Part shown: piece after piece, positions 1 to 64,000 of the stretch
Position numbering within the stretch: position 1 is the first letter of the stretch
How the letters are laid out: the number at the start of each line of letters is the position of its first letter
Assembly: GCA_045536405.1 (NCBI GenBank)
Contig: JAZSNM010000025.1
Span: 23,664 to 87,663 of the forward strand
Reading direction: 5' to 3'
Source of the DNA: Christensenellaceae bacterium
Lineage (GTDB): Bacteria > Bacillota > Clostridia > Christensenellales > Borkfalkiaceae
Length of the DNA: 64,000 nucleotides
The notes under the pieces: model-generated
What the model was told of the DNA's origin: nothing
Databases searched by the model: none
The model's input: only the letters and a program-made list of their open reading frames with translations
Position numbers and translations under genes: made by a program

Positions 1-320
1 ACGTATAAACTTTTACGCATACCTTTAGGCATTTGGTCAACGAAGCAAAAAATACATTTATTTTTACAAGTTTTAATATCAAGTAAATCGCTTTCAAAAT
101 ATAAGCCTAAACTTTCAAACTCATCTTTTTCAACGTTTACTTCAATATCTTCGCCCGAAACGCTTTTTACGTTCATAGTAAAAGAAGTTAAACTATCATA
201 ATACAAATAGTCTAATATATCAACGATTTTATGTCCGTTAAAATGAGTTATTATATCTCCCACTTCAAAGCCCATTTCTTCGCCTATTGAGTTTTTTTCA
301 ACGTCTTTTACCACTAACAT
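1..320 (-). CDS. PDZ/DUF512-type protein, N-terminal part (gene runs off window start)
   Basis: My translation of the minus strand from the ATG at 318-320 gives MLVVKDVEKNSIGEEMGFEVGDIITHFNGHKIVD...TCKNKCIFCFVDQMPKGMRKSLY. A PDZ-like segment followed by a CxNxCxFCFxDQ motif is what I recall for DUF512/TIGR03279 proteins. It is open-ended, so it is absent from the ORF track. Confidence 0.5.
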   Translation of the reverse strand, partial: MLVVKDVEKNSIGEEMGFEVGDIITHFNGHKIVDILDYLYYDSLTSFTMNVKSVSGEDIEVNVEKDEFESLGLYFESDLLDIKTCKNKCIFCFVDQMPKGMRKSLY

Positions 321-409
321 ATTGTTATTATAACTTTTTTCTTTAATTTTGTAAAGAAAAACACGCTACAATTAACGCCTTAGCGTAGTATAGCGTGTTA
401 ATTATTTAA

Positions 410-1531
410 TTATTTATTTGCCGTTCCCTTTTCTTTTAAGTCTTGCAAAATTGGATTAAGAGTTTGAAGAACTCTATTTGCAATAAAGTAATGCCCTATA
501 TCGTTAGGATGTGATTCATCGTTAAAAGCCATTTCTCTTAAGTCACGAGGAATTAAATCTTTACCCTTTATTAAATATATGTTTTTATCGCCGTTTTCAA
601 TAGCGTATTTATAAGTTTCGAAAATAACTTCGTCTCTTTTAGCCCTTTCGCCGTTTTTCCAATAGTTATCTCTAAAATACGAACTTAAAGTTAATAAAAT
701 AATAGGCGTTTCAGGGTGAGTTTCTCTAAAACTCTTATATAAAGGTAAATGTGTTTTTCTTAAAAAATCACTGCTATCAGCGTTGGCATCGTAATCGCAA
801 ATAAACACCGAACAATCAACCGTTTTTAAATATTCTACGTGCTCTGGATTAGCCCTTGCCCCACCAGATAAACTATAATTTATTATATCCGTTTTAGTTT
901 TGTTACAAATAATGCACGCAAAATTAGTATCGGGTCTTGTAGCGCAAGCGCCTTGCGTAATTGAATTGCCGTAAAAAAGTATAGGCTTTAAGTTATTATA
1001 TGGATTAAATTCTTTAACCGTTGCATTTTCATCAAGAAAAATTGACATTTCATTTACGCCACTATAAGTAGGCAAATATAAAATGTAGTTACGCATACCG
1101 CCTCTTAATTGAGATTGAGAAGCAAACGAATCGTCCATAAACACACCACCGTCTTTATATTGTGGCGGATTAAAATTAGCAGCGTGTACTTCTTCTCCAC
1201 TATCAGTTAATTCAACTAAACGAAAACCGTTATTTGCAAGTAAATTAGATTTTGCAACTCTAATAAAATCGTATAACGTTGCTGAAATTGCCATTTTGGT
1301 AGCATCTGTTGAGAAAGTAATTCTTACGCCCGTAGTCATTTTACTACCCCAATATGGTCCTAACGGAAGCGATTTAACGTAATCTAACGGCATTTTATGA
1401 AAGCCCTCGCCCTCGTAAAAAGTCGAACCGAAAATAGTAAAAGGCTCGCAAGGTATTTTATATTCTTTTAAGTCGCTATCTATATTCCAATTTTGAGTAT
1501 AGTTTTTATCAATTTTTTCAAGTACTGACAT
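410..1531 (-). CDS. SGNH/GDSL-family hydrolase with N-terminal beta-sandwich-like domain
   Basis: 373-aa ORF. Block I is FYGNSITQG (catalytic Ser) and the C-terminal DESHPND supplies the Asp-x-x-His pair typical of SGNH esterases. Confidence 0.8.
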   Translation of the reverse strand: MSVLEKIDKNYTQNWNIDSDLKEYKIPCEPFTIFGSTFYEGEGFHKMPLDYVKSLPLGPYWGSKMTTGVRITFSTDATKMAISATLYDFIRVAKSNLLANNGFRLVELTDSGEEVHAANFNPPQYKDGGVFMDDSFASQSQLRGGMRNYILYLPTYSGVNEMSIFLDENATVKEFNPYNNLKPILFYGNSITQGACATRPDTNFACIICNKTKTDIINYSLSGGARANPEHVEYLKTVDCSVFICDYDANADSSDFLRKTHLPLYKSFRETHPETPIILLTLSSYFRDNYWKNGERAKRDEVIFETYKYAIENGDKNIYLIKGKDLIPRDLREMAFNDESHPNDIGHYFIANRVLQTLNPILQDLKEKGTANK

Positions 1532-1533
1532 AA

Positions 1534-2667
1534 TTAACGTTTACCCCCTTCGAATATTTTATCTAAAACTTCTTTTACGGCAAAACCCATAAATAAAAAG
1601 CCTAATGAGTTAGGGTGACTTTCGCCAGCCAAACAAAACTCTCTTGCGTCAAGAGGGAACATACTTCTGCCATCAATAAAATATACGTTGTTATCGCCTT
1701 GACTTTTAGCATACTCAATAGTATCAAGTATAATTTGCGTTCTCTCGTTCCCTTCTTTACACTCAACTTCATATTCTCTAAAAGCAGTTGGACGGGACAT
1801 AAAAATTATAGGTGTATTTGGTTGCACTTCTCTAAATCTTTTATATAAAGGTAAATGCGTTGCCCTTAAATATTCCGCCGTTGGTGCGTTATGGTCATAA
1901 TCACAAACAAAAACTGAACAATCTTCACTTGCTAAATAATCAACGACACCTGGCTCTGCTTTAGCACTTCCCGACATTGCAAACGTTTTATAGTCTATTC
2001 TATTTAATTTACAAACAACTGCTTGATAAGCATTGTCCGCCCTATTTGCCGAACCGCCTTGCGTAATAGACGAACCATAGTAAAGCACGGGTTTAATATC
2101 TTTATATGGATTATAAGGTTTTACCATTCTATCTTCGTCAATGTAAACGGTTAATTCATCAACGCAACTATACGTAGGGAAATATAAAACGTAATTTCTA
2201 ACGTCATTACCTTTTAAGTAACACGAAACTTCATAAGTTGGTTCAAATAAAGGCTCGGTAATACAATCGCCAAACAAGTGAGACGCTAAAACTTCTTCTC
2301 CCGTACTTAAAACTTCAACTAACGTAAAATAAGAAGTTGCTAAAATAGACATTTCAGGCGTACGACAAAATGCGTGCATTTTAACCTTTAATTTAAGCCT
2401 TGTTGAGTCGGTTGAAAACGCCAATCTAACACCTGAAGTACACATATTACCCCAATGAATACTTGCTTTTTTTCTATCTGGCTCATCCATTTTGTCAATA
2501 TCATTTTTACGCATTTTATAAAATCCATAGCCTTTTTCGTATTTAGCCCCGAATAAAGAAAAATTAGAATTTGGAATTTTATATTCTTTGAAATTGTTAT
2601 TTGATACGCTATACGTAGCAAAATTCTTATCAAGATCTTCAATTTTTACTTTCTTGCTTGACATCAT
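1534..2667 (-). CDS. SGNH/GDSL-family hydrolase (paralog of 410..1531)
   Basis: 377-aa ORF with YYGSSITQGG and GESHPNS motifs. It has the same two-domain layout as the downstream gene and sits 2 nt from it. Confidence 0.8.
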   Translation of the reverse strand: MMSSKKVKIEDLDKNFATYSVSNNNFKEYKIPNSNFSLFGAKYEKGYGFYKMRKNDIDKMDEPDRKKASIHWGNMCTSGVRLAFSTDSTRLKLKVKMHAFCRTPEMSILATSYFTLVEVLSTGEEVLASHLFGDCITEPLFEPTYEVSCYLKGNDVRNYVLYFPTYSCVDELTVYIDEDRMVKPYNPYKDIKPVLYYGSSITQGGSANRADNAYQAVVCKLNRIDYKTFAMSGSAKAEPGVVDYLASEDCSVFVCDYDHNAPTAEYLRATHLPLYKRFREVQPNTPIIFMSRPTAFREYEVECKEGNERTQIILDTIEYAKSQGDNNVYFIDGRSMFPLDAREFCLAGESHPNSLGFLFMGFAVKEVLDKIFEGGKR

Positions 2668-3280
2668 TTACTCCCTTTTTTTGTTTATTTTTAGTTGGTT
2701 TTTTAATAAAGCCAACGAAACAACTAACTATTCCTATAATAAATATAAGTATTACTAACGACCATAAAATAAATTCATCTTTTAAAAAACGACCTACCAT
2801 TAAAGCAACGCCAAAACTTATAAAAAATATAGCAACTATTAAGCCCCATACGGAATATTTAGAAGCGTCGCCTCTCTCGTAATAATAGGCTCTAAAAACT
2901 TCGATACTACCTCTTAACCAAAATACAAAACCTATTATTGAGCCTGCATTGCTTATTTTTATTAAATTAAATTGAGCAAGTATACAACCAATTAACACTA
3001 ATATTAAAGTTGTAAACTCTAAAACTATTAACGCTTTTATAACCTTTTTATTAGGGCTAACTAATTTTTTAAATAAATAAAACGCCAAATATAGCCCAAG
3101 AAGTAACGCTATTACCGTTTTAATTATATTTCCACCCCAAGAAGCAAAAAAAACGTCCACTTTATTTTTTGCCCAAATAGGCATAAGCATTACCCCAAAC
3201 GCAATGGCAAGTATGCCAAAAATTACGTATAAGAAAAATAATTTACTCTTTTTAGTATTTAAAATTTTAGATAATTTCAT
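2639..3280 (-). CDS. Polytopic membrane protein, unknown function
   Basis: 213-aa ORF with about 6 hydrophobic segments and a Lys-rich C-terminal tail. It overlaps the next gene by 29 nt. Confidence 0.55.
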   Translation of the reverse strand: MKLSKILNTKKSKLFFLYVIFGILAIAFGVMLMPIWAKNKVDVFFASWGGNIIKTVIALLLGLYLAFYLFKKLVSPNKKVIKALIVLEFTTLILVLIGCILAQFNLIKISNAGSIIGFVFWLRGSIEVFRAYYYERGDASKYSVWGLIVAIFFISFGVALMVGRFLKDEFILWSLVILIFIIGIVSCFVGFIKKPTKNKQKKGVNDVKQESKN

Positions 3281-3455
3281 AATTACTCCTTATTGAAATT
3301 TCAAACAAATTTATTATACAACACACTCTTAAATAAAGTCAATATTAATTATTCATTTTTTGCACAAATTATTTGCGTTTTTTGAGTTTTTAATATTATC
3401 TAATATTAAGTCTTAATTGAAAATTAAATTTATATAAAATAGATATTATCGCATT

Positions 3456-3494
3456 AAAAAGCGCATAACTTTAAGCCTAAAGTTATGCGCTTTT
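3456..3494 (-). terminator. Intrinsic terminator (bidirectional hairpin) after the protease gene
   Basis: Stem GCGCATAACTT (3461-3471) pairs with AAGTTATGCGC (3480-3490). It is flanked by an A-run and a T-run. Confidence 0.6.
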
Positions 3495-3503
3495 CGTTTA
3501 TTT

Positions 3504-4925
3504 TTACACTATTTTAACTATGTCACTTTCAAGTACTTTATACGTTGAAGTTGTGATAGACGAGTTTGCTCTAACGCAAGTAATAGAAATATCGTCGTTA
3601 CTACGTATGCCGTGTATAACGTTTAAAATTTCGTAATCTCTATTAATTTTATAAGGTGTTCCGTTAACGTTTATATGAGTTATTATATCGTTTTCAGTTA
3701 GTCCTATCGTTTTTGCTATACTTCCATCAATTACTGAAACAATTTTTATCGTTTCTACAATTTCGCCCTTTCCCGTTGCTTTGTCGTATTCATACTTAGA
3801 GTCTACTATATTCGTAGTTACGCCTAAAGTTAATTTGTTTAAATAGTAATTATTATAATGAAGTATGTTCTTTACAACACTTTCTACCGTTTTAAGTGGA
3901 ACTGCATAGTTTACGTTTTGGTCAGTAGTATCGCCCGCGTTAGTAATTCCTATAAGTTCTCCGTTTACGTTGAATAATCCGCCACCAGAATTACCGCTAT
4001 ATAAAGGCGTATCCATTCTAAGCAAGTTATACACTCTTTGATTGCTATCTATTGCTAATATTACCTTTTCACTATCTACGCTTACTATTCCTTTCGTTAC
4101 ACTAATACCTTCGTCTTCGGGATTTCCTATTGCTATAGCCGTTTCGCCAACACTATAACTTTCAGCAAAGGTAATAGCCGTTACGTTTTCATTTACCGCT
4201 TTAACGTTTTCGGTAGGAACTTTTAACACCGCTATATCGTTTTCGATAGAACCGCCAACGTATTCGCAAGCAAGTGCGTTTTCGCCGTAATCGTATATAG
4301 CGTAACCTAAACTATCGTACTGTTCAGTCGATAAAGGATTGCCCTCACTACCATACAAATAACAAGTTATTTTCCTAGCAATTTTGCTTTCCGTGTTTTG
4401 CGACTTATTAAAAACTACGTGATAATTAGTTATTAAATAAGTGTAATTAGTATCAATCTTGTAAATTACCGCCGACCCTGCGCCTAATGAAATTGATTTT
4501 TTACTCGTTAACGCATTTGTTACGGTAAACTCACTATAAACTTTTAATGAAGAAGATAGTAACCTATTTATCGTTGCAGTATTTACGTCTGTATTTATAG
4601 TTAAGTAAGCATTTAAAAAATCTTCATAAGTTGCAGTTGGATTAGTTTCTAAATATTTTTCAAAAATATCTTGAATAGTTATATCTTCAGCATTTTGACC
4701 GTCACTACCGTTTATACCGTCTTTACCGTTAGTAATAGTAAAAGTTGAAGTCCTTCCGTCAGTATAAGTTACGGTATAAGTGTCAACTAATCCTTCGGTA
4801 GAAGTTTTTTCTATGCTTAATATATTTGAAGGCTCGACGTACTGCACCGAACAACCAACGAAAATTGATATTGATAATATTAAAACTATAAGTAACGTAA
4901 ATAATCTATTTAATCTTATTTTCAT
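3504..4925 (-). CDS. Trypsin-like (S1/HtrA-type) serine protease lipoprotein
   Basis: 473 aa. Signal peptide with lipobox ...SIFVGC. His context is TNYHVV and the catalytic Ser context is GNSGGGLF. The C-terminal region is PDZ-like. Confidence 0.8.
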   Translation of the reverse strand: MKIRLNRLFTLLIVLILSISIFVGCSVQYVEPSNILSIEKTSTEGLVDTYTVTYTDGRTSTFTITNGKDGINGSDGQNAEDITIQDIFEKYLETNPTATYEDFLNAYLTINTDVNTATINRLLSSSLKVYSEFTVTNALTSKKSISLGAGSAVIYKIDTNYTYLITNYHVVFNKSQNTESKIARKITCYLYGSEGNPLSTEQYDSLGYAIYDYGENALACEYVGGSIENDIAVLKVPTENVKAVNENVTAITFAESYSVGETAIAIGNPEDEGISVTKGIVSVDSEKVILAIDSNQRVYNLLRMDTPLYSGNSGGGLFNVNGELIGITNAGDTTDQNVNYAVPLKTVESVVKNILHYNNYYLNKLTLGVTTNIVDSKYEYDKATGKGEIVETIKIVSVIDGSIAKTIGLTENDIITHINVNGTPYKINRDYEILNVIHGIRSNDDISITCVRANSSITTSTYKVLESDIVKIV

Positions 4926-5329
4926 ATTAGCCCCCTTAAATTAGTTATATCTTTACGTATATAAATAAACCATAGCCACGTTTTATTGCAAAATTAAAAA
5001 AATTTTTAAAAAATAAAAAAACGTAGGCACGTTATATTTATAAGTATGTGCAAGAGTTATAATTTTTAACGCTTTTAATATTTAATAAACACCCTTTATT
5101 ATTATGCGTTCTAGTCATAATATTTTAACACCAAAAATTATAATTGTCAAATATTTACAATTTTAGACAAGCAACGTTTAATTTATTTTAAAATTTAAAA
5201 TACAAAAAACAGAAATTAAAACACAAACGATTAAATAAAAAGTTTTTTAAAATATTTTTATAAAACCCCTTAAATTTGATTGATATTTTATAAAGTATGT
5301 GCTAAAATAACTATGCTAAAATTTCAAAC

Positions 5330-5416
5330 GCGGACATGGCGGAATTGGCAGACGCATAAGACTAAGGATCTTATGAGGGTTACTTCGTGCAGGTTCAAGT
5401 CCTGTTGTCCGCACCA
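5330..5416 (+). tRNA. tRNA-Leu, anticodon read as AAG, class II (long variable arm), CCA encoded
   Basis: Hand fold: acceptor GCGGACA/TGTCCGC, 3-bp D stem GCG/CGC, anticodon stem TAAGA/TCTTA with loop CTAAGGA, long variable arm, T stem GCAGG/CCTGT with loop TTCAAGT, then ACCA. Confidence 0.9.
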
Positions 5417-5419
5417 AAA
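5392..5419 (+). repeat. attL core (3' part of tRNA-Leu)
   Basis: GGTTCAAGTCCTGTTGTCCGCACCAAAA is identical to 18949-18976. Confidence 0.9.
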
Positions 5420-5420
5420 T

Positions 5421-5463
5421 AGGTCGTTTTACACTAAAAAGGTGTTAAAAACGACCTTTTTTT
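5421..5463 (+). terminator. Intrinsic terminator directly after tRNA-Leu (supplied by the integrated element)
   Basis: AGGTCGTTTT (5421-5430) pairs with AAAACGACCT (5447-5456). A T-run follows at 5457-5463. Confidence 0.65.
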
Positions 5464-5523
5464 GTGCTTTTTTAACACAATTTATGCGTTTTTTAATGCA
5501 ATTTTAATGCTTTTAGCTAATTA

Positions 5524-5545
5524 TTGGGGAAAAACTTGGGGAAAA
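5524..5545 (+). repeat. Two tandem TGGGGAAAA motifs (candidate integrase arm-type sites, int-proximal)
   Basis: The sequence is TTGGGGAAAAACTTGGGGAAAA. The same motif pair is present in the same orientation at 18883-18905. Confidence 0.5.
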
Positions 5546-5551
5546 GATTTC

Positions 5552-6781
5552 TCAATAATTCAGTTTTAATGCTAATTTTTGCTGATATTCCATTGAAAAA
5601 TGCGTGTAAACTAATGACGTTGTATTGCCTGCAAACGTGTGGCCAGTCCATAAACACACAATTTCATTTTCAATACCACACTCACGGCACCGTGTAGTAA
5701 AAGTATGACGTAGTTCGTGAGTATGGTGCGTTGGAAGAATTGTTTTTAATTTTTTGCCACTTTTCGTTACGCACTTTAAAAAAGGAAATTCGTTTTCCGG
5801 ATTTAAAGATTTTAACAATTCTTTTAGTTTAGGAAATATCGGCACTATTCTATCGGCGCCGTTTACTGTATCTTTAACTTTTGTAGTTCTAATTTTAACA
5901 GTGTTTTGTTCCCAGTTAATATCAGATAGCCTAAACTTAGCGCACTCAGACATTCTTGCTCCGCTATACAGCATAAAAAGAATCGCTTGTTCGTAGTGGT
6001 CATCTTTAATTTTTTCGACTAATAATTGCTCTTCCTTTATAGTTAAGGCTGAGCCTTTTTTTCTATAATGCTTTGGAATAGAAACGCCTTGCATTATATC
6101 TGATTTTACAATTCCTAAACTTAAGGCAATTTTAAACATACCGTTTAAATAACACTTAACTTCTTCAGCAGTTCTGCCTTTCCCCTGGCTTAATAAATTC
6201 GTTAAAAGTTCCTGAATTACTAACGGTGTTACGTCTAAAATTTGCAAACTTCCTATTTTTTGAATAACGTTCACTTTCACAACGTTTTTTAAATTCCTAT
6301 AGGAATTTTCTTTTAGTTCAAATTTACGGTATTTTTCTAAATACAGTTCACACGTTTCGGCAACCGTTTTACCTTTTTTTACAATTTTACCTTTTTTGTA
6401 TAAAGAGTTAATCTCTTTAAGAAAAATGCGAAACTTTGATTGAGCAATCTCAAGCGTTGTTCCGCAAAAACTTTTGTCATAGCCAAATTTACGAAATCTA
6501 ATTTCGATACTACCATTTGGCTTAATTCTTTTTTTACCATCTTTAAGTGAAAACATTTCATAATCTCCTTTTGTTGTTGGAAATTTTAATTTGTCTTCTC
6601 CCGTATTTCCAGTATTGCCTGCTGCATCATAAGATGCAGAAGGGGTTTCATTGCTTGAAAATGGTTGTTCTTTCGATAGTTCACCGTAAAGTGCGCCACT
6701 AAAACAAGCAAAGGCTTTAAGAGTTTCCCTAAGGGCTAACTCTATTTTGTTTAATGATTCCATAAAAAATTTCTTTTGCAT
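5552..6781 (-). CDS. int: Tyrosine-type site-specific integrase
   Basis: The C-terminal catalytic region contains ...SGARMSE..., HTHELRHTFTTR and ...LVYTHF (R..HxxR..Y pattern). The start is set at the ATG at 6779-6781 (MQKKFF), which is preceded by GGAGGTG. The ORF track extends it to 6802. Confidence 0.85.
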   Translation of the reverse strand: MQKKFFMESLNKIELALRETLKAFACFSGALYGELSKEQPFSSNETPSASYDAAGNTGNTGEDKLKFPTTKGDYEMFSLKDGKKRIKPNGSIEIRFRKFGYDKSFCGTTLEIAQSKFRIFLKEINSLYKKGKIVKKGKTVAETCELYLEKYRKFELKENSYRNLKNVVKVNVIQKIGSLQILDVTPLVIQELLTNLLSQGKGRTAEEVKCYLNGMFKIALSLGIVKSDIMQGVSIPKHYRKKGSALTIKEEQLLVEKIKDDHYEQAILFMLYSGARMSECAKFRLSDINWEQNTVKIRTTKVKDTVNGADRIVPIFPKLKELLKSLNPENEFPFLKCVTKSGKKLKTILPTHHTHELRHTFTTRCRECGIENEIVCLWTGHTFAGNTTSLVYTHFSMEYQQKLALKLNY

Positions 6782-6881
6782 AATTGCACCTCCAACGTGC
6801 AATTATACTAAAAATTATTACTTATAACTTAATAGTGTTTTTACTAAAATTCGTGTGAGAATTTTAGTACGTAAAACATTA

Positions 6882-7124
6882 TTATTTGTTGATTTTATTT
6901 CGTTGCATATTCAATCTTTGTTTTTCAACTTCTAATCTTTCTCTTTCGATTTTAACCATCTTTTTTAATGAGTTTTTAATTGACCAAACAAAAAATGGTA
7001 ATAAGATAATGGCTAAAGTTCTTAAAATGTCAATTAAAGCAACTCCACCAGCAGCGGCAAAAATGCCGGCTAACGCACCATCAATAGATTCACTATTTTC
7101 AGCAAGTAAGTTAAATAAATTCAT
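6882..7124 (-). CDS. Small two-TM membrane protein with charged coiled C-terminus
   Basis: 80-aa ORF co-oriented with int and the repressor. It has two hydrophobic segments followed by ERERLEVEKQRL. Function is unknown. Confidence 0.45.
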   Translation of the reverse strand: MNLFNLLAENSESIDGALAGIFAAAGGVALIDILRTLAIILLPFFVWSIKNSLKKMVKIERERLEVEKQRLNMQRNKINK

Positions 7125-7181
7125 AATACACCTCTTTAATAATTTTTATTTTTTAAATATCTTGAAATACGATATTTTTAA

Positions 7182-7514
7182 TCAATGAGCGAGAGCATAA
7201 ATAAAAGTTTGGGCTTTAATTTTATTTATTTCGTCAAGTAAACGGTATTCACTTAAAAGTTTTGCTTCATCTTCTTTAAGTTGAAGTTCGGCGCCACTTT
7301 TAACAATGCCAAAGTCATCTTCACGACCTAACAAGTAGTCTATTGTGCAGTCTAATATTTCGGCGAGTTTATACAAATTAGTTAAGTCTGGTTCGTTTTG
7401 GCCATTAAGCCAACGGCTAATTGTTTGTTGTGTTGTACTCATTTTGCTTGCTATATATTGTTGAGTTAAACCTTTTTCTATCATTAAATTTCTAAAATTA
7501 ATTGCAAATTTCAT
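7182..7514 (-). CDS. XRE/CI-like HTH repressor
   Basis: The N-terminal HTH reads GLTQQYIASKMSTTQQTISRWLNG. It is divergent from the rightward gene block. Confidence 0.8.
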   Translation of the reverse strand: MKFAINFRNLMIEKGLTQQYIASKMSTTQQTISRWLNGQNEPDLTNLYKLAEILDCTIDYLLGREDDFGIVKSGAELQLKEDEAKLLSEYRLLDEINKIKAQTFIYALAH

Positions 7515-7539
7515 ATTTTTTCTCCTTTTTACAAAATTT

Positions 7540-7617
7540 TACACGAAAATTGTGTATTTTTTATTGACAACACGTTTAACGTGTGTTATTTTTAATATAC
7601 AGCACACATAAAGTGTG
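7540..7617. promoter_or_regulatory. Divergent promoter region with three ACAC..GTGT inverted repeats (candidate operators)
   Basis: The three inverted repeats are TACACgaaaattGTGTA (7540-7556), ACACGtttaaCGTGT (7570-7584) and CACACataaaGTGTG (7603-7617). A TTGACA lies at 7565-7570. Confidence 0.55.
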
Positions 7618-7727
7618 TATTTCCCTGTAATTGCAATTATCAACTAAATTTACTTAAAGAATCGGACCAAAGGCAATAAAAACAGGGTAATGCTTTTGGT
7701 CCGTATTCATTTAAGGGGAACAATAAA

Positions 7728-8027
7728 ATGGAAGATAAAGAAAAGCAAATTGAAGAAAAACTTATGGAATTGCGACTTGATAAGCAAGAACTTATGAACG
7801 AAATAAGCGAGAAAAACAATAAGATTGCATTACTTGAAGAAACGATTGAGTGCATAAAGTTTAATGTTGATTTTACACGCAAGGAAACGGCAAATAAGTT
7901 TTATGATAAAGTAATGAGTTTTATTGGTTCAAATCAAAAGTTTTGGATAGTTGATGATGAACCTATAACTGTTATTGTCGTTGATAAATTATTTGATTTT
8001 ATGATAAAAACAAAAAAACAATTTTAA
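7728..8027 (+). CDS. Hypothetical coiled-coil protein (first rightward gene)
   Basis: 99-aa ORF with RBS AAGGGGA upstream. It is chosen over the antisense ORF 7640..7882, which has a low-complexity composition. Confidence 0.5.
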   Translation: MEDKEKQIEEKLMELRLDKQELMNEISEKNNKIALLEETIECIKFNVDFTRKETANKFYDKVMSFIGSNQKFWIVDDEPITVIVVDKLFDFMIKTKKQF

Positions 8028-8081
8028 TAAGTATTTATTTTCCAGTCGGCTGGAAAAATTACAATAAAAGAGAGGTTAAAA

Positions 8082-8279
8082 ATGTTAACTGAAAAAGAAA
8101 TTTTAATTGATTTAGAAAATACGTTAGAGAACTATAAAAAAACTTTAAAAGGAAATAACTACTATGAAACGTTATCAACTTTATTAAACTTTTCAGATGG
8201 TTATCTTTCTAACGAAAGTTTTAGCAATACGGTTAATAAAATTATGGCGATTGCTAGAAAATGGCATAAAGAGAATTAA
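8082..8279 (+). CDS. Hypothetical small protein
   Basis: 65-aa ORF with RBS AGAGAGG upstream. Confidence 0.45.
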   Translation: MLTEKEILIDLENTLENYKKTLKGNNYYETLSTLLNFSDGYLSNESFSNTVNKIMAIARKWHKEN

Positions 8280-8289
8280 ATATTTACGC

Positions 8290-8570
8290 TTTGGTATTGA
8301 ACGTTAACATAAATACAAGCGTTTAATAAACAACAAGTGCACTTGTTGGTCGGTGGGTAGAAGAGCCATAGTGGTAACGTTCACTTAAAAGGGGTTTGAC
8401 TGTCGGGAAAAGGCACCGAAACGTTACGTTAAAAGCAATAGCAGGGAACGTTGGCAACCAGGAAATAGGCTGGCGATAGGAAGGAAAGTTAACAATCGGT
8501 GTAGAGATTGCCTTCCTTAGACTGATTAAAACAGCATTGTGCTGATTTAAAATAAAAACACGAGGAAGAA
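8290..8570 (+). other. ORF-free GC-enriched structured block (candidate ncRNA or replication/packaging origin)
   Basis: No ORF lies here. Line 8401-8460 counts 29/60 G+C against AT-rich flanks. Local stems include AGGAAGG/CCTTCCT and CAGCA/TGCTG. Confidence 0.35.
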
Positions 8571-8574
8571 AAAA

Positions 8575-9255
8575 ATGACATTACAACAATTAAACCGTTA
8601 CATAGATAATCAACTCTATGTAAAGCAAGATGCACACAATTTTGTGCAAAGAGTAAAACGTAGCATTGATAACATTGTTACTGAATTTTTAACAATAGGT
8701 AAAGAGTTAAAAAACGCACAAGAAAAAAAGTATTACGTTGAATTAGGCTATTCAACAATCGATGAATTGTCTACTGACCTATTCGGCATTAAAAAATCTA
8801 CTTGCTATAACTTAATAAATCTATTTGAGCGTTGCACTGATGGGGAAAGTGTTTTGCCTATGTATAAAGGCTACACGCAGACTCAACTTGTAGAACTTGT
8901 TTCGGTTAAAGAAATGCCGGGAGAATTTTTAAAAATAACAACGCCTGAAGACAGCGCTAAAAAAATTAGAAAAGCAAAAAAGATATGGGCTGAAAGGCAA
9001 GATGAAATATTGTCTTCAGAAAATAAAAGGGTAGATAATTTAATAAGTAAATTTTCCACTCGACTGGAAAATAACAACTTAGAAACAACTGAAAAAAACG
9101 ATATTTCAGCAAAATTACGTATCTTAGAAGTCGTTAAACAATTTATGCAAGAAAATAACTGTGTTTGCTTTGTTGCGCCAAAGAGCAAAAAATCAACACG
9201 AAAAAATACAAAATTTATACAATTATTACAAAACTTTATCGAGAAGATTGAGTAA
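8575..9255 (+). CDS. Putative DNA-binding protein (HTH-like segment), function unknown
   Basis: 226 aa. The segment YVELGYSTIDELSTDLFGIKKSTCYNLINLFE resembles the phage DUF3102/ParB-type HTH context, from memory. Confidence 0.45.
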   Translation: MTLQQLNRYIDNQLYVKQDAHNFVQRVKRSIDNIVTEFLTIGKELKNAQEKKYYVELGYSTIDELSTDLFGIKKSTCYNLINLFERCTDGESVLPMYKGYTQTQLVELVSVKEMPGEFLKITTPEDSAKKIRKAKKIWAERQDEILSSENKRVDNLISKFSTRLENNNLETTEKNDISAKLRILEVVKQFMQENNCVCFVAPKSKKSTRKNTKFIQLLQNFIEKIE

Positions 9256-9410
9256 TTTTTTCACCACCTTTAATAAAAGTCTTGTTTAAGTGAGCATCAA
9301 GGATAAAAAAACTCACTGCCAACCCATTTAAATGGGTATTTCTTCCGTGTTTTGGGTTATTCTTCTTAACTTGAAGATAACCCTTACACAAAAAAAAGGA
9401 AAGGTGAATT

Positions 9411-9638
9411 ATGAAAAAAATTATAACAGTCAGCGATTTAGTAGACTACTTTAAGCCTGAACGTATTAAAGTTAGACTTAATAAAAACTGCAATTATCTT
9501 ACTTATTGGAATAAAAAAGAATTGCCTTTATGGCTTACGTTTTTGAATTTTGAAAACTATTACTTATGTAAAATTCAAAAAGCATTAGCTATCTATATCA
9601 CTTTAGGGGTTAACAACTATGGACAAGACTATTATTAA
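9411..9638 (+). CDS. Hypothetical protein
   Basis: 75-aa ORF with RBS GGAAAGGTG upstream. Confidence 0.45.
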   Translation: MKKIITVSDLVDYFKPERIKVRLNKNCNYLTYWNKKELPLWLTFLNFENYYLCKIQKALAIYITLGVNNYGQDYY

Positions 9639-9903
9639 AGTTGCTATAAAAAGACCGGCACAACCCTTAGAAGTTTGCAAAACGTTAAACAACGTAGATA
9701 ATTTTTGTAATATTTTACAGGCTTTAAGTTTTGTTGAGCAATATTGTATTTTTGGTAACGTAATTGTTTTTTACAACAACGAAGTGCCGATAACTAAGAG
9801 AATCTATATTTTTACCTCGAGTTCGCCTGTTGGAGAGCCTACAAACATTACTGATGGAGACATTGAAAAAGTTAACGCTTATTGTGAGTGTATCAGGGGG
9901 TAA
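9619..9903 (+). CDS. Hypothetical protein
   Basis: 94-aa ORF overlapping the previous one by 20 nt. Confidence 0.4.
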   Translation: MDKTIIKVAIKRPAQPLEVCKTLNNVDNFCNILQALSFVEQYCIFGNVIVFYNNEVPITKRIYIFTSSSPVGEPTNITDGDIEKVNAYCECIRG

Positions 9904-9907
9904 TTAT

Positions 9908-10234
9908 ATGTTTAAAAAGGTTAACAAATTATGGATTAACACATTATCAAGTCTATGTGAATTTCGTGAGTGTGATGACGGTAGTTTGCAAATTTTTTAT
10001 TATAACCGTGAAGAGACCGAAGTTCAACTTACGTTAAATAAATACGGTAAATTAGATTATTTAATTAGTCCAAACATACTAGAGAAGAAAATTCAAATGG
10101 TTATTACTATAAGAAGAACTTCAGAGCATTACTATCAAATAATAGCGTTAACTAATAAAAGTTCGCAAATATATACGGCAAAAGGTTATGAAGGTATAAA
10201 TAGAACTCTTAACAATATTTATTACAACTATTAG
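9908..10234 (+). CDS. Hypothetical protein
   Basis: The start is moved to the ATG at 9908 (MFKKVN), which is preceded by AGGGGG. The track start at 9830 would overlap the previous ORF. Confidence 0.45.
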   Translation: MFKKVNKLWINTLSSLCEFRECDDGSLQIFYYNREETEVQLTLNKYGKLDYLISPNILEKKIQMVITIRRTSEHYYQIIALTNKSSQIYTAKGYEGINRTLNNIYYNY

Positions 10235-10266
10235 TTTATTACTGCTTTTTAAGGAGGCTTTAAAAT

Positions 10267-11484
10267 ATGAAAAAAATTGTATCATTATTTTTAGTAATAA
10301 TACTTATTATTGCTGGCTATTTTGCTTACACCTATTGTTCTAAAAACTGGGACAAGTGGTTTAACAGCAAAAACGATGAAATAGTTCAGCCGGGAACTGA
10401 CACGCCGGAAACTGACACGCCAGGAACACCGGACACGCCGGAAACTGATGCGCCGGAAATTTTTATTAAAGAAAACGTTATTGAAAGTTTTTTAACGCCG
10501 GAAACCGTTGCGTGTGCTTATTACTACAACACTCAAACGGAATATAACGCTGAAACAGGCGAAGGTAACGTTATTTACAAAAAAGACCTTTTTGGCCAAT
10601 ATCTAGATGCTAATAATAACGTGGTTAATGAAGATGGTTACATAATAGACAATGAAGGCAAAGTAACTACTGTAAAATCTTCAAGAGTTGTTGAACGTTA
10701 CGTTAACGTTAACTCAAAATACACTCAAAATCCTTCTGCGCAATGGCATAGTAACGTGACGGATAACAATAATGAAACTCGTAAAGGCGTTATATCTTGT
10801 CAAGCAATCGATACATACTTTAATAATTTCTACATAAGAAGTAGTATTAGAACGCAAAAATTTTACAAGAAAGGACCATTAAATGTTGTTGACGACCCAT
10901 CATGGGATTTCATAAGCGTGTGGTTAATGATTGATGGGCCTGAGGGGGAAACAACGACAATATATAGGAATATGACGTATTACCCTGAACAAGTTCCAAA
11001 TAATACTTGGTATGAATTGAAAATAACCAAACAACACTATGCAAATCATCCATATAAGGAAGGGGAAGCAAATTATTCTATTTACCCTTACTATGATTTC
11101 TCTTATGATAGAGACACAAATCCAATGCCTTTAATATCTCTTGGCAATGCGCCAGTTAATAAAGACGTTACTATATATTTTGACCAAATTTCGTATGAAA
11201 AAGAGTTAAATATTAACGTAGATAACGATACTACAAACGGTACATGCACTATTACTGCAGATATTCCTGGCATTGAAGATTATAAAATTTCGTATGAAGT
11301 TCAAGATATGTTAGGCAATACGCTCTACACTTACAATTATTTTAACGTGACTGAAAGTGCAGATTATAAAGTTATAGTAACTTGCGATTACACTTACACC
11401 TACATAAATAATGAAGGTAAAACTGCTGTAGCGAGTAATACAATAACAAAAAGTAAAGTTTTTACTTTGACTAAAGATGAATAA
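10267..11484 (+). CDS. N-terminally membrane-anchored protein with TDTPE-repeat linker
   Basis: 405 aa. The N-terminal TM is IVSLFLVIILIIAGYFAY. It is followed by tandem TDTPETDTPGTPDTPETDAPE (15-nt DNA repeats around 10391-10455). Confidence 0.6.
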   Translation: MKKIVSLFLVIILIIAGYFAYTYCSKNWDKWFNSKNDEIVQPGTDTPETDTPGTPDTPETDAPEIFIKENVIESFLTPETVACAYYYNTQTEYNAETGEGNVIYKKDLFGQYLDANNNVVNEDGYIIDNEGKVTTVKSSRVVERYVNVNSKYTQNPSAQWHSNVTDNNNETRKGVISCQAIDTYFNNFYIRSSIRTQKFYKKGPLNVVDDPSWDFISVWLMIDGPEGETTTIYRNMTYYPEQVPNNTWYELKITKQHYANHPYKEGEANYSIYPYYDFSYDRDTNPMPLISLGNAPVNKDVTIYFDQISYEKELNINVDNDTTNGTCTITADIPGIEDYKISYEVQDMLGNTLYTYNYFNVTESADYKVIVTCDYTYTYINNEGKTAVASNTITKSKVFTLTKDE

Positions 11485-11495
11485 GAGGTGATATT

Positions 11496-11945
11496 ATGGA
11501 TTATAAAAAAATTTTAGGTTTAGTTTTAGTTGTAGTTTTAATAGTAGGTGTAACGCTTGGAATAGTATTTGGCGTTAAAGGTTGCAATAATAACACTTCC
11601 GGTGAAATAGCAACTCAATCAAGTGTTTCGTTTGATGACACTCAATCTACTTCTAATGCTTATATAAGAGCCTGGGCTGTTAGCAAAGATGAATTAACTA
11701 AAATAACATATCAAATTGATACGTTAGATGAAGTTAGTTTTTCAACTAAATTAAAAGGCGCAGTTGATGAAGACTGGAAATATTACGATAAAGATTTTAA
11801 AAAATTAAAATATATTGACTCTGGAGATAAACTAATAGATATTTCTAATTTAAATGAAGGCAAGCACACTATATCTATCTATATATATAATGAAGATGAT
11901 GAGTGTGAGTGTATTTACGAAAGCATTTTTAGAGTTAAAAAATAG
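11496..11945 (+). CDS. N-terminally membrane-anchored small protein
   Basis: 149 aa with TM ILGLVLVVVLIVGVTLGIVFGV and RBS AGAGGTG. Confidence 0.55.
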   Translation: MDYKKILGLVLVVVLIVGVTLGIVFGVKGCNNNTSGEIATQSSVSFDDTQSTSNAYIRAWAVSKDELTKITYQIDTLDEVSFSTKLKGAVDEDWKYYDKDFKKLKYIDSGDKLIDISNLNEGKHTISIYIYNEDDECECIYESIFRVKK

Positions 11946-11952
11946 GTAGATT

Positions 11953-14900
11953 ATGAATAATAAGATAATAACCTTTAAAAATAAATTGATATTTATATTG
12001 ACAACAATAGCCCTACTTTGTTTAGGGCTTTTTAGCATTTCGATAAACGTCAATACCGTAAACGGCGCAACAACTCTACCAAGCGCAAGCGGAGACTGGT
12101 GCGTCTCGAACGGCATTAGTTTTGATAAAGATGATAGGTTTCGACTAGAAAGTGTTGAGGTTAATGTAGATCAATATCGCACTGCTGGCTTTATAGATTG
12201 TCTTGTATATCTAGATGAAGATATTCAATTTTCTATCTATTCTGAGTTGGGAGAATTAGACCCCCTACGTACCATTACAGTTGTCACCACTGATATAGCT
12301 TATTATTACAACTTTAAAGTAGATGATATTTATTTAGCTGGTAAAGATGGTCTCGAAGAGGATTTACTTTTTTATTCTGATGCTTACATCGAGAAAGAAC
12401 CTAGTAATGCGTATTATGATAGATTTATGTTTTACAATGGAGGGAATTTAGATGGTTCCAACTATGCACAAATTGAATACATTCCTTATAATTCACAAAA
12501 TTATTACATATTCTCACTGCTAGTTTTTACAGGTCCTTGTATACCTCAAGGAACAATAGATACTCTATATTGCAAAATCGCCGGCAAAACTGACGTAAAA
12601 ACAATAAATATAGATAGAGAAATTAATAATATTTTAACAACGTCTACTGATAGAGACAAATTGACTACTGCTCAAAAAATTAAAGGCGTTTATACTAATG
12701 CCTCAACGGTTCCTGTTACAATCAAGTATAAAACTATTAAAGAAGGTGCTTTCGAAGTGACCGATGAGACGGAAGTAGTTGAGGTCGACCCGCTTTATAT
12801 ATATAATGAAAATTATATTGTTGAGCAAGTTAAAGCAACTCTCGGATTTTCAAATTTTAATGAGGAATTTGACTGTGTATATACTAAAAACATTATTGAA
12901 ACAGGACTTACAAACACTTTAGACAAAAAAATAAGACAAGAAGTTAATATCGATGACCCTTATTCGTATATGGTTATAGATAGTGACGGCGCTGGTATTG
13001 AGGGCGCTACATTAACGGTAAATTATAATAAATTTCAGTACAAAGATTTAAACGTTCGAATAATGACTAATAGCACTGACCCGGAAGTGCTTCAAAATTT
13101 TGTAGCGCATTATTACACAACAAAAGTAACAGCTTCAGACGAAGAATTCACCTTGACTTTTAATTATGCGGAAATTCAAGAGCAATTTAACACAACTTTA
13201 AACTGGTTATTTAACATAAGGGAGTATATGAGTACGGATGCAGGTAAAAACTGCTTACAGGTTAAAGGTGAAAGTGATAGCATTAAAGTTAACGTGTATG
13301 AAGATAAGTTTACGGTAACGTTTAACGGCTCGGATGAAGACAAGCTTAAAAATCTATACATAAGTTTAGTTTTACCCATAGTGGAAGATGAAAAAGTTGA
13401 CGTTAGAATAATATACAAATATATAACTAGCAATTCTGACTTTAGTTTAAATATTGAAGATAGAGTAATAGAAGATAATGATATTTGGTATACCGACTCT
13501 CTTGCTTATATTAACTTACAAACAATTATGAGTCAGTATGGGTCAACGATAACACAAGGTTGTAATCCAGAAGTTTTAAACGGTAATAAAGTTTATGAGC
13601 CGACCGGTGTTATATTATTAACTGAAGACAAAATTGAAGGCGAAAGAAAAGTATACACTTATAAAATAACGTACGATATCGAGTCTATATTTTTAGTTAC
13701 AACAACGTTTCAAAACAATGAAGTTTTAGAAAAAAGATACGTAACGTTAAGCGAAACTACTAATATTTATTCAGGTGCTTATTTTGTAGATGCAAACGCA
13801 ATACCTAAAGAATATCGTGTAAAAACAGTTAATATTCCTCAATCATTAGACGGTATTAGATACGTTAACACTAAAATGCAAGAAGGCACTAAAGGTTTTT
13901 ACGGCGAATTATATTACACTCTTGCCGTTTCAAAAAATTCCGGCGTAGTTATTCCGGTAGAGATAGTTTTAATTGATACCTGGCATTTGACTATTAACTA
14001 TATGAGAGAGTACTGGTATGAAAAGAACGGCGCTTTAACACGTTCACCGTTTGCTATAAAAAGCAAATTTGAAGGTGAAGTTAAAATTAAAGATTATGAA
14101 GCGGAATCACCTCATTATTTAACTAAAGAAGATTATAAAAAAATATTAGGTTTAGATTACTTAACGATTTGCGATAAAGTGGACGTTATGACAATTCAAA
14201 CTAATGGTGCTTATGGCGTTCACGAAGTTTGGTTTGACTACACGCAAACAAACGTTAAGTGTATGAATTATGACGGTGAAAATCCTCAAAACCCGCAAAA
14301 AGGAAGTTTTGAAGTCAAAGTTCCTTTAACTAGTTATGCTGAATGGTGCAATTCGTTCGGCGAAAACTGGTCAATACTCTATTTGAACAAGCCAGATAAT
14401 ATTTATTTTAAATATACTAATTCAATAGATAAAAATAAATCAGAGGCTGAAAATCGTGCGCTTTTATATGGTTTCTTTACGGTTGCAGTTTTCGAACAAC
14501 AAATATCTGATTTAAACTATTTATTCCAGCAAAATACTTCAAACGGTTGTGTTACTGCATTTACCTCTCTTAACGTTCAAGGCAGTAAACTCTATGAATT
14601 TTTTGGCAAAAAAGCTGAAGGTAGCGCCTTAGGTTCAGTCTTAAGCCGTGTAGGTATGGCATTATGCGAATTTATTAATCCAGAGAATAAAATGTACTAC
14701 TCATACTTTTTATATTTAGATTGCACGTCTGATTTACCGTATTTAGCTTTAAACGGCGCTGATAGTTATGATGATGAAGATAGCGCTATTGTAAATAAAG
14801 GTGAAGATATTAAAGATGAGTTAGAAGATACATTTGGCTCTGGCTGGGAAAAGTTTAAAAAGTGGTTTGGCGAAGAAGTTTGGGATGCCTGGCTTAAATA

Positions 14901-14979
14901 TTTTGTTTTTATTGCATTAGGATTGATATTATTGTCGTTAGTTCTAAAAATAGTAATTAAGATATTTTCTATTAAATAA
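11953..14979 (+). CDS. Large secreted protein with C-terminal TM anchor (candidate spike/adsorption protein)
   Basis: 1008 aa. The N-terminal signal-like segment is LIFILTTIALLCLGLFSISINVNTVNGA. The C-terminal TM is YFVFIALGLILLSLVLKIVIKIF. I recognise no enzymatic motif. Confidence 0.6.
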   Translation: MNNKIITFKNKLIFILTTIALLCLGLFSISINVNTVNGATTLPSASGDWCVSNGISFDKDDRFRLESVEVNVDQYRTAGFIDCLVYLDEDIQFSIYSELGELDPLRTITVVTTDIAYYYNFKVDDIYLAGKDGLEEDLLFYSDAYIEKEPSNAYYDRFMFYNGGNLDGSNYAQIEYIPYNSQNYYIFSLLVFTGPCIPQGTIDTLYCKIAGKTDVKTINIDREINNILTTSTDRDKLTTAQKIKGVYTNASTVPVTIKYKTIKEGAFEVTDETEVVEVDPLYIYNENYIVEQVKATLGFSNFNEEFDCVYTKNIIETGLTNTLDKKIRQEVNIDDPYSYMVIDSDGAGIEGATLTVNYNKFQYKDLNVRIMTNSTDPEVLQNFVAHYYTTKVTASDEEFTLTFNYAEIQEQFNTTLNWLFNIREYMSTDAGKNCLQVKGESDSIKVNVYEDKFTVTFNGSDEDKLKNLYISLVLPIVEDEKVDVRIIYKYITSNSDFSLNIEDRVIEDNDIWYTDSLAYINLQTIMSQYGSTITQGCNPEVLNGNKVYEPTGVILLTEDKIEGERKVYTYKITYDIESIFLVTTTFQNNEVLEKRYVTLSETTNIYSGAYFVDANAIPKEYRVKTVNIPQSLDGIRYVNTKMQEGTKGFYGELYYTLAVSKNSGVVIPVEIVLIDTWHLTINYMREYWYEKNGALTRSPFAIKSKFEGEVKIKDYEAESPHYLTKEDYKKILGLDYLTICDKVDVMTIQTNGAYGVHEVWFDYTQTNVKCMNYDGENPQNPQKGSFEVKVPLTSYAEWCNSFGENWSILYLNKPDNIYFKYTNSIDKNKSEAENRALLYGFFTVAVFEQQISDLNYLFQQNTSNGCVTAFTSLNVQGSKLYEFFGKKAEGSALGSVLSRVGMALCEFINPENKMYYSYFLYLDCTSDLPYLALNGADSYDDEDSAIVNKGEDIKDELEDTFGSGWEKFKKWFGEEVWDAWLKYFVFIALGLILLSLVLKIVIKIFSIK

Positions 14980-14986
14980 TTAAAAT

Positions 14987-16834
14987 ATGAGTTTAAGTAA
15001 CATTTTAAATAAAGTTGAAAATAATAAAAAAGAAGTAAAGAATTCACCTTCGAATACAAGTGGTAAATTTGAGGGTGAAGGCTTTACTTTTGTTTTAAAA
15101 AAAACTTTAAATCATAATACTTCTAAGGCTGAAAGTATACAAAGAATTAAAGCGGAAAACGAGGCTATCAAAAATTACCTTCAAGAAAAGGAACTAGTCG
15201 AAAAAAATTTAAAACGTACTGAGACTAATAATTTTTTAAAATTTCGTACAGGTCGAAGGTATATCAATAAATTTGGACCTAACAAAAATCTCCCGGTAAT
15301 AATTAAAGATTATTTTGCGCCGGAATTTGAATTAAATCAAAAGCAACGTGAATATGTAGAAAATACTATTGATAATGATGATATTCGACTTGAAACTGAA
15401 GACGTCATTGTATCAAATAACCCTCTAGGCTTAAACAAATATTTGTTTTTCAATGCTGTAGATAGATGCGCTAACGGGTTAATATACTACAGCGTACCGT
15501 TTTTGTTTAGTTTTTTAGCAATAATTCTTAATTTTAATTTAAACAATTTTTTCGAAAATTTAATAACGGCAATTATTTTATTGTCTTTTGTTTTAATGGT
15601 TAGAAAAAATTTTAAAAGCGAAGAAAAAGCAATTATTAAATTGCTATATCTTATTCTATCCTTATTTTTAGTTGTTTTTATAGCATATATAGTCTACGAA
15701 GTATCTCCAACGACTTACGACAAAATAGATTTAACGTTTACTATTAAACTATTCTTCTTTGGCTTCGGCGTTTATTATTTCGGTAAATTTTACGTGTTAT
15801 TTATTAAAATGTATCGTCAAGATTGCAATCCAGATATCGGTAACGTCGTTTCGTGTAATTATGGCGCTCCAGGAAGTGGAAAGACTTCAAACGCAGTTCA
15901 AGAGGCGTACGTTTTAGCTTTAATTAAATGGCGCCAACTTCAAGCTGACTTTATGGACGTTCACTCGAGGGAAAAAGAAATTTTAAAAAGGAATAATCCT
16001 AAAGAGCTTTTAGATAGATACGAAATAATAGAATCTTATAAATTTTATATTATGCGCCCTTGTATTCCTTGCTTGTGGTCAAATTTAGAAATTTACGACT
16101 CTAAAGGTAGGCGTTCTCACGAGGTCGAAATTGACCATATACGAGGACTTAAGAGATTGCCTTTATATTCTGTTGTATTATTCGATGAATTAGGCGCTGT
16201 TTTAAAGTCACAGTTAGGTTTTGAAAAAACTGAAAACTATGATTTTAGTGACATGTTTAGATTAGGTAGACAGTTTATAAAATGGACGGTAATTTGTTGC
16301 GAGCAAGACCCTTCAAATATCTATATCGATTGTAGGCGTGTAATGGGCAAGAATAGAGGGTTTTTGGGTCAAGAATGGCACAATAAACCAGTCTTTTTAT
16401 TAGGTATTTATAAATTTTTAAATTTATTAAGAACTGAAACGTGCGATAAAAAAGTTAAAAGAAAAACTGCTTATGCTAAATTTTTAAATATACTTGGTAA
16501 TTTTGTATATTCGATAGGTTTTCGAATTCAATATTTAACAAGTATGGGGAATACACAAACAGGTATTACCGGCAAGCAAATTTCAGTTAATGGTGAAGTC
16601 TTTTCAAAACTAACTTATAGAATAACGCCAGCAAATATGATTGTAGACTATGATGATAGAGAGTATCGCTGGCAATACCCTTCAAGATTTGATAAACGCA
16701 TTAATGCTGAACTTTGTGGCGTTGGCCGTTTAGGTGAACGAGTTGTTGGATTTAAAAGACAATTTGTATCGAGTACTACTTTATTAGATGAAAAACGCTA
16801 TGCGCAAGACTACTACATAAAAAAAATTGCGTAA
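14987..16834 (+). CDS. Membrane-embedded P-loop NTPase, Zot/pI-like (alternative: FtsK-like translocase)
   Basis: 615 aa. About 4-5 TM segments lie between roughly aa 160 and 285. Walker A is NYGAPGSGKTS and Walker B is VVLFDELG. Confidence 0.6.
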   Translation: MSLSNILNKVENNKKEVKNSPSNTSGKFEGEGFTFVLKKTLNHNTSKAESIQRIKAENEAIKNYLQEKELVEKNLKRTETNNFLKFRTGRRYINKFGPNKNLPVIIKDYFAPEFELNQKQREYVENTIDNDDIRLETEDVIVSNNPLGLNKYLFFNAVDRCANGLIYYSVPFLFSFLAIILNFNLNNFFENLITAIILLSFVLMVRKNFKSEEKAIIKLLYLILSLFLVVFIAYIVYEVSPTTYDKIDLTFTIKLFFFGFGVYYFGKFYVLFIKMYRQDCNPDIGNVVSCNYGAPGSGKTSNAVQEAYVLALIKWRQLQADFMDVHSREKEILKRNNPKELLDRYEIIESYKFYIMRPCIPCLWSNLEIYDSKGRRSHEVEIDHIRGLKRLPLYSVVLFDELGAVLKSQLGFEKTENYDFSDMFRLGRQFIKWTVICCEQDPSNIYIDCRRVMGKNRGFLGQEWHNKPVFLLGIYKFLNLLRTETCDKKVKRKTAYAKFLNILGNFVYSIGFRIQYLTSMGNTQTGITGKQISVNGEVFSKLTYRITPANMIVDYDDREYRWQYPSRFDKRINAELCGVGRLGERVVGFKRQFVSSTTLLDEKRYAQDYYIKKIA

Positions 16835-16844
16835 AGAAATTAAC

Positions 16845-16888
16845 GTGCAAATTTATATATAAGTGCGTTTCTATATATCAATTTGCAC
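16845..16888 (+). terminator. AT-rich inverted repeat after the ATPase gene (terminator or origin-like hairpin)
   Basis: GTGCAAATTTATATATA pairs with TATATATCAATTTGCAC. Confidence 0.4.
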
Positions 16889-17033
16889 GGTAATTTTAGC
16901 AATTTTTTTATGATAATATAAACACAACTACGCTAATAAAAGTAACTATTATAATATAAACAAAATTCCATTTTAATTTATAAAAAATTTACGGTACGCA
17001 GTATAGGAAATTTTTTATTCGGGCTTTCAATTT

Positions 17034-17444
17034 ATGATAAATAATTTAGATATTTCAATTTTTGATAAACGTTTTAAGCAAATTAGACCGGCAAAATTGC
17101 TGTTAGATATGTTAGTTTATTTATACTGTCTAAAAGACAGTCCTTTTAAGTATGCTGAAAACACGTTAAAGATTAGTGAGTTAAATTTAATCGAGGCAAT
17201 GAGTGAAGTCGGCGTTAATGAGCTAACAAAGAGTCAACTTCAATCTAAGGAACGTAGGCTCCGCTGGTGGAGAACTCGCCTCGAGCTCGAAGGCGCTATT
17301 AAGTACAAGCAAAGTAACGTTAGTCTATATATGATTAATCCGTTATACTACTTTAACGGAACGGATGCAGAGTTTAAAAAGGCTAAAAATAGGTGGAATT
17401 CATTTGATTGTAAGCATACACCTTACTATTTTAATGAAATTTAA
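17034..17444 (+). CDS. RepL-like winged-helix protein (tentative)
   Basis: 136 aa. The pattern LLLDMLVYLY...LYMINPLYYFNGTD resembles the Firmicute RepL pattern I recall. There is no clear RBS at the listed start. Confidence 0.35.
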   Translation: MINNLDISIFDKRFKQIRPAKLLLDMLVYLYCLKDSPFKYAENTLKISELNLIEAMSEVGVNELTKSQLQSKERRLRWWRTRLELEGAIKYKQSNVSLYMINPLYYFNGTDAEFKKAKNRWNSFDCKHTPYYFNEI

Positions 17445-17457
17445 CAAGGAGCGATTT

Positions 17458-17799
17458 ATGGGAAGAAGAAAAAGATACATAAAAGGTAAAGTTTATTTTA
17501 CTACTGATAAATTACTAGTTGGTGGAAAAGGAAAGACTCGTAGAGTTGTATCAATGGGAAATGATAAAAGTAATATGGAAGTAAGACGTATATTTTCTTT
17601 ACATGATAAAAACGGTAATATAAGAGAACGTCTTATTCCTATTGAAAAATATAAAGATATACCTAAACCAAGTGGAGTTGAAAAGAAAACTTTTCGCAAA
17701 ACTGTTAATGGAAAACCTATACAAGAAAAGTATTTAGGTAAAACAAATACAAGGCTTAATAAATGGGATATGTCAAAAATAATTAACAATAAAAAATGA
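17458..17799 (+). CDS. Small highly basic protein (possible DNA-binding)
   Basis: The start is set at the ATG at 17458 (MGRRKRYIKGK) after AAGGAG. About 113 aa, very Lys/Arg-rich. Confidence 0.5.
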   Translation: MGRRKRYIKGKVYFTTDKLLVGGKGKTRRVVSMGNDKSNMEVRRIFSLHDKNGNIRERLIPIEKYKDIPKPSGVEKKTFRKTVNGKPIQEKYLGKTNTRLNKWDMSKIINNKK

Positions 17800-17928
17800 G
17801 TGGTAATAGTAAATACTATTACCACACTTGAAATAATTTATTTAATTATTTCGGTCGGAAATACCCGACAAATAAATTATATTAAATTTTTAAAAAATTG
17901 TCAACTAAAAATTATAAGGTAAATTATT

Positions 17929-18171
17929 ATGGTATACTATCATTTTCAATTGCCGGACAAATATATATCAACTTATGGACTGAACGTAGGTCAAATTAAA
18001 ACTTTTGAAGGGCATAGAGATATTATAGGTGCATGTATCGAGCGCACGTCAATCAATAAATATAAGGTTGTGGTGTTGTATAAAAAGAATCAACTACTAC
18101 ATACACAGGCATTTAGCATGCGTGATGCTTTTAATATTATTAAAAATTGCTATATAAATACTAATATTTAA
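17929..18171 (+). CDS. Hypothetical protein
   Basis: 80-aa ORF followed by hairpins at 18181-18206 and 18210-18230. Confidence 0.45.
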   Translation: MVYYHFQLPDKYISTYGLNVGQIKTFEGHRDIIGACIERTSINKYKVVVLYKKNQLLHTQAFSMRDAFNIIKNCYINTNI

Positions 18172-18209
18172 AATTTAAACTCTCACAATGCGTTTTAGTG
18201 AGAGTATTT

Positions 18210-18230
18210 CACCGTACACGGTGATTTTTC
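18210..18230 (+). terminator. Intrinsic terminator
   Basis: TCACCG-taca-CGGTGA followed by TTTTT. Confidence 0.6.
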
Positions 18231-18239
18231 AAATACAAT

Positions 18240-18770
18240 TTAATAATACGATGCGGTCATTCTCCTTTTAACCTGGCATCGCTAAATAATCAGGTTTGTT
18301 GTGGTTGCCCGGCTAGTGAGGGAGACTTAAAATGTGGTGATAAGACGTAACAATGCAGTCCTTCTGATATTTCGGAAGTAAAAGAACCAACGTGGAAGGC
18401 GTTGTAAAAGAAGTTTCAGGCGGTATATGGCTCGCCACCATGTACTATTGGTAGCCCGCTGAAAAATCGTTGTGCCAAGGGGACGGGGAATGGCACATTT
18501 TTTAAAAACGATTTAGTAGGAAAGGGCGCAGTCTGCCCTTTTGGCAACCTGCAAAGTTGATTTTTTCTATATGTGCTTTAAAAATATTAACTTTTCAATT
18601 ATTATTCTTAACGTTAAAGCAGTAGCAGTTCGGGTTGATATGTTCGTAAAGCACACTCACCTCTTGCGTACGCTTTATGAATATATCAATGCGAATTCTC
18701 ACATAAACAGCCTGCGCAGTCAGGCACAATTAAGGTGAAGTTTGCATTTTTTTATTCACCGATTTTTTTA
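18240..18770 (+). other. ORF-free GC-enriched nested-helix block of about 530 nt ending in a terminator (candidate large ncRNA or ssDNA origin)
   Basis: Line 18301-18360 counts 28/60 G+C, against 8/60 at 17881-17940. Nested stems include AATCGTT/AACGATT enclosing TGTGCCA/TGGCACA, AAGGGC/GCCCTT and CGATGC/GCATCG. The hairpin GGTGAA/TTCACC followed by a T-run lies at about 18734-18770. Confidence 0.4.
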
Positions 18771-18882
18771 TATAAACAGCGCAAACGTTGTTATAGTCTT
18801 TTTTTTATAAAGTTATTAACAATTTACTTAAAAAACGACTTAAAATACACTGCCACGTTTAAAAATGCTTAATATCAATATA

Positions 18883-18905
18883 CTGGGGAAATACTGGGGA
18901 AGTAA
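18883..18905 (+). repeat. Two tandem CTGGGGAA motifs (candidate arm-type sites, int-distal)
   Basis: ACTGGGGAAATACTGGGGAAGT matches the motif at 5524-5545. Confidence 0.5.
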
Positions 18906-18948
18906 TTAAAATTTTCCGATAAAATCTTAAATTTTGAGCCTTTTATAT

Positions 18949-18976
18949 GGTTCAAGTCCTGTTGTCCGCACCAAAA
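18949..18976 (+). repeat. attR core (duplicate of the tRNA-Leu 3' end)
   Basis: Identical to 5392-5419. The flanking bases differ (T at 18948 versus A at 5391). Confidence 0.9.
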
Positions 18977-18979
18977 AAA

Positions 18980-19007
18980 GAACTTTCTACGGAAAGTTCT
19001 TTTTTTT
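18980..19007 (+). terminator. Ancestral tRNA-Leu terminator displaced by the insertion
   Basis: GAACTTTC-tacg-GAAAGTTC followed by an 8-nt T-run. Confidence 0.7.
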
Positions 19008-19184
19008 ATCCATTGCGAGAGCAATGGCATATCATCACAATTTAGCGTGGTATATCATTTCAATTAGGCGTATATTATCACGCAACTTGCTTTCGTGCAT
19101 ATAATCAAAAGATATAAAAAATCTAATTATCATATTTATACTTTTTAATATATAACTATTTTAATCTAAAAACTAAAAAAACTA

Positions 19185-19213
19185 TTGCAATATTCTCCAA
19201 AAAGTAGTATACT
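19185..19213 (+). promoter_or_regulatory. Sigma-70-type promoter
   Basis: TTGCAA (19185-19190), a 17-nt spacer, then TATACT (19208-19213). Confidence 0.5.
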
Positions 19214-19219
19214 GATATT

Positions 19220-19419
19220 GCGAAACAAACCAAATATTTATTAAAACGAGTAGTTTTCTATATGGGATAACTATGTCTTTTAGTCTTTACTTTTGAATTT
19301 AGTGAAAGTGCAAATTCCCCTTAGTAAAGACTGATAGTTATTCCGTTTTAATTAGGTTTGTTTCGCGACAACGGAGTTTGCGTTTTCGGTGCGTGGCTTC
19401 GTTGTCGCGCACTTTTTTT
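19220..19419 (+). ncRNA. Long-hairpin leader/sRNA candidate with intrinsic terminator
   Basis: The outer stem GCGAAACAAACC (19220-19231) pairs with GGTTTGTTTCGC (19355-19366). The inner arms GGATAACTAT..GTCTTTAC pair with GTAAAGAC..ATAGTTATTCC. The terminator is GCGACAACG (19365-19373)/CGTTGTCGC (19400-19408) followed by a T-run. Confidence 0.4.
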
Positions 19420-19486
19420 ATTATCTTTATATTAAAATAACAAGTGAGCATACACAGAAAACCGAAATATTTTTTGGAGGTTTTAT

Positions 19487-20428
19487 ATGAAAAAACTTGT
19501 ATCTCTTTTATTAGCAGTATGCATGTGCCTTTCAGTTGGCATAATGCTCACAGCGTGTGAAAATCACATACACACCTTAACTAAAGTTGATGCTGTTGCA
19601 GCAACTTGCGAAACGGCGGGTAATAGTGAATATTATTCATGTGACTGTGGTAAATATTTCAGTGATGCAAACGGTTCTACTGAAATAGATAAAGACAGTT
19701 GGATAATTCCAGCAACAGGCCACTCTTACGCTAGCACTTGGTCTTATAACGATACTCATCACTGGAAAGAAGCAACTTGTTCTCATTCAACACAAAAAGG
19801 CGAATACGCAGAACATAGTTTAACAGACAACGCATGTGTTTGTGGTTATACAATTACGTATACCGTTACTGAAAATGAATGGAACGAAGTATTCGTAGGC
19901 GATTATTTAAATAATGGAACGGTTAATATTGACAGTAAATACTATGAAAACGAAGTTTTTATTCCAGAACAATCAAACGCTACGGTAATGAAGAGTAATG
20001 AAACTGCTATGGTTATGTCTATGGTAGATGGCGCTGATGCCGAAAGTCAATATTTAGTTAAAGAAGATGACGTTTGGTATGCTATTATGAATAATGAAGG
20101 CACATGGTATGGTGTTGAAGTGCCAGATGCTTTAGTAAATAGTTATTCATTTGCCGGCAGTCAAGGAATTGCTTTTGTTGATAGATATAATGAATTCACT
20201 TTTGATGATGAAAATAACTGCTACGTTGCAAGTAATTTTGTAATAGATAGTGACATTACTGCTGAATACGTTAAAATTTATATTAAAAATGGTAAACTTG
20301 ATAAAATGGAAATGAAAGCAACTATTAACCCTACTGCTTACGGTATTGCTAAATACGTATTCTCAGACTACGGTACGACGGTAATTGATAATATTCCTCA
20401 GTGGACTACTCTTCCACAAGAACCATAA
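19487..20428 (+). CDS. Cys-rich lipoprotein, unknown function
   Basis: 313 aa. The signal peptide has lipobox MLTAC. CxxxG..C.CG and HxW motifs follow. Confidence 0.6.
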   Translation: MKKLVSLLLAVCMCLSVGIMLTACENHIHTLTKVDAVAATCETAGNSEYYSCDCGKYFSDANGSTEIDKDSWIIPATGHSYASTWSYNDTHHWKEATCSHSTQKGEYAEHSLTDNACVCGYTITYTVTENEWNEVFVGDYLNNGTVNIDSKYYENEVFIPEQSNATVMKSNETAMVMSMVDGADAESQYLVKEDDVWYAIMNNEGTWYGVEVPDALVNSYSFAGSQGIAFVDRYNEFTFDDENNCYVASNFVIDSDITAEYVKIYIKNGKLDKMEMKATINPTAYGIAKYVFSDYGTTVIDNIPQWTTLPQEP

Positions 20429-20518
20429 TTTAATCAACTATAAAAAGTAGATTAAAATAAACCGTTTACGGTTTAAGACGTATTTAATTTTAATACGTAA
20501 AAAACGAATATTATATGG

Positions 20519-20546
20519 GGGCGAGAATTGAATTCTCGCCCTTTTT
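20519..20546 (+). terminator. Intrinsic terminator
   Basis: GGGCGAGAATT/AATTCTCGCCC followed by TTTTT. Confidence 0.7.
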
Positions 20547-20722
20547 CGTTACAAAAAACGCAACTTATCACTATTTCGTTTACACAAAAGTTAAAATATT
20601 TAAACTTTAGTTTAAAGCCGTTATTATTTAGTATTGACAAAAATTTTTACTTTTGTTATTATATATTCGCAAGATTAGTAATCTATTAAAAACAACTACT
20701 AATAAAGGAAATACGTGAGTTT

Positions 20723-22789
20723 ATGAATCAACCAATAAACTTTATCTGGGCAGGCGAAAGGACTAAACGCAATACAAGGCTAAAATTTTCTATAAATATT
20801 ACTAAAGATTGCGACCTTCTTGAATTGTACGTGGCTGATTTTTTTCAAGTTTACGCAGATGGCAAATTCCTTTGCTATGGACCTGAACGTACTGCGTCAG
20901 GATACGCAAGAAGAGCCGAAGTTAAAATTAAAGGCGTGAAAAATCTCGTAGTATACGTTAACGCTTATAACGTTAATTGTTATGCGTACGACTTACAAGA
21001 GCCTTTTTTTGGAGCGAGAATTCTTAGTGGCAAAAACGAAATTTACCGCTCGGAAGATTTTAAGTGCAGTGAAGAAAATTGTAGAATACGCAAAGTTCCT
21101 AGGCACAGTTTGCAACGTGGGTTTATAGAAGTATGTGATTATAGAAAAGTTGGTGAAACTAAACTTGAAACGTACCAAGTCCCTTCCCCTACACTCTTGA
21201 ACGGAATAGGCGACAACGCTTCGTACGAAAAGTGTGATTTTTATCTTCACGATACGTTTAATTTTAATGGCTTTAACGAAAACACCACTAAGATTAGTTG
21301 GTATGAAAAAGACGTTTGGGCTAATCGTGATTTTGAATATGAGCGTGACTTTTTAAATAAAGTTACAAGCGGTTTCACCGCATACGATTATCGTTTAAAT
21401 AGAGAAAGAACAGGTTTTATCGGATTGAAAATTAAAGCAAAAGAAGAAGTTGAAATTTTTATTCGCCACGAAGAGTTTTTATCTAACGATAGTTGGAATA
21501 GTGAAAGAACTACTACTTGTAGAAATTTAATTTCGTTGACGGTAAAAGAAGGTGAAACGGAGTTTTTATCCGCCGAGCCGTATGCATTTAAATATCTTTT
21601 AGTGCTTTTAAAAGGTCAAGCGGAAATTGAGCCGTATTTCGTAGCGCTTGAAAATAAGCAAGCGAAAGCGGTAAAAATTAGTGGTAACGAAAAGTTCGTT
21701 TCAGTTTTTGAAGCGGCTAGACATACTTTTGAGCAAAACGCTTTAGATATATTTATGGATTGTCCTGGTAGAGAGCGTGCGGGTTGGCTTTGCGATTCTT
21801 ACTTCACTGCTTTTTCTGAAAAACTTTTTACCGGCGAAAACAAAATTGAAAGGGCTTATTTAGAAAACATTATTTTAGCAAATACCGAAGAACTTCCTGA
21901 CGGAATGTTACCAAAAAGTTTTCCATCCGAGCATAATAACGGCGTATACATACCTAACTGGGCGTTATGGTTTATAGTTGAACTTGAAAGTTATTTAGAC
22001 CGTACGGGCGACAGAACGCTTATTGATAGTGCAAAAGAAAAAGTATATAAACTTTTAGACTTTTTTACAAACTACGAAAACGAATTTGGATTACTTGAAA
22101 ACTTAGAAAGTTGGGTTTTTATTGAGTGGAGTATATGCAACGATAAAAATTATACTAGCGGAATAAATTTTCCGTCAAATATGCTCTATGCAAAAGCGTT
22201 AGATTGCGTAGCCTATTTATTTAATGATAATAAACAAAGAGAAAAGGCTAAACAAATTAGAAAAACTATTTACGACTTATCGTATAACGGCGAATTTTTC
22301 ATTGAAAACGCAGTAAGAGATGAAAACAACAAGATAATTCCTTGCACGGAACATTTAAGTGAAACTTGTCAATACTACGCACTATTTTTTGGCATTAAAA
22401 CGGATGAAAAGTTCGTAACAATGATGAAAAACGACTTTGGACCACTTAGAAAGGCGGACTGCTACCCTAACGTTGGCAAAAGTAATATGTTTATAGGTAA
22501 TTATTTGCGACTATTTTGGCTTTGTAGCCAAGGCGAATACGACAAGGTTATTTTAGAAAGCGTAGAATATTTTTCACGTATGGCAAGTAAAACGGGAACG
22601 CTGTGGGAACACGATAGGCCAGGTTCAAGTTGTAACCACGGATTTGCTTCGGTAATTGCCGTAATTATGCTTAGGTGTTTATGTGGCTACTTAGACGTTA
22701 AAAATGGCGTTGTCGAATTTGAAAAAGACTTTAAGTCAATATGCGAAAAATATAATATAGGCGTATTTTTTAATTATAATAACGAATAA
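20723..22789 (+). CDS. GH78-like alpha-L-rhamnosidase family protein (six-hairpin glycosidase)
   Basis: 688 aa. The motif MDCPGRERAGWLCDSYF matches the DCPxRE(R/K)xGWxGD signature I recall for GH78. Confidence 0.6.
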   Translation: MNQPINFIWAGERTKRNTRLKFSINITKDCDLLELYVADFFQVYADGKFLCYGPERTASGYARRAEVKIKGVKNLVVYVNAYNVNCYAYDLQEPFFGARILSGKNEIYRSEDFKCSEENCRIRKVPRHSLQRGFIEVCDYRKVGETKLETYQVPSPTLLNGIGDNASYEKCDFYLHDTFNFNGFNENTTKISWYEKDVWANRDFEYERDFLNKVTSGFTAYDYRLNRERTGFIGLKIKAKEEVEIFIRHEEFLSNDSWNSERTTTCRNLISLTVKEGETEFLSAEPYAFKYLLVLLKGQAEIEPYFVALENKQAKAVKISGNEKFVSVFEAARHTFEQNALDIFMDCPGRERAGWLCDSYFTAFSEKLFTGENKIERAYLENIILANTEELPDGMLPKSFPSEHNNGVYIPNWALWFIVELESYLDRTGDRTLIDSAKEKVYKLLDFFTNYENEFGLLENLESWVFIEWSICNDKNYTSGINFPSNMLYAKALDCVAYLFNDNKQREKAKQIRKTIYDLSYNGEFFIENAVRDENNKIIPCTEHLSETCQYYALFFGIKTDEKFVTMMKNDFGPLRKADCYPNVGKSNMFIGNYLRLFWLCSQGEYDKVILESVEYFSRMASKTGTLWEHDRPGSSCNHGFASVIAVIMLRCLCGYLDVKNGVVEFEKDFKSICEKYNIGVFFNYNNE

Positions 22790-22829
22790 ATAATGAAAAA
22801 TTTTTAGACAAAAAAATGGAGGAAATTTT

Positions 22830-23087
22830 ATGCAACCAAATATTTTTGCAATTAGAATAGTTTTAACTAACGGCTACGAAGGTTATTTTAAGTTTAAGGG
22901 AGACGGCACTTGGGGCTGGTCGCTAGTTGAAGACGTAAACGAAGCAAGTTATTTTAGAACTCAACAAGAAGCCATACAAGAATATAGAAAACACGTTACT
23001 GATTACGTGGTAGACCAATACGGAAACAAAGTTTACGTTGATAGAAGTAGATGCACTATCACAAGTTGTTACAATCCAGGATACTAA
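22830..23087 (+). CDS. Hypothetical small protein
   Basis: 85-aa ORF with RBS GGAGGA. Confidence 0.45.
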   Translation: MQPNIFAIRIVLTNGYEGYFKFKGDGTWGWSLVEDVNEASYFRTQQEAIQEYRKHVTDYVVDQYGNKVYVDRSRCTITSCYNPGY

Positions 23088-23122
23088 TTACGTTTAACTA
23101 TACTTAAATATTAGGAGATATT

Positions 23123-24154
23123 ATGTGTAATATAGCAGGCTACGTTGGAGATTTAAACGCAACTCCAATATTATTAAAAATGATAAAAGCACAAGAAGGT
23201 TTAAACGGAGGCTTTTATTCTGGTTTAGCCGTTCACGACGGAAAAAATCTTCATTATAGAAAAACTATAGGCGATTTTGATACGCTTTTAAAAGAGAGTG
23301 ATGCAAGTTCATTAAAAGGAACGATGGGAATTTTTCATACGAGAACACCGTCTGGCGGTAACGCTTTATGGGCACACCCTTTCGTTACCGAAAGAGACAA
23401 CGATTTAAAATTTTGTTACGTTGCTAACGGGGCAATGTCGTCTTTTAGTTATCGCAGGGAAGAATTTCACGCTTTAGCAAGCGATTTACAAGAAAGCGGA
23501 TTTGATATTCCTTGTAAAATAAAAATGGAAGATGGTCGTTATTGCAAACTTAAAAACGGCGATGCAGTGCATATGTCCGACGTAATGTGTCAATTAATAT
23601 ATAAGCATAAAACAAATGGTCTTAATACTATTGACGCAATGACGAAAGCCTTTTTTGATATGCCAAGTGAAATTGTAGGTCTTGCAATAGAAAAGGAAAC
23701 TAACGATAAAATTTATTTTTCTCGCATAAACAAACCTATGTTCGTTGCTTTTGATGAAAACGGGGCATATTTAGCGTCTTCTCCATCGGCATTTCCTAAG
23801 CACGTTAAAGAATTTAAATTACTTCCTGCACTTTCTTCGGGCGTAATTTATAAAAACGGATATAAGGTAATAAAATATCCAAAGTTTGATAAAAAAGTAC
23901 GCGCTTTTAACGTTAAAACAATACGTAACGCAACTAACGTTATATTAAAAACGCTAACTGAAGGCGAAAAGAGATTCCCTGATTTAACAAAGGCTTTTAG
24001 AGAAATTATTCCAAAAGGTCAACTTTTACAAGACGATGCAATAGTATATATTGCACTTTACAATCTTTTAAAAGAAGGCAAAATAGTAAGAATAGATACT
24101 CAAAGAGAAGTTAGAGGGCAAATTGCTCCAAACGTAATTTTTAAATTAGTATAA
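23123..24154 (+). CDS. Class-II (Ntn) glutamine amidotransferase domain protein without SIS domains
   Basis: 343 aa. It starts MCNIAGYVG (Cys2 nucleophile, as in GlmS/PurF N-termini). I do not recognise the C-terminal 120 aa or so. Confidence 0.6.
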   Translation: MCNIAGYVGDLNATPILLKMIKAQEGLNGGFYSGLAVHDGKNLHYRKTIGDFDTLLKESDASSLKGTMGIFHTRTPSGGNALWAHPFVTERDNDLKFCYVANGAMSSFSYRREEFHALASDLQESGFDIPCKIKMEDGRYCKLKNGDAVHMSDVMCQLIYKHKTNGLNTIDAMTKAFFDMPSEIVGLAIEKETNDKIYFSRINKPMFVAFDENGAYLASSPSAFPKHVKEFKLLPALSSGVIYKNGYKVIKYPKFDKKVRAFNVKTIRNATNVILKTLTEGEKRFPDLTKAFREIIPKGQLLQDDAIVYIALYNLLKEGKIVRIDTQREVRGQIAPNVIFKLV

Positions 24155-24186
24155 TTACTAATAAAAAACTATAATACTTAAAGAGA

Positions 24187-24218
24187 AAGGCACGGCGAAA
24201 TAATTTCGCCGTGCCTTT
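24187..24218. terminator. Bidirectional terminator between convergent genes
   Basis: AAAGGCACGGCGAAA pairs with TTTCGCCGTGCCTTT. Confidence 0.7.
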
Positions 24219-24240
24219 AATATCTAAATTTATAAACGTT

Positions 24241-24903
24241 TTATCTTCTTTCTACAACTTCATTAACGCTTTTTACAATACAATTTTTAGGATAAACGCC
24301 ACGAAGTGAAAGCAAAGGATAAACTGAAGTGTTTTTACCTATAATACAGCCGGGATTTAACACGCAACCGCAACCTATATCAGCGTGGTCGCCTAAAATA
24401 GCGCCCATTTTTCTAAGCCCCGTTTGATATTCATTATCACCGTGAACTACTACGTTTTTACCGTCTGATTTTAAATTAGAACATATTGAACTTGCACCCA
24501 TATGTGAATAATTGCCCAATATTGAATCGCCTACGTAATTATAGTGCGGAACTTGTACTTTATTTAGTAAAATACAATTTTTCAATTCACTTGAATTTCC
24601 TACTACCGAGTTACTTGCTATTATTACGTTGCCACGCAAATAAGCCCCCGTTCTAAGCGTACAGTTATCGCCTATTATAGCATTTCCTTCTATCGTTACC
24701 GACGGATGTATTTCAACGTTTTTTCCAACGTATACACCTTCTTTTATCTCTTTATAATTATTTAGAATTTCTTGCGGTAAATTTTTGAAATACTCTTTAA
24801 TTTTAGGTAATATTTCCCAAGGATATTCACAACCGTTAAACAATGGTTCAAGATAAGTTGGAACGTCTTCAAAAAGTTCATTAATCTTTACTAATTTATT
24901 CAA
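24241..24903 (-). CDS. Left-handed beta-helix (hexapeptide-repeat) transferase, GlmU C-terminal-like
   Basis: 220 aa with repeated [LIV]G-x4 hexapeptides (IGDNCTL, VVGNSSEL, ILGNYSHM...). It overlaps glmM by 8 nt. Confidence 0.65.
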   Translation of the reverse strand: MNKLVKINELFEDVPTYLEPLFNGCEYPWEILPKIKEYFKNLPQEILNNYKEIKEGVYVGKNVEIHPSVTIEGNAIIGDNCTLRTGAYLRGNVIIASNSVVGNSSELKNCILLNKVQVPHYNYVGDSILGNYSHMGASSICSNLKSDGKNVVVHGDNEYQTGLRKMGAILGDHADIGCGCVLNPGCIIGKNTSVYPLLSLRGVYPKNCIVKSVNEVVERR

Positions 24904-26515
24904 GACAATGTCCCCCTTGTTTTATTGCTTTTGCAATTCTATCGGCATATTCAACGCATTTTATATAACTATTACACTCTACCATAATTCTAATTACCGG
25001 CTCAGTTCCACTTTTACGGAATAAAATTCTACCTTCGCCATTGATAATTTTTTCTATTTCCTTAACTTCTTGCATAACGTTTTCGTCAAGAGCAACGGCA
25101 TCTTTATTTTTAACTTTTACGTTTTTAGTATATTGCGGATATAAAACTATACCCTTAGTAAGTTCTGAAAGAGTTGTTTTTTGTTCGCAAACTTCTTCCG
25201 CTATCATTATTGCCGTTAATAAACCGTCACCCGTCGTAGCATATTTTTTTACTATGATATGACCTGATTGTTCTCCACCCAAACTATATTCGTGTTTTTG
25301 CATACACTCGTATACAAATCTATCCCCAACGTCAGTTTGTATGCAATTTATTCCTATTTTATTAAGTGAATTAATTAAACCTTTATTCGACATAATCGTG
25401 GCAACAATAGTATCGTCATTTAATATTCCCCTTTGTTTTAATCTCTTGCCGAGAATATATAAGATTTTATCGCCACAAACAACGTTACCGTTTTCGTCTA
25501 CCGCAATACATCTATCGGCATCGCCATCAAAAGCAAAACCTATATCTAAATGTTTTTCTTTAACGAGTTCACATAGTTTTTCAATATGCGTTGAACCACA
25601 CTCGTCGTTTATATTTAAACCGTTAGGTTCGTCGCCAACAACGTAAGTTTGCGCGCCTAATCCACTAAATAATGACTTTGCTAAAAACCAACTTGAACCG
25701 TTAGCGCAATCTAAACCTATTTTTAAGTTTTTATATGAATGTGACGCTATTGAAATTAAATAGCCTAAATACCTATTTCTTCCTGAAACGTAATCGACTA
25801 TACAGCCAAGTTTTTCCTTTTTTGCTAAAGGTAAATCTAACTCGGTTATACCTATTTCATTAAGTCTATTATCTAAATACGCCTCGATATACTGAGTAGT
25901 TTTATCATCTAATTTTTCGCCGTATCTGTTTACCACTTTAATTCCGTTATCGTGATAAGGATTATGCGACGCAGTTATCATAATACCGCAATCAAACTCG
26001 TCTTGTCTGGTTATAAACGAAACGCTTGGCGTTGTCGTAACGTGTAACATATAAGCGTCGGCACCCGATGCCGTAAGTCCAGCAACAATTGAATATTCTA
26101 ACATATAACTTGAACGGCGAGTATCTTTACCTATAACGATTTTTGGCCTGTAATTACCCTTTACACACCCAGACAAACTTGATTGAAAATACCAGCCTAA
26201 AAATCTTCCTATTTTATACGCTTGCATTGACGTTAAATTAACGTTGACTTCACCCCTAAAACCATCCGTTCCAAAATATTTATTCTTTTTGCAACCATTA
26301 TCAGCACTATTCAACTCAATATCGCCTTGTAATAAATTATCAGCAGATATATTAAATAAATTGCAAATTTCAATAATTTTATCTGATTGTGGAAGAGTTT
26401 TGCCTATTTCCCACTTAGAAACCGACTGCCTTGAAACGCCAATTCTATCGGCGAATTCTTCTTGCGAAATTCCCATTAAATTTCTTAATTTTGCTATTTT
26501 ACTACCTATCGTCAT
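24896..26515 (-). CDS. glmM: XRE-HTH domain fused to phosphoglucosamine mutase
   Basis: 539 aa. Residues 1 to about 65 are IAKLRNLMGISQEEFADRIGVSRQSVSKWEIGKTLP (HTH). These are followed by KYFGTDGFRGE and the phosphoserine loop TASHNPYHDNGIK typical of GlmM. Confidence 0.8.
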   Translation of the reverse strand: MTIGSKIAKLRNLMGISQEEFADRIGVSRQSVSKWEIGKTLPQSDKIIEICNLFNISADNLLQGDIELNSADNGCKKNKYFGTDGFRGEVNVNLTSMQAYKIGRFLGWYFQSSLSGCVKGNYRPKIVIGKDTRRSSYMLEYSIVAGLTASGADAYMLHVTTTPSVSFITRQDEFDCGIMITASHNPYHDNGIKVVNRYGEKLDDKTTQYIEAYLDNRLNEIGITELDLPLAKKEKLGCIVDYVSGRNRYLGYLISIASHSYKNLKIGLDCANGSSWFLAKSLFSGLGAQTYVVGDEPNGLNINDECGSTHIEKLCELVKEKHLDIGFAFDGDADRCIAVDENGNVVCGDKILYILGKRLKQRGILNDDTIVATIMSNKGLINSLNKIGINCIQTDVGDRFVYECMQKHEYSLGGEQSGHIIVKKYATTGDGLLTAIMIAEEVCEQKTTLSELTKGIVLYPQYTKNVKVKNKDAVALDENVMQEVKEIEKIINGEGRILFRKSGTEPVIRIMVECNSYIKCVEYADRIAKAIKQGGHCLE

Positions 26516-26790
26516 AATAAAACTCCTTTATATATATTATTATAGAAAATATATATTTTTTTGTCCACCACTAATAGTTTGAACATATTGTACATTATTG
26601 TTTACATTATACATAAAATATTCAATAATTGATACTTTTTTTAATATTTTTTAAATTTTATGTCAACTCTACTGTACATTTTAACTAATAAACTACAAAA
26701 AAGCCTTATAGAATTTATTTCCTATAAGGCAAAAATTTTTTTATTAAATTAAACAAGTTAAAACTCTTATTTTATTTTTACGCACGTAAC

Positions 26791-28407
26791 TTATAAAACG
26801 TTTGGGGTAACCGTTTTAGAATAGCGATTTACATCAGTTACCATAGGCGACAACTCTCCTTTTCCATGAAAATCTAATAATTTTTCTTCTAACTCTTCAA
26901 TACAGCCAATTTCGCCTGCAATATATTGAGATAAGCGCTCTTTGCAACTTTGTAGTCTAAGTAGTAACCCGCCAAGCCTTAATTCTTGAACTTCAAACCC
27001 AAACGGCTTATTGTCTTTATACCACATTTTCTTAAACGCCGAAATGAATACTTTCAACTTTTTAATAACTAATTCGTATTTTTTTAAAACGCTAACTAAT
27101 TGTTTTTTGTCGCCGTCTTGATATGCCTTTCTCGTAGCAAAGCCAAGACTATATTTTATCGACAAAACTTCACAAAGCGCTGAAAAACTTTCAAAAATAT
27201 ATGCATAATTTTTACTTCTAAGCGATGCCTTTTTTAACTTTTTAGCAAGTTTAGCGTAATATTTATCTTCATAAAAATCGCCTCTTACCGTAGAATCTAA
27301 AAACCCTATAAATGGGTCGCTAAATAACATAGTTTTACTACCACTTGCGTCATCTCTACTCTTAGTAAACTCATCAGGCATAATTAAATCTAACAAAAGA
27401 AAATCGTCGTAATTTTCTCCAAATTTTTCATTAAATTTTTGCTTAACGTTATCTAAATCTTTATTGCCGTTTGCATATTCCGCCACGTAAAATAGCGAAG
27501 GCAGTAACGCTGACACCGGACACTCGCTTCCGTCATCTCCCCAAGCAGTCATAAAAATGTTTTCAATACCCGCTTTTTTACACTCATCAAGCGCAGGTTT
27601 AGTATGTTTTATCGTGCGGTAATTACTTGGTCTAAAACCTATCCATTTCCAAGCCCCGCCAGCAAACCACGTTTCACAATTAAAAGATTTATGAAGTTTT
27701 ATCATATGCTTATAAACGTCGATAAACGTACTATCGTGATAATAATCCCAATAAACAAGCCCAACGTTTTCTGCTACGGCGTTTCGTATATCCTCACTAA
27801 TTTCGCCTTCCTTTACGTAATAAACACCACCAAATTGCATACGGAAAAACATATCCGACCATATTAACGGCTTAAAATCGTATTTTTCAGCAATTTTACA
27901 TACTTTATTTAAATGTTCAATAAATATTTCAGGTTGTGGTTTTATTCCATTTACACTCTTATATTTTCCAGAGCCTAACGCATGAGCCTCATCCATACCT
28001 ATATGAATACGATTTGTTGAAAAACATTCTCGTAAAGTTTTAAACATATTTTCAATTAACGTGTACGTCCTTTCATCTCCAACTAATAAAATATCGTCAA
28101 TATCATTAATGCCTTGATACACATACCATTTGAAAATTTGTCTTAAATGCGCTAAAGTTTGAATACAAGGTATCACTTCCATACCATATCCACTTGCATA
28201 AGAAACGATATCTTTTATTTCATTTTTAGTATATCTACCACGCATATATCCAAAATACGGCTCGCCATCTACTTCATAAGTGTCTTCGGTGTAGAGCATT
28301 AAAAATTTGTAACCCATTTTTGCTATCACGTCAATAAACCGTTTTAAGCCGGAAACACTCATAACGGCATTTCGAGAACAATCAACCATTAAACCTAAAC
28401 TACTCAT
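26791..28407 (-). CDS. GH20-family beta-N-acetylhexosaminidase-like protein
   Basis: 538 aa. It has the TIM-barrel motifs IPCIQTLAHL, RIHIGMDEAH (GH20 D-E pair) and WSDMF. Confidence 0.6.
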   Translation of the reverse strand: MSSLGLMVDCSRNAVMSVSGLKRFIDVIAKMGYKFLMLYTEDTYEVDGEPYFGYMRGRYTKNEIKDIVSYASGYGMEVIPCIQTLAHLRQIFKWYVYQGINDIDDILLVGDERTYTLIENMFKTLRECFSTNRIHIGMDEAHALGSGKYKSVNGIKPQPEIFIEHLNKVCKIAEKYDFKPLIWSDMFFRMQFGGVYYVKEGEISEDIRNAVAENVGLVYWDYYHDSTFIDVYKHMIKLHKSFNCETWFAGGAWKWIGFRPSNYRTIKHTKPALDECKKAGIENIFMTAWGDDGSECPVSALLPSLFYVAEYANGNKDLDNVKQKFNEKFGENYDDFLLLDLIMPDEFTKSRDDASGSKTMLFSDPFIGFLDSTVRGDFYEDKYYAKLAKKLKKASLRSKNYAYIFESFSALCEVLSIKYSLGFATRKAYQDGDKKQLVSVLKKYELVIKKLKVFISAFKKMWYKDNKPFGFEVQELRLGGLLLRLQSCKERLSQYIAGEIGCIEELEEKLLDFHGKGELSPMVTDVNRYSKTVTPNVL

Positions 28408-28718
28408 ACGCTACCCCCTAAAATTTCTAAAAATATTTTATTTATACGTTATAAAAATTACTAATTTTCTTTTCTAGTTAATTTTAACACACTTATAACA
28501 CCTTGTCAATCTACTTGTTTTTTATTTATTTAAATAAATTATACATTTTCCTAATTTATTTAGATAAATTTTATTAATTCCTAATTTTTATTATTTATCT
28601 TTAACCTCCCTTTACATTTTAAGCCCTAATTGTTATAATAATTATAATGGGTAGAAGTTGGCTTTTGTTTTTTAAGTCGTTTTATTAAAATACCCTGTTA
28701 CGTTTAAGGAGTAATTAT

Positions 28719-29891
28719 ATGGACAAAAAAGAATTTGCTTTACAAGAACATGCTAAATGGCACGGTAAAATCGAAGTTATAGCACACGCACCTATCACAA
28801 GCCCCGAAGAACTTGCCGTTGCTTACACTCCTGGTGTTGCTGAGCCATGCTTAAAAATTTCCAAAAACGTTGATTTATCATACGTTTACACTCGTCGTTC
28901 TAACTTGGTTGCCGTTGTAACCGATGGTACTGCCGTTTTAGGTCTTGGAGATATCGGTCCCGAAGCAGGTATGCCCGTTATGGAAGGCAAATGCGCTTTA
29001 TTTAAGACGTTTGGCGACGTAGACGCATTTCCTTTATGTATCCGTTCTAAAGAAGTTGACGATATTGTAAACACCGTTAAACTTTTAGCCGGTAGTTTTG
29101 GTGGAGTTAACCTTGAAGATATTTCCGCTCCACGTTGCTTTGAAATTGAAAAACGCTTAAAAGAAGTATGTGATATTCCAATTTTTCACGACGATCAACA
29201 CGGTACGGCAATAGTTACTTTGGCCGCAATGATTAACGCTTTAAAACTCGTTAACAAAAAGATTGAAGATATTGAAGTTGTTGTTAACGGCGCAGGTGCA
29301 GCAGGTATCGCTATAACCAAACTTTTAATGAGTAAAGGTCTTAAAAAAGTTATTTTATGCGACCGTAAAGGCGCAATTTATCAAGGACGTGAAGGACTTA
29401 ATGATATTAAGGCTGAAATGGCTAAAATTTCAAATCTTGAAATGAAAAAAGGCAGTTTAGCCGAAGTAATTAAGGGTGCTGACGTATTTGTTGGCGTTTC
29501 TGCGCCAGGTAGTTTAACTAAAGAAATGGTTAAAACTATGGCTAAAGACCCTATTATTTTTGCTATGGCAAACCCTGTTCCAGAAATTATGCCTAATGAA
29601 GCAATTGAGGCTGGGGCAAAAATTGTAGGTACGGGTAGAAGCGACTTTCCTAACCAAATCAATAACGTTCTTGCTTTCCCTGGTATTTTCCGTGGTGCAC
29701 TTGACGTACACGCACGCGATATTAACGATGAAATGAAACTTGCCGCTGCTGAAGCCATTGCAAACGTAATTCCTGAAAGCGAACTTACACCTGAATACAT
29801 TATTCCAGATGCGTTCAACCCATCTATTAAAGAGGCTGTTTCATCAGCAGTTAAAGAAGCGGCTCGCAAAACGGGTGTTGCTAGACTTTAA
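28719..29891 (+). CDS. NAD(P)-dependent malic enzyme (short form)
   Basis: 390 aa with LAVAYTPGVAEPC, GTAVLGLGDIGPEAGMPVMEGK and VVVNGAGAAG (Rossmann). Confidence 0.85.
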   Translation: MDKKEFALQEHAKWHGKIEVIAHAPITSPEELAVAYTPGVAEPCLKISKNVDLSYVYTRRSNLVAVVTDGTAVLGLGDIGPEAGMPVMEGKCALFKTFGDVDAFPLCIRSKEVDDIVNTVKLLAGSFGGVNLEDISAPRCFEIEKRLKEVCDIPIFHDDQHGTAIVTLAAMINALKLVNKKIEDIEVVVNGAGAAGIAITKLLMSKGLKKVILCDRKGAIYQGREGLNDIKAEMAKISNLEMKKGSLAEVIKGADVFVGVSAPGSLTKEMVKTMAKDPIIFAMANPVPEIMPNEAIEAGAKIVGTGRSDFPNQINNVLAFPGIFRGALDVHARDINDEMKLAAAEAIANVIPESELTPEYIIPDAFNPSIKEAVSSAVKEAARKTGVARL

Positions 29892-29923
29892 AAAATAAAA
29901 AAAATATCAAAAAACCTATTATA

Positions 29924-29958
29924 AGTGCGTCAGTAATAACGATTATTACTGACGCACT
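29924..29958 (+). terminator. Hairpin terminator after the malic enzyme gene
   Basis: AGTGCGTCAGTAATAA pairs with TTATTACTGACGCACT. Confidence 0.55.
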
Positions 29959-30007
29959 GTTTATATTTGTCTTTTAAAGTAAATTTTATTTTACTTCTTA
30001 CACAAAA

Positions 30008-30036
30008 TTGACAAAGTAAAAAAAAACGATTATACT
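30008..30036 (+). promoter_or_regulatory. proBAC promoter
   Basis: TTGACA (30008-30013), a 17-nt spacer, then TATACT (30031-30036). Confidence 0.55.
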
Positions 30037-30070
30037 ATATTTAATTAACAATTAAAAAAGGATTTAGCGT

Positions 30071-30841
30071 ATGAGATTAGTAATTAAAGTGGGCACGTCT
30101 ACGTTAGCACACGCAACGGGAAAACTGAATATTCGTTTAACGGGCGACCTTTGCCGAGTTATAAGTGATTTAAAAAACGCGGGGCACGAAGTTATTTTAG
30201 TATCTTCGGGCGCAATCGGTATGGGAGTTGGCAAACTTGCGCTTAATAAAAAACCAACGGATATCCCAACAAAGCAAGCGGCGGCGGCCGTAGGTCAATG
30301 CGAGTTAATGTATACTTACGATAGATTATTCACCGAATACAACCACACCGTAGCGCAAATTCTTTTGACGGGTTCCGACTTTACGTCAACCGAACGCCAT
30401 GAAAATTTTAACAACACAATTTCTCGATTATTAGAACTTGGGGCACTTCCTATTATTAATGAAAACGACACGATTGCAACGGAAGAAATCAAAGTTGGCG
30501 ATAATGATACTCTTTCCGCATTAGTAGCCGTTTCAGTACAAGCCGATTTACTTATTATTCTTTCGGACGTGGACGGCCTATATTCGTCAGACCCACGTAA
30601 AGACCCAAACGCAAAACTTATCGAAGAAGTATCTTGCGTTACTGAAGAAACTATTTCACTTGGAGGAGACGCGGGCTCTACTCTTGGCACGGGCGGAATG
30701 AAAACAAAATTATCAGCCGCCAAACTTTGCACTAACGCAGGCTGTGAAATGATTATTGCTTGCGGAAAAAATCCTGAAATTTTATACGACGTTATTAACG
30801 GCAAAAAGGGTAAGTTTACTCGCTTTTTAGCCAAGAGGTAA
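30071..30841 (+). CDS. proB: Glutamate 5-kinase (short form, no PUA domain)
   Basis: 256 aa with VIKVGTSTL, VSSGAIGMG and NENDT motifs. It is the first gene of proBAC. Confidence 0.9.
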   Translation: MRLVIKVGTSTLAHATGKLNIRLTGDLCRVISDLKNAGHEVILVSSGAIGMGVGKLALNKKPTDIPTKQAAAAVGQCELMYTYDRLFTEYNHTVAQILLTGSDFTSTERHENFNNTISRLLELGALPIINENDTIATEEIKVGDNDTLSALVAVSVQADLLIILSDVDGLYSSDPRKDPNAKLIEEVSCVTEETISLGGDAGSTLGTGGMKTKLSAAKLCTNAGCEMIIACGKNPEILYDVINGKKGKFTRFLAKR

Positions 30842-30845
30842 TAAT

Positions 30846-32108
30846 ATGAAAAGCATGAAAGCCATTTTAGAAGATGCAAAAGTAGCGTCTCGTGAATCGG
30901 CAAAATTAACAACTGAAATTAAAAACAAAGCATTACTTCATATGGCGGATGCTCTCGAAGAAAATGCGGACAAAATTTTAAAGGCTAACGAATTAGACGT
31001 TACTCTTGCTAAAAGTATTTTGTCCGACGTAATGCTTGATAGACTACGTCTTACTAAATCGCGTATAGCAAGTATGGCGAAAGGCATACGTGACGTAGCG
31101 TCACTACCCGACCCCGTAGGAGTTTGTTTAGAAAAAACCACGCTTATTAACGGCTTAACGATAGAAAAAACACGCGTACCTTTAGGTGTTATAGGTATAA
31201 TTTACGAAAGTCGTCCTAACGTAACGTCGGACGCTGTCGCACTATGTTTTAAAAGTGGTAACGTTTGTATTTTACGTGGTGGTAAAGACGCTTATAATTC
31301 TTCTAAGGCAATAGTTACCGTGCTACGCTCGGTACTTGCAAATATGGGTATTAATGAGAACTTTATCAATCTACCTTCCGACACTTCACGCCAAAGCGCA
31401 ACCCAACTTATGACGGCGGTAGGCTACGTTGACGCACTTATTCCACGTGGTGGCGCAGGACTTATACGCTCGTGCGTTGAAAATGCAAAAGTACCGTGTA
31501 TTGAAACGGGAACGGGCATTTGCCACGTATACGTTGATAGTGACGCAGATATTTATAAAGCGCTCGATATTATCGACAATGCAAAAACTTCACGCCCATC
31601 AGTTTGTAACGCTTTAGAAGTATGTCTTATAGACCAAAAAATTGCAATCGAGTTTTTACCGTTACTAAAAGCAAGGCTGGTAGACAGTCGAATAACTTCT
31701 TCATTACAACCCGTAGAACTTCGCGTTTGTGAAAAGTCGTACGCTATCATAGGTGGCGTTAAAGCAAGTGAAAACGATTTTGATACGGAGTTTTTAGATT
31801 ATATTCTTGCCGTGAAAGTTGTAAACGGCATTGATGAAGCCATTAAACATATTCAAGACCACTCAACCGGTCATAGCGATTGTATCGTAACGAAAAATTC
31901 TACAACCGCAAATAAATTTACGCGTGAAGTAGATAGTTCCGCAGTATACGTTAACGCATCTACCCGCTTCACCGACGGCGGAGAATTTGGCAAAGGTTGT
32001 GAAATTGGTATTTCTACACAAAAATTACATGCCCGTGGTCCTATGGGATTAGAAGAACTCACTTCTTATAAATATATCGTTCACGGGGACGGACAAATTA
32101 GAAAATAA
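30846..32108 (+). CDS. proA: Gamma-glutamyl phosphate reductase
   Basis: 420 aa of the aldehyde dehydrogenase type, with YESRPNVT and SRPSVCNALE motifs. Confidence 0.9.
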   Translation: MKSMKAILEDAKVASRESAKLTTEIKNKALLHMADALEENADKILKANELDVTLAKSILSDVMLDRLRLTKSRIASMAKGIRDVASLPDPVGVCLEKTTLINGLTIEKTRVPLGVIGIIYESRPNVTSDAVALCFKSGNVCILRGGKDAYNSSKAIVTVLRSVLANMGINENFINLPSDTSRQSATQLMTAVGYVDALIPRGGAGLIRSCVENAKVPCIETGTGICHVYVDSDADIYKALDIIDNAKTSRPSVCNALEVCLIDQKIAIEFLPLLKARLVDSRITSSLQPVELRVCEKSYAIIGGVKASENDFDTEFLDYILAVKVVNGIDEAIKHIQDHSTGHSDCIVTKNSTTANKFTREVDSSAVYVNASTRFTDGGEFGKGCEIGISTQKLHARGPMGLEELTSYKYIVHGDGQIRK

Positions 32109-32121
32109 TAGGAGAAATTTT

Positions 32122-32916
32122 ATGTACACACTCGGTTTTATTGGATGCGGAAATATGGGCGGGGCTTTAGCACGCGCTGTAACAAAAGCCGTAGGCGGAC
32201 AAAATATTGCCGTCAACGATCATTGCACCGAAAAAGCGCAAGCGCTTTCAAAAGAAAGTGGCGCAACGGTACTATCTACTCAAGAAATTGCAACTCAATG
32301 TAAATTTATCGTACTTGGCGTAAAACCGCAAAATATAGAAGAAACGATTTCAGCGTTTAAATCACAATTACAATTAAATAAAAAAGCCGTGGTAATTACC
32401 ATGGCGGCGGGCATTTCTATTTCAGCCATACGCACTTTTATCGGCGCGGACGTACCCGTAATACGTATTATGCCTAACACTCCAGCCCTTGTTGGCGAAG
32501 GTATGATTTTATACGATTGCTTAGGCGTATCCCCTATCGACGAACAAGAATTTAAAGATGCTTTTGCAAAAGCGGGCGTAATTGACAAACTTCCCGAAGA
32601 TAAAATTGATGCGGCGAGCGCGCTTTCGGGTTGTGGACCAGCGTTTGTTTATGCGTTTGCCGAAGCCCTTGCCGACGGTGCGGTAGAATGTGGCGTACCT
32701 CGTGATAAAGCCGCTATCTACGCAGCGCAAACAATTCTTGGCGCTGGTAAAATGCTACTTGAATTTGGACATCCTGCCGACCTTAAAGATGCCGTTTGCT
32801 CACCTGGTGGAACAACTATTGCCGGCGTACACGCACTAGAAAAAGGCGGTTTCCGCTCCGCCACTATGGACGCGGTATTCTCGGCATACAAACGCACTTT
32901 AGAACTTAAAAAATAA
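32122..32916 (+). CDS. proC: Pyrroline-5-carboxylate reductase
   Basis: 264 aa with FIGCGNMGGA, MPNTPALVGEG and SPGGTT motifs. Confidence 0.9.
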   Translation: MYTLGFIGCGNMGGALARAVTKAVGGQNIAVNDHCTEKAQALSKESGATVLSTQEIATQCKFIVLGVKPQNIEETISAFKSQLQLNKKAVVITMAAGISISAIRTFIGADVPVIRIMPNTPALVGEGMILYDCLGVSPIDEQEFKDAFAKAGVIDKLPEDKIDAASALSGCGPAFVYAFAEALADGAVECGVPRDKAAIYAAQTILGAGKMLLEFGHPADLKDAVCSPGGTTIAGVHALEKGGFRSATMDAVFSAYKRTLELKK

Positions 32917-32962
32917 TTGCAAAAAATAAAATGCAAAAATAAAAATATAATTACAAAAACAA

Positions 32963-33000
32963 AATAGGCATGTGATAAATCTTCGCATACCTATTTTTTT
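32963..33000 (+). terminator. proC terminator
   Basis: Imperfect stem AATAGGCATG../..CATACCTATT followed by a 7-nt T-run. Confidence 0.5.
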
Positions 33001-33049
33001 ATATACTTATATATAAAATAATATTTTAATTGTTAAGTGGTTTTATTTT

Positions 33050-33187
33050 CCGCGAGATTGCAACTCTACTGTTCGATTATATTATACCACACTAAATATG
33101 ACAACCTACGTCATATATTATATAAAATTTCGCTAAAAATAGCAACGGTCAAACGTCTACGTTTAGGTACATTTGACCGCTTTTGTA
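33050..33187 (+). repeat. Repeat copy A (hairpin + promoter-operator module)
   Basis: 33050-33178 aligns by hand with 53562-53690: 129 nt, 7 mismatches. The tail 33159-33187 matches 54837-54865. Confidence 0.85.
33081..33116 (-). promoter_or_regulatory. Orphan copy of the promoter-operator module
   Basis: The minus strand reads ATATGAC-N7-GTCATAT (33096-33116), then 9 nt, then TGGTATAAT. No ORF lies downstream before the proC terminator. Confidence 0.5.
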
Positions 33188-33203
33188 AAAATATTTATTT
33201 TTC

Positions 33204-33755
33204 TTAAATTTCTACAATCACATCACCATTTTTATCGCGAATATTAAAACCGTCTAAACGATAATCTTTCATCCTGCTTTTATCAAAAGGTTTTTTGATT
33301 TTTGGCATTAACCGATTTTCTCCACCGCCATAGGCAATCAGTAATATCAAAAAACGACCTCGATACGCTAAAGACCGACCAAAGTCATCATCCTGATATA
33401 CGGCATAATAAACATATGAGAACAACGATTCCCCCTCCAAAGCAATATTAGGATTCGCACCATACTCTAACAACAATTGCGCAATTTTTAAGCGGTTCTC
33501 GTCAGATTCGTCCGCCATATCGGAAACCGAAAATTTAGGGTGGGGATATTGTGTATATTGCAGATTCCAAAGCACGTTTTCCCCATCGCAAATCAAATTA
33601 GGATTCGCACCATTTTTCAACAAAACTTCTACCATTTTTATATTTTCAGCTTCGATTGCCTCGCTTAAATATGTGCTTAACAAGCCAAATTTGTTAATGA
33701 ACGGCTGATTAATATCCACTTGTTTTATTCTCTTTTTTATCTCATCCAAAGTCAT
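33204..33755 (-). CDS. Ankyrin-repeat protein
   Basis: 183 aa with two clear ANK consensus segments (VEVLLKNGANPN, AQLLLEYGANPN). Confidence 0.75.
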   Translation of the reverse strand: MTLDEIKKRIKQVDINQPFINKFGLLSTYLSEAIEAENIKMVEVLLKNGANPNLICDGENVLWNLQYTQYPHPKFSVSDMADESDENRLKIAQLLLEYGANPNIALEGESLFSYVYYAVYQDDDFGRSLAYRGRFLILLIAYGGGENRLMPKIKKPFDKSRMKDYRLDGFNIRDKNGDVIVEI

Positions 33756-33862
33756 ATTCCAAACTCTTTTATAAATTCCGTTACGCTTATATTTTGATTA
33801 TTCTCTATTATACGATAACTTTTATCTAAATTTCTATCCGCAATCGCCAATTTTATGAATTC

Positions 33863-35314
33863 TCAGTCTACGTCGAGCTTTAATAAATAGTTCATAACAA
33901 ACTTGGCTTTTTCGTATATCTCGCTTATGACGTCAAAAGTTTCTTCAAACGGATTTTCGCAGTATCTACAATACCCACGTTCTCTATAATCCATTTTATC
34001 TACCAATTGCCCACACTTTTCACAATACGTGTATTTGTAAATACGTAAATTATGGTCGGAATCGTCAAAAGAATCTTCTTCTATACCCATTATCGACAAG
34101 AACTCTTCTTTTGTGATATTGGGATTTTCCATTAAAACCTGATAACTTTTCTCAAAATTATCATCGCATATCGCATCCACAAGCGTCATTAGATCACACC
34201 CTATTTCAGTTAACCGCCTGTCTATGTAATCATATTGTTCCCAAGTTATCCTCGATACGGTTTTAGGTTGTTCCCCTACGTATTCCACCCAACAATTATA
34301 GCCCCAACAATCATTTTTTACGTCTTTTACTTTACGCAAAATGCCCCTATCCATCATAATAGCAAATTGCGTTGACCAAAAATAATACGGGAAGTGATCT
34401 AGATTACGATTCTTTTCGTTTTTATAAATAAAATGAAGAAGACTTGTCAACTTAAACGGTTTATCTTTGGGACAGTTCCTTTCGATAAGTCCGAAATAAT
34501 AATCAATAGGCACGCTTCTTATTTTGTCGCCGTCCGTAATCCTAATCTTTGCATTTTCTTCTTTTAATCTATCCCAAATTTGAGCGTATTTTTCCTTCTC
34601 TTCCGCCATTATAAAATGTGGATTGCTTTGCGAAATCGCAAACCCTATTTGTTCACGATAAAGCTGAGCCCATTTCCGCAATTTATTCACAAATCTTCCG
34701 TTCGGTTTGCGAATTCTTTGGGGCAAATTTAGTAGTAAAATCGAACATTCAATATTACGAAGTAAATGCATTAAATAATATAAAGAACACAAATCTTCAT
34801 TATTATAACTACACCAAAACCGCAACGTATAACCGTCTTTTGCATAATTTACAATCTTCTCGACTAATTGAAGCTGATAATCAACAACTTCTTTCGCTTC
34901 GTGTTCTTCTGCACCCAAGTCGATTACCAATTGATTATAAACGTATGCTAATCTACCCTCGTAGAAGTTTTCATCGCAAATATCGCTAAGCGACAAATGT
35001 AAATTCATACTGCAAAACTCATTATCAAAAGAAAGCATTTTATCAACAAGTGGTGCGTCGAAATATTTGTTATCAATAAAATTCTCAAACAACGCTTTTC
35101 GTTTTTCAAGACTAAATTCTTGAACCCATTTAGCAGGAATACAGCATTCCTTCTCTACACTGCCTTTGGGTGTGGATTCTGTCATTGAAAAACATAAATC
35201 TTCATATTCCGCTTTAACTCTTTTTGCACTAACAAGATACGAGCGCAAGCCGTCCATATCCCCCACGAATACATCTATCATTTTATTTTCTTTGGCTTCA
35301 TAGTTAAGAATCAT
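33863..35314 (-). CDS. DUF1835/DUF3658-like protein with C-terminal CxxC..CxxC zinc ribbon
   Basis: 483 aa. IDVFVGDMDG, LRFWCSYNNEDLCSLYYLMHLL and IWDRLKEENAKIRI..SVPIDYY match my memory of DUF1835 + DUF3658. The C-terminus has CEKCG...CRYCENP. Confidence 0.5.
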   Translation of the reverse strand: MILNYEAKENKMIDVFVGDMDGLRSYLVSAKRVKAEYEDLCFSMTESTPKGSVEKECCIPAKWVQEFSLEKRKALFENFIDNKYFDAPLVDKMLSFDNEFCSMNLHLSLSDICDENFYEGRLAYVYNQLVIDLGAEEHEAKEVVDYQLQLVEKIVNYAKDGYTLRFWCSYNNEDLCSLYYLMHLLRNIECSILLLNLPQRIRKPNGRFVNKLRKWAQLYREQIGFAISQSNPHFIMAEEKEKYAQIWDRLKEENAKIRITDGDKIRSVPIDYYFGLIERNCPKDKPFKLTSLLHFIYKNEKNRNLDHFPYYFWSTQFAIMMDRGILRKVKDVKNDCWGYNCWVEYVGEQPKTVSRITWEQYDYIDRRLTEIGCDLMTLVDAICDDNFEKSYQVLMENPNITKEEFLSIMGIEEDSFDDSDHNLRIYKYTYCEKCGQLVDKMDYRERGYCRYCENPFEETFDVISEIYEKAKFVMNYLLKLDVD

Positions 35315-35346
35315 AATTCGTCTCCTTGCTTAAATATCTTTAATAT

Positions 35347-35382
35347 ATTATAACACACTAAATATGACAACTTTCGTCATAT
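35347..35382 (-). promoter_or_regulatory. Promoter-operator module upstream of the DUF1835-like gene
   Basis: The minus strand reads ATATGACgaaagttGTCATAT (35362-35382), then 9 nt, then TGTTATAAT. RBS AAGGAGA and the ATG at 35314 follow. Confidence 0.6.
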
Positions 35383-35485
35383 TTATCAAAATTCTTAACC
35401 CACTCTAAATCTTCTGCGGGTCTAGGCGTATTTTTTTGAGCACCACAAGCCTCATAGCCTAAATCGGACTTATGGCAAAGCTATG

Positions 35486-37636
35486 TTATGGTTTATTTTT
35501 ATACGCCTGTAATATAATTTGCACGCTTTTGGCGGCTTCCGTTCCGTTGATAGAGAATTGCCGACGGTTTTGTACACAATCGTAGAAATCTTGTATTAAA
35601 GCCTTATGCCCAAAGCCATAACTCTTTTTGCCATACATTTTATCGTTATTTTTCAAAGAAATCAATTCATTGTTTATGATAACCTCATCTGGCATTACCC
35701 GAACGGTTTCCGTTTCCGTTCGCAAAATAAGTTCTACGGGAAATCCAACGTTAGATGCGTTGGTCGCAAAAAAGTTAAAGCCCGTACCGTCCGCTCTGCG
35801 ACATACCAAAGTGGCTGTGTCCTCCACCTCAATCGCATCCGTTAAGGTAAGATTGCTGACGCTTGCATAGACTTTCTCCGGCATACCACAAAACCATTGT
35901 AACAGGTCGAGCGTATGTATCGCTTGGTTAATTAACACGCCGCCGCCTTCGGTTTTCCATTTACCGCGCCAGCCTTCCGAATGATAATAACTTTTATCGC
36001 GATGCCAAACCACGCTCCCCGTTGCCGCAATGATATTTTTATCCTGTAAATATTCCTTTGCATATAAGTTTGCAGGAACATAACGATTTTGAAAACAAAC
36101 GCCAAGCTGGGCGTTAGAGGCTTTTTCCGCCTCTAAAATCAAAGGAATATCCTCTTCTTTTATGCACAGAGGCTTTTCGCAAAGCACGTTGATATTCCGC
36201 TTTAACGCCGCCAAAATCATTTCCGTATGCAGATAATGCGGCGTACAGATATGCACGACGTCGGGACATACTTTATCAAGCATTGTTTCATAGTCAACGT
36301 ACCCCGAAATCTCGTGGTACTGTTTTAATCTATCTTCATCGCAATCGCAAACCGCTGCAATTTCTAAATTCAATTCTTGCAGTACGGAAATATGCACCTT
36401 GCCTATCACGCCCAAACCAACTATTGCAGTTTTCATACACAATATTCCTTGCAAATCAAAGTTATTTTTTTCGCTGCCAAAAGTATTACTCATTTCTGTA
36501 ATGCCAACGTCTTGGTCTTCCTTTAATCTTGACGTAGCTCTTTTTTTGTTGAGCTCCGCCAAATAGATTTCTTCATCAATGGGCAACGTTACTTCCTCGC
36601 CGTTTCTCCACCCCGAAAGCTCAATCGCATTCATAAGTTCCACGCCGTTAATCCCGTCAACACCTTGCACAAACTGTTCTTCCAAGCCCAAAATCGCATT
36701 AGCAAAATTATTAAGAATACCTACGTGTTGCGGGTTTTGTCCATCCGTCTCCACTTCAATAATTTCGCATTTAGGACACTTAAAGCCCTCCGTCGTCGTG
36801 TTGGAAAACTCCAATGCATCTACTTCGTTTTTATACCATTTTAATATATTACCCTCACAGAGCAACTTGCCTTTCGTGCCTGAAATTTCAAGTCGGTTTG
36901 TTCCAGGAGTTTCGCCCGTCGTCGTGATAAACACACCCGTTGCCCCGTTTTTGTAACGGAAATACGCAGTTACCTCGTCCTCCACTTCAATGTCGTGCCA
37001 CTTGCCGTATTGACAAAATCCGCGTACCGCTTCAGGCATTTCGCCCACTATCCACTGCACAAGGTCAATTTGGTGCGGACATTGATTGATAAGCACTCCG
37101 CCACCTTCGCCTGCCCACGTTGCGCGCCAACCGCCGCTATCGTAATACCGTTGTGTGCGGAACCAATTCGTGATAATCCAGTTTACTCTTTGCAGCTCGC
37201 CAATGCCGCCCTCTTGAATAATTTCACGCATTTTGCGATACACGCAGTTCGTGCGTTGATTGAACATCATGGCAAATCTTGCTTTATGCTGTTTTGCAAA
37301 TTCGTTCATTTCTCGAACCTGCTTGGTATATACCCCCGCAGGTTTATCACAAATTACGTGTACGTTACGTTTCAAGCACTCCATAACGATTTCAGGGTGG
37401 ATATAGTGCGGCGTTTCTACCAAAACGGCATCACAGACCCCGCTTTCCAGCATTTCGATATAATTATCGTAATACGCAATACCCTCAAACTTATTTTTTG
37501 CCGTTTCAAGTCTGCTGGCTTTATTGTCGCAAACAGCTGAAAGCACGCCGTTTTCTACTTTGCCCTCGTTTAAAAAATCCGCATAATGGGTGCCTTGATT
37601 GCCCATACCGATAATACCAAATCTGACCTTTTCCAT
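35486..37636 (-). CDS. Tandem-fused double Gfo/Idh/MocA-family oxidoreductase
   Basis: 716 aa with two Rossmann starts (VRFGIIGMGNQG and KTAIVGLGVIGKVH). Each is followed by an EKP-type motif (ICDKPAG, LCEKPLC). Confidence 0.75.
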   Translation of the reverse strand: MEKVRFGIIGMGNQGTHYADFLNEGKVENGVLSAVCDNKASRLETAKNKFEGIAYYDNYIEMLESGVCDAVLVETPHYIHPEIVMECLKRNVHVICDKPAGVYTKQVREMNEFAKQHKARFAMMFNQRTNCVYRKMREIIQEGGIGELQRVNWIITNWFRTQRYYDSGGWRATWAGEGGGVLINQCPHQIDLVQWIVGEMPEAVRGFCQYGKWHDIEVEDEVTAYFRYKNGATGVFITTTGETPGTNRLEISGTKGKLLCEGNILKWYKNEVDALEFSNTTTEGFKCPKCEIIEVETDGQNPQHVGILNNFANAILGLEEQFVQGVDGINGVELMNAIELSGWRNGEEVTLPIDEEIYLAELNKKRATSRLKEDQDVGITEMSNTFGSEKNNFDLQGILCMKTAIVGLGVIGKVHISVLQELNLEIAAVCDCDEDRLKQYHEISGYVDYETMLDKVCPDVVHICTPHYLHTEMILAALKRNINVLCEKPLCIKEEDIPLILEAEKASNAQLGVCFQNRYVPANLYAKEYLQDKNIIAATGSVVWHRDKSYYHSEGWRGKWKTEGGGVLINQAIHTLDLLQWFCGMPEKVYASVSNLTLTDAIEVEDTATLVCRRADGTGFNFFATNASNVGFPVELILRTETETVRVMPDEVIINNELISLKNNDKMYGKKSYGFGHKALIQDFYDCVQNRRQFSINGTEAAKSVQIILQAYKNKP

Positions 37637-37640
37637 TACC

Positions 37641-38411
37641 TTAAAGCTCCTTTTGAATATACTTAATACTTCTTTCCACTTCCCCTAACGTATCGGGTAA
37701 AAGCGCTGCGTTATCCTGTTCTACTAAATAATACTCTACCCCAAGTGTTTTCAATTTCTCTACGATTGCTTTGAAATTGAGCAGACCTTCTCCCACAGGA
37801 CTGAATGTGGGCTCAATCTTTTTCGTCTCCTCATTGTATGTTTGTTTATAGTCTTTCAAATGCACGCAAGCAATTCTGCCTTTTAATTTTTCAAGCGTCG
37901 ATAAAATATCCACGCCGCCGTATTGCAACCAGTAGGTATCTGCGGTAAAATTAATATACGGCGCATTTTCTACCATATAATCAAATACCGTTTGATTGCC
38001 GTGTTTCAAAAATTCAAACTGGTGATGGTGGTAGAAAAATTTGAACCCGTTTTTCGCCATTTTTTCGCCTGCAGCGTTTAACAATTCTACCGTCTGTTTA
38101 CATTCCGTTTCATCAATGATTTTCGGAATGGGCATTGCGCCCAAGCCAATATATTTGCAACCAAATTGACTATGCTCTTCCATCAAAACGTCCGTTTCGT
38201 TTACAATACGGTCGTATTTTACGTGCGTAAGACAAATCGGCATACCCGTCTCTTCGCTTACACGCTTAATTCTGTCCACTTCATAAGGGCCGCCCGAATA
38301 TTGCATATACGAATATCCCATCTCTTTTAATTTCTTTGCCGTTTCTAAAAATTCTGCTTCCGTTTTAATCAAATTCCGAATGGAATAAAGATTTAACCCT
38401 ACGTCTTTCAT
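37641..38411 (-). CDS. Sugar phosphate isomerase/epimerase (xylose isomerase-like TIM barrel)
   Basis: 256 aa. It contains CVHLKDY and YYLVEQD motifs. Confidence 0.65.
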   Translation of the reverse strand: MKDVGLNLYSIRNLIKTEAEFLETAKKLKEMGYSYMQYSGGPYEVDRIKRVSEETGMPICLTHVKYDRIVNETDVLMEEHSQFGCKYIGLGAMPIPKIIDETECKQTVELLNAAGEKMAKNGFKFFYHHHQFEFLKHGNQTVFDYMVENAPYINFTADTYWLQYGGVDILSTLEKLKGRIACVHLKDYKQTYNEETKKIEPTFSPVGEGLLNFKAIVEKLKTLGVEYYLVEQDNAALLPDTLGEVERSIKYIQKEL

Positions 38412-39256
38412 TTTACAAATTCTCCTTTTTCTTCTTTATAATTCAGTTCTTTTAATATATTTTTCAACGCCGTAACCGCCGCGTCAAAAGCTTCTTGTCC
38501 GTTCGCAAACGTAAATTTGTGCTTCATTTCCGTATTATCAATACTCTTATACGCATCAAACTCCATCAAATGCGGTTCCAAAGTCAACACTTTTTCGTCT
38601 TCAATTTTGGCAACAAGTTCTTTTATTTTCGTATCGCCATATCCAGCGGGCACAAGCTCGCCCGTTTCGCTTATCACGTCTTTGATATGGAAATAATCCG
38701 TTTTAGAATGGAAAATCGCGAGCGTTTCGTCGGCTGCTTGTCCGCATTGTAAATAATTCGCGGGGTCGTAAATATATTTCAAGCCCTCTACGTTTTGCAT
38801 GATTTTCAATACGCGCTCCGCCGTATCCCCAAACACGTCTTTTTCGTTTTCATGGCACATATCCACGCCGTATTCCTTGCCGATTTTCACCATTTCGCGA
38901 AGATATGCAAACACCTTTTCTTCCTCGTCATACGCCTTAAAAAAGCTGAACATTCTAATCTTTTTCGTCTTAAAAATATTCGTAAGCTTGCAAACGTGTC
39001 TTACTTTTTCACAATACTTGTTAAAATCAACGTCTATATCCACTTTGCCAAGCGGCGAACCGATAGACCAAACGGAAATTCCGTTTTCCTCTAATTGCTT
39101 TTGATAAGACTTCGCCTCTTCTTCCGTAAACTCCGCCACGTTTTTGCCGTCTATCGAACGCAATTCCATCAGGGAAATTCCATTTCGTTTCAACGCGGAA
39201 ATTTGTTCCTGTATGCTGTTTCCCGCTTCGTCGGAAAATGCGCTTAATTTTATCAT
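38408..39256 (-). CDS. Sugar phosphate isomerase/epimerase (TIM barrel)
   Basis: The start is moved to the ATG at 39254-39256 (MIKLSAFSDE) after AAAGGAGG. It contains HENE and HIKD motifs. Confidence 0.65.
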   Translation of the reverse strand: MIKLSAFSDEAGNSIQEQISALKRNGISLMELRSIDGKNVAEFTEEEAKSYQKQLEENGISVWSIGSPLGKVDIDVDFNKYCEKVRHVCKLTNIFKTKKIRMFSFFKAYDEEEKVFAYLREMVKIGKEYGVDMCHENEKDVFGDTAERVLKIMQNVEGLKYIYDPANYLQCGQAADETLAIFHSKTDYFHIKDVISETGELVPAGYGDTKIKELVAKIEDEKVLTLEPHLMEFDAYKSIDNTEMKHKFTFANGQEAFDAAVTALKNILKELNYKEEKGEFVK

Positions 39257-39363
39257 ATAGCCTCCTTTTTGTTTGACTTTTATTTTTATTTTATATATAC
39301 TTAAGTTATAGCATTCTAAAAATATGCATACAAGCAATTTTTCTTTATTTTTAGCATTATCTT

Positions 39364-40098
39364 ATGATTAATTTACTCTTTTACAGACACAACTTAAAAT
39401 CTCCTCACGTCGCAATAACGCCGTATAAGCTCGCTTATAACGAGCTCACGGTTGTTTTCAATGGATGCTTGCATTATACGGTAAACGGCGTAGAAACACC
39501 ACTCGAAAAGGGAGACGTCATTTATATAGCGAAAGGCAGTTTACGGCAACGCGCTCCCGTGAGCGATGCTGATTATATCAGTTTTAATTTTGAGACCGAT
39601 TTTCCCATCGAACTTCCGCTTTTGATGAAATACGGCATTAGCGAGGTCGTTCATAATCTGCTTCACACTTTTGATTCAATCTTTGAATATACTAACAATC
39701 TCAAAGACGAGCGCTTTGAACTGCTTTTAGGCTGTTTGTTAAAGCAACTGGAAAAGCAGTGTAAAATGCAAGCCGAGCCTCGCCTCGTTGCAAAAATCAA
39801 AAATTATATACGCCTAAATTTTTCACACAAAATTACCCTCTCGGATATAAGCAAGCATACGCACTATTCCGTCCCGCATTGCGAAATGATTTTCAAACAA
39901 ACAACGGGGACGTCGATTATGGAATATATTATTAAAAAACGCATTGACACCGCAAAATCCTTATTGTTAGAAGGTACTTTGTCCTTACCGGAAATCGCCG
40001 ACGTGGTTGGATTTTCCGATTACAATTACTTTTCACGCGTATTCAAAAAAGAAGTGGGCGTAAGTCCACTTCGCTATAAAAATTCATATTATCTATAA
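39364..40098 (+). CDS. AraC-family transcriptional regulator
   Basis: 244 aa. It has a cupin-like N-terminus and a C-terminal double HTH (ITLSDISKHTHYS..., LPEIADVVGFSDYNYFSRVFKK). Confidence 0.8.
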   Translation: MINLLFYRHNLKSPHVAITPYKLAYNELTVVFNGCLHYTVNGVETPLEKGDVIYIAKGSLRQRAPVSDADYISFNFETDFPIELPLLMKYGISEVVHNLLHTFDSIFEYTNNLKDERFELLLGCLLKQLEKQCKMQAEPRLVAKIKNYIRLNFSHKITLSDISKHTHYSVPHCEMIFKQTTGTSIMEYIIKKRIDTAKSLLLEGTLSLPEIADVVGFSDYNYFSRVFKKEVGVSPLRYKNSYYL

Positions 40099-40129
40099 TT
40101 TTCATTTTCTAATTTAATACAGTAAATAT

Positions 40130-40160
40130 CCACCCGCATAGCGGGTGGCTTTACTTTTTC
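40130..40160 (+). terminator. Terminator after araC-family gene
   Basis: CCACCCGC-ata-GCGGGTGG followed by a T-rich tract. Confidence 0.55.
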
Positions 40161-40207
40161 GGGCATAGCCCTTTACTACTGGCGTAGCACAAATGTGCTT
40201 TTTTATT

Positions 40208-40744
40208 GACCTGCCAGTCATGCATGTATTACTTGCTACCCGTCAACGGGTCATTCGGGTCAATAATACTCAATTGGTCGCTTTCTTTATCTAACTTCAA
40301 CTGATTTTTGACATACTCTACTATTGCTTGCGTATTCTTCCCTACCGTATCGACATAGTAGCCCTTGCACCAAAATTCGCGATTTCGGTATGCAAACTTC
40401 ATATTCCCCATTTTGAGAATATTATCGTTGCACTTTTTCCTTTCAAATATCCCATAAAACCCCAAACGCTCATTTTGGGTGGTATTGTTACGAGTATGTG
40501 TATATGGTCAGGACATATCTCACCTTCCAACACTTTTACTCCTTTCCATTGACATAATTTCCTTAGAATTTCTCGTATTTCAAGTCTATGTTGTTCATAA
40601 AAAATTTTTCTACGATATTTAGGTGCAAATACGATATGATACTTGCAATTCCATTTTGTATGTGCTAAACTATTTGTGGTATTAAATGTTTCCGACATAT
40701 TTTATCCTCCGATTTTTTATTTTGTTTTTTGTTACTGGCAGGTC
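40208..40744. mobile_element. IS200/IS605-family element core (tnpA only); true ends uncertain
   Basis: A Y1 transposase gene is flanked by a perfect 11-bp inverted repeat, GACCTGCCAGT (40208-40218) and ACTGGCAGGTC (40734-40744). Additional hairpins lie at 40745-40895. Confidence 0.6.
40229..40698 (-). pseudogene. tnpA: IS200-type Y1 transposase TnpA, split by a 1-nt frameshift
   Basis: ORF 40399..40698 carries HTKWNCKYHIVFAPKYRRK and HIHILV. ORF 40229..40465 carries FAYRNREFWCKGYYVDTVG. The two frames join at the CCCCATTTT homopolymers at 40406-40414. Confidence 0.8.
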
Positions 40745-40896
40745 GCAATTACATTATACTAAATCGGAGTTTTTATTTCAACTCATCGGTAAACCTCCAC
40801 CGAACCACGTGACTATCGCGTGGTTTTCTTACGTAATTCCGAAAAACGGAATTACGTTATACAAAAAGTCCCCCTCCAGTAAAACTAGGGGGCTTT

Positions 40897-41388
40897 TTAT
40901 TCGCTCACGTATTCCACGTCTGCATTCGTCCAAAAATCGTTGCCTGCCGCAACGGAAATTTCATTCCACTGCAAAAGCGTGCCTTTGAACGTAATTCTAT
41001 TTAGTTTTTTACATTTCTCAAACGCGTTCTCGCCCACCGTTTTTAGAGAATTTCCCGTGCTTACACTCCGCAAAACGGTATTATCTGCAAACGCGTTCTT
41101 TTCGACCGTTTCCACGCCGCCCAAATCCACCGAACGCAATTTATACGCAAAATGGAACGCCTGCGCACCCACCTTTTTACACGAGGCGGGTAATTTTACG
41201 CTCACGACGTTCATATTGTTATAAAACGAAAGCCTGTGCACTTCGGTTACACCGTCGGGTGCGACGAGTTCAAAATTCGTCATTGTCGTGTTGCCCATAA
41301 GCTTAACCGACGTGGCGTCTGTGTACAAAATATACCCGTTTTCGTCTATACGCACTTTACTCCCGCTGGGCTCGTTATACACGTTCAA
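40897..41388 (-). CDS. BspA-type leucine-rich-repeat protein fragment (C-terminal part)
   Basis: 163 aa with repeated xAFxxCxxLxxV units (AQAFHFAYKLRSV, NAFADNTVLRSV, NAFEKCKKLNRI). It has no signal peptide and is probably truncated. Confidence 0.5.
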   Translation of the reverse strand: MNVYNEPSGSKVRIDENGYILYTDATSVKLMGNTTMTNFELVAPDGVTEVHRLSFYNNMNVVSVKLPASCKKVGAQAFHFAYKLRSVDLGGVETVEKNAFADNTVLRSVSTGNSLKTVGENAFEKCKKLNRITFKGTLLQWNEISVAAGNDFWTNADVEYVSE

Positions 41389-41391
41389 GGC

Positions 41392-41915
41392 TTAATACCC
41401 CACCCAGCCGTTGTTCTTGCTTTTATCTAAAACAAGCGAAGAACGGTTATACACGTCCACAAGCACATAACAGCACGCAAACGCGCCCGTAGCAGGGTTA
41501 CGCGTGAACGCAACGCCCGTACCAGACGTTTCGCCCATGTTACCGAACGCCATCATTTGTACGTTTACCGCAGTACCCCAGCTGTACGGGATATCGTGGT
41601 CCATACGATAGATATTCGCACGAGGGTTGACCCAAGAACGGAATACGGCTTTAACCGCTACGAAGAGTTGTTCTTTGGGGTCGTTGGGAAACTCTTTACC
41701 GAGTTGCTTTTTATACTCAGCCTTGAATTGGTTAGCGAGTTCTTTCAAGTCGTTTGCGTCAAGTTCTACGTCTTGCGTAACTCCTTTTTTTTCTTTCATT
41801 TCGTCGATGAGCTTTTCAAAGTAATTTTAGCCCACTTCCATAACAACGTCCGAGAACATTTGAATGAAACGGCGATAGCAGTCCCAAGCCCAACGGGGGT
41901 TACCCGATAATGTAA
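41392..41915 (-). pseudogene. ppdK: Pyruvate phosphate dikinase internal remnant
   Basis: [24 protein letters not shown] (the tail of ORF 41827..42063) and ...VFRSWVNPRANIYRMDHDIPYSWGTAVNVQMMAFGNMGETSGTGVAFTRNPATG (ORF 41392..41799) match the PPDK N-terminal domain. The frame is broken and both ends are missing. Confidence 0.75.
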
Positions 41916-41957
41916 AATTTTTACGCAAGCGAGTATTTTTTTCGCTTGCGTAAAATA

Positions 41958-44384
41958 TTATAAAGTTTCCGTTAATCGCGCCTTGATTATCTCCGACATG
42001 CCACAAGTAGCCACGATATCCGCGTATTCTTCCACCGTTTTTACCTTTTCCAACTGTACCCAAAGTTCAATCTTCAAACGGTTGTTGTATTCGCCCATCG
42101 TCAATATCTTCGCTGCGCGAGCGAGTAATTTAGAAAGCTCCGTTTGCGGTTCGTACTGCGCCGTAACGACGATTTCCTTTGCGCCGTTAAACGCAAATTC
42201 CGCCGCCGCGTGCATAAGATGCAAATTCTTTACGGGCAATTCCACGCCGTCCGCATACACACGCACACACGCGCCCACTGGTATATCTTTAAAGGAAACG
42301 CGCAACACCCTATCCATGGGCACAATAGACGCATCCCCTGTAAACTGCATACGAAGCGTTTGTACGTTCTTTTCACCCGATTTGGTAAGGCTTGTCGTCA
42401 TCTGCGTACGAAGTACTCCACTCGTACCCTGTTCACGCCCGTCTTCGCTAAGCGTAAACGCGCCGTCGCCTTCCCATACGCAAATTTCCAACTTCTTCGG
42501 ATTACTCACGTCGTTGCCTGCGTTCGCACCGAGCGGTATAATCCCACCTGCTCGCACAAGAACGGGTACGCTATCCAACGTACGCAACAACGTCTTTTCC
42601 ACACCGCCTGTGCCTACGACGTATCTATCGCCCGTGAACATATCCGTCCAAGTCCCTTCGGGAATCCAGACGTTCGTACGCGCATATCCGTCCGCTTCGC
42701 GCTTGGCTGTAACGGGTACGACGAGCATTTGTCCACCGAATAAATATTCTCTATCGTATTCATACGCCTTAGGTAAATCCCATTCGTAATAAAGCGGTTC
42801 GATAAGCGCTAAACCGTTCTCATGCGTGCGATAGGACGCCGAATGCAAATACGGCAAAAGCTTATGACGAAATCGCAACCACTCTTTGACGATTTCACCT
42901 GCGCCGTTCAAGAAATACCAAGGTTCTTTAGAAATCGTTTCCCAGTTAGAACAATGCAAACGATTAATAGGGCTAAGCACCCCAAACTGCACGTGCCGTA
43001 CGAATAATTCGTCTTCTTTCTCGCCCCTGTGATGCCCGCCGATATCGTGCGACCACCAAGTATACCCCACGTTGCTTGCAGTCGCCGTGAAATAGGGCAG
43101 GTAATCTAACGTCGCCCACGTAATTTCCGTATCCCCCGAAAACCCGAGCGGATATCTGTGCGAGCCAACCCCTGCATATCTCGACAAAATAAGCGGATTT
43201 TCTTTCTCTTTCGCATTATCCAAATAATGATAGTGATTGAGCGACCAAAGCGGGTCAAGCCCAGCTATTTTCGTTTTCGTACCCTGTTGCCAGTCAATCC
43301 ACCAAAAAGCAACGCCTTCCCTTTCAAACGGCTTGTGCAAGATATCAAAATACGCGTTGACGAACGTATCGTCGGTGATATCGAACGGGATTGCCTGTTC
43401 GCTCGCCGCATCCATGCCTAACGCCTTACACATATCGCCGTATTGCTCGTCCCAAAACCGAACGCCGTCCGCAGGGTGCAAATTGAGCGTGATTTTCAAG
43501 CCCATTTCTTCAATTTCTTTGAGCATACCACGATAATCGGGGAATAAATCGGTATTCCAGCTATAACCCGTCCAACCCACACGTTTATACTTGTCCTCGC
43601 CCACGTAATAGGACGTGTCCTTGCCCGTTTCTTTCAAACGGAATTTTTCCACCGTGGTCGTAGACCAGTGCCAGTCCATATCAATCGTCGCAACGGACAA
43701 AGGTACATCGTTTTCTTTAAAACGCGTTAAAAGCTGCATATACTCTTCTTGCGTATACGCGTGATATCTACTCCACCAGTTCCCCAGCGCAAACCGCGGC
43801 ACGAGCGGCGTTTTGCCCATAATTGTATATAACGCCCGCACTGCCGCGCGATAGTCGTTGCCAAACGCAAAAATATATTCGTCCGTGCCGTCGCCGCGTT
43901 GCGGTTTAATCGCCCCGTCGTCGCCAAGCGTCAACGAATTTACGTCATCGTACACCGCCACGCCCGTTTTCGAGCATACCCCCGTGCCAAGTTGAACTTT
44001 TTCTTGCCATAACATATGCACGTTGCCGTTACATTCGTCCAACGTTCTATACGTGCCGAGCAAGTTCCCTGCGTTGGAAATTTCTTGCCATTCTCCGTTC
44101 GACAAACGAATACGGCAATCGTCGCGATTTTCGCAAATCTTCAACGTACAAGCCTCCGTTTGGATATACAATGCGCCGTCCTTTTCTTCCGTTTGGTAGG
44201 CTTGCACAGCCATATCCCGAAACCAAACCGATTGCGTCGCCGCATCGCGAAATTCCAAATTCTCGCTCCGTTCCATACGGATTAACCGCGACCCAAGCAC
44301 CGTAATACGATAGTTCTTCCACAGCACGATATTCTCTATTTTCGCCTTTGACGAAGTTTTTACCTGTAAATGTTGGTTTAACAT
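41958..44384 (-). CDS. GH31-family alpha-glycosidase (alpha-xylosidase/glucosidase-like)
   Basis: 808 aa with [20 protein letters not shown] and WSHDIGGH motifs. Confidence 0.7.
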
Positions 44385-44492
44385 ATTTATATCCCTTGAC
44401 CTTTTTGGTATTTTATGTTAGCATTATATCATAAAATATCCGTTTTTAATTCGGTTTATTCTTTATTTTATCATAAATATTAAGGTTTTTTT

Positions 44493-45260
44493 ATGTTTTT
44501 TGAAAGCAATCGCGATTCTCAACACTACTATCACGAAGGCGATAATAATTGTCTGCCTCATTTTCACCGTTCCGTCGAATTTTTATACGTAACGAAAGGC
44601 GAAAAACAAGTGCTTATTAACGGCGAAAAAAAGACGCTTTCTGCAAATCAGTTGCTCGTTTGTCCACCCTATACGCTACATTCGTACTTGCGCTCGAACG
44701 GCGCACAAATCGTAGCGACCGTGTCCGCGGATTATTGCGTGGAATTTGAGCGGTTTTGTCGCGCACAAGCTCCACAAACGTTCATCGTGGACGATACGGA
44801 CGGAGAAATGATCCGCTTGATACGACAAATCAAAACGGCGTGCAACCGCACGTATTTGCGTGGCACAGTTAATTGTTTGCTTGGTTTGTATCAATCCAAA
44901 ACGGAATTTTCACCTTGCGCGGATTTGGGCGAAAAAATGCTAATTGTGCAAATCGCGGAATATATCCATGAAAATTACGCGGAGAATATTACGCTGGAAA
45001 CGCTCTCTAAACAGTTTGGCTATTCCCGTAATTATTTTTCCGCGCTGTTTAAAAAATTTTTCCAAACGGGCGTTACGCAATATATCAATTCCGTACGCGT
45101 ACAACGTTCGGTAAAACTGCTTCGTAGCCAAAAAATATCCAGCGTATACACCGCCGTCGGTTTCCAAAGCCCACAACAATATTTTCTTAACTTCAAGCGC
45201 TTTTACGGTTGCACGCCGAAAGAGTATTTGCGTGAAACGCAACGCGTTTCGCTTAAATGA
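44493..45260 (+). CDS. AraC-family transcriptional regulator
   Basis: 255 aa with a C-terminal double HTH (ITLETLSKQFGYSRNYFSALFKK, VYTAVGFQSPQQYFLNFKR). Confidence 0.8.
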   Translation: MFFESNRDSQHYYHEGDNNCLPHFHRSVEFLYVTKGEKQVLINGEKKTLSANQLLVCPPYTLHSYLRSNGAQIVATVSADYCVEFERFCRAQAPQTFIVDDTDGEMIRLIRQIKTACNRTYLRGTVNCLLGLYQSKTEFSPCADLGEKMLIVQIAEYIHENYAENITLETLSKQFGYSRNYFSALFKKFFQTGVTQYINSVRVQRSVKLLRSQKISSVYTAVGFQSPQQYFLNFKRFYGCTPKEYLRETQRVSLK

Positions 45261-45341
45261 ATTGCAAGCATGGCTTGCATGAATTGAAAATAAAATTTTC
45301 ATGAATTGCCCTACGGTCATGAATTGCACGCGTTGCGTGCA
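45257..45341 (+). repeat. Four ATGAATTG direct repeats at 22/22/18-nt spacing, two carrying 7-bp-arm palindromes
   Basis: The units start at 45257, 45279, 45301 and 45319. The palindromes are TGCAAGC-atg-GCTTGCA (45263-45279) and TGCACGC-gtt-GCGTGCA (45325-45341). Confidence 0.6.
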
Positions 45342-45393
45342 TTATCGTAATATTTCCACAATGGCAACGCTTTTCTTCTCATTGAAAAAACAA

Positions 45394-45415
45394 CTTTTCC
45401 GAGTGCTCGGAAAAG
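45394..45415 (-). terminator. Bidirectional hairpin terminator
   Basis: CTTTTCCGAG-tg-CTCGGAAAAG with an A-run upstream and a T-rich tract downstream. Confidence 0.65.
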
Positions 45416-45437
45416 GTGTTTTCGTTTTTGTTTTTAA

Positions 45438-46382
45438 TTAACCACCTAACGACATGTTATTGTTGTTGTAGTTTTGGGGAGCTGCGTATACGGGCGCATA
45501 ACCGTAGTGATCAACGGGCGCAACGGGTTTCGGATCAACCACTTTTTGCGCGATAGCCATACCAAGGTTGATAACCGCGAATACTGCGCCAAGGATAACG
45601 GGCGTAACGCTAACTTCGGGAAGAACAGGCGCCGTAAAAGCCGTCGAACCACCAGCCATTACTTCATTGATTTCAACAATCTTACTCTTCGCAACGATAG
45701 CGAAAATCGTATAGAATACTGCAAAAATCAAGAGAACGATGGAAATACCAAGGTGTCTGCTCTTTTCTTCGCTCCACAAGTTCTTGAGCATTTTGCCAAG
45801 TGCAACCGCTGCAAGAATTGCAACAACGATAGAGAACATTTGCGCGAACACGCTGAACGTCAACAACAAATCGCCAACGTATTCAACTTCATAGTTGATA
45901 CCCATAAAGCCACTTATATCCATTTCGTACCATGCGTCCGTAGACATGATTTGTTTCATGGTTTCACCCGTAAGCGGATTCGAACCACTGATAATTACGT
46001 AATCGTATTCACCAGATGCAACCAACTTCAAGAAGGACATGGATTGCGTCGAAGAAGCCGACATACCCATTTCGTTCGTAGATTTCGTAACCGTAACAGC
46101 CGCTTCTTTCGCCCCCGTGAATACGAACGCGATAGTAATAACTGCAACTACTGCAAAGGAAACGCGCAAAATACCTTTTACGTTAAGCCAAGATTTAGCC
46201 GTTGCGAAAAGTTTCGTACCAACGAATACACCGATACCGATACAACCGAGAACGATTGCCGTCTTGGTGATACCGTTGAAACCGTATACAACGGATTCCG
46301 TCATATTGTTCATCACTGCTTCTTGCGCATGGACGGTGTTTCCAAAGCGTTTCTTGATACAATTCTTCATTGAGCCACCCAA
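45438..46382 (-). CDS. Polytopic membrane protein, unknown function (true start probably internal, e.g. MNNMTES near 46310)
   Basis: Up to 314 aa with about 6 hydrophobic segments and a Pro/Tyr/Asn-rich tail. The 5' end of the ORF overlaps the polymerase remnant. Confidence 0.55.
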   Translation of the reverse strand: MGGSMKNCIKKRFGNTVHAQEAVMNNMTESVVYGFNGITKTAIVLGCIGIGVFVGTKLFATAKSWLNVKGILRVSFAVVAVITIAFVFTGAKEAAVTVTKSTNEMGMSASSTQSMSFLKLVASGEYDYVIISGSNPLTGETMKQIMSTDAWYEMDISGFMGINYEVEYVGDLLLTFSVFAQMFSIVVAILAAVALGKMLKNLWSEEKSRHLGISIVLLIFAVFYTIFAIVAKSKIVEINEVMAGGSTAFTAPVLPEVSVTPVILGAVFAVINLGMAIAQKVVDPKPVAPVDHYGYAPVYAAPQNYNNNNMSLGG

Positions 46383-46866
46383 TATGGTCAGAGCGTTTTT
46401 TCGCTGCTATATCCAACGCAATTTTAGCATGATACAAGTTTGTGCCTATCCCAACCGTTGCGGGAATATGTGTACGTTCGGCTATTTGCTCAATAAGAAA
46501 TTTTGCGAACTGTCGCGGACTTTTATGATACATCCGAAGATAATCCGTCACGTCCAAAAACGACTCGTCTATCGAATACACGTGAATATCTCGTGGATCA
46601 ATGTAATCCAAATAAATATCGTAAATATCGCCATTGTACTCGATATACTTTTTCATGTGCGGCATTGCGATTATGTACTTTATGTTTTTCGATATCTCAA
46701 ACAACCGACAACGGTTTTTTACGCCAAGCGCTTTCATTGCAGGGGAAATCGCCAAGCATATTGTACCGCTACCGCGTGTTTCATCCGCAACGACAAGGTT
46801 TGTTTCAAACGGATTTAATCTGCGTTCTGCACACTCCACGGAAGCAAAAAACGACTTCATATGCAC
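46195..46866 (-). pseudogene. Y-family (ImpB/UmuC/DinB-type) DNA polymerase remnant
   Basis: KSFFASVECAERRLNPFETNLVVAD, SIDESFLDVT and TVGIGTNLYHAKIALD are present. An in-frame TAA lies just upstream. His replaces the expected catalytic Asp (VHMKSFF). Homology ends after LWKHRP, near 46340. Confidence 0.7.
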
Positions 46867-47006
46867 ACAAAAAATATGCGTTGTTTATCCACTTTTGCCC
46901 CCTTTTCGTCAATTTTGGATTTCAATTATACCATATAAAATCAATCTTGTCAATAAAATACGAACATTTGTTTGTGTTTTTAAGAAGAAAAAAGAACTTA
47001 TTCAAA

Positions 47007-47441
47007 TTAAATAAGCTCTTGTCCATCTTTTAATAGATATTCTACGCAACTCATCTTCCTGTCTATATCGTGCAATATATTAGGATCTACGTTAGCATCC
47101 TTGTCAAAATCAAACCAAAAGTTTCTCGCGTTTTCAACCTTCGGACTATCATTTCTTCTGCTATATGGCACAATCGTATGTCCTTCTTCTCTCAATTTCT
47201 CTGCTTGGTACGTATGTAATAACATACCCGAAGAAGAAACTTCTCTATGTCTTGGAACGTACTTCAACAGTATATCCCACTCTGCGGGCGAGTGAAATCT
47301 CATCAATCCATTACACGACAAGATTTTCTCACCATATAGCTTTGCCACATAATTACTTATTGCTTCGTAGTGCGTCAATTTCCCATACGGAACAAGCGAC
47401 AATAAATATTGATAGACAGCTTGTGATATTTCTCTCTCCAT
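47007..47441 (-). CDS. MGMT-fold (alkyltransferase-like, no active-site Cys) protein
   Basis: 144 aa. VPYGKLTHYEAISNYV and VPRHREVSSSGML resemble the MGMT DNA-binding domain, with PCHR replaced by PRHR. Confidence 0.45.
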   Translation of the reverse strand: MEREISQAVYQYLLSLVPYGKLTHYEAISNYVAKLYGEKILSCNGLMRFHSPAEWDILLKYVPRHREVSSSGMLLHTYQAEKLREEGHTIVPYSRRNDSPKVENARNFWFDFDKDANVDPNILHDIDRKMSCVEYLLKDGQELI

Positions 47442-47835
47442 ACCATTTCTCCTATATATTATATATAATGTAAAAACAATTCCCTATCTTATGAAAAAAG
47501 CCGTCGTATGTTTTCTCACACAACGGCTTTTCATTTTTTTAGATATACACGTTTACAACAATATCTTCCCACTTGGATTTATGGGTATGCACCCCATAAT
47601 TTCTCCAATGGTATGCCTTCGCTTCTTCAAAGCCGATAATAAATGTCCAAAAAGGCTTATTTATTTTCCCTTACTTTGTTTAATAGCAGCTTGTGCTCGT
47701 TATCTTTTGCCCTTAGCGACAAATTACCCGTTTAATATTAGGCTGTTATCACGATACTGTTATCCATATATTTATCCGCCGTAGCGGTTGTATTCAGTTT
47801 TAATTTTTTTTAGTTTTTCCCTTATCATTCTTATG

Positions 47836-49611
47836 TTATATAAACACCTTTACCGTCAAATCTTGCCATTGATTTGGTCTAAGCATACCGTCTTTTTCCT
47901 TTCGATAAGACCTTGCCGATTTATAATCAATCGTAAATTCCCATACCAACTTTTTCATATCGTTTGGCACATCAATTAAGTCAAAATTCATATACCAATT
48001 AAAACACGTTTCTGTTACGGGAACAATGGTATGAACGAACTGTTTAATCACTTCTCTATCTACGTAGTGTTCGGTAAAATCCATTTTCGACAACAAGAAG
48101 TCTTCCACCTTTTTTGCAGGCTCTTCTTCCCCGTCTTCGTTTGGAACCATCCCCGCATCAAGAATACGCCTTTTGTTTATAAGTTCGATTTTCTCTTGCT
48201 CAATTTCCTTTTTGAGTTCTAAGTAAGATTCTTTCGGGATTTCGTCTTCCAAGCGCATACGAGTTAAGCGTTTTAGTTTTTCGTCTAATTTTGCTATCTC
48301 TTTATCAACCGTTGCCTTAATTTCCGCCGCTTTTTGATATTCTTGAAACACACCGATTTGATATAAAGACGACACGTTATTTAGAATATCTTTCTTGTTA
48401 CCCCATAACCCTGCAAAAATATGCCTTGCCATCATTTCTAATTTCCAATCGCATATTTCTCTAAGATTACAACTTTTTGAATCGTCAATCCCTGCTTCAA
48501 TTCTAATATCCTTAGAACCATAGTTAAGTTGGTTATAGCATTTATATCCATAGATGACTTCGCCGTTTTTATTCTTGCGCCACTTGTTTTTGCGCATTTT
48601 ATAACCGCATCTACATTTTAATTTCTTCGTCCAAACGTCGCTACTTTCGTGAATGCCCGTTTTGTGAAGAACTTCCCCGTTTTCCGTACGGAATTTACTA
48701 TACCTTGTACGTTGCTCTCTTATCTGCTTGCATCTATCCCATTGTTCTTCGGATATAATCGGCTCAAAATCGCCTTTTACGTAAAGATAGGTATCTTCGT
48801 CACGGTTTATAATAATTTTTTGGTCAAGGAAATTATTTCTTCGTGATTTTAAGTACGCAGGATAGCCTTTATAGGTTGAGTTATGTAGTACTCGTGATAC
48901 TTTCGCGTTCTCCCATCTAACTAACCCCGAACTATCTTTTCTTTTACGTCGTATCATCTCGTCACGAATTTGAGATATTCCTTTACCCGCCGAATACATA
49001 TCGTAAATCATACGCACCGTTTCGGCTTGTTCTTCGTTGATTACGTAAGTTCCTTTTGCCTTGTCCCTATCATAACCAAGAATATTACCACTTCCATACA
49101 AAACGCCCTTGTCTCTACTGATTTTTTGCCCCGCGCGCACACGCTCTGAAATTTTTCTGCTTTCTTCTTGCGCAAGCGTTGCCATAATCGTGAGTCTAAG
49201 TTCGCCGTCTCCGTCCATCGTCCAAATATTATCTTCTACGAAATAGACTTCAATGCCGTACTCTTTCAATTCTCTCGTAACTACGAGCGTATCAACCGTG
49301 TTTCTTGCAAATCTACACACTTCTCTCGTTACGATTAAATCAAACTTCTTTTGTTTAGCGTCTTGTATCATCCTTAAAAATGCAGGTCGCTTTTTCGCTT
49401 GCGTTCCCGTAATCCCTTCGTCGATATATTTTTTAATAACATACCAATTAGGATTTCTATCCGCCACGTCGTCGTACCATTGCATTTGATTTTCTAAAGC
49501 CGATAACTGCGCTTCGTGTTCTGTGCTAACTCGTCCGTAGAAAACCACTCTTCTTTGCCTTGCCCTGTTAAAATTAACGTTAGTGGGCATTACCATTCCG
49601 TTTTCAATCAA
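47836..49611 (-). CDS. Large serine recombinase
   Basis: 591 aa. The resolvase-type N-terminus is VVFYGRVSTEHEAQLSALENQ ... DEGITGT ... VTREVCRFARN. A recombinase domain, a Cys-rich zinc ribbon (CRCGYKM..YKCYN) and a coiled coil follow. Confidence 0.9.
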   Translation of the reverse strand: MIENGMVMPTNVNFNRARQRRVVFYGRVSTEHEAQLSALENQMQWYDDVADRNPNWYVIKKYIDEGITGTQAKKRPAFLRMIQDAKQKKFDLIVTREVCRFARNTVDTLVVTRELKEYGIEVYFVEDNIWTMDGDGELRLTIMATLAQEESRKISERVRAGQKISRDKGVLYGSGNILGYDRDKAKGTYVINEEQAETVRMIYDMYSAGKGISQIRDEMIRRKRKDSSGLVRWENAKVSRVLHNSTYKGYPAYLKSRRNNFLDQKIIINRDEDTYLYVKGDFEPIISEEQWDRCKQIREQRTRYSKFRTENGEVLHKTGIHESSDVWTKKLKCRCGYKMRKNKWRKNKNGEVIYGYKCYNQLNYGSKDIRIEAGIDDSKSCNLREICDWKLEMMARHIFAGLWGNKKDILNNVSSLYQIGVFQEYQKAAEIKATVDKEIAKLDEKLKRLTRMRLEDEIPKESYLELKKEIEQEKIELINKRRILDAGMVPNEDGEEEPAKKVEDFLLSKMDFTEHYVDREVIKQFVHTIVPVTETCFNWYMNFDLIDVPNDMKKLVWEFTIDYKSARSYRKEKDGMLRPNQWQDLTVKVFI

Positions 49612-49883
49612 GTTAAATCGCCTCCTTTGAATAATTTATTTTGCTTTACTACACTTTCCCCAAACTGAGTACGCTTCTTTTCAATTTTAGCGTATTCTCG
49701 CTCGTCAATCATTTCGTTATCACGCATAATCTCTAACATCTTAAACGCGATAATCTTATTTAACACCTCCATATTTATTTTTGACTTGTCGATTTTCTCC
49801 ACGTTTTGGGTTTTGTAGCAACCTTGATTTTCCACTTCATTATTTAATTTTTCTTCTCTTAAATTTAATTCCTTATAATTCAA
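49608..49883 (-). CDS. Hypothetical small protein upstream of the recombinase (4-nt overlap)
   Basis: 91-aa ORF translationally coupled to the recombinase gene. Confidence 0.5.
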   Translation of the reverse strand: MNYKELNLREEKLNNEVENQGCYKTQNVEKIDKSKINMEVLNKIIAFKMLEIMRDNEMIDEREYAKIEKKRTQFGESVVKQNKLFKGGDLT

Positions 49884-50020
49884 TTCTCCTTATTTTTTAT
49901 TTTATAGGGTGATATCCGCACTTTTAACGGAAAGATAAGTACGAATGCCCTATGCAATCATTTTTCTCCTTATTAATTCCCGACATTACGGGTGTGTTAA
50001 GCACATAATGTGTTCCGCTG

Positions 50021-50239
50021 TTATTTGCTTTCTTCAAATTCTTTTCGCAAGGTTTGATATCCTAATCTAATCAAATCTACTTTTGAAATTCTTTTTTGTT
50101 TTAAGAAAGCCATTATTTCATCGTGCTCTTTAACGGGAAGTCTCGTGTTAAATTGCCTTGTTGCTTGTTCACGCTCTTCCTTGTGCACGATTTCATACTT
50201 AATTCTTGCCTTTTGTTTTGGCGTTAATTGTTTTTCCAT
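50021..50239 (-). CDS. Hypothetical small basic protein
   Basis: 72-aa ORF with RBS GGAGAA. Confidence 0.5.
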   Translation of the reverse strand: MEKQLTPKQKARIKYEIVHKEEREQATRQFNTRLPVKEHDEIMAFLKQKRISKVDLIRLGYQTLRKEFEESK

Positions 50240-50251
50240 TGTATTTTCTCC

Positions 50252-50614
50252 TTAAATATAAACGATTTCGCTTAAAATCTCTTCTTCAATCACTTGTTTC
50301 ATAGCATTAATTCTTTTAATGTCTTCCAAGTAATTACCCGTAGGGCGATACTGTTCGTTTTTAGAAAGTTTGTCCCACATAGTATCATACAAATCTTCTG
50401 CGGCTTTATCTACTCCGTGCAAGTATTCGGGCAAATGCCCTGCTAAACTTAACAATTTACCGAAGTTATGCTCTTCAATATACTGTTTCGCAAGCGTTCC
50501 ATACTTGCCGTAAACGTGCTTTTTAGGTTTAACTGCTTGTTGATAGATTTTAATTTCTTCCACAGTTAACTCTTCGTTTGCTTCCGCCTTTTTAATGATT
50601 TCTTCTACGTTCAT
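50252..50614 (-). CDS. tnpV: TnpV-like protein
   Basis: The start is set at the ATG at 50612-50614 (MNVEEI) after GGAGGG. GKYGTLAKQYIEEHNFGKLLSLAGHLPEYLHGVD fits the TnpV pattern I recall. Confidence 0.55.
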   Translation of the reverse strand: MNVEEIIKKAEANEELTVEEIKIYQQAVKPKKHVYGKYGTLAKQYIEEHNFGKLLSLAGHLPEYLHGVDKAAEDLYDTMWDKLSKNEQYRPTGNYLEDIKRINAMKQVIEEEILSEIVYI

Positions 50615-50703
50615 AAAACCCTCCCTAAAATTTATTGTAGCAATATTATACCGTGATATCACGAGATAGTCAAGCTGTTTTATATTCTTTTGAGAAAATA
50701 GTT

Positions 50704-51249
50704 TTATCTTAATAGTAAAAGTGTCATTGCGATGCTTTGCGCAAATAGTAGTATAGGCGTAGCCCAAAACATAAACTTTCTAAAACCGCCTTCCACTTGC
50801 ATTTCTTCGCGCTGTTTTTGAATTTCTTTTGCAGTTGTTTTGAGTTCTTCCTTAATCTCTTTCACACTTTCATCCACCGCTTTTTTAGCGTAGGCTTGCA
50901 CGTCATTTACTGAACGAGTAATCTCGTTTTTTATGGTTTGACTTATTTCCGTTTTGAACTGACGTTCCTCCCTCGCTACTTCCCGAAACTCGTCCACCGT
51001 TGCCGTTACTAATCGAGTCATTCTTCTCATCTCGTATTCGTTGTTCTCTTTTAGCGATTTCACTTCGTCCGTCAAGCCCTTGACGAGCGTATTCTGATTC
51101 TTGATTAAGCCGTTGCAGTTCACGCTCGATTTCGCCAATGCTTCTCGAAGTAGTTGGTTGTCCGTCATATCCTTGTACGCATCCGTACGTTTCTCTAATT
51201 CCGACAACGGAGTTGCTTGTTCCCCCGTATCTATTCTTGTTAATGCCAT
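50704..51249 (-). CDS. Coiled-coil protein with C-terminal TM anchor (overlaps the relaxase 3' end in another frame)
   Basis: 181-aa ORF of protein-like composition ending in FMFWATPILLFAQSIAMTLLLL. Its real start may be an internal Met. Confidence 0.45.
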   Translation of the reverse strand: MALTRIDTGEQATPLSELEKRTDAYKDMTDNQLLREALAKSSVNCNGLIKNQNTLVKGLTDEVKSLKENNEYEMRRMTRLVTATVDEFREVAREERQFKTEISQTIKNEITRSVNDVQAYAKKAVDESVKEIKEELKTTAKEIQKQREEMQVEGGFRKFMFWATPILLFAQSIAMTLLLLR

Positions 51250-51973
51250 TTATTATCTCCTTTTTAGTATAATTTTCTCCGAGTTTAGCCCCACGGATAG
51301 GCTTTTTCTTTTTAGGGTGTAAATATGAATATTCAGTTTTCGTTCTACTAAGCGTTACGCCGTAAAGGGAAAGATGCGAAATAAACTCTTCTTCAGATAA
51401 AGCCGTTTGCTTGGCTTCTTCGATAACTTCGCGCAGTTCTTCCTTCCAACTCGTTCCACCTTTAAGAATAATGTGTTGTTCTTCGGCTGTACGGTTGTTC
51501 TTTGCTTTCTTGCGGAAGTCTATCTCTGAAAAGCCCATTTCTTTGCCCAATCGGTTAGCTTCGTCTTTCATATCTGTATAATCTTTTCTTGTTATGCGCA
51601 GTTTTTTGCCCGTAACGGGATGAACGGCGTTTACGACGATATGACTATGTACCGTGTCCGTATCCGTATGCGTAGCAATCACGCACTCGCAATCGCAGAA
51701 AAGTATAGCGGTTAATTCTTCGGCGTAAATATGCGCTTCTTGTGGTGAAACTTTATCTTTTCTATCACAAGATAATTTGAAATGATAATATTTACGCTCT
51801 TCAAACTTTTCGCCTTTACCAAACCGTTTTGCCGTTTGCTCAAACTGCTCGGCATAATCTTCGTCTTCAAACAAGTTTCTTACCGATACAAATTCTGCCT
51901 TGTTTTTATCCGTGACGTAAGCCATAACTTTTTGTGGCGTACTTTTGCTTGACTGACATTTAAGAAGTGGCAT
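50903..51973 (-). CDS. MobA/VirD2-family relaxase
   Basis: 356 aa with the His-triad motif HTDTDTVHSHIVVNAV and the N-terminal Tyr context VMAYVTDK. Confidence 0.8.
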   Translation of the reverse strand: MPLLKCQSSKSTPQKVMAYVTDKNKAEFVSVRNLFEDEDYAEQFEQTAKRFGKGEKFEERKYYHFKLSCDRKDKVSPQEAHIYAEELTAILFCDCECVIATHTDTDTVHSHIVVNAVHPVTGKKLRITRKDYTDMKDEANRLGKEMGFSEIDFRKKAKNNRTAEEQHIILKGGTSWKEELREVIEEAKQTALSEEEFISHLSLYGVTLSRTKTEYSYLHPKKKKPIRGAKLGENYTKKEIINGINKNRYGGTSNSVVGIRETYGCVQGYDGQPTTSRSIGEIERELQRLNQESEYARQGLDGRSEIAKREQRIRDEKNDSISNGNGGRVSGSSEGGTSVQNGNKSNHKKRDYSFSK

Positions 51974-52248
51974 TATCCACCTCCAAGCATATCCGAAAGT
52001 TTCTTATACAAAGACTTACACTCTTTGATAGCGCTGAGTAATTCGTCTTGCGTTGCTCTACCAAAATAATTATTTTTTACTACTTGGTTAAGATTGTTTC
52101 CTTGCCGTTTAAGTTCGGCTAAAATCTCGTTGCCGTTGTCGATATAAATAATAGGCTTGTCCGCAAGCGCGCGTATGAGATAATCCGTTTTACTTTGTCC
52201 GCTTAATTTAATTTTTCTTTCAATCGTTTCCTTTTCCGTTTCCGACAC
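51973..52248 (-). CDS. mobC: MobC-type relaxosome accessory protein
   Basis: 91 aa with the GNNLNQVVKN motif characteristic of MobC. It overlaps the relaxase start by 1 nt. Confidence 0.75.
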   Translation of the reverse strand: MSETEKETIERKIKLSGQSKTDYLIRALADKPIIYIDNGNEILAELKRQGNNLNQVVKNNYFGRATQDELLSAIKECKSLYKKLSDMLGGG

Positions 52249-52375
52249 CCTAAACGAATAGGAATAAGGACGATTTCGTTTAGCCTTTTTCTTCTTAATT
52301 TCTTCTATAATGTTTTCCTCCTACTTTGTTTTTTTGCCAACGTAAAGGGGCTTGGGGGGAAGAACTTCCACCAAC

Positions 52376-52420
52376 GAGGCGAGCGTTTCGCTCGGTAAGT
52401 GGCGTGCCACTTGCGTACCT
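52376..52420 (+). promoter_or_regulatory. oriT candidate (hairpin + MOBQ-like nick motif)
   Basis: CGAGCG-ttt-CGCTCG (52380-52394) is followed immediately by GTAAGTGGCGTGCC. This compares with the RSF1010 nick region GGTAAGTGCGCCCT, from memory. It lies about 130 nt upstream of mobC. Confidence 0.45.
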
Positions 52421-52780
52421 CGCTATCCGATAAGCGAATATACCTCTCCCATAAATTTAAAAGTCGTAAGCCCGACGACGGCTTGCAGTTTTTACGACCA
52501 CGCCGAAGTTTTAAGTCTATCGGCAAGACTGAAATTTGTGCATTTTAATCACCTCCTTATCTTTTATTTATCAAGCGGCAAAAACGCCGAAAATATTCCA
52601 AAGAATTTTTATCCCCCATATATCCAAGGACACGAAAATTTATTTTGCAACCCTTTTTACGAAAAAACTTTAAAAAAGGGGACAAAAAAGTCGTTGATAA
52701 AACTATCACCGACTTTAACCGTGTTTAGGTAATACCTCTATGATGGTCAATCATTCTATTTAATTAGCGCATCACTTAAT

Positions 52781-53389
52781 TTATTTTTTCTTCCTCTTTT
52801 TCCTTTTTTTCTTTGCGAAACTTTTTAATTCTTTATTGATTGCTTCTGCTTTCTCGTCAACGTATTCGCTTGCGTTGTAAAATTCTTCGGGGTCTTCAAA
52901 AACCGACGTGCAACCGTTTCGGCGCGCACGAGCGTTTAGTTCAGGTATCATTCCATCACAACCAAAAGCGCACTCGTAATTAAAGAATAGGTCATCACGT
53001 TCTATACGCCAATACCCTTCCCAACGGAAGTCACGAAGCTTTAATGGGTTGTCCTCCGCGCAAACGTTTTCTATTTGCAGTTCCTTACCCGTGAGCCGAG
53101 ACTTATCCCCTATGTAAACGATACGGTTAGCCTTTTGCTTGCCGTTTTCGTCATACGTAGCTTCACGGCGGATTACGTTTTCCGTCTCCAATTCTTTCAA
53201 TAGCTTTTGCATTGAACGAGTAGAAACGTTAAAAGCGTTTGCGATAGTCTCTAACTTCATTTCACGCCCACTACGCCGACGTAAATAGTTTTTGAGAACT
53301 TCCTTACGCTTTTTACCCGTAAGTTTCCGCATCTGAAGGGAGCCGTTTTCATCAAGAAAATAGAAGTATCCGTAACCTTTTTTCGCCAT
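52781..53389 (-). CDS. HTH DNA-binding protein (winged-helix-like), basic C-terminal tail
   Basis: The start is set at the ATG at 53387-53389 (MAKKGYGYFYF) after GGAAGGGG. It has the HTH ANAFNVSTRSMQKLLKELETENVI and a KKKRKKRKKK tail. Confidence 0.6.
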   Translation of the reverse strand: MAKKGYGYFYFLDENGSLQMRKLTGKKRKEVLKNYLRRRSGREMKLETIANAFNVSTRSMQKLLKELETENVIRREATYDENGKQKANRIVYIGDKSRLTGKELQIENVCAEDNPLKLRDFRWEGYWRIERDDLFFNYECAFGCDGMIPELNARARRNGCTSVFEDPEEFYNASEYVDEKAEAINKELKSFAKKKRKKRKKK

Positions 53390-53561
53390 TTTCCCCTTCC
53401 AACTATAACAAAATTTCACCCTATGCTTAAAACTCCCTTTTGAATGATTATAAGCCAATTGCTACCACATAAGGTAATAAAATGTAGAAAATCAATAGAT
53501 TTTAGTACCAAAAAAATCTTAAAATTTTTTAAAAATAGGTTGTCCACCCTATTTCGCTTAA

Positions 53562-53690
53562 CCGCGAGATTGCAAATCTACTGTTCGATTATATTATACC
53601 ACACTAAATATGACAACCTACGTCATATATTATATAAAATTTCGCTAACAATGGCAACGGTCAAATGTCCACGTTTAAGTACATCTGACC
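53562..53690 (+). repeat. Repeat copy B (hairpin + promoter-operator module)
   Basis: 129 nt with 7 mismatches to 33050-33178, in the same orientation. Confidence 0.85.
53593..53628 (-). promoter_or_regulatory. Promoter-operator module upstream of the 52781..53389 HTH gene
   Basis: The minus strand reads ATATGACgtaggttGTCATAT (53608-53628), then 9 nt, then TGGTATAAT. A leader of about 200 nt separates it from the ATG. Confidence 0.55.
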
Positions 53691-53767
53691 ATTAGCTTAT
53701 GTATTTATAAATATTCAAAAATCCATTTTTGGGCATATTTGTCTACTATGTTATATATCATTTACTA

Positions 53768-54763
53768 TTATTTAAGTGTCAACAATTTAATAAAATTCAA
53801 AAAATTAGGATGAACAGCTGAAATAATCCACATTGCTATACCAATTACCAGCAAACCTATCCCAATAGAACCAAATGTAATGAAAGGCTTAATTGAAGTT
53901 TTAGTTCCAATTATTCTTTCTATTAAATAAAATATAACAGCTATTAAGGATAACAAAATGCCATTAATACATAACAATAAAACAATATTAAATGAATTTA
54001 CCAAAATACTAAGATTTACTATAAATAAAGGCACAATAGTAACTATTAAGGATACAATTGTAATAATACTATTTCTGTTTTCTTTTATTGTTTTTTCATT
54101 TTCCTTTATCAATACATCATTCTTTTGTATTGCGATTTCATTTTCTTTCGTTAATGCTTCTATTTTCCTTTTACTCTCTTCTAATTCTTTAGAAAGAACC
54201 TCTTCTTTTTCAGTAATATACGTTATTTTTTTAGTTAAAATATGTTCAATATTCGTTTCTTGATAATTAATAAAACTAACAAACGCAGGCTTATCGTTTT
54301 CAATTAGGTCGACAATTAACTCTATAAAATTTATAGTTTCAACGGTTGACGGAAGAACATAGTGCATAGAGCGATCCAAAACTAAATTATATTGAAATGC
54401 TTCTTCGGGATAAATTCTAATTATATTATTTAAAAATAATACAACCAACGCTTTATAAAAAACAAACTGATCGTTTGAAAATTTTCTTAATGCCTCTTTT
54501 TTAATGTTTTTAAAGTTTTCTACATATAAAAAAGATTCTCTAGGGATAACTGCGGTCATCGGGGGTAATTTTGCCCCATTAGAAAAGGATAAAAATACAA
54601 TTTCATCTAAAACTTCTCTATCAACAATTTGTTCATTGTTTAAAAACCTAATAATCTCCGATGACAGCTTGTATCCTATAGTATTGCTGTCAAAATTCTC
54701 AGCAAGACATATCAGACCTTTAAGTTCAATGTTTTTAATTTCTTCTTCGGTAAATGTTCTCAT
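53768..54763 (-). CDS. Soluble N-domain + coiled coil + 3-4 TM C-terminal protein (candidate membrane effector)
   Basis: 331 aa. The coiled coil is EVLSKELEESKRKIEALTKENEIAIQKNDVLIKENEKTIKEN. Hydrophobic segments then run to the C-terminus. It has its own TGATATAAT promoter at 54788-54796. Confidence 0.6.
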   Translation of the reverse strand: MRTFTEEEIKNIELKGLICLAENFDSNTIGYKLSSEIIRFLNNEQIVDREVLDEIVFLSFSNGAKLPPMTAVIPRESFLYVENFKNIKKEALRKFSNDQFVFYKALVVLFLNNIIRIYPEEAFQYNLVLDRSMHYVLPSTVETINFIELIVDLIENDKPAFVSFINYQETNIEHILTKKITYITEKEEVLSKELEESKRKIEALTKENEIAIQKNDVLIKENEKTIKENRNSIITIVSLIVTIVPLFIVNLSILVNSFNIVLLLCINGILLSLIAVIFYLIERIIGTKTSIKPFITFGSIGIGLLVIGIAMWIISAVHPNFLNFIKLLTLK

Positions 54764-54787
54764 AAGTTTCTCCTTTGTTTTTCTTGG

Positions 54788-54796
54788 ATTATATCA
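54788..54796 (-). promoter_or_regulatory. Extended -10 (TGATATAAT) for 53768..54763
   Basis: Plus-strand ATTATATCA lies 25 nt upstream of the ATG region. RBS AAAGGAGAAAC follows. Confidence 0.5.
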
Positions 54797-54836
54797 CGAA
54801 GTTGTTAAACCTAATATGGACAGACGCCAATTGTCC

Positions 54837-54865
54837 ACGTTTAGGTACATCTGACCGCTTTTGTA
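54837..54865 (-). terminator. Conserved post-stop hairpin module (copy C)
   Basis: ACGTTTAGGTACATCTGACCGCTTTTGTA matches 33159-33187 with one mismatch. It lies immediately after the stop of 54866..55882. Confidence 0.45.
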
Positions 54866-55882
54866 CTAAAATCTTACAGGTATATTAGATTTATGGATGA
54901 ATTTAGAATAATCTTCCACGTTAAACTCACAATATTTTAAGAAATCTTGTAAACTTTGTTCTGCTAAATCTATTTGTGTAGTAGGAGAAATTGTTAAAGA
55001 TTTTATAGCATTGTGAGAAAATTTTAATTCTAAATAAGGTATTAGAATCCCATTACTTATCCTATATTTATAAATTTCTTTATCTTTTAATTCTTTTAAT
55101 TTTGATTTAGGAACTGTTACAACAATTCTTAATTCCTTTTCTGGAGCAAAACAATCCCTTTTTATAAAACACAAATAATTGCCCGATGTATCTTTTTTAA
55201 ATTTACACTCATCTCCATCAAATTTATAAACGGGAATATCTATATCTTTTTTATCACGAGACATCTTATTAATCTCATTTTCCCACTTCTTTAATTCTAA
55301 TGCCTCATTAGAATAAATTTTTGCTGCAGAATAAAATAATTTCATTGTAGCCAACTGAAAGTTTGAGATTAATTCATTTGAAAACGCTTCACTATATTCA
55401 GATTTGTCGTCTTGACAATATTCAACAACACCAAATGACAATTCGCAACCATCCAAACACTCGTTTCCTTTCAATATGCTTTCAACTAAAAGTTTATCGT
55501 TGAATTCAATATTATATCCTTGATTATTGATTTCTTTTGTATAATAATTCCACATCGGAAGAGAATCTTGGTCTAAAGAAAAACAACATACAAAAGTTTG
55601 GTCCTCAATATTGCGTAAAGATTTTTCTATTTTCATAAACTCTCCTTCTGGCGAGTCTATTAGTTTGGCAAGTGTTGTTAATCCCGCTTTTATTTCATCC
55701 TTATCGTTTAGATAACCGATATTAGTAAACCTTAATGTGGAGTTCTCCAATATCGATTTTAAACCCAATATTGATGTATAATGAAAGATTTGCTTATCCT
55801 TAGTGCCTTGATTGAATTTAATTTTTTGTTTTGTCAACCTTTCATAGTTGATTGCCCGTTTATTAAAATTGAGTTCCGCCAT
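54866..55882 (-). CDS. DUF2971-like protein
   Basis: 338 aa. IFHYTSILGLKSILENSTLRFTNIGYLNDKDE, FVCCFSLDQDSLPMWNYYT..GYNIEF and FAPEKELRIVV fit my memory of the DUF2971 signature. Confidence 0.55.
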   Translation of the reverse strand: MAELNFNKRAINYERLTKQKIKFNQGTKDKQIFHYTSILGLKSILENSTLRFTNIGYLNDKDEIKAGLTTLAKLIDSPEGEFMKIEKSLRNIEDQTFVCCFSLDQDSLPMWNYYTKEINNQGYNIEFNDKLLVESILKGNECLDGCELSFGVVEYCQDDKSEYSEAFSNELISNFQLATMKLFYSAAKIYSNEALELKKWENEINKMSRDKKDIDIPVYKFDGDECKFKKDTSGNYLCFIKRDCFAPEKELRIVVTVPKSKLKELKDKEIYKYRISNGILIPYLELKFSHNAIKSLTISPTTQIDLAEQSLQDFLKYCEFNVEDYSKFIHKSNIPVRF

Positions 55883-55952
55883 ACTTATTCCTTTTCTTTT
55901 GTTCCTTACACGAATACAATACTATTATCAATTTTATTAATTTATATAAGTT

Positions 55953-58511
55953 TTAATCGTTCTTATTCTTAAAAGCCTCTAACAGTTGTGCTTCTATCTC
56001 AGACCTAAAACCATTAAAATAAGTTCCGTCCAACAGCTTCTTTTCAAAATCAGGATATGACGATGGCGACAATATATTAAAATGATATTGAATATCTTTG
56101 CCTTGATTTTCCAACTCTTTGTTAAGAAGTGCAAAATGCTTCATTGCATCAATATACTTCGAATAATTCTCCTTCGAGATATCCCTGTCAGCTTTTGTTT
56201 CTACCACAACTATATGTTTGCCTATTTTCAAGAAGAAATCAGGATTAAAATCTTTAGGACTACTTCCACGTTTCAATATATATGATATTTTATAAAAACC
56301 TACATCTCTTGATTTTATCCAAGAATCAATGATTGCCGACATATTATCTTTTATAATCATTTCAACAAACTTTGTTTCAGGTTCGCGATTAGTAAAAACT
56401 AAACTTAACGGCGTTTTAAAATTGTACACATTACATTGCTTAAATTGCTTGCGTGGAAATTCATCCATAAAATGCTCAAAAACCTCAACTTCTTCATCAA
56501 GCAATTCATTTTTATAGTCATTACTATAATATACAACAATACCATTTTTTAAAGATGAAAACCTTATTGATGATTTATCAAGTTTTATCGTAGATATTTC
56601 TTCAGGAGATTTTACTTTGTTTTCAAAACCTGCTGAAGTGCGCTTTTTACGCAGCAATCCCGTGAATTTACCATTGATTTTTTCAATATTGACCGCAGTT
56701 AACCTATTACCGTTAATATTGGCTTCTTTCATTGATTTTTTGATAAAATCAACTATTTCTTGATATGTCGGCAATTTATCCATTTCGGTTTCGCCGTTAT
56801 TAAAAATCAACTCATTAGACAAATTTCGAATACGCGCTTCGTTTTTTCTACTACGATATTGATTTATTATAGCCGTAGCCACTTCTTCAACTGTTTTTGT
56901 TTCTTTTAAAATTTCATATTCTATATCTTCTGTTCTATTTTTGGCATCTAAATATGTAACAGAACGTGAAATTTTTTCTTCTTGGGTAACAAGTGTCAAT
57001 GGCTTGCTTATATCAAAAGTTTCTGTTTTGTCATAGTTTTCATTAAACTTTTGCGTTTCTACTTTATCATAGTCTAATTTGTGTAAAGTAAAATTATGGT
57101 TTGCGCGGTCTCCTTCTAAGATTACACGACTTGGAAGTATTGCTTCATTTTCCAATACCTCGTCTACAATTTTTCTAATATTCTTACCCCAAGAAGAGTG
57201 ATTAAATACTCTTACCGAAGGCTGCATTTTAAGAGATTCTGGAATTCGTAACCCTCTTCCCAAGACCTGAGAAATTAGAAGTTTTGAATTAAACGCTCTA
57301 TCTTCCCAGGGCACAATTTGAAACACGTTTTTGACGTCCCAACCTTCAGTTAGCATAGAGACAGAAATAATCCACTCTACACGATTATCTTTTTCATCAA
57401 CAGTTTGTAGTATTGGAATATTATTTTTATGGTCCTTATGAGAGGTCACAATTAAAACCTCTCTTTCAATTTCGGACCTGTCTCTATTAGTAAATGATGT
57501 TAAGAAATCTACAAAATCCTCTTCAAGATTCTTGGCAGACTGAATATCTGCGGTTACGATTATAGAAATCGGTTTTATCGAGGTGTATTTATTTTTATTT
57601 TTTATGTGATTTTGATAAATCTTTTGAAACTTTTCATTATCGTTTTCACTAACATCTTCATCAACATAATTAATATTTTTCACAATACGGTCGTCAATTG
57701 CTTGTCTTAAAGAATATCTATAAATTACATCGTTAAAATATGTATCTCCTTTATACGCTGTACCCGTGAATCCTATATGATATTTAAAGCCATAATCAAA
57801 ACTAGTGACAAACGCTTTCCATTTCTTTATATCTGAATCGCTCGAGCCGTTATAAGCATGGTGAACCTCATCGCTTAAAACAAGAGTATCCTCACCCGTA
57901 TTTTCAAAACTGTCTTTTATTGAAGAGCCTGTATTACTATAAACAGCATGAATATTTTCAATACAAATATCTCCATTTGTAATGGTTTGATTTGCTTTTG
58001 TCAATTGAAACGCGCACGGCATATACTTATCTGGAACAGCACTAAGCAAATCTTCTCTACATAAAAGATTTTGAAACTTTTTATTTAGTTCCGATTCAAT
58101 TGTTAAAGATGGGCATAAAATTAAAGTGCGTTTAACTTTTGCTATAGCCATCATAATAAAACAAATACCAAATATAACGTAACTTTTTCCTGTTCCTGTC
58201 GCTAAATCTATAGTAGCCGATAAAATATTGGGTATCTGTAAATCTTTTAAATATTGCGATAATGAAGAATATATAGTCTTAATATCTTCATTCTTTTCAT
58301 AGTTTTCCGCAACTAAATTATTTATCATGTCATATTCGCCAGAAGCTAAAAACACTAACGCTGTTTTTATTGCTTCTTTTTGATATTCACGGTCACCACA
58401 TAAAATATCCAAAAAATCCTGCCATTCCTCTAAGTTTAAGGCTACATGATTATAATTTGAACTAACTTTTAAAACCAAGTTTTTTATATCAGTTTTAATT
58501 ATCCCTTCCAT
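55953..58511 (-). CDS. res: Type III restriction enzyme Res subunit (SF2 helicase + PD-(D/E)xK nuclease)
   Basis: 852 aa with DLATGTGKS (motif I), SDEVHHAY (motif II), FTGTA, MLTEGWDVKNV and QVLGRGLR (motif VI). The C-terminal nuclease-like segment is DFNPDFF...VVVETKA. Confidence 0.85.
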   Translation of the reverse strand: MEGIIKTDIKNLVLKVSSNYNHVALNLEEWQDFLDILCGDREYQKEAIKTALVFLASGEYDMINNLVAENYEKNEDIKTIYSSLSQYLKDLQIPNILSATIDLATGTGKSYVIFGICFIMMAIAKVKRTLILCPSLTIESELNKKFQNLLCREDLLSAVPDKYMPCAFQLTKANQTITNGDICIENIHAVYSNTGSSIKDSFENTGEDTLVLSDEVHHAYNGSSDSDIKKWKAFVTSFDYGFKYHIGFTGTAYKGDTYFNDVIYRYSLRQAIDDRIVKNINYVDEDVSENDNEKFQKIYQNHIKNKNKYTSIKPISIIVTADIQSAKNLEEDFVDFLTSFTNRDRSEIEREVLIVTSHKDHKNNIPILQTVDEKDNRVEWIISVSMLTEGWDVKNVFQIVPWEDRAFNSKLLISQVLGRGLRIPESLKMQPSVRVFNHSSWGKNIRKIVDEVLENEAILPSRVILEGDRANHNFTLHKLDYDKVETQKFNENYDKTETFDISKPLTLVTQEEKISRSVTYLDAKNRTEDIEYEILKETKTVEEVATAIINQYRSRKNEARIRNLSNELIFNNGETEMDKLPTYQEIVDFIKKSMKEANINGNRLTAVNIEKINGKFTGLLRKKRTSAGFENKVKSPEEISTIKLDKSSIRFSSLKNGIVVYYSNDYKNELLDEEVEVFEHFMDEFPRKQFKQCNVYNFKTPLSLVFTNREPETKFVEMIIKDNMSAIIDSWIKSRDVGFYKISYILKRGSSPKDFNPDFFLKIGKHIVVVETKADRDISKENYSKYIDAMKHFALLNKELENQGKDIQYHFNILSPSSYPDFEKKLLDGTYFNGFRSEIEAQLLEAFKNKND

Positions 58512-60512
58512 TTATTTTATCTCCAAAACTTCCTTAAATTCGTTACCAAAAATGTCTACGTATATTAATTTCATTTTATTAGTCAAACATTTAGTTGAAT
58601 CAATTTCGATAACATATCCTTTATCTGTTTCAATTTCATCCGCAAAATAAACTTCTTGCATAATAAAATTCTCGTTAGAACTTGTGTCTAGTAAAACCAT
58701 TGCTAAAATTTTCTCAATTGGATTATTATCTTTGTCAAGTTGCATATACGGTGATGTAACACTACTTATTTCAATTTTAACTTTATTTTTTTGAATACTA
58801 AGCTTAGACTTTACTTCAGGCATTTCATTAAAGTAAAAACCTACTGAATTTTCTATAGAGTTAATATTTTCTTTCTTATTGGGTTGTTGTAGCTTTTTAA
58901 ATTTTAATTTGTGCAATTCGGCAATTACTTGGTAGGGAATTCTAAGCAAATAATATTTTACGTCTCCTACTTTATAATAATCTCCTATAATATCCACGTT
59001 CATTTCTGGTGCAATTAAATAAAAACGTTTTCCAATACGACCACCAAATTGCGCATGCAACTCCTCAATATAACTTTCATCAATTGCCGTATTGTTTTCA
59101 AAATCCTGAAATGTAAAGACTTTTACCCAATCTCCACGACGTTTACCGTCAATCTTGATACCATTTATCTTTGTTTCTTGCCTATCAATATGGAACAAAT
59201 CTAAAACAAAATTATAGTATTTATCTCTTTCTAAATTAAATACTGTTTCTAAATTATAACACCCTGCATTAACAAGACAAAAAGAAGCTGGTTTATGAAG
59301 TGTTAATAATCTTTTTTGTATAGTGTAAATAGACAGCTTTCCCAAATCACAACCTATCCACCTTCTTTGCATTTTCTCAGATGCTATCAAAGTAGTTCCG
59401 CTTCCCGCAAAAAAGTCCATAACTATATCGTCTTTATCAGTAGTCATTTCAATAATTCTCTGGAGCAACGATAATGGCTTTTGCGTTGGATAACCACAGA
59501 TTTCCTTATTGCTACCTTGCAAGTTTGGACAATCCACCCAAAGATTGTTAGCTAATTTCCCCGAATTTTCTCTTTCATTCCAATATGCTTTTTCCTGAAG
59601 AGATTTTCCGTTCATCCACAATCTATTATCAAGTTCTAATGCTTTTAATTTTTCATATACCATTCTCCAACCCTTTTTGGGCGCTTTCCATTTTTTACCT
59701 GTCTCGTCAACATACTCATATTTAGTTCCAACCGTAGGTCCATCCGTTTTTTGCAATGGATACAACCTATATTTACCTCTACCGTCATTATCATCATATT
59801 TGTACATCTTTAGCGTTTTGTCTGACAAGGCTGTATACACATTTCTGAACTTATATCTATCCGTTTTGGTATACCAACATATAAATTGTGTATCTTTAGA
59901 TAAATTTTTGGTCAAAGTTTTTCCAGAACTAGAACTTTGCCAAACAATCTCGTTCCTAAAATTATTTTCGCCGAATATTTCATCCATAACGATTTTGATA
60001 TAATGATACTTTTTCATATCTAGGTGTACAAAAATGCTACCATCATCGGCTAATAATTCTTTTGCCAACATAAGACGTTCTCTTATAAATTCAATGAATT
60101 CCGCACCCTTAATCTTATCACTATACGCTTTTTCTCCGTCTTTAGCAGAAAAATCTCCCTCTGTTGCAAATGGAGGGTCTATATAAATAAGTTTAACCTT
60201 CCCTTTTACTTTATCCTTAATTAAAGGGTCTTTATTCTCATAAATGGTTTTAAGCGCTTGAAAATTATCGCCACAAATAAGTAAATTGTGCCAATCTTCA
60301 GTAGCGCTACAATTAAATTCTTTTTCTATTTGAAAAGGAACAGCTTGAGGCTCGTTTCCAATAGAAAGTATTTCTTGTTTTGACTTTTTCTCTTTGTAAG
60401 TTAAAGAATACTCCTTATGGTCTATAGGAAATAAAACTTCTTGATAAGAAGAAGGAAGCGGTTTACCACTTTGTAAAATATTAACAATTGTATCTATAGT
60501 ATTTTTATCCAT
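58512..60512 (-). CDS. mod: Type III R-M Mod subunit (beta-class N6A/N4C DNA methyltransferase)
   Basis: 666 aa. LIYIDPPF (motif IV) precedes FFAGSGTT (motif I). The stop abuts the res start. Confidence 0.85.
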   Translation of the reverse strand: MDKNTIDTIVNILQSGKPLPSSYQEVLFPIDHKEYSLTYKEKKSKQEILSIGNEPQAVPFQIEKEFNCSATEDWHNLLICGDNFQALKTIYENKDPLIKDKVKGKVKLIYIDPPFATEGDFSAKDGEKAYSDKIKGAEFIEFIRERLMLAKELLADDGSIFVHLDMKKYHYIKIVMDEIFGENNFRNEIVWQSSSSGKTLTKNLSKDTQFICWYTKTDRYKFRNVYTALSDKTLKMYKYDDNDGRGKYRLYPLQKTDGPTVGTKYEYVDETGKKWKAPKKGWRMVYEKLKALELDNRLWMNGKSLQEKAYWNERENSGKLANNLWVDCPNLQGSNKEICGYPTQKPLSLLQRIIEMTTDKDDIVMDFFAGSGTTLIASEKMQRRWIGCDLGKLSIYTIQKRLLTLHKPASFCLVNAGCYNLETVFNLERDKYYNFVLDLFHIDRQETKINGIKIDGKRRGDWVKVFTFQDFENNTAIDESYIEELHAQFGGRIGKRFYLIAPEMNVDIIGDYYKVGDVKYYLLRIPYQVIAELHKLKFKKLQQPNKKENINSIENSVGFYFNEMPEVKSKLSIQKNKVKIEISSVTSPYMQLDKDNNPIEKILAMVLLDTSSNENFIMQEVYFADEIETDKGYVIEIDSTKCLTNKMKLIYVDIFGNEFKEVLEIK

Positions 60513-60534
60513 AATTTAACTCCATTTTTTCTTA

Positions 60535-60570
60535 ATTATATCATACTAAATATGACAATTTCCGTCATAT
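60535..60570 (-). promoter_or_regulatory. Promoter-operator module upstream of mod
   Basis: The minus strand reads ATATGACggaaattGTCATAT (60550-60570), then 9 nt, then TGATATAAT. RBS TGGAG and the ATG at 60512 follow. Confidence 0.6.
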
Positions 60571-61509
60571 TTAATTATTTTCTTTTGTTCTCCAAAGTGC
60601 GGCGGGGTGATGTTTTATATTCGCTACAATTTCTTCGTTATCGAATAATAATTCGGGAGCATAGGTTTTCTCTTTTAATTTACTTAAAAACTCTTTCTCT
60701 CCGTCCGTTAAAACAAGTAAATCTTTTACGTACGCCAGAACTTTTTCTTTTGCCTTTTCAATGTCAAACTTATCGTCTTTGGATATAACGGGTTTTAATT
60801 GAGTTTTATATTTTCTATAATCTAATCTTTCCACGTTTTTATAATCTAATGTTTGAATATCATAATCCCCGCCGATAGCGTTATAAAATACAAGACATTT
60901 TCTTAAAAGTTCAGTATCCGTTATAACGTTATTTTCTATCATAGCGTTAACGTCGTATAAATCTCTTGGCGTAGCACGTGATAAAAGTGCGTTGATTTTA
61001 CTAGCGTAGAGTTCAGTAGTATTTAAGGTTAAAACTTCAAAATCTTCTACTATACCTTTCGTTAAAATTTTCTTCTTTTCAAGCGGTAACACGTGGCATC
61101 TATCCAAGAAGTTAATTTCAACCTTTATATTGTCACGATTGCCTGCGTTATTAATGTAATTAAATAAGAACGACGTTAAAGCGAAATGGTCACGGGAATC
61201 TGCAAGCGAATAGCCTTCTTGCCACATATAGTCGGTTAAGCGCTTTTTAAACTTCTCTTTAATTTCGGGCAATTCTTCCCTATCGACGTTTACGGTAAAA
61301 TCCAAATCGATATCAACAGAAAGGCGTGGAAGTTCTACCGCAGTTAGATTTATAGCCGTACCGCCTTTAAGAGCAAGTTTATCCTTAAAGACAATGTCGC
61401 TATTTAAGAATTTTAATATTTCAGAAAGACGTAAAACTTTTTCCAAAGTATCTTTTATAAAGTTAGATTCTTGGGCAAGTCTTGTCAAGTATTGTCTTGA
61501 AAATTCCAT
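60571..61509 (-). CDS. abiEii: AbiEii/AbiGii-family nucleotidyltransferase toxin
   Basis: 312 aa with LALKGGTAINL and SVDIDLDF motifs. Confidence 0.8.
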   Translation of the reverse strand: MEFSRQYLTRLAQESNFIKDTLEKVLRLSEILKFLNSDIVFKDKLALKGGTAINLTAVELPRLSVDIDLDFTVNVDREELPEIKEKFKKRLTDYMWQEGYSLADSRDHFALTSFLFNYINNAGNRDNIKVEINFLDRCHVLPLEKKKILTKGIVEDFEVLTLNTTELYASKINALLSRATPRDLYDVNAMIENNVITDTELLRKCLVFYNAIGGDYDIQTLDYKNVERLDYRKYKTQLKPVISKDDKFDIEKAKEKVLAYVKDLLVLTDGEKEFLSKLKEKTYAPELLFDNEEIVANIKHHPAALWRTKENN

Positions 61510-62246
61510 TAATATCCCCCGTTTAGACGAGATTTAAGATTTTTAGGAGCCATAAGTTTCCACTTAGAATTAAATTCTATCTCTTTATACTCGTTTTGTA
61601 AAAAATATTTTATCTGATTGGTTAGTTTGCTTTTACACTCTTCAAAGAACGAATCGGGCAGCATAAATTTGTCTTGAAAATGTTCTAACACGTAGCCTGC
61701 TTTTTGATATAGAAATACCGAATCATATACTTTTAACGTTTCAAGTAGTTTTGTTTCGTCTAAAACACGAATTTGGTCAAGCGCATTTAAGATTTCATCA
61801 ATTCCACCACCTGCATCAATATCGTCAAGGCAGTCAACAACTGTTCGTTCAAGAGACGTTACACGAACTGCAGCAGTTATTATATTCATAATTTGAACGT
61901 CGTGTTTTAAAGGTTTACGAACATAGTCGATATCATCAAAAGTAAAATCGTTGAATCGTTTTTTACTACCAACCGTTACGGTATTAAAAACTTGATTAGC
62001 CACGCCAAAATATTCAAAAGCAGAATGATAGCACACGAAAGCATCTTCAGCGATTTTTGTAGCAAGTTCAAACTTTGTAGTAAGCGGATATCCCGACACG
62101 TCAACGTGAACGTATAACCCGTTGCGAACTTTAACAATTTTTTTAGAACGAACCTGCCCCGCTATCCAATTTTCGTATTGTTTATCATTTATAAAATTGC
62201 CTATTACGTCCTTTTTTGTAAACGTATAAGGGATAAATTTTACCAT
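61509..62246 (-). CDS. abiEi: AbiEi-family antitoxin/transcriptional regulator
   Basis: 245 aa. The N-terminal wHTH context is KIVKVRNGLYVHVD. It overlaps the abiEii start by 1 nt. Confidence 0.7.
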   Translation of the reverse strand: MVKFIPYTFTKKDVIGNFINDKQYENWIAGQVRSKKIVKVRNGLYVHVDVSGYPLTTKFELATKIAEDAFVCYHSAFEYFGVANQVFNTVTVGSKKRFNDFTFDDIDYVRKPLKHDVQIMNIITAAVRVTSLERTVVDCLDDIDAGGGIDEILNALDQIRVLDETKLLETLKVYDSVFLYQKAGYVLEHFQDKFMLPDSFFEECKSKLTNQIKYFLQNEYKEIEFNSKWKLMAPKNLKSRLNGGY

Positions 62247-62284
62247 TTATATATCCTCAAAACTAATTTTAACCATTTTAACAT

Positions 62285-62326
62285 AAAACACTACAAAAGT
62301 CAAGTGGTTTGTGTAGATTTGGTTAA
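62285..62326 (-). promoter_or_regulatory. abiE promoter region (repeat R1)
   Basis: The minus strand has TTGACT, a 17-nt spacer, then TAAAAT. The 42-nt block is similar to R2 at 62429-62470. Confidence 0.5.
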
Positions 62327-62428
62327 TATTTAGTAATACTGTACCTGATTTGCATAATTTCCGTAGAAAAAACGACGTTTTTAAAGCATTTTAGGTATAA
62401 AAAATATTGGTTTTAACTGTTTTTACGC

Positions 62429-62470
62429 AAAACACTACGTTGAATAAGTGTTTCGTGTGAGTTTAGTTAA
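62429..62470 (-). repeat. Degenerate second copy (R2) of the abiE promoter block
   Basis: AAAACACTAC....AAGTG.TT.GTGT...TTAGTTAA matches R1 at about 30 of 42 positions by hand. Confidence 0.45.
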
Positions 62471-62542
62471 AAAGAAAAGTCGATAGCAATAGCCACCGAC
62501 CTATTTTCTAAAAATTATAATAATTAAAAACCTTATCAACGA

Positions 62543-62776
62543 TTAATCTTCTATTTCATCAAATAACGTATCGTCAAAAAATTCTTTGAGCGATATACCC
62601 AAAGTTGCAACAATTTGATAGATTGTATCGAGTTTTACTGTTTTATATTTACCGTCAACAGTAACTGAAATTGTAGAACGAGGAATACCTCCATTTTTGT
62701 ATAACTGATATTGAGTCATATTGCGTTCTGCGAGCAAATTTTCCACCCTCTTACCTACTGCTTCAGATAATTTCAT
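62543..62776 (-). CDS. XRE-family HTH protein
   Basis: The start is set at the ATG at 62774-62776 (MKLSEAV) after AAGGAGG. The HTH is NMTQYQLYKNGGIPRSTISV. Confidence 0.75.
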   Translation of the reverse strand: MKLSEAVGKRVENLLAERNMTQYQLYKNGGIPRSTISVTVDGKYKTVKLDTIYQIVATLGISLKEFFDDTLFDEIED

Positions 62777-62926
62777 AATAGCCTCCTTACGTTTACCACA
62801 ATAAACGTTCATTGCAATAATTATAGTTTGTGCAATTAAAATTTTAGTTTATTGTGCTGAACGCTTTTCAAAACGAAGTTTATTGTGATAAACTATTGTG
62901 TGAGGGCAATTATTATGATTATTACT

Positions 62927-63169
62927 TTATTCAAAATCAACATCTTCTGATAAGAAAATCTCATTATTGAGAAACTCTATTATCGACATATCAAAACCTC
63001 TTGCCAACATATAAATCGTACTCAATGTTACCGTTTTGTTTCGTCCATTCATAATACACGCCATACTTCCGTGTAATATACCCGACTTTTGTTCTAATCT
63101 GTATTGAGTCATCCCCTTTTCTTTTAATAATTGGTTTATTCTTTTAGCTGTTGCTTCACATACGTTCAT
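62927..63169 (-). CDS. XRE-family HTH protein
   Basis: 80 aa with HTH GMTQYRLEQKSGILHGSMACIMNG. It is a paralog-like relative of 62543..62776. Confidence 0.75.
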   Translation of the reverse strand: MNVCEATAKRINQLLKEKGMTQYRLEQKSGILHGSMACIMNGRNKTVTLSTIYMLARGFDMSIIEFLNNEIFLSEDVDFE

Positions 63170-63316
63170 GCGTCATTCCTCCTACGCAGTTATATCTACA
63201 TATAAGTTTAACAGTTTACGTTTCTAAATATACGTAGCTAAACCTACGTAAACGCTTGCTATTTTTCTAAATGTTTTGATATAATATGTAGGTAAATCTA
63301 CGCATTGAGGCTATGC

Positions 63317-63766
63317 ATGATAATTACATTTTGCGGACATTCCGATTTTTTGTTTAACGACGACATCAAAGAACAACTAAAAAATATTCTCGTTGGCGAG
63401 ATAATAAAAAATCCCACCTGTAAATTTTACTTAGGTGGGTATGGTGATTTTGACGTATTGTGTTTGCGTACTTTAAAAGATTTGAAAGCCAATTTTCCGG
63501 AGATTGAGCTTATATTTATTACGCCCTATCTTGATAAGAATTATTCTAAATTAGAGTTCGCTAAATATCATTATGACGACGTTATATTCCCTCCTATTGA
63601 AAGTGTTCCACGTAAGTTTGCAATCTTAAAAAGAAATGAGTGGATGGTTGAAGAAGCCGATTTAGTTATTGCCTACGTTATGTATTCTTGGGGTGGAGCT
63701 GCAAAAACTTTAGAATATGCTAAGCGCAAAAAGAAAACTATTATTAATCTTGCTTGTACAAAATAA
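63317..63766 (+). CDS. SLOG-fold (YpsA/DUF1273-like) protein
   Basis: The start is set at the ATG at 63317 (MIITFCGHS). GGYGDFD, FITPY and EWMVEEADLVIAY fit the SLOG/DUF1273 pattern I recall. An extended -10, TGATATAAT, lies at about 63277-63285. Confidence 0.5.
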   Translation: MIITFCGHSDFLFNDDIKEQLKNILVGEIIKNPTCKFYLGGYGDFDVLCLRTLKDLKANFPEIELIFITPYLDKNYSKLEFAKYHYDDVIFPPIESVPRKFAILKRNEWMVEEADLVIAYVMYSWGGAAKTLEYAKRKKKTIINLACTK

Positions 63767-63838
63767 TAAGCCGGTGGTTTTTGCCACCGACTTACCTGTT
63801 TTATCGTCGTGTTTAATTACGTCTTCAAGTAGAGTTTT

Positions 63839-64000
63839 TTATTTCTCCATGCCACAGGTGTAGCATTGTTCGGATAGCATTTCTTCGTTTTTGATACTGC
63901 TATATAATCTAAAACCACCTGCAAAGTTGTAGGCATCAAAGCCGTTTTGCATTAAAATGCGTGTTGCAAGATAACTACGCAAGCCACTTTGGCACATGAC
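63839..64000 (-). CDS. Rhodanese-domain C-terminus (gene start lies beyond the window end)
   Basis: My translation is VMCQSGLRSYLATRILMQNGFDAYNFAGGFRLYSSIKNEEMLSEQCYTCGMEK*. The CQSGxRS active-site loop is typical of rhodanese. Confidence 0.6.
   Translation of the reverse strand, partial: VMCQSGLRSYLATRILMQNGFDAYNFAGGFRLYSSIKNEEMLSEQCYTCGMEK

Follow-up and report, generated by a model that had tools for sequence, protein, structure and literature searches.

Acholeplasma virus L2 (Plasmaviridae) is a temperate virus with a genome of ~12 kb and 32% G+C that encodes a tyrosine integrase, integrates into tRNA genes and has large envelope-type proteins and no capsid gene. Its large signal-peptide/membrane proteins form a block that leads into a P-loop ATPase (ORF12-13-14-1-2-3), and this ATPase, ORF3, has a hydrophobic N-terminal segment before Walker A. 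The Pleolipoviridae, pleomorphic viruses of archaea, have small circular genomes that are integrated or episomal, and their virions are membrane vesicles with a C-terminally anchored spike, small membrane proteins and a conserved P-loop NTPase. AICEs (actinomycete integrative and conjugative elements) are small and reside in tRNA genes; each combines an integrase and a replication gene with one DNA-translocating ATPase at the membrane. Finally, Propionibacterium phage B5 (Paulinoviridae) and the "atypical pI" group of Roux et al. 2019 have a Zot/pI-like ATPase with an N-terminal anchor, which according to the supplement of that study (PMC6813254) is the pI architecture in Gram-positive and wall-less hosts. 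The same supplement treats small coat genes as the most informative feature in inovirus recognition, and the tables of Roux et al. (PMC6813254) include a 13,954-bp Lachnospiraceae prediction among the predicted inoviruses.

The element discussed here lies in a window of 64,000 nucleotides from a Christensenellaceae-type Clostridia MAG, for which a sequence-only reading had suggested either a minimal transfer element or a virus that is non-tailed and membrane-associated, of inovirus-like or plasmavirus/pleolipovirus-like kind. With L2 it shares temperate character, a tyrosine integrase, tRNA integration, size class, low G+C, large envelope-type proteins without a capsid gene, the order of membrane-protein block and ATPase, and the hydrophobic segment before Walker A. 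However, sequence-level homology to L2 is limited to the integrase and XRE proteins, the element's ATPase is twice as long with ~4 membrane helices, and L2, a virus of a wall-less host, has DnaA-box origins and no RepL, whereas the element lacks DnaA boxes and has RepL instead. Strict membership in the Plasmaviridae is not supported, and homology to L2 is not demonstrable at the sequence level beyond these two proteins. B5 is colinear with the element over Orf6-Orf7-Orf8-Orf9 (large anchored protein, membrane segment, ATPase, Rep), and monoderm inoviruses, like the element's family, include integrated and episomal members and lack lysis genes. Unlike them, the element has no small coat-protein genes and no recognised rolling-circle Rep, and strict membership in the Inoviridae is not supported either; in addition, its genome is about double that of B5 (13.6 kb vs 5.8 kb), its structural gene encodes 1008 aa rather than 485 aa, and its ATPase has N- and C-terminal regions additional to those of inovirus pI. 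The capsid-less membrane packaging logic that we propose is the same as that of the Pleolipoviridae and of vesicle-transferred plasmids, although the Pleolipoviridae infect archaea and this host is bacterial; fold searches of the element's models identified no specific match to a pleolipovirus protein. AICEs likewise combine small size and tRNA integration with an integrase, a replication gene and one membrane ATPase, but the element's ATPase is Zot-like rather than FtsK/TraB-like, it adds a CI-type switch and a large surface protein with an anchor, and its host is no mycelial actinomycete.

Boundaries and Gene Content

The integration target is the tRNA-Leu(aag) gene at 5330-5416 on the plus strand, the single tRNA called by both ARAGORN and Rfam (tRNA, 55.4 bits). 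The 28-mer GGTTCAAGTCCTGTTGTCCGCACCAAAA occurs exactly at 5392-5419 (attL core) and 18949-18976 (attR core), where the sequence-only reading had placed the ends of a 13.6-kb element; among the repeat families listed for 4800-19600 it is the only one of its length that is 100% identical, and we estimate the chance expectation of an exact 28-mer pair in 14 kb at ~1e-9. The attL copy is the 3′ end of tRNA-Leu, so the element's left repeat rebuilds the tRNA. A hairpin and T-run, AAAGAACTTTCTACGGAAAGTTCTTTTTTTT, lie directly 3′ of attR (~18977-19007) and are the displaced tRNA-Leu terminator that had been described as stranded there. No empty site or attP junction of the window element was found in the one collection searched, which holds few relatives of the host.

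Between the repeats, the minus strand carries the tyrosine integrase gene and those of a small membrane protein and an XRE repressor, beyond which lie operator-like palindromes. The plus strand starts with variable early genes and continues with three proteins that are membrane-bound or secreted (405, 149 and 1008 aa) and an ATPase of 615 aa; the right end then holds a RepL-like gene and ~0.8 kb of structured non-coding DNA. Tailed-phage and conjugation gene sets had been reported missing, and indeed the 16 ORFs gave no Pfam or PHROGs match to terminase, portal, capsid, tail, relaxase or VirB4, the profile searches returning neither canonical capsid/terminase nor type IV secretion genes. Lysis genes (lysin, holin) were not found in the element, and no peptidoglycan hydrolase that could aid exit or entry was detected in it.

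Lysogeny Module and Early Region

The integrase (5552-6802, minus strand) matches phrog_1 (E 6.8e-48), Pfam Phage_integrase (1.6e-11) and Phage_int_SAM_3; the ORF is given from its first start codon, although translation probably begins a few codons further in. It is followed by an 80-aa protein with a single predicted membrane segment (6882-7124, minus strand), which may act in superinfection exclusion; its sequence is not conserved, and other members have a small membrane gene in the same position of the lysogeny operon. The repressor (7182-7514, minus strand) matches Pfam HTH_3 (1.6e-16) and phrog_8/phrog_3. Three ACAC-N7-GTGT palindromes (7541-7555, 7570-7584 and 7604-7618) separate it from the divergent early genes; the whole window contains four, against 0.44 expected, and a promoter-like TTGACA lies among the three at 7564. 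The integrase and the CI-like repressor with divergent operators were both anticipated by the sequence-only reading, and by sequence the integrase, XRE protein and palindromes together constitute a phage-like switch.

The early region (7728-10234, plus strand) contains six ORFs (7728-8027, 8082-8279, 8575-9255, 9411-9638, 9619-9903 and 9830-10234, the last probably starting at 9908) and is variable, most of its ORFs being common to one other member only, L026. The 226-aa product of 8575-9255 matches phrog_15077, and a single longer relative gave a weak, sub-threshold DUF3102 match. Near the right end, the very basic small protein noted earlier (17365-17799, plus strand, probably starting at 17458) is present, with a net charge of +27, but it is an accessory and not a feature of the family: it has no homologue in the family's other elements, and in the nearly identical element L006 a different 1.6-kb segment replaces this region. 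A second 80-aa protein (17929-18171, plus strand) is common to L006 and L026 only, and a terminator-like hairpin of the plus-strand operon follows at 18209-18224.

Membrane Proteins and the ATPase

Three envelope-type proteins had been claimed, and each of the three has an N-terminal membrane or signal segment. The 405-aa protein (10267-11484, plus strand) has an N-terminal membrane anchor, a Pro/Thr/Glu/Asp-rich linker (repeats D3/D4) and an acidic ectodomain; sequence varies in this slot family-wide, which is usually occupied by an N-anchored protein of 340-470 aa. The 149-aa core protein (11496-11945, plus strand) consists of an N-terminal membrane helix and an ectodomain of ~120 aa that we read as beta-rich, and it is kept in 18 loci at 22-48% identity (alignment A7). 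The 1008-aa core protein (11953-14979, plus strand; AF2 pLDDT 77.9) is a chain of small alpha/beta domains between a signal peptide and a C-terminal membrane anchor. We propose that it is an adhesin or spike. It has no annotated relative among 158 cluster representatives, and fold searches with its model reached only MucBP, internalin and cell-wall-anchor repeat proteins, all weakly, which is a likeness to bacterial surface-adhesin repeats and to no known viral spike.

The 615-aa core ATPase (14987-16834, plus strand) bears out the earlier claim of a membrane-fused P-loop ATPase and can be further resolved as Zot/pI-like. Residues 1-110 are basic and of low confidence in the AF2 model (pLDDT 77.6 overall); ~4 predicted membrane helices (residues ~160-280) precede a P-loop domain with Walker A at G293-T300 and Walker B at D400-E401, and a C-terminal extension follows. 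Its sole Pfam match is Zot (inovirus pI), weak at 2.1e-4 and 21 bits, although above the curated cutoff, and Zot is likewise the only Pfam match among 30 ATPase relatives, seen in 7 of them; none of the 30 has an FtsK-type domain. The best PDB fold is the Zot structure 2r2a, at an E value of only 1.7e-3 with HerA, Vps4 and STIV B204 close behind, while in BFVD the model matched Inoviridae Zot (9e-7) and Acholeplasma phage L2 ORF3 (4e-6). Alignment by hhalign to single L2 ORF3 or B5 pI sequences was not significant. The AICE or conjugation option loses support through the lack of any FtsK/TraB, T4CP, VirB4 or relaxase signal.

Replication Gene and Non-Coding DNA

The 136-aa core winged-helix protein (17034-17444, plus strand) is the proposed replication initiator, and the RepL-like assignment made earlier holds at the family level: Pfam RepL is matched by 12 of 18 family members (best 2e-8), though not by the window copy, which has no Pfam match of any kind, and the gene lies directly 3′ of the ATPase in every member. 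Between the two genes is an AT-rich inverted repeat (I11; 16837-16896, 25-nt arms, 92% complementary) that is kept in L006 and may be an origin, operator or terminator. Further right, 18171-18760 folds unusually well (z-scores of -4.6 and -3.7 on the plus and minus strands). Within it, a block at 18300-18560 is 77% identical to L026 at the nucleotide level, whereas the adjacent protein is only 42% identical, and shows one compensatory hairpin change; it matched no Rfam family and may serve as an origin, a packaging signal or a small RNA.

Distribution and Mobility of the Family

The 13.6-kb element is one member of a real and widespread family, with 99 ATPase homologues mostly from human and other animal gut data. 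Every relative comes from bulk metagenomes or MAGs; none was found in INPHARED or IMG/VR, or among 72,556 PLSDB plasmids. Six integrated relatives of 12.4-13.1 kb occupy tRNA-Ser, tRNA-Gln (two), tRNA-Met, tRNA-Leu(gag) and tRNA-Glu, each with its own direct repeats of 24-49 bp, and four assemblies of 11.5-14.2 kb are circular, with terminal overlaps of 55 bp (L001, L003 and L047) or 141 bp (L036). L003 and L004 are one element from two samples whose assemblies are broken at different points. Relatives in five other tRNA kinds and in four circles are not what a fixed, syntenic chromosomal block would give. One circle, L047, carries RepL and a GNAT acetyltransferase cargo gene but no detectable integrase, which fits autonomous replication; taken by themselves, however, circular contigs would be just as likely from a plasmid.

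Four genes alone are conserved throughout the family, encoding, in an order that never changes, the 149-aa protein, the anchored protein of ~1000 aa, the ATPase and the RepL-like protein. Conservation of this membrane/ATPase/RepL core argues for propagation machinery rather than cargo, and dN/dS values of 0.06-0.12 against L006 (0.12 for the ATPase) indicate purifying selection.

Competing Explanations

Several other outcomes can be envisioned for such a gene set. We consider it unlikely that the element is a non-viral integrative plasmid, spread by cell contact or not at all, in which the adhesin-like 1008-aa protein would join cells while the membrane ATPase pumps DNA by a logic like that of AICE TraB, or in which the membrane module would instead be a surface structure benefiting the host. 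The plasmid-type RepL initiator, the circular forms (above all L047 with its cargo), the adhesin-type repeats, the lack of any virome or viral-database member and an ATPase whose N-terminal membrane helices give it a coupling-protein-like layout all fit such a plasmid, but the membrane module is conserved core and not cargo, the repressor-operator switch and the insertion into a tRNA gene resemble those of phages, and no member was found in PLSDB. Moreover, FtsK_SpoIIIE, TraG/TrwB, VirB4, relaxase, VirB6-like and cell-wall hydrolase profiles are unmatched in the window element, and the FtsK-type domain is absent from all 30 ATPase relatives. A satellite or decaying remnant, immobile alone or dependent on a helper phage for particles, is very improbable: the element is small, lacks capsid genes and yielded no empty site or attP junction, although from one collection with few host relatives, yet its att repeats are exact, its core ORFs are all intact and under purifying selection, its gene set is found again in circles and in independent integrations, and profile searches gave no packaging-hijack genes (small terminase, capsid-size redirection).

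Were the element a genuine filamentous phage with ssDNA (order Tubulavirales) in a host of Gram-positive type, the RepL-like protein would start rolling-circle replication, the non-coding block would be its packaging signal or the origin of the complementary strand, and a filament with the 1008-aa protein at its tip would be extruded by the pI-like ATPase. Zot as the sole Pfam match of the ATPase, the N-terminal membrane domain typical of pI in monoderm hosts, colinearity with B5 (adsorption protein, small membrane protein, pI, Rep), tRNA integration, a size within the predicted-inovirus range, the strongly structured non-coding region and the lack of lysis genes are what one would expect of such a phage. 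Nevertheless we find this quite unlikely, for the structural strand of the window element has no 28-95-aa ORF with a membrane segment, such ORFs are absent entirely from L025 and L026, and none is conserved across ten complete members. In addition, neither a Rep of the HUH, Rep_trans or Phage_CRI type nor an ssDNA-binding protein was matched in profile searches, every inovirus isolate examined has far smaller structural genes, and the family is absent from IMG/VR, which we assume to include the Roux inovirus set.

A Proposed Membrane-Assembled Virus-Like Element

The explanation that we prefer is a membrane-assembled virus-like element. In the lysogen, the XRE repressor would bind the three palindromic operators and silence the plus-strand operon. 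Upon derepression, the integrase would recombine the 28-bp attL and attR, rejoining tRNA-Leu with its own terminator and freeing a 13.56-kb circle, which the RepL-like initiator would replicate, probably from the structured non-coding block and/or the AT-rich inverted repeat that precedes its gene. The 405-, 149- and 1008-aa proteins are predicted to enter the cytoplasmic membrane, the last as putative adhesin or spike, and the ATPase would be anchored there by its ~4 helices with the Zot/pI-type domain in the cytoplasm, spending ATP to move element DNA into or through an assembly of the three membrane proteins. Since no lysin or holin was found, the particle would exit without lysis. We weakly favour a membrane-bounded pleomorphic particle of the plasmavirus/pleolipovirus type over a classical filament because its structural genes are large and few in number and none encodes a small coat protein.

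This virus-like reading loses from the modest Zot match and the nearness of HerA, Vps4 and STIV B204 in the PDB search, from the non-significant hhalign results, from the adhesin-like character of the 1008-aa protein, from relatives that all derive from bulk metagenomes or MAGs and are missing from IMG/VR and INPHARED, and from circles that would suit a plasmid equally. The host also counts against it: Christensenellaceae possess a cell wall, no peptidoglycan hydrolase was detected, and we know of no enveloped budding phage of walled bacteria. It gains from the tRNA att repeats, the integrated and circular relatives, the phage-like switch, the conserved core, the Zot-like ATPase with its N-terminal membrane anchor, the gene order colinear with B5, purifying selection and the parallels with L2. 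The earlier proposal of a membrane-associated virus or minimal transfer element is supported, and the family to which the element belongs is undescribed. Overall, we see about an even chance that the element, intact and probably active, represents a family of virus-like elements that are temperate, lack a capsid, assemble at the membrane and inhabit Christensenellaceae-type Clostridia of the gut.

Integration Site and Boundaries

The sole tRNA gene of the window, a tRNA-Leu(aag) at 5330-5416, is the site of a 13.56-kb insertion that carries a tyrosine integrase and is bounded by two att cores. The left core (attL, 5392-5419) is a 28-mer made up of the final 25 bases of the tRNA and three A's, and an exact second copy at 18949-18976 forms attR. 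No other perfect repeat of this length is present in 4800-19600, and we estimate the chance expectation of an exact 28-mer pair in 14 kb at about 1e-9. Directly 3′ of the right copy, and abutting it, are a hairpin and a T-run, which indicates that the tRNA's own terminator has been displaced 13.6 kb downstream; the sequence-only reading had placed the stranded terminator at this point, and the structure is indeed there. The G+C content is ~30-34% both within the element and in the flanking DNA. A degenerate pattern covering the attB, attP, attL and attR of this exact element gave 0 matches in JGI metagenome contigs, so that neither an empty site nor a circular junction was found for the window element itself.

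The host DNA around the insertion has features of its own. The flank right of attR at 19007-20595, which includes a gene for a 313-aa lipoprotein-like protein (19487-20428), is without counterpart beside L006, a nearly identical element in another genome, and homology resumes at 20595; in this comparison the region beside the integration site is variable. Farther away lie a large serine recombinase of CcrB/XisF-like type (47836-49611, minus strand; E 2e-30) and a restriction endonuclease paired with an adenine methyltransferase (55953-60512, minus strand); these genes may be signs of a defence island or of a further mobile element.

Gene Inventory and Non-Coding Features

The lysogeny module is on the minus strand and comprises the tyrosine integrase beside attL (phrog_1, E 7e-48) and, near attL, an 80-aa single-pass membrane protein and an XRE repressor (HTH_3, E 2e-16). 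Three ACAC-N7-GTGT palindromes occupy the 213-bp gap between the repressor and the first plus-strand gene, and the whole window holds 4 such matches versus 0.44 expected. The fourth lies at 5431-5445, 12 bp inside attL, in a hairpin downstream of the integrase gene; it may have arisen by chance or may bind the repressor close to the attachment site.

All other genes are on the plus strand. An early region of six small ORFs has no informative matches (one matches phrog_15077, and a longer relative has a weak, sub-threshold match to DUF3102), and it is followed by a 405-aa N-anchored protein whose linker is rich in Pro/Thr (10267-11484), a 149-aa N-anchored protein (11496-11945), a 1008-aa protein that bears both a signal peptide and a C-terminal anchor (11953-14979), a 615-aa ATPase (14987-16834), a 136-aa winged-helix protein (17034-17444) and two further proteins, one very basic and the other of 80 aa. 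Pfam and PHROGs searches of the 16 ORFs found no terminase, portal, capsid, tail, lysin, relaxase, VirB4 or coupling protein, and for a holin there was no match beyond noise.

The plus-strand genes end at a terminator-like hairpin (18209-18224), from which about 0.7 kb of non-coding DNA extends to attR. On the opposite strand, a perfect sigma-70 consensus promoter (TTGACA-17-TATAAT, 17904-17876, minus strand) is followed by a small hairpin and then by a strong hairpin/T-run terminator (17825-17800, minus strand). From sequence, these features predict an antisense RNA of ~70 nt with two stem-loops, directed against the 80-aa gene's leader, and such an RNA would resemble the countertranscripts that control plasmid copy number. 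A structured non-coding block at 18300-18560 (within 18171-18760) has fold z scores of -4.6 and -3.7. It is 77% identical in nucleotide sequence to positions 12799-13005 of L026, a relative that shares part of the gene set and in which the neighbouring protein is only 42% identical, and one of its hairpins shows a compensatory change (GTGCC...GGCAC to GTGCG...CGCAC). The block was found in the window, L006 and L026 only; its motif was not found in a scan of IMG/VR, and an Rfam search of 16800-19100 at a permissive threshold returned sub-threshold noise and no family for it.

A Family of Integrated and Circular Elements

Homologues of the ATPase number 99, with 37-49% identity, and nearly all are unannotated. 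Those in species-representative genomes come from Christensenellaceae or Clostridia bacterium MAGs of human, sheep and goat gut, and those on metagenome contigs come from human gut wherever the sample is named. L006, from another Christensenellaceae MAG, represents the window's own element (95-97% nucleotide identity across the parts that both have) at the same attR flank. Window 17467-17911, with the basic-protein gene, is replaced in L006 by a different 1.6-kb segment (L006 1874-3475), and a further 0.5 kb stands immediately ahead of attR in L006 (L006 4410-4938 against window 18846-18851). Both are module swaps in a backbone that is otherwise 95-97% identical.

In six integrated relatives the element adjoins a tRNA gene whose 3′ end is repeated 12.4-13.1 kb downstream. 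The tRNA is tRNA-Ser in L007 (26-bp repeat, 12,584 bp), tRNA-Gln in L009 (29 bp, 13,130 bp) and in L016 (46 bp, 12,592 bp), tRNA-Met in L017 (49 bp, 12,538 bp), tRNA-Leu(gag) in L025 (24 bp, 13,022 bp) and tRNA-Glu in L026 (26 bp, 12,399 bp). Four further relatives are circular metagenome contigs with exact terminal overlaps of assembler k-mer length, namely L001 (14,080 bp), L003 (13,768 bp) and L047 (11,550 bp), each with a 55-bp overlap, and L036 (14,377 bp, 141-bp overlap); L003 and L004 are one element from two samples, assembled with different breakpoints. No integrase was detected in the circular L047 (51% G+C), which carries the ATPase, the membrane proteins, a RepL protein (E 1.9e-5) and a gene for a GNAT acetyltransferase, and which looks like a cargo-bearing lineage that exists only as an episome. 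Across the family, G+C spans 31-52% and size 11.5-14.2 kb. Two different members, L008 and L022, share one MAG (CAKQMM01), and their ATPases have 49% and 43% identity to the query; several elements can therefore occur together in the same genome bin.

A sister clade (L027-L031 and L053-L055) occurs in Lachnospiraceae, Eubacterium and other Clostridia MAGs. Its ATPase is 400-430 aa long with two N-terminal membrane helices, and its gene order is that of the family: tRNA, integrase and XRE repressor, then several consecutive acidic membrane proteins, and last the ATPase. An IMG/VR scan with the alignment of these short ATPases (A8) found no sister-clade member, and one with the main ATPase alignment (A1) likewise found nothing. 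By tblastn, the ATPase and the 1008-aa protein had no match in INPHARED phages, and the ATPase had none in PLSDB plasmids. A search for CRISPR-spacer-like 24-mers shared between family elements and host flanks, covering a very small amount of host DNA, found none.

Conserved Core Proteins

Beyond the integrase and the XRE repressor, BLAST conserves only four genes across members, always in the same order: an N-anchored protein of ~150 aa, an anchored protein of ~1000 aa (which some members have as two parts), the ATPase and a winged-helix protein of ~130 aa. Pfam RepL is matched by 12 of the 18 members of the winged-helix family (best E 2e-8). For the 1008-aa protein, a search of 1.84 billion proteins finds 158 cluster representatives, every one of them family-specific, and there is no sequence relative in Pfam or the PDB; a repeated word-index search with the 1008-aa alignment yielded the same 3 proteins and no others. 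No PDB sequence was matched significantly by profiles of the ATPase, RepL-like or 1008-aa family. In the AlphaFold model of the large protein (pLDDT 77.9, pTM 0.48), small alpha/beta domains follow one another in a chain, and the fold matches are weak, low in TM and confined to repeat proteins of the MucBP, internalin and cell-wall-anchor type, with no L2, inovirus or pleolipovirus protein among the matches listed. Judged by dN/dS between the window and L006, the ATPase (0.12), the RepL-like gene (0.11) and the 80-aa gene (0.06) are under purifying selection.

The Membrane-Anchored ATPase

The Pfam match of the window ATPase is a weak one to Zot, the domain of the inovirus ATPase pI (E 2.1e-4, 21.2 bits versus a cutoff of 20.3). 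Zot is matched by 7 of 30 relatives (best 3e-5), no other Pfam family reaches E<=0.01, and PHROGs offers only a weak Zot-like match. In the AF2 model (pLDDT 77.6), a basic, low-confidence N-terminus precedes about four long helices at residues 160-280, the P-loop domain and a C-terminal extension; model and hydropathy agree on an N-terminal membrane region of about 4 helices, with a 150-aa N-terminal extension. The Walker A residues (G293-P295-G298-K299-T300) are invariant, and Walker B is D400-E401. The best fold in the PDB is the Zot N-domain 2r2a (E 1.7e-3), with HerA, Vps4 and STIV B204 close behind, and the BFVD matches are an unnamed protein (1e-10), an Inoviridae Zot (9e-7) and ORF3 of Acholeplasma phage L2 (4e-6), which also has a hydrophobic segment just before Walker A.

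With hhalign, the ATPase profiles gave E values of 0.088 and 0.019 against L2 ORF3, at probabilities below 3% for a single-sequence template, and the alignments of A1 and A8 with the single sequences of L2 ORF3 and of Orf8 of the Propionibacterium inovirus B5 were not significant; these comparisons are uninformative, since single-sequence templates are too weak. L2 ORF1 (591 aa), considered as a counterpart of the ATPase, is unrelated and has no P-loop. Roux et al. (2019, PMC6813254) describe the pI of Gram-positive and wall-less hosts as a Zot domain joined to an N-terminal membrane domain, which is exactly how the window ATPase is arranged.

Likeness to Inoviruses and Plasmaviruses

Set against the features of Inoviridae sensu lato or Tubulavirales (PMC6813254), the element has a pI-like ATPase that is closest to Zot rather than to another FtsK/HerA-type domain, albeit by a weak match. 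The pI protein is there defined as having one or two membrane domains, N- or C-terminal (PMC6813254); in inoviruses of monoderm hosts its membrane region is N-terminal, and the window ATPase has its own in that position, with about four helices against two in the sister clade. The order of Orf6-7-8-9 in B5 is colinear with the element's genes. Inoviruses have short coat proteins, major and minor, of 30-90 aa with a single membrane domain, whereas in the window element crude hydropathy finds only one membrane ORF of 28-95 aa with a ribosome-binding site, and that one is on the lysogeny strand; by the same measure L025 and L026 lack any such ORF, and none is conserved across 10 complete members. 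Rolling-circle initiators (HUH, Rep_trans, Phage_CRI) had no Pfam or PHROG match, and the RepL-like protein is present instead.

Plasmaviridae, the family of L2, have a temperate circular genome of ~12 kb that integrates into tRNA genes by its own recombinase, and at the sequence level the element matches this. BLAST clustering links L2 with the family through the integrase and the XRE repressor only, and the Foldseek match of the ATPase model to ORF3 is the sole further link to L2 proteins; according to the ICTV profile, plasmaviruses have the integrase alone in common with other viruses. Plasmaviruses rely on the host replisome and on origins with DnaA boxes, whereas the element has a RepL-like gene of its own: allowing one mismatch, the DnaA box TTATCCACA has a single near-match in the element, inside a coding region (10919-10927), and near-matches across the whole window are at chance level. 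Plasmaviridae infect wall-less Mollicutes, which their enveloped pleomorphic virions leave by budding; the window family comes from genomes labelled as Christensenellaceae or Clostridia MAGs. L2 (our locus L032) itself has an unannotated 138-aa ORF next to attP (5015-5431, minus strand) that BLAST-clusters with the XRE repressors of the family, while all of its annotated genes are on the opposite strand.

What Kind of Element Is This?

The insertion integrates at a specific site, and its family is mobile; it has a phage-type repressor switch, an initiator of its own of plasmid type, and circular forms, and its conserved core consists only of membrane proteins and a membrane-anchored pI-like ATPase. 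We infer that this core would act as a membrane-located machine for DNA export or assembly, making a non-lytic extracellular vehicle. Several familiar classes are rejected for want of their defining genes. A tailed prophage (Caudoviricetes) would bring terminase, portal, HK97-fold capsid and tail genes, which Pfam and PHROGs do not find in the 16 ORFs; an ICE, AICE or mobilisable element would bring a relaxase together with a coupling protein and VirB4, or else an FtsK-like TraB, for which Pfam gives no match (nor is there an FtsK/TraG-type domain in 30 ATPase relatives, or a relative in PLSDB); and the genes that define a PICI-type satellite are absent. We regard a satellite or remnant as very improbable. 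A membrane-containing icosahedral phage of PRD1/PM2 type would have a double jelly-roll major capsid protein beside an A32/B204-type packaging ATPase. STIV B204 and A32-like ATPases are among the weaker fold matches of the ATPase, and the core has no conserved soluble protein of 250-400 aa; with fold models for two proteins, a capsid fold may still lie hidden in a variable ORF.

In the reading we prefer, at about an even chance of being correct, the element belongs to a new family of virus-like elements that have no capsid and are assembled at membranes; among particle forms, we mildly favour a pleomorphic one. Size, tRNA integration, a structural module of large membrane proteins only and the fold match between the ATPase and L2 ORF3 argue for a plasmavirus-like design; membership of the plasmaviruses is opposed by the lack of sequence homology and of DnaA boxes and by a host other than Acholeplasma. 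A true filamentous phage is quite unlikely: the Zot domain, the N-terminal anchor and the colinearity with B5 Orf6-7-8-9 point to an inovirus connection, and the very large structural genes, with neither a small single-pass coat gene nor a rolling-circle Rep of known type found, speak against a classical filament. An integrative plasmid or transfer element that is not viral at all is a serious rival, if an unlikely one, given that the large protein is like a bacterial adhesin; no conjugation hallmark was found, however, and the ATPase is in no PLSDB plasmid.

Novelty and Significance

In the literature, which we covered incompletely, we found neither an element of this kind reported from Clostridia or Christensenellales nor an ATPase link between plasmaviruses and inoviruses. 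The modules (integrase, XRE repressor, Zot-like ATPase, RepL) are of known kinds; new are their combination, the core of large membrane proteins and the host lineage. Christensenellaceae-type Clostridia are prominent in the human gut community, and to our knowledge their mobile elements are almost unknown. Since no member was found in IMG/VR, INPHARED or PLSDB and the PHROGs match is weak, the family has likely gone uncounted as viral or plasmid in gut surveys that use those resources.

The most interesting reading is that the ATPase may tie plasmaviruses to filamentous phages. In its full form, it is unlikely: these would be the first plasmavirus-like, enveloped and capsid-less viruses of walled gut Firmicutes, the N-terminally anchored Zot-like ATPase, with a fold shared by L2 ORF3 and the pI of Gram-positive inoviruses, would mark a common origin of Plasmaviridae and filamentous phages, and the family would be a missing link between groups now held to be unrelated. 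With complete circular genomes and precise att sites now defined, the viral and the non-viral outcome are both directly testable. If particles form, the family would be a new type of non-tailed, non-lytic temperate virus for a major gut lineage and the first possible relatives of Plasmaviridae outside Acholeplasma; if it is not viral, a pI-type ATPase would lie at the heart of a new minimal system for DNA transfer.

What the first reader, a model, noticed from the sequence alone, without database searches (positions are those of the whole stretch)
14987..16834. P-loop ATPase with Zot/pI-like motifs but an inverted domain order (TM bundle first)
Walker A NYGAPGSGKTS resembles what I remember of CTX Zot (GAPGSYKTS). 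Walker B VVLFDELG resembles the pI/Zot xxDECG box. However, the ATPase is preceded by about 290 aa containing 4-5 TM helices, rather than being followed by a single TM. One reading is a pVI/Ace-like membrane module fused to a pI-like motor. The alternative is an FtsK/TcpA-like DNA translocase (TM N-terminus plus ATPase) that could move dsDNA on its own, as in actinomycete AICEs. Either would be unusual in this context.
Basis: partly seen in the sequence, partly recalled or inferred. Interest (0 to 1): 0.65.

Follow-up and report, generated by a model that had tools for sequence, protein, structure and literature searches.

The report
Membrane-anchored pI/Zot-like ATPase in prophage-like element
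The gene encodes a true but very divergent relative of the filamentous-phage assembly ATPase (pI/Zot), anchored by four membrane helices placed before the motor. It sits in a 13.6-kb integrated, capsid-gene-less element of a gut Clostridia bacterium that belongs to an undescribed family of such elements.

Summary
ORF 14987-16834 (+) encodes 615 aa with four TM helices (aa 162-280) followed by Walker A (293-301) and Walker B (396-403), all conserved in 68 homologues.

The ATPase core is a real pI/Zot homologue:
- Pfam Zot is just above its cutoff.
- hhalign against M13, Pf1, B5 and bajarodino pI/Zot gives E=2e-6, and E=7.7e-11 for the short-form relatives.
- Foldseek hits Zot 2R2A and inovirus Zot models.
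- There is no FtsK_SpoIIIE signal and no similarity to pVI.

"TM first" holds across the whole ~243-member superfamily. It is not unprecedented: it occurs in some annotated inovirus Zots and, shown here, in ORF3 of plasmavirus L2.

The gene lies in a 13.56-kb element integrated at tRNA-Leu with a perfect 28-bp att repeat. The element carries an integrase, a repressor, three membrane or secreted proteins, this ATPase and a RepL-like gene. It has no capsid, terminase or lysis genes and no conserved small coat protein. Relatives occur only in gut Christensenellaceae and Clostridia MAGs and are almost absent from phage, plasmid and IMG/VR collections.

Most likely the protein is the assembly and export motor of a non-lytic, capsid-less virus-like element. 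Whether the particle is filamentous or plasmavirus-like is unresolved. I class it as a new variant of a known kind.

The parts
14987..16834 (+). Gene for the 615-aa membrane-anchored pI/Zot-like ATPase. It starts 7 nt after the stop of the upstream 1008-aa gene.
14987..15469 (+). N-terminal cytoplasmic region, aa 1-161. Residues 1-110 are variable, basic and of low confidence. Residues 111-161 are conserved (N145, R151 and Y152 nearly invariant).
15470..15826 (+). Four-helix transmembrane bundle, aa 162-280, with conserved polar residues Y167, P171 and N191.
15848..16546 (+). P-loop ATPase core, aa 288-520. Walker A is at 15863-15889 and Walker B at 16172-16195. Also holds invariant E439-Q440-D441 and R450-R451.
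16547..16831 (+). C-terminal region, aa 521-615, conserved across both long and short forms of the superfamily. It contains no TM helix.
11953..14979 (+). 1008-aa protein with an N-terminal signal-like helix and a C-terminal TM anchor, conserved just upstream of the ATPase in 14 related loci. Candidate adsorption or spike protein.
11496..11945 (+). 149-aa protein with an N-terminal TM helix, conserved in 17 related loci.
10267..11484 (+). 405-aa N-terminally anchored protein with a T-P-E-T-D repeat linker. It is not conserved between elements, so it is a variable surface protein.
17034..17444 (+). 136-aa RepL-like winged-helix protein, conserved downstream of the ATPase in 21 loci. The L001 homologue hits Pfam RepL at 25.1 bits against a 20.3 cutoff.
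16844..16889 (.). Inverted repeat CGTGCAAATT / AATTTGCACG followed by a T-run, just after the ATPase stop. It is a terminator or operator-like site. Direct repeats at 16909-16927 and 16947-16965 follow it.
5552..6802 (-). Tyrosine integrase of the element.
7182..7514 (-). HTH_3 (cI-like) repressor.
5392..5419 (+). attL: a 28-nt perfect direct repeat, the 3' end of tRNA-Leu(aag) at 5330-5416.
18949..18976 (+). attR: the second copy of the 28-nt repeat. The element is therefore about 13.56 kb.
18225..18780 (+). Conserved structured non-coding region of the element, with 116 predicted pairs of which 31 are compensatory. Possible ncRNA, origin or packaging signal.

Best explanation
The protein is the membrane-embedded morphogenesis and export ATPase of a 13.6-kb temperate, non-lytic, capsid-gene-less virus-like element integrated at tRNA-Leu in a gut Christensenellaceae/Clostridia genome.

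Shown:
- Its cytoplasmic domain is a divergent homologue of the filamentous-phage assembly ATPase pI/Zot (FtsK-HerA superfamily).
- It is tethered by an N-in/C-in four-helix bundle.
- It is the last gene of a conserved block: a 149-aa TM protein, a ~1000-aa signal-plus-anchor protein, then the ATPase.

Inferred, by analogy with pI:
- The protein oligomerises in the cytoplasmic membrane.
- The TM bundle forms or organises the assembly and exit site. No secretin partner is needed or encoded in a host that is presumably monoderm.
- ATP hydrolysis drives loading of the membrane-inserted structural proteins onto the element's DNA and its passage out of the cell without lysis.

Particle form is unresolved. 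I lean slightly toward inovirus-type extrusion (about 0.35) over plasmavirus-type budding (about 0.2). Nothing here implies toxin activity.
For: Homology to pI/Zot:
- Pfam Zot is the only family above cutoff, and PHROG 'Zot-like' also hits.
- hhalign of the family against M13 pI, Pf1 orf424, B5 Orf8 and bajarodino Zot gives Prob 89%, E=2e-6 over 160 columns.
- The short-form relatives give Prob 97%, E=7.7e-11.
- A relative 33% identical to the query matches an annotated inovirus Zot by tblastn at 5e-6.
- Foldseek: Zot 2R2A prob 1.0, TMt 0.50; HerA is the top PDB hit. Inovirus Zot models score 3.5e-5 to 1e-4 and L2 ORF3 scores 5.7e-6.

Element and context:
- tRNA, perfect 28-bp att repeat, integrase and repressor.
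- Conserved synteny across 14-28 loci.
- The upstream gene has pIII-like topology, a signal sequence plus a C-terminal anchor, in the same order as M13 III-(VI)-I and Pf1.
- No capsid, terminase, lysis, T4SS or defence hits.
- Many relatives lie on 10-14.7-kb contigs. The one examined (L001, 13.56 kb) begins inside a tRNA 3' end, consistent with a break at att.
Against: - No conserved 30-90-aa single-TM coat protein. The only coat-like ORF, 6882-7124 on the minus strand, is absent from close relatives.
- No HUH/RCR Rep and no ssDNA-binding protein. The replication gene is RepL-like.
- The protein has four TMDs, not the 1-2 of accepted pI proteins.
- The Pfam score is marginal.
- No excised circle, virion or VLP data could be obtained. 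The contigs were too fragmentary and no RNA runs exist.
- The upstream 1008-aa protein could not be modelled (pLDDT 30).
- No experiment links any member of this family to particle production.
Confidence: 0.55

Rival explanations
1. Plasmavirus-like reading. The element makes enveloped, pleomorphic dsDNA particles like Acholeplasma virus L2, and the ATPase is the counterpart of L2 ORF3, loading or condensing dsDNA into buds studded with the large membrane proteins.
For: - L2 ORF3 has the same TM-first, P-loop layout.
- It is the second-best viral fold hit, E=5.7e-6.
- The L2 ORF3 family is itself pI-like, E=1.1e-5, and links to the short forms at E=3.5e-4.
- L2 is similar in size (12 kb) and has low GC, a one-strand operon and large signal-peptide envelope proteins upstream of the ATPase. 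L2-like prophages are tRNA-integrated.
- The element has no coat protein and several large membrane proteins.
Against: - The direct profile match between the query family and the L2 ORF3 family is weak (E=0.013).
- No other core protein matches any L2 ORF.
- No DnaA-box origins are seen.
- Known plasmaviruses infect wall-less hosts. Clostridia are presumably walled (background knowledge), and no peptidoglycan hydrolase is encoded.
Confidence: 0.2
2. Conjugation-like reading. A single membrane-anchored hexameric translocase moves the excised double-stranded element directly into a neighbouring cell, as TraB does in actinomycete AICEs, with the large surface proteins acting as adhesins.
For: - N-terminal TMs followed by a C-terminal motor is also the topology of FtsK, TraB and TcpA.
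- pI/Zot and FtsK belong to one superfamily, and HerA and FtsK appear among the fold hits.
- The element size and its integrase, plasmid-type Rep and regulator content resemble AICEs.
- Relatives carry Flg_new cell-surface repeats.
- These elements are almost absent from viral collections.
Against: - No FtsK_SpoIIIE Pfam hit at E<=10.
- FtsK 2IUS has TMt 0.16 against 0.50 for Zot.
- No relaxase, T4SS or coupling-protein genes in the element.
- No plasmid record carries a homologue.
- No pI/Zot-family ATPase is known to mediate conjugation (background knowledge).
Confidence: 0.12
3. Fusion-origin reading. The N-terminal TM module is a pVI-like (or other small phage membrane protein) gene fused to a short pI-like ATPase.
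For: - In M13 and Pf1 the order is III-VI-I, with multi-TM pVI directly before pI. Here the pIII-like gene directly abuts the ATPase.
- The short-form element L036 has a separate 76-aa two-TM gene immediately upstream of a 2-TM ATPase.
Against: - hhalign of the family against pVI of M13, Pf1 and B5, and against the L036 76-aa protein, finds nothing.
- Short forms already carry 1-2 TMs of their own.
- Sequence comparison of TM segments has little power.
Confidence: 0.1
4. Non-mobility function. The ATPase secretes or inserts the co-encoded surface proteins, or acts as a toxin or exclusion factor for the host, and is not involved in DNA export.
For: - The function of the neighbouring membrane proteins is unknown.
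- A weak PHROG hit links the 149-aa protein to a Sie-like superinfection exclusion protein (E=1e-3).
Against: - The gene is strictly linked to integrase, att and Rep modules across the family.
- No defence-system match.
- The Zot toxin activity of CTX phage is a property of a C-terminal region that is not present here (background knowledge).
Confidence: 0.05

Closest known systems
Inovirus morphogenesis protein pI / Zot (Pfam PF05707; M13 gene I protein, Pf1 orf424, Propionibacterium phage B5 Orf8, N. meningitidis Zot N-domain PDB 2R2A)
   Same: - Homologous P-loop core with Walker A, Walker B (DE.G) and the post-Walker-B W..I...Q....I...R block in register.
- Similar fold.
- Membrane-anchored.
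- Encoded just after a large signal-plus-anchor protein in a small temperate non-lytic element.
   Different: - Four TM helices plus a 160-aa extension before the motor, instead of one TM and a periplasmic domain after it.
- No pIV, pVI, coat, ssDNA-binding or RCR Rep genes nearby.
- The element is 13.6 kb with long genes.
- Sequence similarity is only marginal (21 bits).
pI-like proteins with N-terminal TMDs in metagenomic or Gram-positive-associated Tubulavirales (Roux et al. 2019 criteria; bajarodino virus 71 Zot, PQ006122)
   Same: - The TM helix precedes Walker A.
- A relative of the query (L031) matches this Zot directly.
- There is no C-terminal periplasmic domain.
   Different: Those have one, or at most two, TMDs, are about 280 aa long, and sit in 5-9-kb genomes with recognisable Rep and small coat genes.
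Acholeplasma virus L2 (Plasmaviridae) ORF3, UniProt P42538
   Same: - TM-first P-loop ATPase, with fold match E=5.7e-6.
- Both families relate to pI.
- The host element is about 12 kb, low in GC, temperate and lacks capsid genes, with large envelope-type proteins upstream.
   Different: - L2 ORF3 is 312 aa with about 2 TMs.
- The direct profile match is weak (E=0.013).
- No other shared proteins.
- The L2 host is wall-less.
FtsK / SpoIIIE / TraB / TcpA DNA translocases
   Same: - N-terminal TM helices followed by a cytoplasmic ASCE ATPase.
- Same FtsK-HerA superfamily, as stated in Roux 2019.
   Different: - No PF01580 match.
- Poor structural overlap, TMt 0.16.
- No gamma/wHTH domain was recognised.
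- No conjugation genes in the element.

Membership tests
pI/Zot morphogenesis ATPase (PF05707) | P-loop NTPase with conserved Walker A (GxxGxGK[ST]) and Walker B (hhhhDE) | tested here: met
   aa 293-301 and 396-403. The key residues are invariant in 68 homologues.
pI/Zot morphogenesis ATPase (PF05707) | Significant profile match to Zot/pI and to no other ATPase family | tested here: met
   - Pfam Zot 21.2 bits against a 20.3 cutoff, the only family above cutoff.
- hhalign against pI references E=2e-6; short-form relatives E=7.7e-11.
- The single-sequence score is marginal.
pI/Zot morphogenesis ATPase (PF05707) | Fold of the Zot N-terminal domain (PDB 2R2A) | tested here: met
   - 2R2A prob 1.0, TMt 0.50, E=8e-3.
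- Inovirus Zot models E=3.5e-5 to 1e-4.
- No PDB hit is below 1e-3, and HerA, RAD51 and AAA proteins score similarly.
pI/Zot morphogenesis ATPase (genuine inovirus pI, Roux et al. 2019 criteria) | One or two TMDs, N- or C-terminal | tested here: not met
   The query has four N-terminal TM helices. Short-form relatives have one or a few upstream hydrophobic segments; L036, L038 and P0099 show about two.
pI/Zot morphogenesis ATPase (genuine inovirus pI, Roux et al. 2019 criteria) | Other inovirus genes in the context (short single-TMD coat proteins, replication initiator) | tested here: not met
   - No conserved short TM ORF.
- No HUH Rep or ssDNA-binding protein.
- A RepL-like initiator is present.
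- A distant relative, L031, sits beside a Rep_OBD+S3H Rep.
pI/Zot morphogenesis ATPase | ATP-dependent requirement for virion assembly and extrusion | not testable with these tools
   Needs a Walker A mutant in an inducible lysogen.
FtsK/SpoIIIE/TraB/TcpA translocase | FtsK_SpoIIIE motor domain (PF01580) | tested here: not met
   No hit at E<=10. FtsK 2IUS scores E=2.4e-2, TMt 0.16.
FtsK/SpoIIIE/TraB/TcpA translocase | N-terminal TM helices followed by a cytoplasmic motor | tested here: met
   This is topology only and is not diagnostic.
FtsK/SpoIIIE/TraB/TcpA translocase | C-terminal sequence-recognition (gamma/wHTH) domain and cognate repeats (KOPS/clt) | tested here: inconclusive
   No HTH family hit in aa 521-615. 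Repeats were not searched specifically.
Plasmaviridae (L2-like) | ORF3-like TM-first ATPase | tested here: inconclusive
   Fold hit E=5.7e-6. The profile-profile match is only E=0.013; through the short forms it is 3.5e-4.
Plasmaviridae (L2-like) | Homologues of the L2 envelope and other proteins (ORF13, ORF14, ORF1, ORF12) | tested here: not met
   HMMs of the 149-, 1008-, 136- and 226-aa families against all L2 ORFs give no hit.
Plasmaviridae (L2-like) | About 12-kb temperate genome integrated in a tRNA gene, with no capsid genes | tested here: met
   13.56 kb, tRNA-Leu att. No capsid hits.
Inovirus pVI (as fused N-terminal module) | Sequence similarity of aa 150-285 to pVI | tested here: not met
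   hhalign against pVI of M13, Pf1 and B5 finds nothing.

The most novel reading that the evidence does not exclude
These 10-14-kb elements of gut Christensenellaceae and Clostridia are a new family of capsid-less, chronically released viruses. Their only hallmark gene is a TM-first pI-like ATPase. That ATPase, shared with plasmavirus L2 ORF3 and with N-TMD inovirus Zots, would mark an ancient membrane DNA-export module linking Plasmaviridae and Tubulavirales. If so, enveloped or otherwise unconventional particles are exported through the envelope of a walled Firmicute.
Probability: 0.3. Interest if true: 0.8.

Novelty: new variant of a known kind. Interest (0 to 1): 0.55.

Why it matters
- **Blind spot in virus detection.** pI/Zot is the only hallmark used to find filamentous phages. 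This family shows the same motor in 10-14-kb integrated elements that lack every other inovirus feature, and phage, plasmid and IMG/VR resources almost completely miss them. It points to a blind spot for non-lytic mobile elements in abundant, health-associated gut Clostridia.
- **Possible homology for Plasmaviridae.** The profile and fold link found here between the pI family and ORF3 of plasmavirus L2 would give Plasmaviridae, so far an orphan family, a first homology to other viruses. It also suggests a common membrane-export mechanism that can be tested with a Walker A mutant.

Tried and rejected
- **Direct matches in reference collections.** tblastn of the protein against 50,697 phage records and 72,556 plasmids found nothing.
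- **Family profile against PDB sequences.** Nothing significant.
- **L2 ORF1 as counterpart.** It was a candidate because of its size (591 aa), but it has no P-loop and its TMs are C-terminal.
- **Family HMM against all L2 and B5 ORFs.** No hit.
- **Profiles of the other core proteins against L2 and B5.** No hit.
- **pVI and the L036 76-aa protein against the TM module.** Nothing.
- **Excision or empty-site evidence.** Four gut metagenome runs gave only low-depth fragments and no junctions. No RNA runs were available.
- **Structure of the 1008-aa protein.** The 3-sequence model had pLDDT 30 and was discarded, and the last fold search was left unused.
- **Other libraries.** NCBIfam and PADLOC gave no hits.
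- **DnaA boxes.** At chance level.
- **Rfam.** Only the tRNA was found.
- **Exact-motif scans for the structured element.** None found in metagenome or viral contigs.
- **Literature.** No held paper links Christensenellaceae with inoviruses or L2 ORF3 with Zot. The gut Firmicutes inoviruses of Sugimoto 2021 are 5.6-9.4 kb, carry coat genes, and are different.
Full report
**Observation**

Walker A (GAPGSGKTS) lies at aa 293-301 and Walker B (VVLFDELG) at aa 396-403.

Hydropathy gives four segments between aa 162 and 273 and none after Walker A. An AlphaFold2 model built on 68 homologues (mean pLDDT 80.9, pTM 0.71) has four long helices at 162-182, 188-210, 215-239 and 249-280, followed by an alpha/beta domain. 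Loop charges fit an N-in/C-in topology with the ATPase in the cytoplasm.

The Walker residues and several polar residues inside the TM region (Y167, P171, N191) are invariant across homologues that are only 35-47% identical. The architecture is therefore selected, not a chance run of hydrophobic codons.

**What the ATPase is**

Pfam returns only Zot (PF05707), at 21.2 bits against a gathering score of 20.3, and no FtsK_SpoIIIE hit even at E<=10. PHROGs gives a weak Zot-like hit. Because that is marginal, I tested the homology in four independent ways.

1. A profile of the family against a small reference alignment (M13 pI, Pf1 orf424, Propionibacterium phage B5 Orf8, bajarodino virus 71 Zot) gives hhalign Prob 89%, E=2e-6 over 160 columns. 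Walker A, the DE.G Walker B and the 'W..(I/V)...Q....I...R' block are all in register.
2. A profile of the family's shorter relatives gives Prob 97%, E=7.7e-11 against the same references.
3. A relative 33% identical to the query (in L031) hits the annotated Zot of a 5.3-kb Inoviridae genome by tblastn at 5e-6 and itself passes Pfam Zot at 24.5 bits.
4. Foldseek places the Zot N-domain 2R2A (prob 1.0, TMt 0.50) and HerA at the top of the PDB list. FtsK is much lower (TMt 0.16). Several inovirus Zot models and A32-type packaging ATPases lead the viral list.

The domain is therefore a divergent member of the pI/Zot branch of the FtsK-HerA superfamily, as Roux et al. 2019 describe that branch. 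It is not an FtsK/TcpA-type motor.

**Domain order**

An exhaustive HMM search of 1.84 billion representative proteins finds only 243 relatives. About a dozen are ~600-aa 'long forms' like the query. The rest are 350-500-aa 'short forms' that align from the last TM helix or two through the ATPase and the C-terminal region. Of the 116 representatives with more than 25 aa before Walker A, 111 have hydrophobic segments upstream and only 10 have any downstream. TM-first is thus ancestral for the whole group.

It is not unique to this group:
- Roux et al. accepted pI-like proteins with 1-2 TMDs at either end.
- The Zot of bajarodino virus 71 begins with a TM helix.
- ORF3 of plasmavirus L2 has N-terminal hydrophobic helices followed by ALPGGGKS and LILDEF.

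The particular features of the long form are its four-helix bundle and its 160-aa cytoplasmic extension. The idea that the bundle is a fused pVI finds no support against pVI of M13, Pf1 or B5, or against a 76-aa two-TM protein encoded just upstream of a short-form ATPase.

**Context**

A tRNA-Leu(aag) at 5330-5416 and a perfect 28-nt direct repeat of its 3' end at 5392-5419 and 18949-18976 bound a 13.56-kb insertion. The insertion carries:
- a tyrosine integrase and a cI-like repressor on the minus strand;
- a plus-strand block ending in a variable 405-aa anchored protein, a 149-aa TM protein, a 1008-aa protein with a signal-like N-terminus and a C-terminal anchor, and the ATPase, which starts 7 nt after the preceding stop;
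- after a hairpin, a 136-aa protein whose homologue passes Pfam RepL.

Nothing matches capsid, terminase, portal, lysis, T4SS, relaxase or defence families.

The 149-aa, ~1000-aa, ATPase and RepL-like genes, together with integrase and repressor, recur in 12-28 related loci. Short-form elements have the same plan.

All host assignments are gut Christensenellaceae or uncultured Clostridia MAGs from humans and ruminants. Many relatives sit on 10-14.7-kb contigs. The one examined, L001 (13.56 kb), begins inside a tRNA 3' end, consistent with a break at att.

The family is absent from the phage and plasmid collections, and IMG/VR has a single distant relative.

**Which kind of element**

*For an inovirus-like reading:*
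- the hallmark ATPase;
- the order 'pIII-like protein, then ATPase', as in M13 and Pf1;
- a small temperate genome with no lysis genes;
- an HUH-type Rep (Rep_OBD) with an S3 helicase beside a distant relative.

*Against it:*
- There is no conserved short single-TM coat protein. The one coat-like ORF, 6882-7124 on the minus strand, is deleted in close relatives.
- There is no ssDNA-binding protein or RCR Rep.
- The genes are long.
- Known gut Firmicutes inoviruses are 5.6-9.4 kb and carry coat genes.

*For a plasmavirus-like reading:*
- L2 ORF3 is the second-best viral fold hit (E=5.7e-6).
- The L2 ORF3 family is itself pI-like (Prob 81.5%, E=1.1e-5) and links to the short forms at E=3.5e-4.
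- L2 shares the size, tRNA-type integration, one-strand operon and large envelope proteins upstream of the ATPase.

*Against it:*
- The direct profile match is weak (E=0.013).
- No other protein is shared.
- Plasmaviruses are known only from wall-less hosts.

A TraB-like conjugative role fits the topology and the plasmid-type Rep, but not the family assignment or the absence of any transfer genes.

**Mechanism**

*Shown:*
- a cytoplasmic pI-type P-loop domain with invariant catalytic residues and conserved arginines (R450, R451);
- a conserved four-helix anchor;
- tight operon linkage to membrane-inserted proteins.

*Inferred by analogy with pI:*
- oligomerisation in the membrane;
- the TM bundle providing the assembly or exit site, with no secretin partner;
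- ATP hydrolysis coupling DNA export to acquisition of the membrane-resident structural proteins, without lysis.

I put 0.55 on this general role. Within it, I put about 0.35 on filament-type extrusion and about 0.2 on plasmavirus-type budding. Conjugation-like translocation gets 0.12. The Zot name implies nothing about toxicity here.

**Novelty**

The protein is a new architectural variant of a known ATPase family, inside a family of elements that I could not find described. It is not categorically new, because N-terminal-TMD pI-like proteins were already recognised. The element family and the L2 link are the more interesting parts.

**Side observations**

- A ~550-nt non-coding stretch at 18225-18780 keeps 69-77% nucleotide identity with elements whose ATPases are only 36-39% identical.
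  - Its consensus fold has 116 pairs, 31 of them compensatory.
  - 95.5% of cells are paired, against 34-44% when partners are slid.
  - 0 of 500 shuffles reach the observed covariation.
  - Many conserved G-U pairs make it specific to the + strand.
  - It matches no Rfam family and is limited to this sub-lineage.
  - Only about three independent lineages support it.
- The window also holds a second, GC-richer mobile region at about 30-53 kb with a serine recombinase and a MobA-type relaxase.

Noticed in passing
L004 (Acholeplasma virus L2, L13696) 2278-3216: L2 ORF3 (P42538) is a TM-first pI/Zot-like ATPase. A profile of 21 relatives against pI references gives Prob 81.5%, E=1.1e-5, and the query model hits it at E=5.7e-6. 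None of the 21 hits Pfam Zot. The 2018 ICTV profile says plasmaviruses share no proteins with other viruses except the integrase.
   Followed up: partly
window 18225-18780 (+): A conserved structured non-coding element lies between the last ORF and attR. It has 116 predicted pairs, 31 with compensatory changes; 95.5% of cells are paired against 34-44% in slid controls. It has no Rfam match and occurs only in the window, L006 and L026-L028. It could be an ncRNA, a replication-primer-like RNA, or ssDNA origin or packaging hairpins.
   Followed up: partly
window 6884-7183 and 7714-8032: These are presence/absence polymorphisms in close relatives in gut metagenomes. The first removes an 80-aa ORF (6882-7124, minus strand) with an acidic N-terminus, a TM helix and a basic tail, the layout of an inovirus coat protein. 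The second removes the 99-aa ORF 7728-8027.
   Followed up: partly
window 10384-10459: A tandem 15-nt repeat encodes a T-P-E-T-D linker in the variable 405-aa anchored protein (D2/D3). A relative in run X1 shows a 15-nt length polymorphism.
   Followed up: no
window 16835-17033: The intergenic region between the ATPase and the RepL-like gene holds a 10-bp inverted repeat (16844-16853 / 16880-16889), a T-run, and two 19-nt direct repeats (16909, 16947). Part of it is conserved in L002, L003, L007 and L026. It is a candidate terminator plus operator or origin.
   Followed up: no
window 17365-17799 (+): A 144-aa ORF overlaps the end of the RepL-like gene. From an internal Met it is strongly basic (MGRRKRY...). 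It is conserved only in L006. It may be a DNA-condensing protein.
   Followed up: no
window ~30000-53000: This block has higher GC (0.37-0.50 against about 0.31). It carries GH31, GFO/IDH/MocA and xylose-isomerase-like genes, plus a large serine recombinase (47836-49611, minus strand) and a MobA/VirD2 relaxase (50903-51973, minus strand). It may be a second, unrelated integrative mobilisable element.
   Followed up: partly
L031 (IMGVR_UViG_3300002469_000208) 9818-18631: This is the only IMG/VR relative. A 440-aa short-form ATPase is followed by a Rep_OBD + S3-helicase Rep and a complete type I restriction-modification system.
   Followed up: no

Follow-up and report, generated by a model that had tools for sequence, protein, structure and literature searches.

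A palindrome of the form ATATGAC-N7-GTCATAT, followed at a fixed distance by an extended −10 element, recurs four times in the window (the whole 64-kb stretch of DNA analysed here) and also stands before defense and mobile-element genes in other genomes. Judged by its −10 signature, the repeated unit appears to be a compact portable promoter of 40–42 nt that heads the operon behind it, and we lean toward the reading that it is controlled by a dimeric, probably WYL-type, ssDNA-sensing regulator encoded elsewhere.

Four Copies of a Palindrome-Promoter Module in the Window

All four exact sites lie on the minus strand, vs. 0.00 expected from 100 shuffles of the window, and the looser core TGAC-N7-GTCA occurs at the same four places only (0.38 expected). 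Read on the minus strand, each copy has the sequence AATATGACGnAnnTTGTCATAT-TTAGTnTGn-TATAAT; right arm and −10 hexamer are separated by exactly 9 nt in 4/4 copies, and a TG lies at −15/−14. The short form of the module consists of an A/T-rich tract, the 21-bp palindrome and the extended −10 (TRTGnTAnAAT), the palindrome spanning about −43 to −23 in place of a missing −35. The identical geometry of the four minus-strand copies, as originally predicted, was reproduced, and their relations to neighboring genes agreed with the claim when checked on coordinates (Table 1); the copies are not four independent occurrences, however, as those at 33096 and 53608 share one 129-nt direct repeat.

Two copies have the short form. 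The one before the Type III mod-res genes has its A/T tract directly 3′ of the AbiEii stop codon (60571–60573), and its palindrome is followed by TTAGTATGA and then the −10; the other precedes a DUF1835/DUF3658 gene and an ankyrin gene. A single public metatranscriptome (n = 1) covered the locus, at a depth of 1–4 with mod thinly covered and no condition contrast, too sparse to place transcription starts.

TABLE 1. Positions of the modules and associated features in the window.
Feature	Position	Strand	Components	Basis
Two HTH_26 XRE genes (XRE80, XRE89)	62543..63169	−		Pfam; own upstream repeats
Defense genes around the 60550 module	55953..62246	−	Upstream: AbiEi 62246–61509, AbiEii 61509–60571; downstream: Type III mod 60512–58512, res 58511–55953, then DUF2971 55882–54866	Pfam/PADLOC
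Short-form module before Type III mod-res	60535..60584	−	Palindrome 60570–60550; −10 TATAAT 60540–60535; mod ATG 60512	Sequence scan, Pfam/PADLOC
Partial third hairpin copy, directly 3′ of the DUF2971 stop codon	54828..54872	−		Repeat comparison
Long-form module, left end of the IME	53562..53690	−	Hairpin 53690–53659; P1 TTGCCA 53657–53652, 17 nt, TATAAT 53634–53629; palindrome 53628–53608; −10 hexamer 53598–53593	Repeat comparison, IME end mapping
Integrative mobilizable element (IME)	47689..53690	−	202-aa wHTH gene 53389–52781; large serine recombinase gene 49611–47836	Gene annotation, end mapping
Short-form module before the DUF1835/DUF3658 gene	35347..35396	−	Palindrome 35382–35362; −10 35352–35347; DUF1835/DUF3658 gene 35314 (ATG)–33863; ankyrin gene 33755–33204	Sequence scan
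Solo 129-nt IME left end (“orphan”)	33050..33178	−	Hairpin 33178–33147; P1 33145–33117; palindrome 33116–33096; −10 33086–33081	Repeat comparison

Distribution and Conservation in Other Genomes

The wider genome scan proposed with the original prediction located the module at gene starts and at low copy number, adding 35 exact copies from 32 Clostridia MAGs, most of them Christensenellales of the ruminant gut; 14 further copies came from a scan of metagenomes with the arms left free. We regarded genome-scan matches in Leptospira, Bacteroidetes and Aquimarina as chance occurrences or unrelated, and none of 2.9 M viral contigs contained the module. With 1–3 exact copies per MAG, RGIG5446 having three, and always at gene boundaries, a high-copy repeat or MITE was ruled out. 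Wherever an upstream ORF was called it was co-directional and ended 0–23 nt before the palindrome (0–12 nt in all but one), and called downstream ORFs, likewise co-directional, started 48–198 nt past the palindrome start (48–152 nt in all but one).

The genes behind the module are usually anti-phage systems or IME backbone genes. At least ten other anti-phage gene kinds stand behind it in related gut bacteria, and the defense types found downstream comprise PDC-S37/Hhe, Druantia-like DruE, a ZorD/DpdE-like helicase, R-M types I, IIG, and III, DUF262, PD-Lambda-1, and PDC-S11. No DNA-repair gene was seen behind the module among matches to our search pattern, which was strict; this counts against the favored reading. 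The gene families on either side of the module are combined in many ways, breakpoints falling at its edges, most 8-kb loci contain a single copy, and contigs from other metagenomes match the window only at 53590/92–53628/31, which is exactly the palindrome plus the −10. These cross-genome copies replace the circuit distributed over 27 kb that was first envisaged with a family-wide portable cassette of defense islands and IMEs.

In a profile built from 34 unique copies from other genomes, T28, G29, T31, A32, A34, A35, and T36 were kept in 27–33 of the 34, and all of these positions lay outside the search pattern. The third hexamer base was free, and conservation equaled background from position 37, directly past the hexamer. 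The gap from palindrome to TAnAAT is 9 nt in all copies retaining the hexamer, and neither the profile nor the window copies have a −35-like hexamer 16–18 nt upstream of the −10. This extended −10 signature lends support to the earlier proposal of a promoter with a protein-type palindrome overlapping the −35 position, common to functionally unrelated genes. The TTGTCA within the right arm was considered as a −35 and rejected; it lies 12 nt from the conserved −10 and fits only a second, non-conserved TATAAT in the long forms of the window.

Conservation within the unit peaks in the 14 bases of the arms, which keep their sequence while the spacers vary between copies (consensus GGAAGTT, 4/7 A/T; individual spacers ∼43% to 100% A/T). 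The only arm variants seen were AAATGAC, GAT, ATCATAT, and ATACGAC, each single and uncompensated. When the metagenomes were scanned with the arms left free as a covariation test, the arms of the 14 true matches were near-invariant, which indicates sequence constraint and is uninformative on structure. It is highly improbable that the palindrome is an RNA or DNA hairpin that terminates, insulates, or stabilizes the upstream transcript, with the −10 independent of it. Nearly all copies with a called upstream ORF do begin 0–12 nt past its stop codon, the RNA folds with an 8–13-bp stem (locus minimum free energy −11 to −13 kcal/mol; z −1.8 to −4.9), and the variant GAC to GAT would retain a G-U pair. 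The stem, however, is A/U-rich and has no U-tract, the loop is freely variable, and across ∼55 copies there are no compensatory changes, while the AAATGAC, ATCATAT, and ATACGAC variants break pairs. A terminator scan made no call of an intrinsic terminator (A/U-rich stem, then UUAGUGUGG), and Rfam returned no match, ruling out a known RNA family.

Candidate Regulators

A repressor encoded nearby might use the palindrome as its operator, in a circuit of the C-protein or element-immunity kind; the candidates would be an XRE protein at 62.5–63.2 kb or the 202-aa wHTH, the latter controlling its own promoter as well as sites in trans. This strikes us as quite unlikely. In its favor, the module stands right behind HTH_26 XRE genes in 11 of the 33 copies for which an upstream ORF was called, the largest cluster of upstream genes, the XRE genes of the window lie ∼2 kb upstream of a module, and the 202-aa wHTH is the first gene behind the long form, a typical autoregulatory layout. 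Against it, the palindrome also stands before operons that have HipA-like, Fic, RhuM, Schlafen, or AbiE genes in front of them and no XRE, and before IMEs whose first gene encodes an unrelated 849-aa protein. The window XREs have no relatives in the other loci, and each of their genes has its own, different upstream repeat (TACGTAG-N6-CTACGTA for the 80-aa XRE).

The original prediction had named these XREs and the HTH protein encoded at 52781..53389 as candidate regulators; dozens of palindrome-headed loci without a homologue of XRE80, XRE89, or the 202-aa HTH speak against both. The 202-aa wHTH was rejected on two counts, its homologues occurring without the palindrome and the palindrome without its homologues. 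Nor is the suggested analogy to a C-protein/C-box circuit supported, as no C gene is linked to mod-res: the operon reads [module]-mod-res-DUF2971 with no small HTH gene beside the endonuclease, and the nearest XRE genes are >2 kb upstream of its module, beyond AbiEi/AbiEii. The likeness lies in a palindrome near an R-M promoter and a small dimeric HTH reader, whereas C-boxes come in tandem, upstream of a C gene that shares a transcript with the endonuclease gene; the module has a single site and also heads non-R-M genes. Cluster A mycobacteriophage stoperators resemble the module as one regulatory repeat at gene boundaries, in a single orientation and near stop codons. They are 13–14-bp asymmetric sites present in tens of copies per phage, unlike the module site, which is palindromic, occurs 1–4 times per genome and is fused to a −10.

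Under the reading that we favor, of a regulator encoded elsewhere, the palindrome would be the binding site of a homodimeric transcription factor whose gene is not adjacent. The most likely factor would be a wHTH-WYL-WCX regulator that responds to ssDNA, either an activator of the DriD/DdaA class or a repressor of the CapW/BrxR class, such that DNA damage, phage attack, or incoming conjugative DNA would turn on the defense cassettes and the IME entry gene together. DriD, the ssDNA-triggered wHTH-WYL-WCX activator of Caulobacter crescentus, likewise uses a 21-bp box with 7-bp arms and a 7-bp spacer; its consensus is ATACGAC-N7-GTCGTAT, and an oligonucleotide with the arms found in the window (ATATGACAGTTACTGTCATAT) was bound by DriD plus ssDNA with a Kd of 6.9 nM, vs. 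1.6 nM for the consensus (PMC10853764). The window palindrome differs from the DriD/DdaA box by one transition per arm (ATAyGAC...GTCrTAT), and TGAC-N7-GTCA retains the critical G2/C4 and G12/C14 of xCGxC-N7-GxCGx, only C1/G15 being replaced by T/A.

The promoter architecture is also shared. In DriD-dependent promoters the box lies where a −35 would be expected but is missing, and its spacing to the −10 is constant; a −35 optimized by the authors of that work occupies box positions 7–12, which puts the −10 start ∼8 nt past the DriD box, within 1 bp of the 9 nt found here (PMC13004042). The module has the same arrangement, with its box over an absent −35 and a fixed −10 distance. The half-sites of DriD/DdaA-type boxes are separated by an A/T-rich spacer, whereas individual module spacers range from ∼43% to 100% A/T. 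The systems differ in host (an alpha-proteobacterium vs. a Firmicute), in the near-consensus, TG-extended −10 of the module, and in their targets, which are recA, didA, and bapE for DriD and defense and mobile-element genes for the module. DdaA of the Moraxellaceae (motif CGWCA-N5-TGWCG), a WYL activator of DNA-damage and anti-phage genes, activates R-M, Zorya, and CRISPR-Cas promoters from a single palindromic WYL box with the same core spacing (PMC12392091; PMC13010146). DdaA boxes lie in otherwise unrelated chromosomal promoters. In the module, by contrast, the box is conserved together with its spacer and −10 as a single 42-nt cassette, which moves with defense cassettes and IMEs, or between them, and marks mosaic junctions. 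WYL repressors also control defense systems and sense ssDNA (PMC11662680), and CapW/BrxR resemble the module in having a palindromic operator over an anti-phage promoter, with ssDNA as inducer (PMC11662680; PMC13622015). Their genes are immediately beside the controlled system; here there is no adjacent regulator gene, and many systems share one type of site.

Regulators of the DriD/DdaA type usually have a box in the promoter of their own gene. Neither the 64-kb window nor any of the loci fetched contained a WYL-domain gene according to Pfam, gene tables, and a motif scan. TGAC-N7-GTCA is a site that many HTH dimers could recognize, which counts against a specific WYL assignment, and the near-consensus −10 region fits an activator-dependent promoter poorly. 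A 324-aa protein behind the module in locus L035 looked WYL-like by eye and was rejected, having neither Pfam nor PDB support.

What is known of how bacteria time the expression of costly or toxic anti-phage systems comes largely from a few proteobacteria. A broader scenario, which we offer tentatively and consider rather doubtful, is that a WYL regulon sensing ssDNA exists in uncultured gut Clostridia (Christensenellales and their relatives) and operates through a standardized, mobile 42-nt box-promoter cassette. A changing set of at least 10 anti-phage kinds, together with IME entry genes, would then answer to a single alarm, be it phage attack, DNA damage, or conjugative ssDNA entering the cell, and the cassette would additionally act as a homology anchor for swapping defense cassettes between islands. 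If this were true, one short DNA cassette would identify the defense regulon of a major, mostly uncultured gut group, the regulator could be found by DNA pull-down with the 21-mer, IME establishment and immunity would be tied to one ssDNA signal, and island mosaicism would have a mechanical explanation. The cassette would also be a search handle for new defense genes; behind it are the DUF1835/DUF3658-ankyrin pair, a 909-aa DruH-like protein, and several unannotated genes.

The Long Form and the Integrative Mobilizable Element

The 129-nt direct repeat that holds the other two window copies (95% identity) carries, besides palindrome and −10, a 32-nt hairpin and a second promoter, P1 (TTGCTA/TTGCCA-N17-TATAAT). 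In the copy at 53562..53690 the hairpin is GGTCAGATGT-N12-ACATTTGACC, the palindrome, ∼200 nt upstream of the HTH gene ATG, is followed by the extended −10 TGGTATAAT, and the leader ends in GCAATCTCGCGG at 53562. P1 is a full promoter that ends right at the palindrome, and a bound dimer would block it, which favors repression at the long-form site; the box is predicted to cover the start site of this second promoter also, unlike in DriD promoters.

Behind this leader the IME encodes, in order, the 202-aa wHTH, a NikA-like protein, a MobA/VirD2-type relaxase, TnpV, a 72-aa RHH-like protein, a 91-aa protein, and the large serine recombinase, and its right end is GATAACGAGCACAAGC at 47689. Across 10 loci with an identical recombinase, the element starts with the hairpin on the left and ends in GAGCACAAGC on the right, and the excision circle would be joined as GAGCACAAGC directly followed by GGTCAGATG. 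The solo copy has TTTTTACAAAAGC on one flank and AAAATAAAACCAC on the other, beyond which comes the host proC terminator. The original prediction was right that no gene lies behind this “orphan”; it is, however, a solo remnant of an IME left end and no regulatory site.

A site-specific recombination site (att or cassette site) marking cassette exchange is suggested by the 7-7-7 geometry, which recalls a recombinase core site, by the many gene combinations with breakpoints at the module edges, and by the serine recombinases linked to several loci. We judge this very unlikely: the IME ends lie elsewhere, the palindrome sitting ∼62 nt in from the left end and missing from the right one in all 10 mapped loci, conservation is asymmetric, extending only toward the −10 and stopping exactly there, and spacers are unlike between copies in loci that are mostly single-copy. 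The end mapping ruled out an att site of the linked serine recombinase in particular. No IntI-type tyrosine recombinase or attC was found in the island or the loci, the sole tyrosine recombinase seen being a partial phage-type integrase at the edge of locus L044, and, unlike in integron cassettes, the repeat lies 5′ of the genes, carries a promoter and is present mostly once per 8-kb locus.

Highly similar promoters are known before different genes, as here (reused or “mobile” promoters; PMC3575422), and the module might be a strong constitutive promoter spread by homologous recombination among related islands, its palindrome having no dedicated binder or a relaxosome/oriT role in IMEs. The long form lies upstream of NikA-relaxase genes, and the motif GCAATCTCGCGG, at which the 129-nt repeat stops exactly, is retained in front of every HTH-type IME. 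The arms are nevertheless the most conserved bases though they add nothing to RNA polymerase recognition, and most copies have no relaxase nearby; we consider this alternative unlikely.

Some related IMEs have no palindrome at all, and it is therefore dispensable for the IME; this dispensability was counted against our best explanation. The 32-nt hairpin was dismissed as a general terminator, occurring only within the long form and in one truncated copy. Together with the hairpin of the long form, this partial third copy brackets a 1166-bp one-gene insertion encoding a 331-aa membrane protein (54763–53768), and this insertion is missing from a sheep-gut contig.

Four Copies of a Probable Palindrome-Promoter Module

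The palindrome ATATGAC-N7-GTCATAT occurs four times in the window vs. zero times in 100 shuffles, and its bare core, TGAC-N7-GTCA, occurs at the same four places only. Read on the minus strand, all four copies run AATATGACGnAnnTTGTCATAT, TTAGTnTGn, and TATAAT, with an arm-to-hexamer gap of 9 nt that includes the TG extension. The identical geometry claimed in the original prediction was thus borne out, as were the stated relations of the copies to the type III mod, DUF1835, and wHTH genes and, for one copy, to none. The four copies are of three kinds and take a short form (35362 and 60550), in which an A/T tract precedes the palindrome and its −10, or a long form (33096 and 53608), contained in a 129-nt direct repeat of 95% identity. 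On the minus strand the long form comprises a 32-nt hairpin (GGTCAGATGT-N12-ACATTTGACC), a full promoter P1 (TTGCTA/TTGCCA-17-TATAAT) ending right at the palindrome, the palindrome itself, the extended −10 (P2), and a leader with the end ...GCAATCTCGCGG, at which the repeat stops exactly (window 33050 and 53562).

Coordinates of the module copies and surrounding features in the window
Feature	Coordinates	Strand	Remarks
Module copy, short	60550	minus	Begins directly after AbiEii stop codon; −10 ends 22 nt before mod ATG
Module copy, short	35362	minus	−10 ends 32 nt before DUF1835/DUF3658 gene
Module copy, long	53608	minus	~200 nt ahead of 202-aa wHTH gene
Module copy, long	33096	minus	No gene behind
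Island	33.05 to ~63.8 kb		Bordered at one end by host proBAC genes with malic enzyme, at the other by a rhodanese-type gene
DUF1835/DUF3658-ankyrin operon	33204-35314		483-aa protein and small ankyrin-repeat protein
Higher-GC region	35400-47690		GC up to 0.50; between the mobilizable element and the DUF1835 module
STnc490-like RNA match	40707-40825		With IS200 transposase fragment
Integrative mobilizable element (IME)	47689-53690
One-gene segment	53666-54831		1166 bp
331-aa ORF	53768-54763		Membrane protein without known function
Repeat upstream of 80-aa XRE gene	63170-63260		TACGTAG-N6-CTACGTA, then TATTTAG; layout like the module, arms different
Repeat upstream of 89-aa XRE gene	62813-62926		Repeated CACAATAAAC

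Promoter Signature and Predicted Protein Site

In a profile of 34 unique copies, positions 27–36, which lie outside the search pattern, were strongly conserved at T28 (31/34), G29 (27/34), T31 (31/34), A32 (33/34), A34 (33/34), A35 (31/34), and T36 (32/34), with position 33 divided among T (19), A (11), and G (4) and information at background from position 37. These positions read as a classic TGnTAnAAT signature, relaxed third base included, with constant spacing to the palindrome. The profile has no hexamer resembling a −35 at 16–18 nt upstream of the −10, and the 12 nt ahead of the palindrome, where an UP element would lie, are A/T-rich (AAAnTTTTATAA). The only metatranscriptome gave thin coverage of mod. 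We consider it very probable that the module is a genuine promoter whose palindrome binds a protein.

Nowhere is the module better conserved than in the 14 bases of the arms, and the spacer is variable. When metagenomes were scanned with the inner arms left free, 12 of the 14 true matches had exact arms. Across all sequences compared, every arm variant found (AAATGAC, GAT, ATCATAT, ATACGAC) was single and uncompensated. As RNA, the palindrome would form an A/U stem without a U-tract, and it matched no RNA family. On these grounds, a dimer that recognizes the arm sequence is a better fit than a structural hairpin. Integron, serine-recombinase att, and terminator readings were also tried, and each failed.

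Known Systems and the Predicted Regulator

The closest known systems are promoters controlled by DriD and DdaA, regulators of the WYL class. The Caulobacter DriD box is ATACGAC-N7-GTCGTAT; DriD with ssDNA bound oligo ATATGACAGTTACTGTCATAT, which has the window's arms, at 6.9 nM vs. 1.6 nM for the consensus, and its affinity falls 300–600-fold on changing a G or C that the window's site keeps (PMC10853764). DriD boxes lie over the place of the missing −35 at a constant distance to the −10, and the authors' optimized −35 at box positions 7–12 implies a −10 ~8 nt past the box, compared with 9 nt in the module (PMC13004042). DdaA of Moraxellaceae, whose site shares the core spacing of the module palindrome, is an activator of promoters of R-M, Zorya, and CRISPR-Cas systems (PMC12392091; PMC13010146), and the WYL repressors CapW and BrxR control defense systems and also sense ssDNA (PMC11662680). 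The resemblance to a C-protein/C-box circuit suggested in the original prediction did not stand up to the tests that define a C-box.

Two XRE genes (HTH_26) at 62.5–63.2 kb and the 202-aa wHTH protein had been put forward as regulators. Neither proposal held: loci with no relative of the window's XREs retain the palindrome, and the window XREs have other repeats upstream; loci with no relative of the 202-aa wHTH protein likewise retain it, and homologues of that protein occur without the palindrome. Judging from these comparisons, the palindrome binder would not be the product of a neighboring gene, and searches of the 64-kb window and the other loci read turned up no WYL gene. From the parallels with DriD, DdaA, and the WYL repressors we tentatively propose, at slightly less than even confidence, that the binder would be an ssDNA-responsive dimer of the WYL class whose gene lies elsewhere in the chromosome. 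The box position matches that of activators; the near-consensus −10 favors repression, as does the placement of the box over the P1 start site in the long form.

Distribution Among Mosaic Defense Islands

Scanning 185,579 species genomes for ATATGAC-N7-GTCATATTTAGT returned 38 loci. The 35 that truly belong to the family come from 32 MAGs assigned to Christensenellaceae, Pumilibacteraceae, and other Clostridia, with ruminant guts as the main source; public runs containing the window's sequence were likewise ruminant or gut metagenomes. None was found in the viral contigs scanned. Where called, the upstream ORF is co-directional and, with one exception (23 nt in L011, one of the comparison loci), ends 0–12 nt before the palindrome; the downstream ORF, again with one exception (198 nt in L009), begins 48–152 nt after the palindrome start. 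Upstream genes include XRE (HTH_26), a HipA-like pair, Fic, RhuM, Schlafen/AlbA_2, and AbiEii, with an unannotated gene and then an XRE-domain gene in clusters C10-C11. Downstream are PDC-S37/Hhe, a 909-aa protein with a DruE-like helicase, a ZorD/DpdE-like SNF2 helicase, type I, IIG, and III R-M, DUF262 (Orf5/HEC-06), PD-Lambda-1, and PDC-S11. Upstream and downstream families occur in many pairings, and in contigs of other metagenomes the match to the window is confined to 53590/92-53628/31, the palindrome plus −10, which argues that the module is a discrete junction of mosaic defense islands. New relative to the known systems are the host group, gut Firmicutes; the fusion of a T-variant box to a Gram-positive extended −10 as one conserved 42-nt cassette; its use by mobilizable elements and at least 10 defense system types; and its marking of junctions of island reshuffling.

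On the minus strand, the window's island runs XRE, XRE, AbiEi, AbiEii; short module, mod, res, DUF2971, 331-aa membrane protein; long module, wHTH, NikA-like, relaxase, TnpV, two small ORFs, large serine recombinase; ~12 kb of cargo that is higher in GC and partly decayed (GH31, sugar enzymes, IS200, PPDK and IMS fragments); and short module, DUF1835/DUF3658, ankyrin, then a long module remnant. The layout of short module, defense operon, and long module of an IME recurs (twice in the window, and in L033, L038/L044, and L053). As the cassette ahead of the DUF1835/DUF3658-ankyrin pair also heads known defense systems in other loci and PADLOC gave no match to the pair, these two genes are a candidate new defense pair.

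The higher-GC region has the look of foreign cargo in decay, with genes of sugar metabolism (GH31, a GFO/IDH/MocA fusion, xylose-isomerase-like, AraC) and fragments of an IS200 transposase, PPDK_N, an IMS/Y-family polymerase split in two, and a BspA-type LRR. The 909-aa protein, which has no family match, precedes the DruE-like helicase behind the module in L010, L012, L020, L022, and L023; the two probably make up a clostridial pair of the Druantia type III-like sort. Short-module islands (L001, L012, L015, L017, L022, L028, L004, L016, L018, L010) have in common a conserved left border of ~100 nt with a hairpin (AGAACTTGGA...TCCAAGTTCTTTTT), directly behind a tRNA gene in L010; its part GAAACATTAAAAATTTATAGG resembles the IME right-flank motif.

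A Mosaic Mobilizable Element

At least 14 public contigs encode the serine recombinase with 100% protein identity. Aligning the flanks of recombinase-bearing contigs gave one conserved block, which opens with the hairpin's first base and runs to ...GATAACGAGCACAAGC, ~147 nt past the recombinase stop codon, with flanks unlike one another on both sides. The palindrome lies ~62 nt inside the left end and is absent from the right end, and was therefore rejected as the point of crossover. A loose motif, AAACATYAARAAYCCYAGA, is common to the right flanks, and the left flanks are often TTTTACAAAAGC, which suggests a preferred target like TTTTACAAAAGC|AAACATYAARAAYCCYAGA. Flanks of the same kind surround 33050-33178, so that the copy at 33096, called an orphan in the original prediction, is what remains, on its own, of the left end of an IME. 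In related IMEs the long form also precedes an unrelated first gene of 849 aa; in others the hairpin is combined with a plain TTGACT-17-TATGAT promoter and the palindrome is missing, or neither is present. The palindrome with its −10 is therefore a regulatory cassette that can be swapped and no fixed part of the IME.

The one-gene segment lies between two copies of the 25 nt with which the hairpin opens, and in an 11-kb sheep-gut contig (depth 47) 53665 is joined straight to 54832; the segment is therefore a presence/absence polymorphism at the hairpin. The IME family (the window's element, L039-L048, L065-L068) is itself mosaic, with a near-identical right half in at least 14 contigs (TnpV, 72-aa RHH-like protein, 91-aa protein, serine recombinase) and a left half of two types (849-aa protein and relaxase, or 202-aa wHTH, NikA, and relaxase). 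Every IME variant (window and L071-L083), including those that lack hairpin and palindrome, keeps the motif GCAATCTCGCGGTTAAG ahead of its wHTH gene, and this motif, or the end of the 129-nt repeat, may be a relaxase nick site or recombination point.
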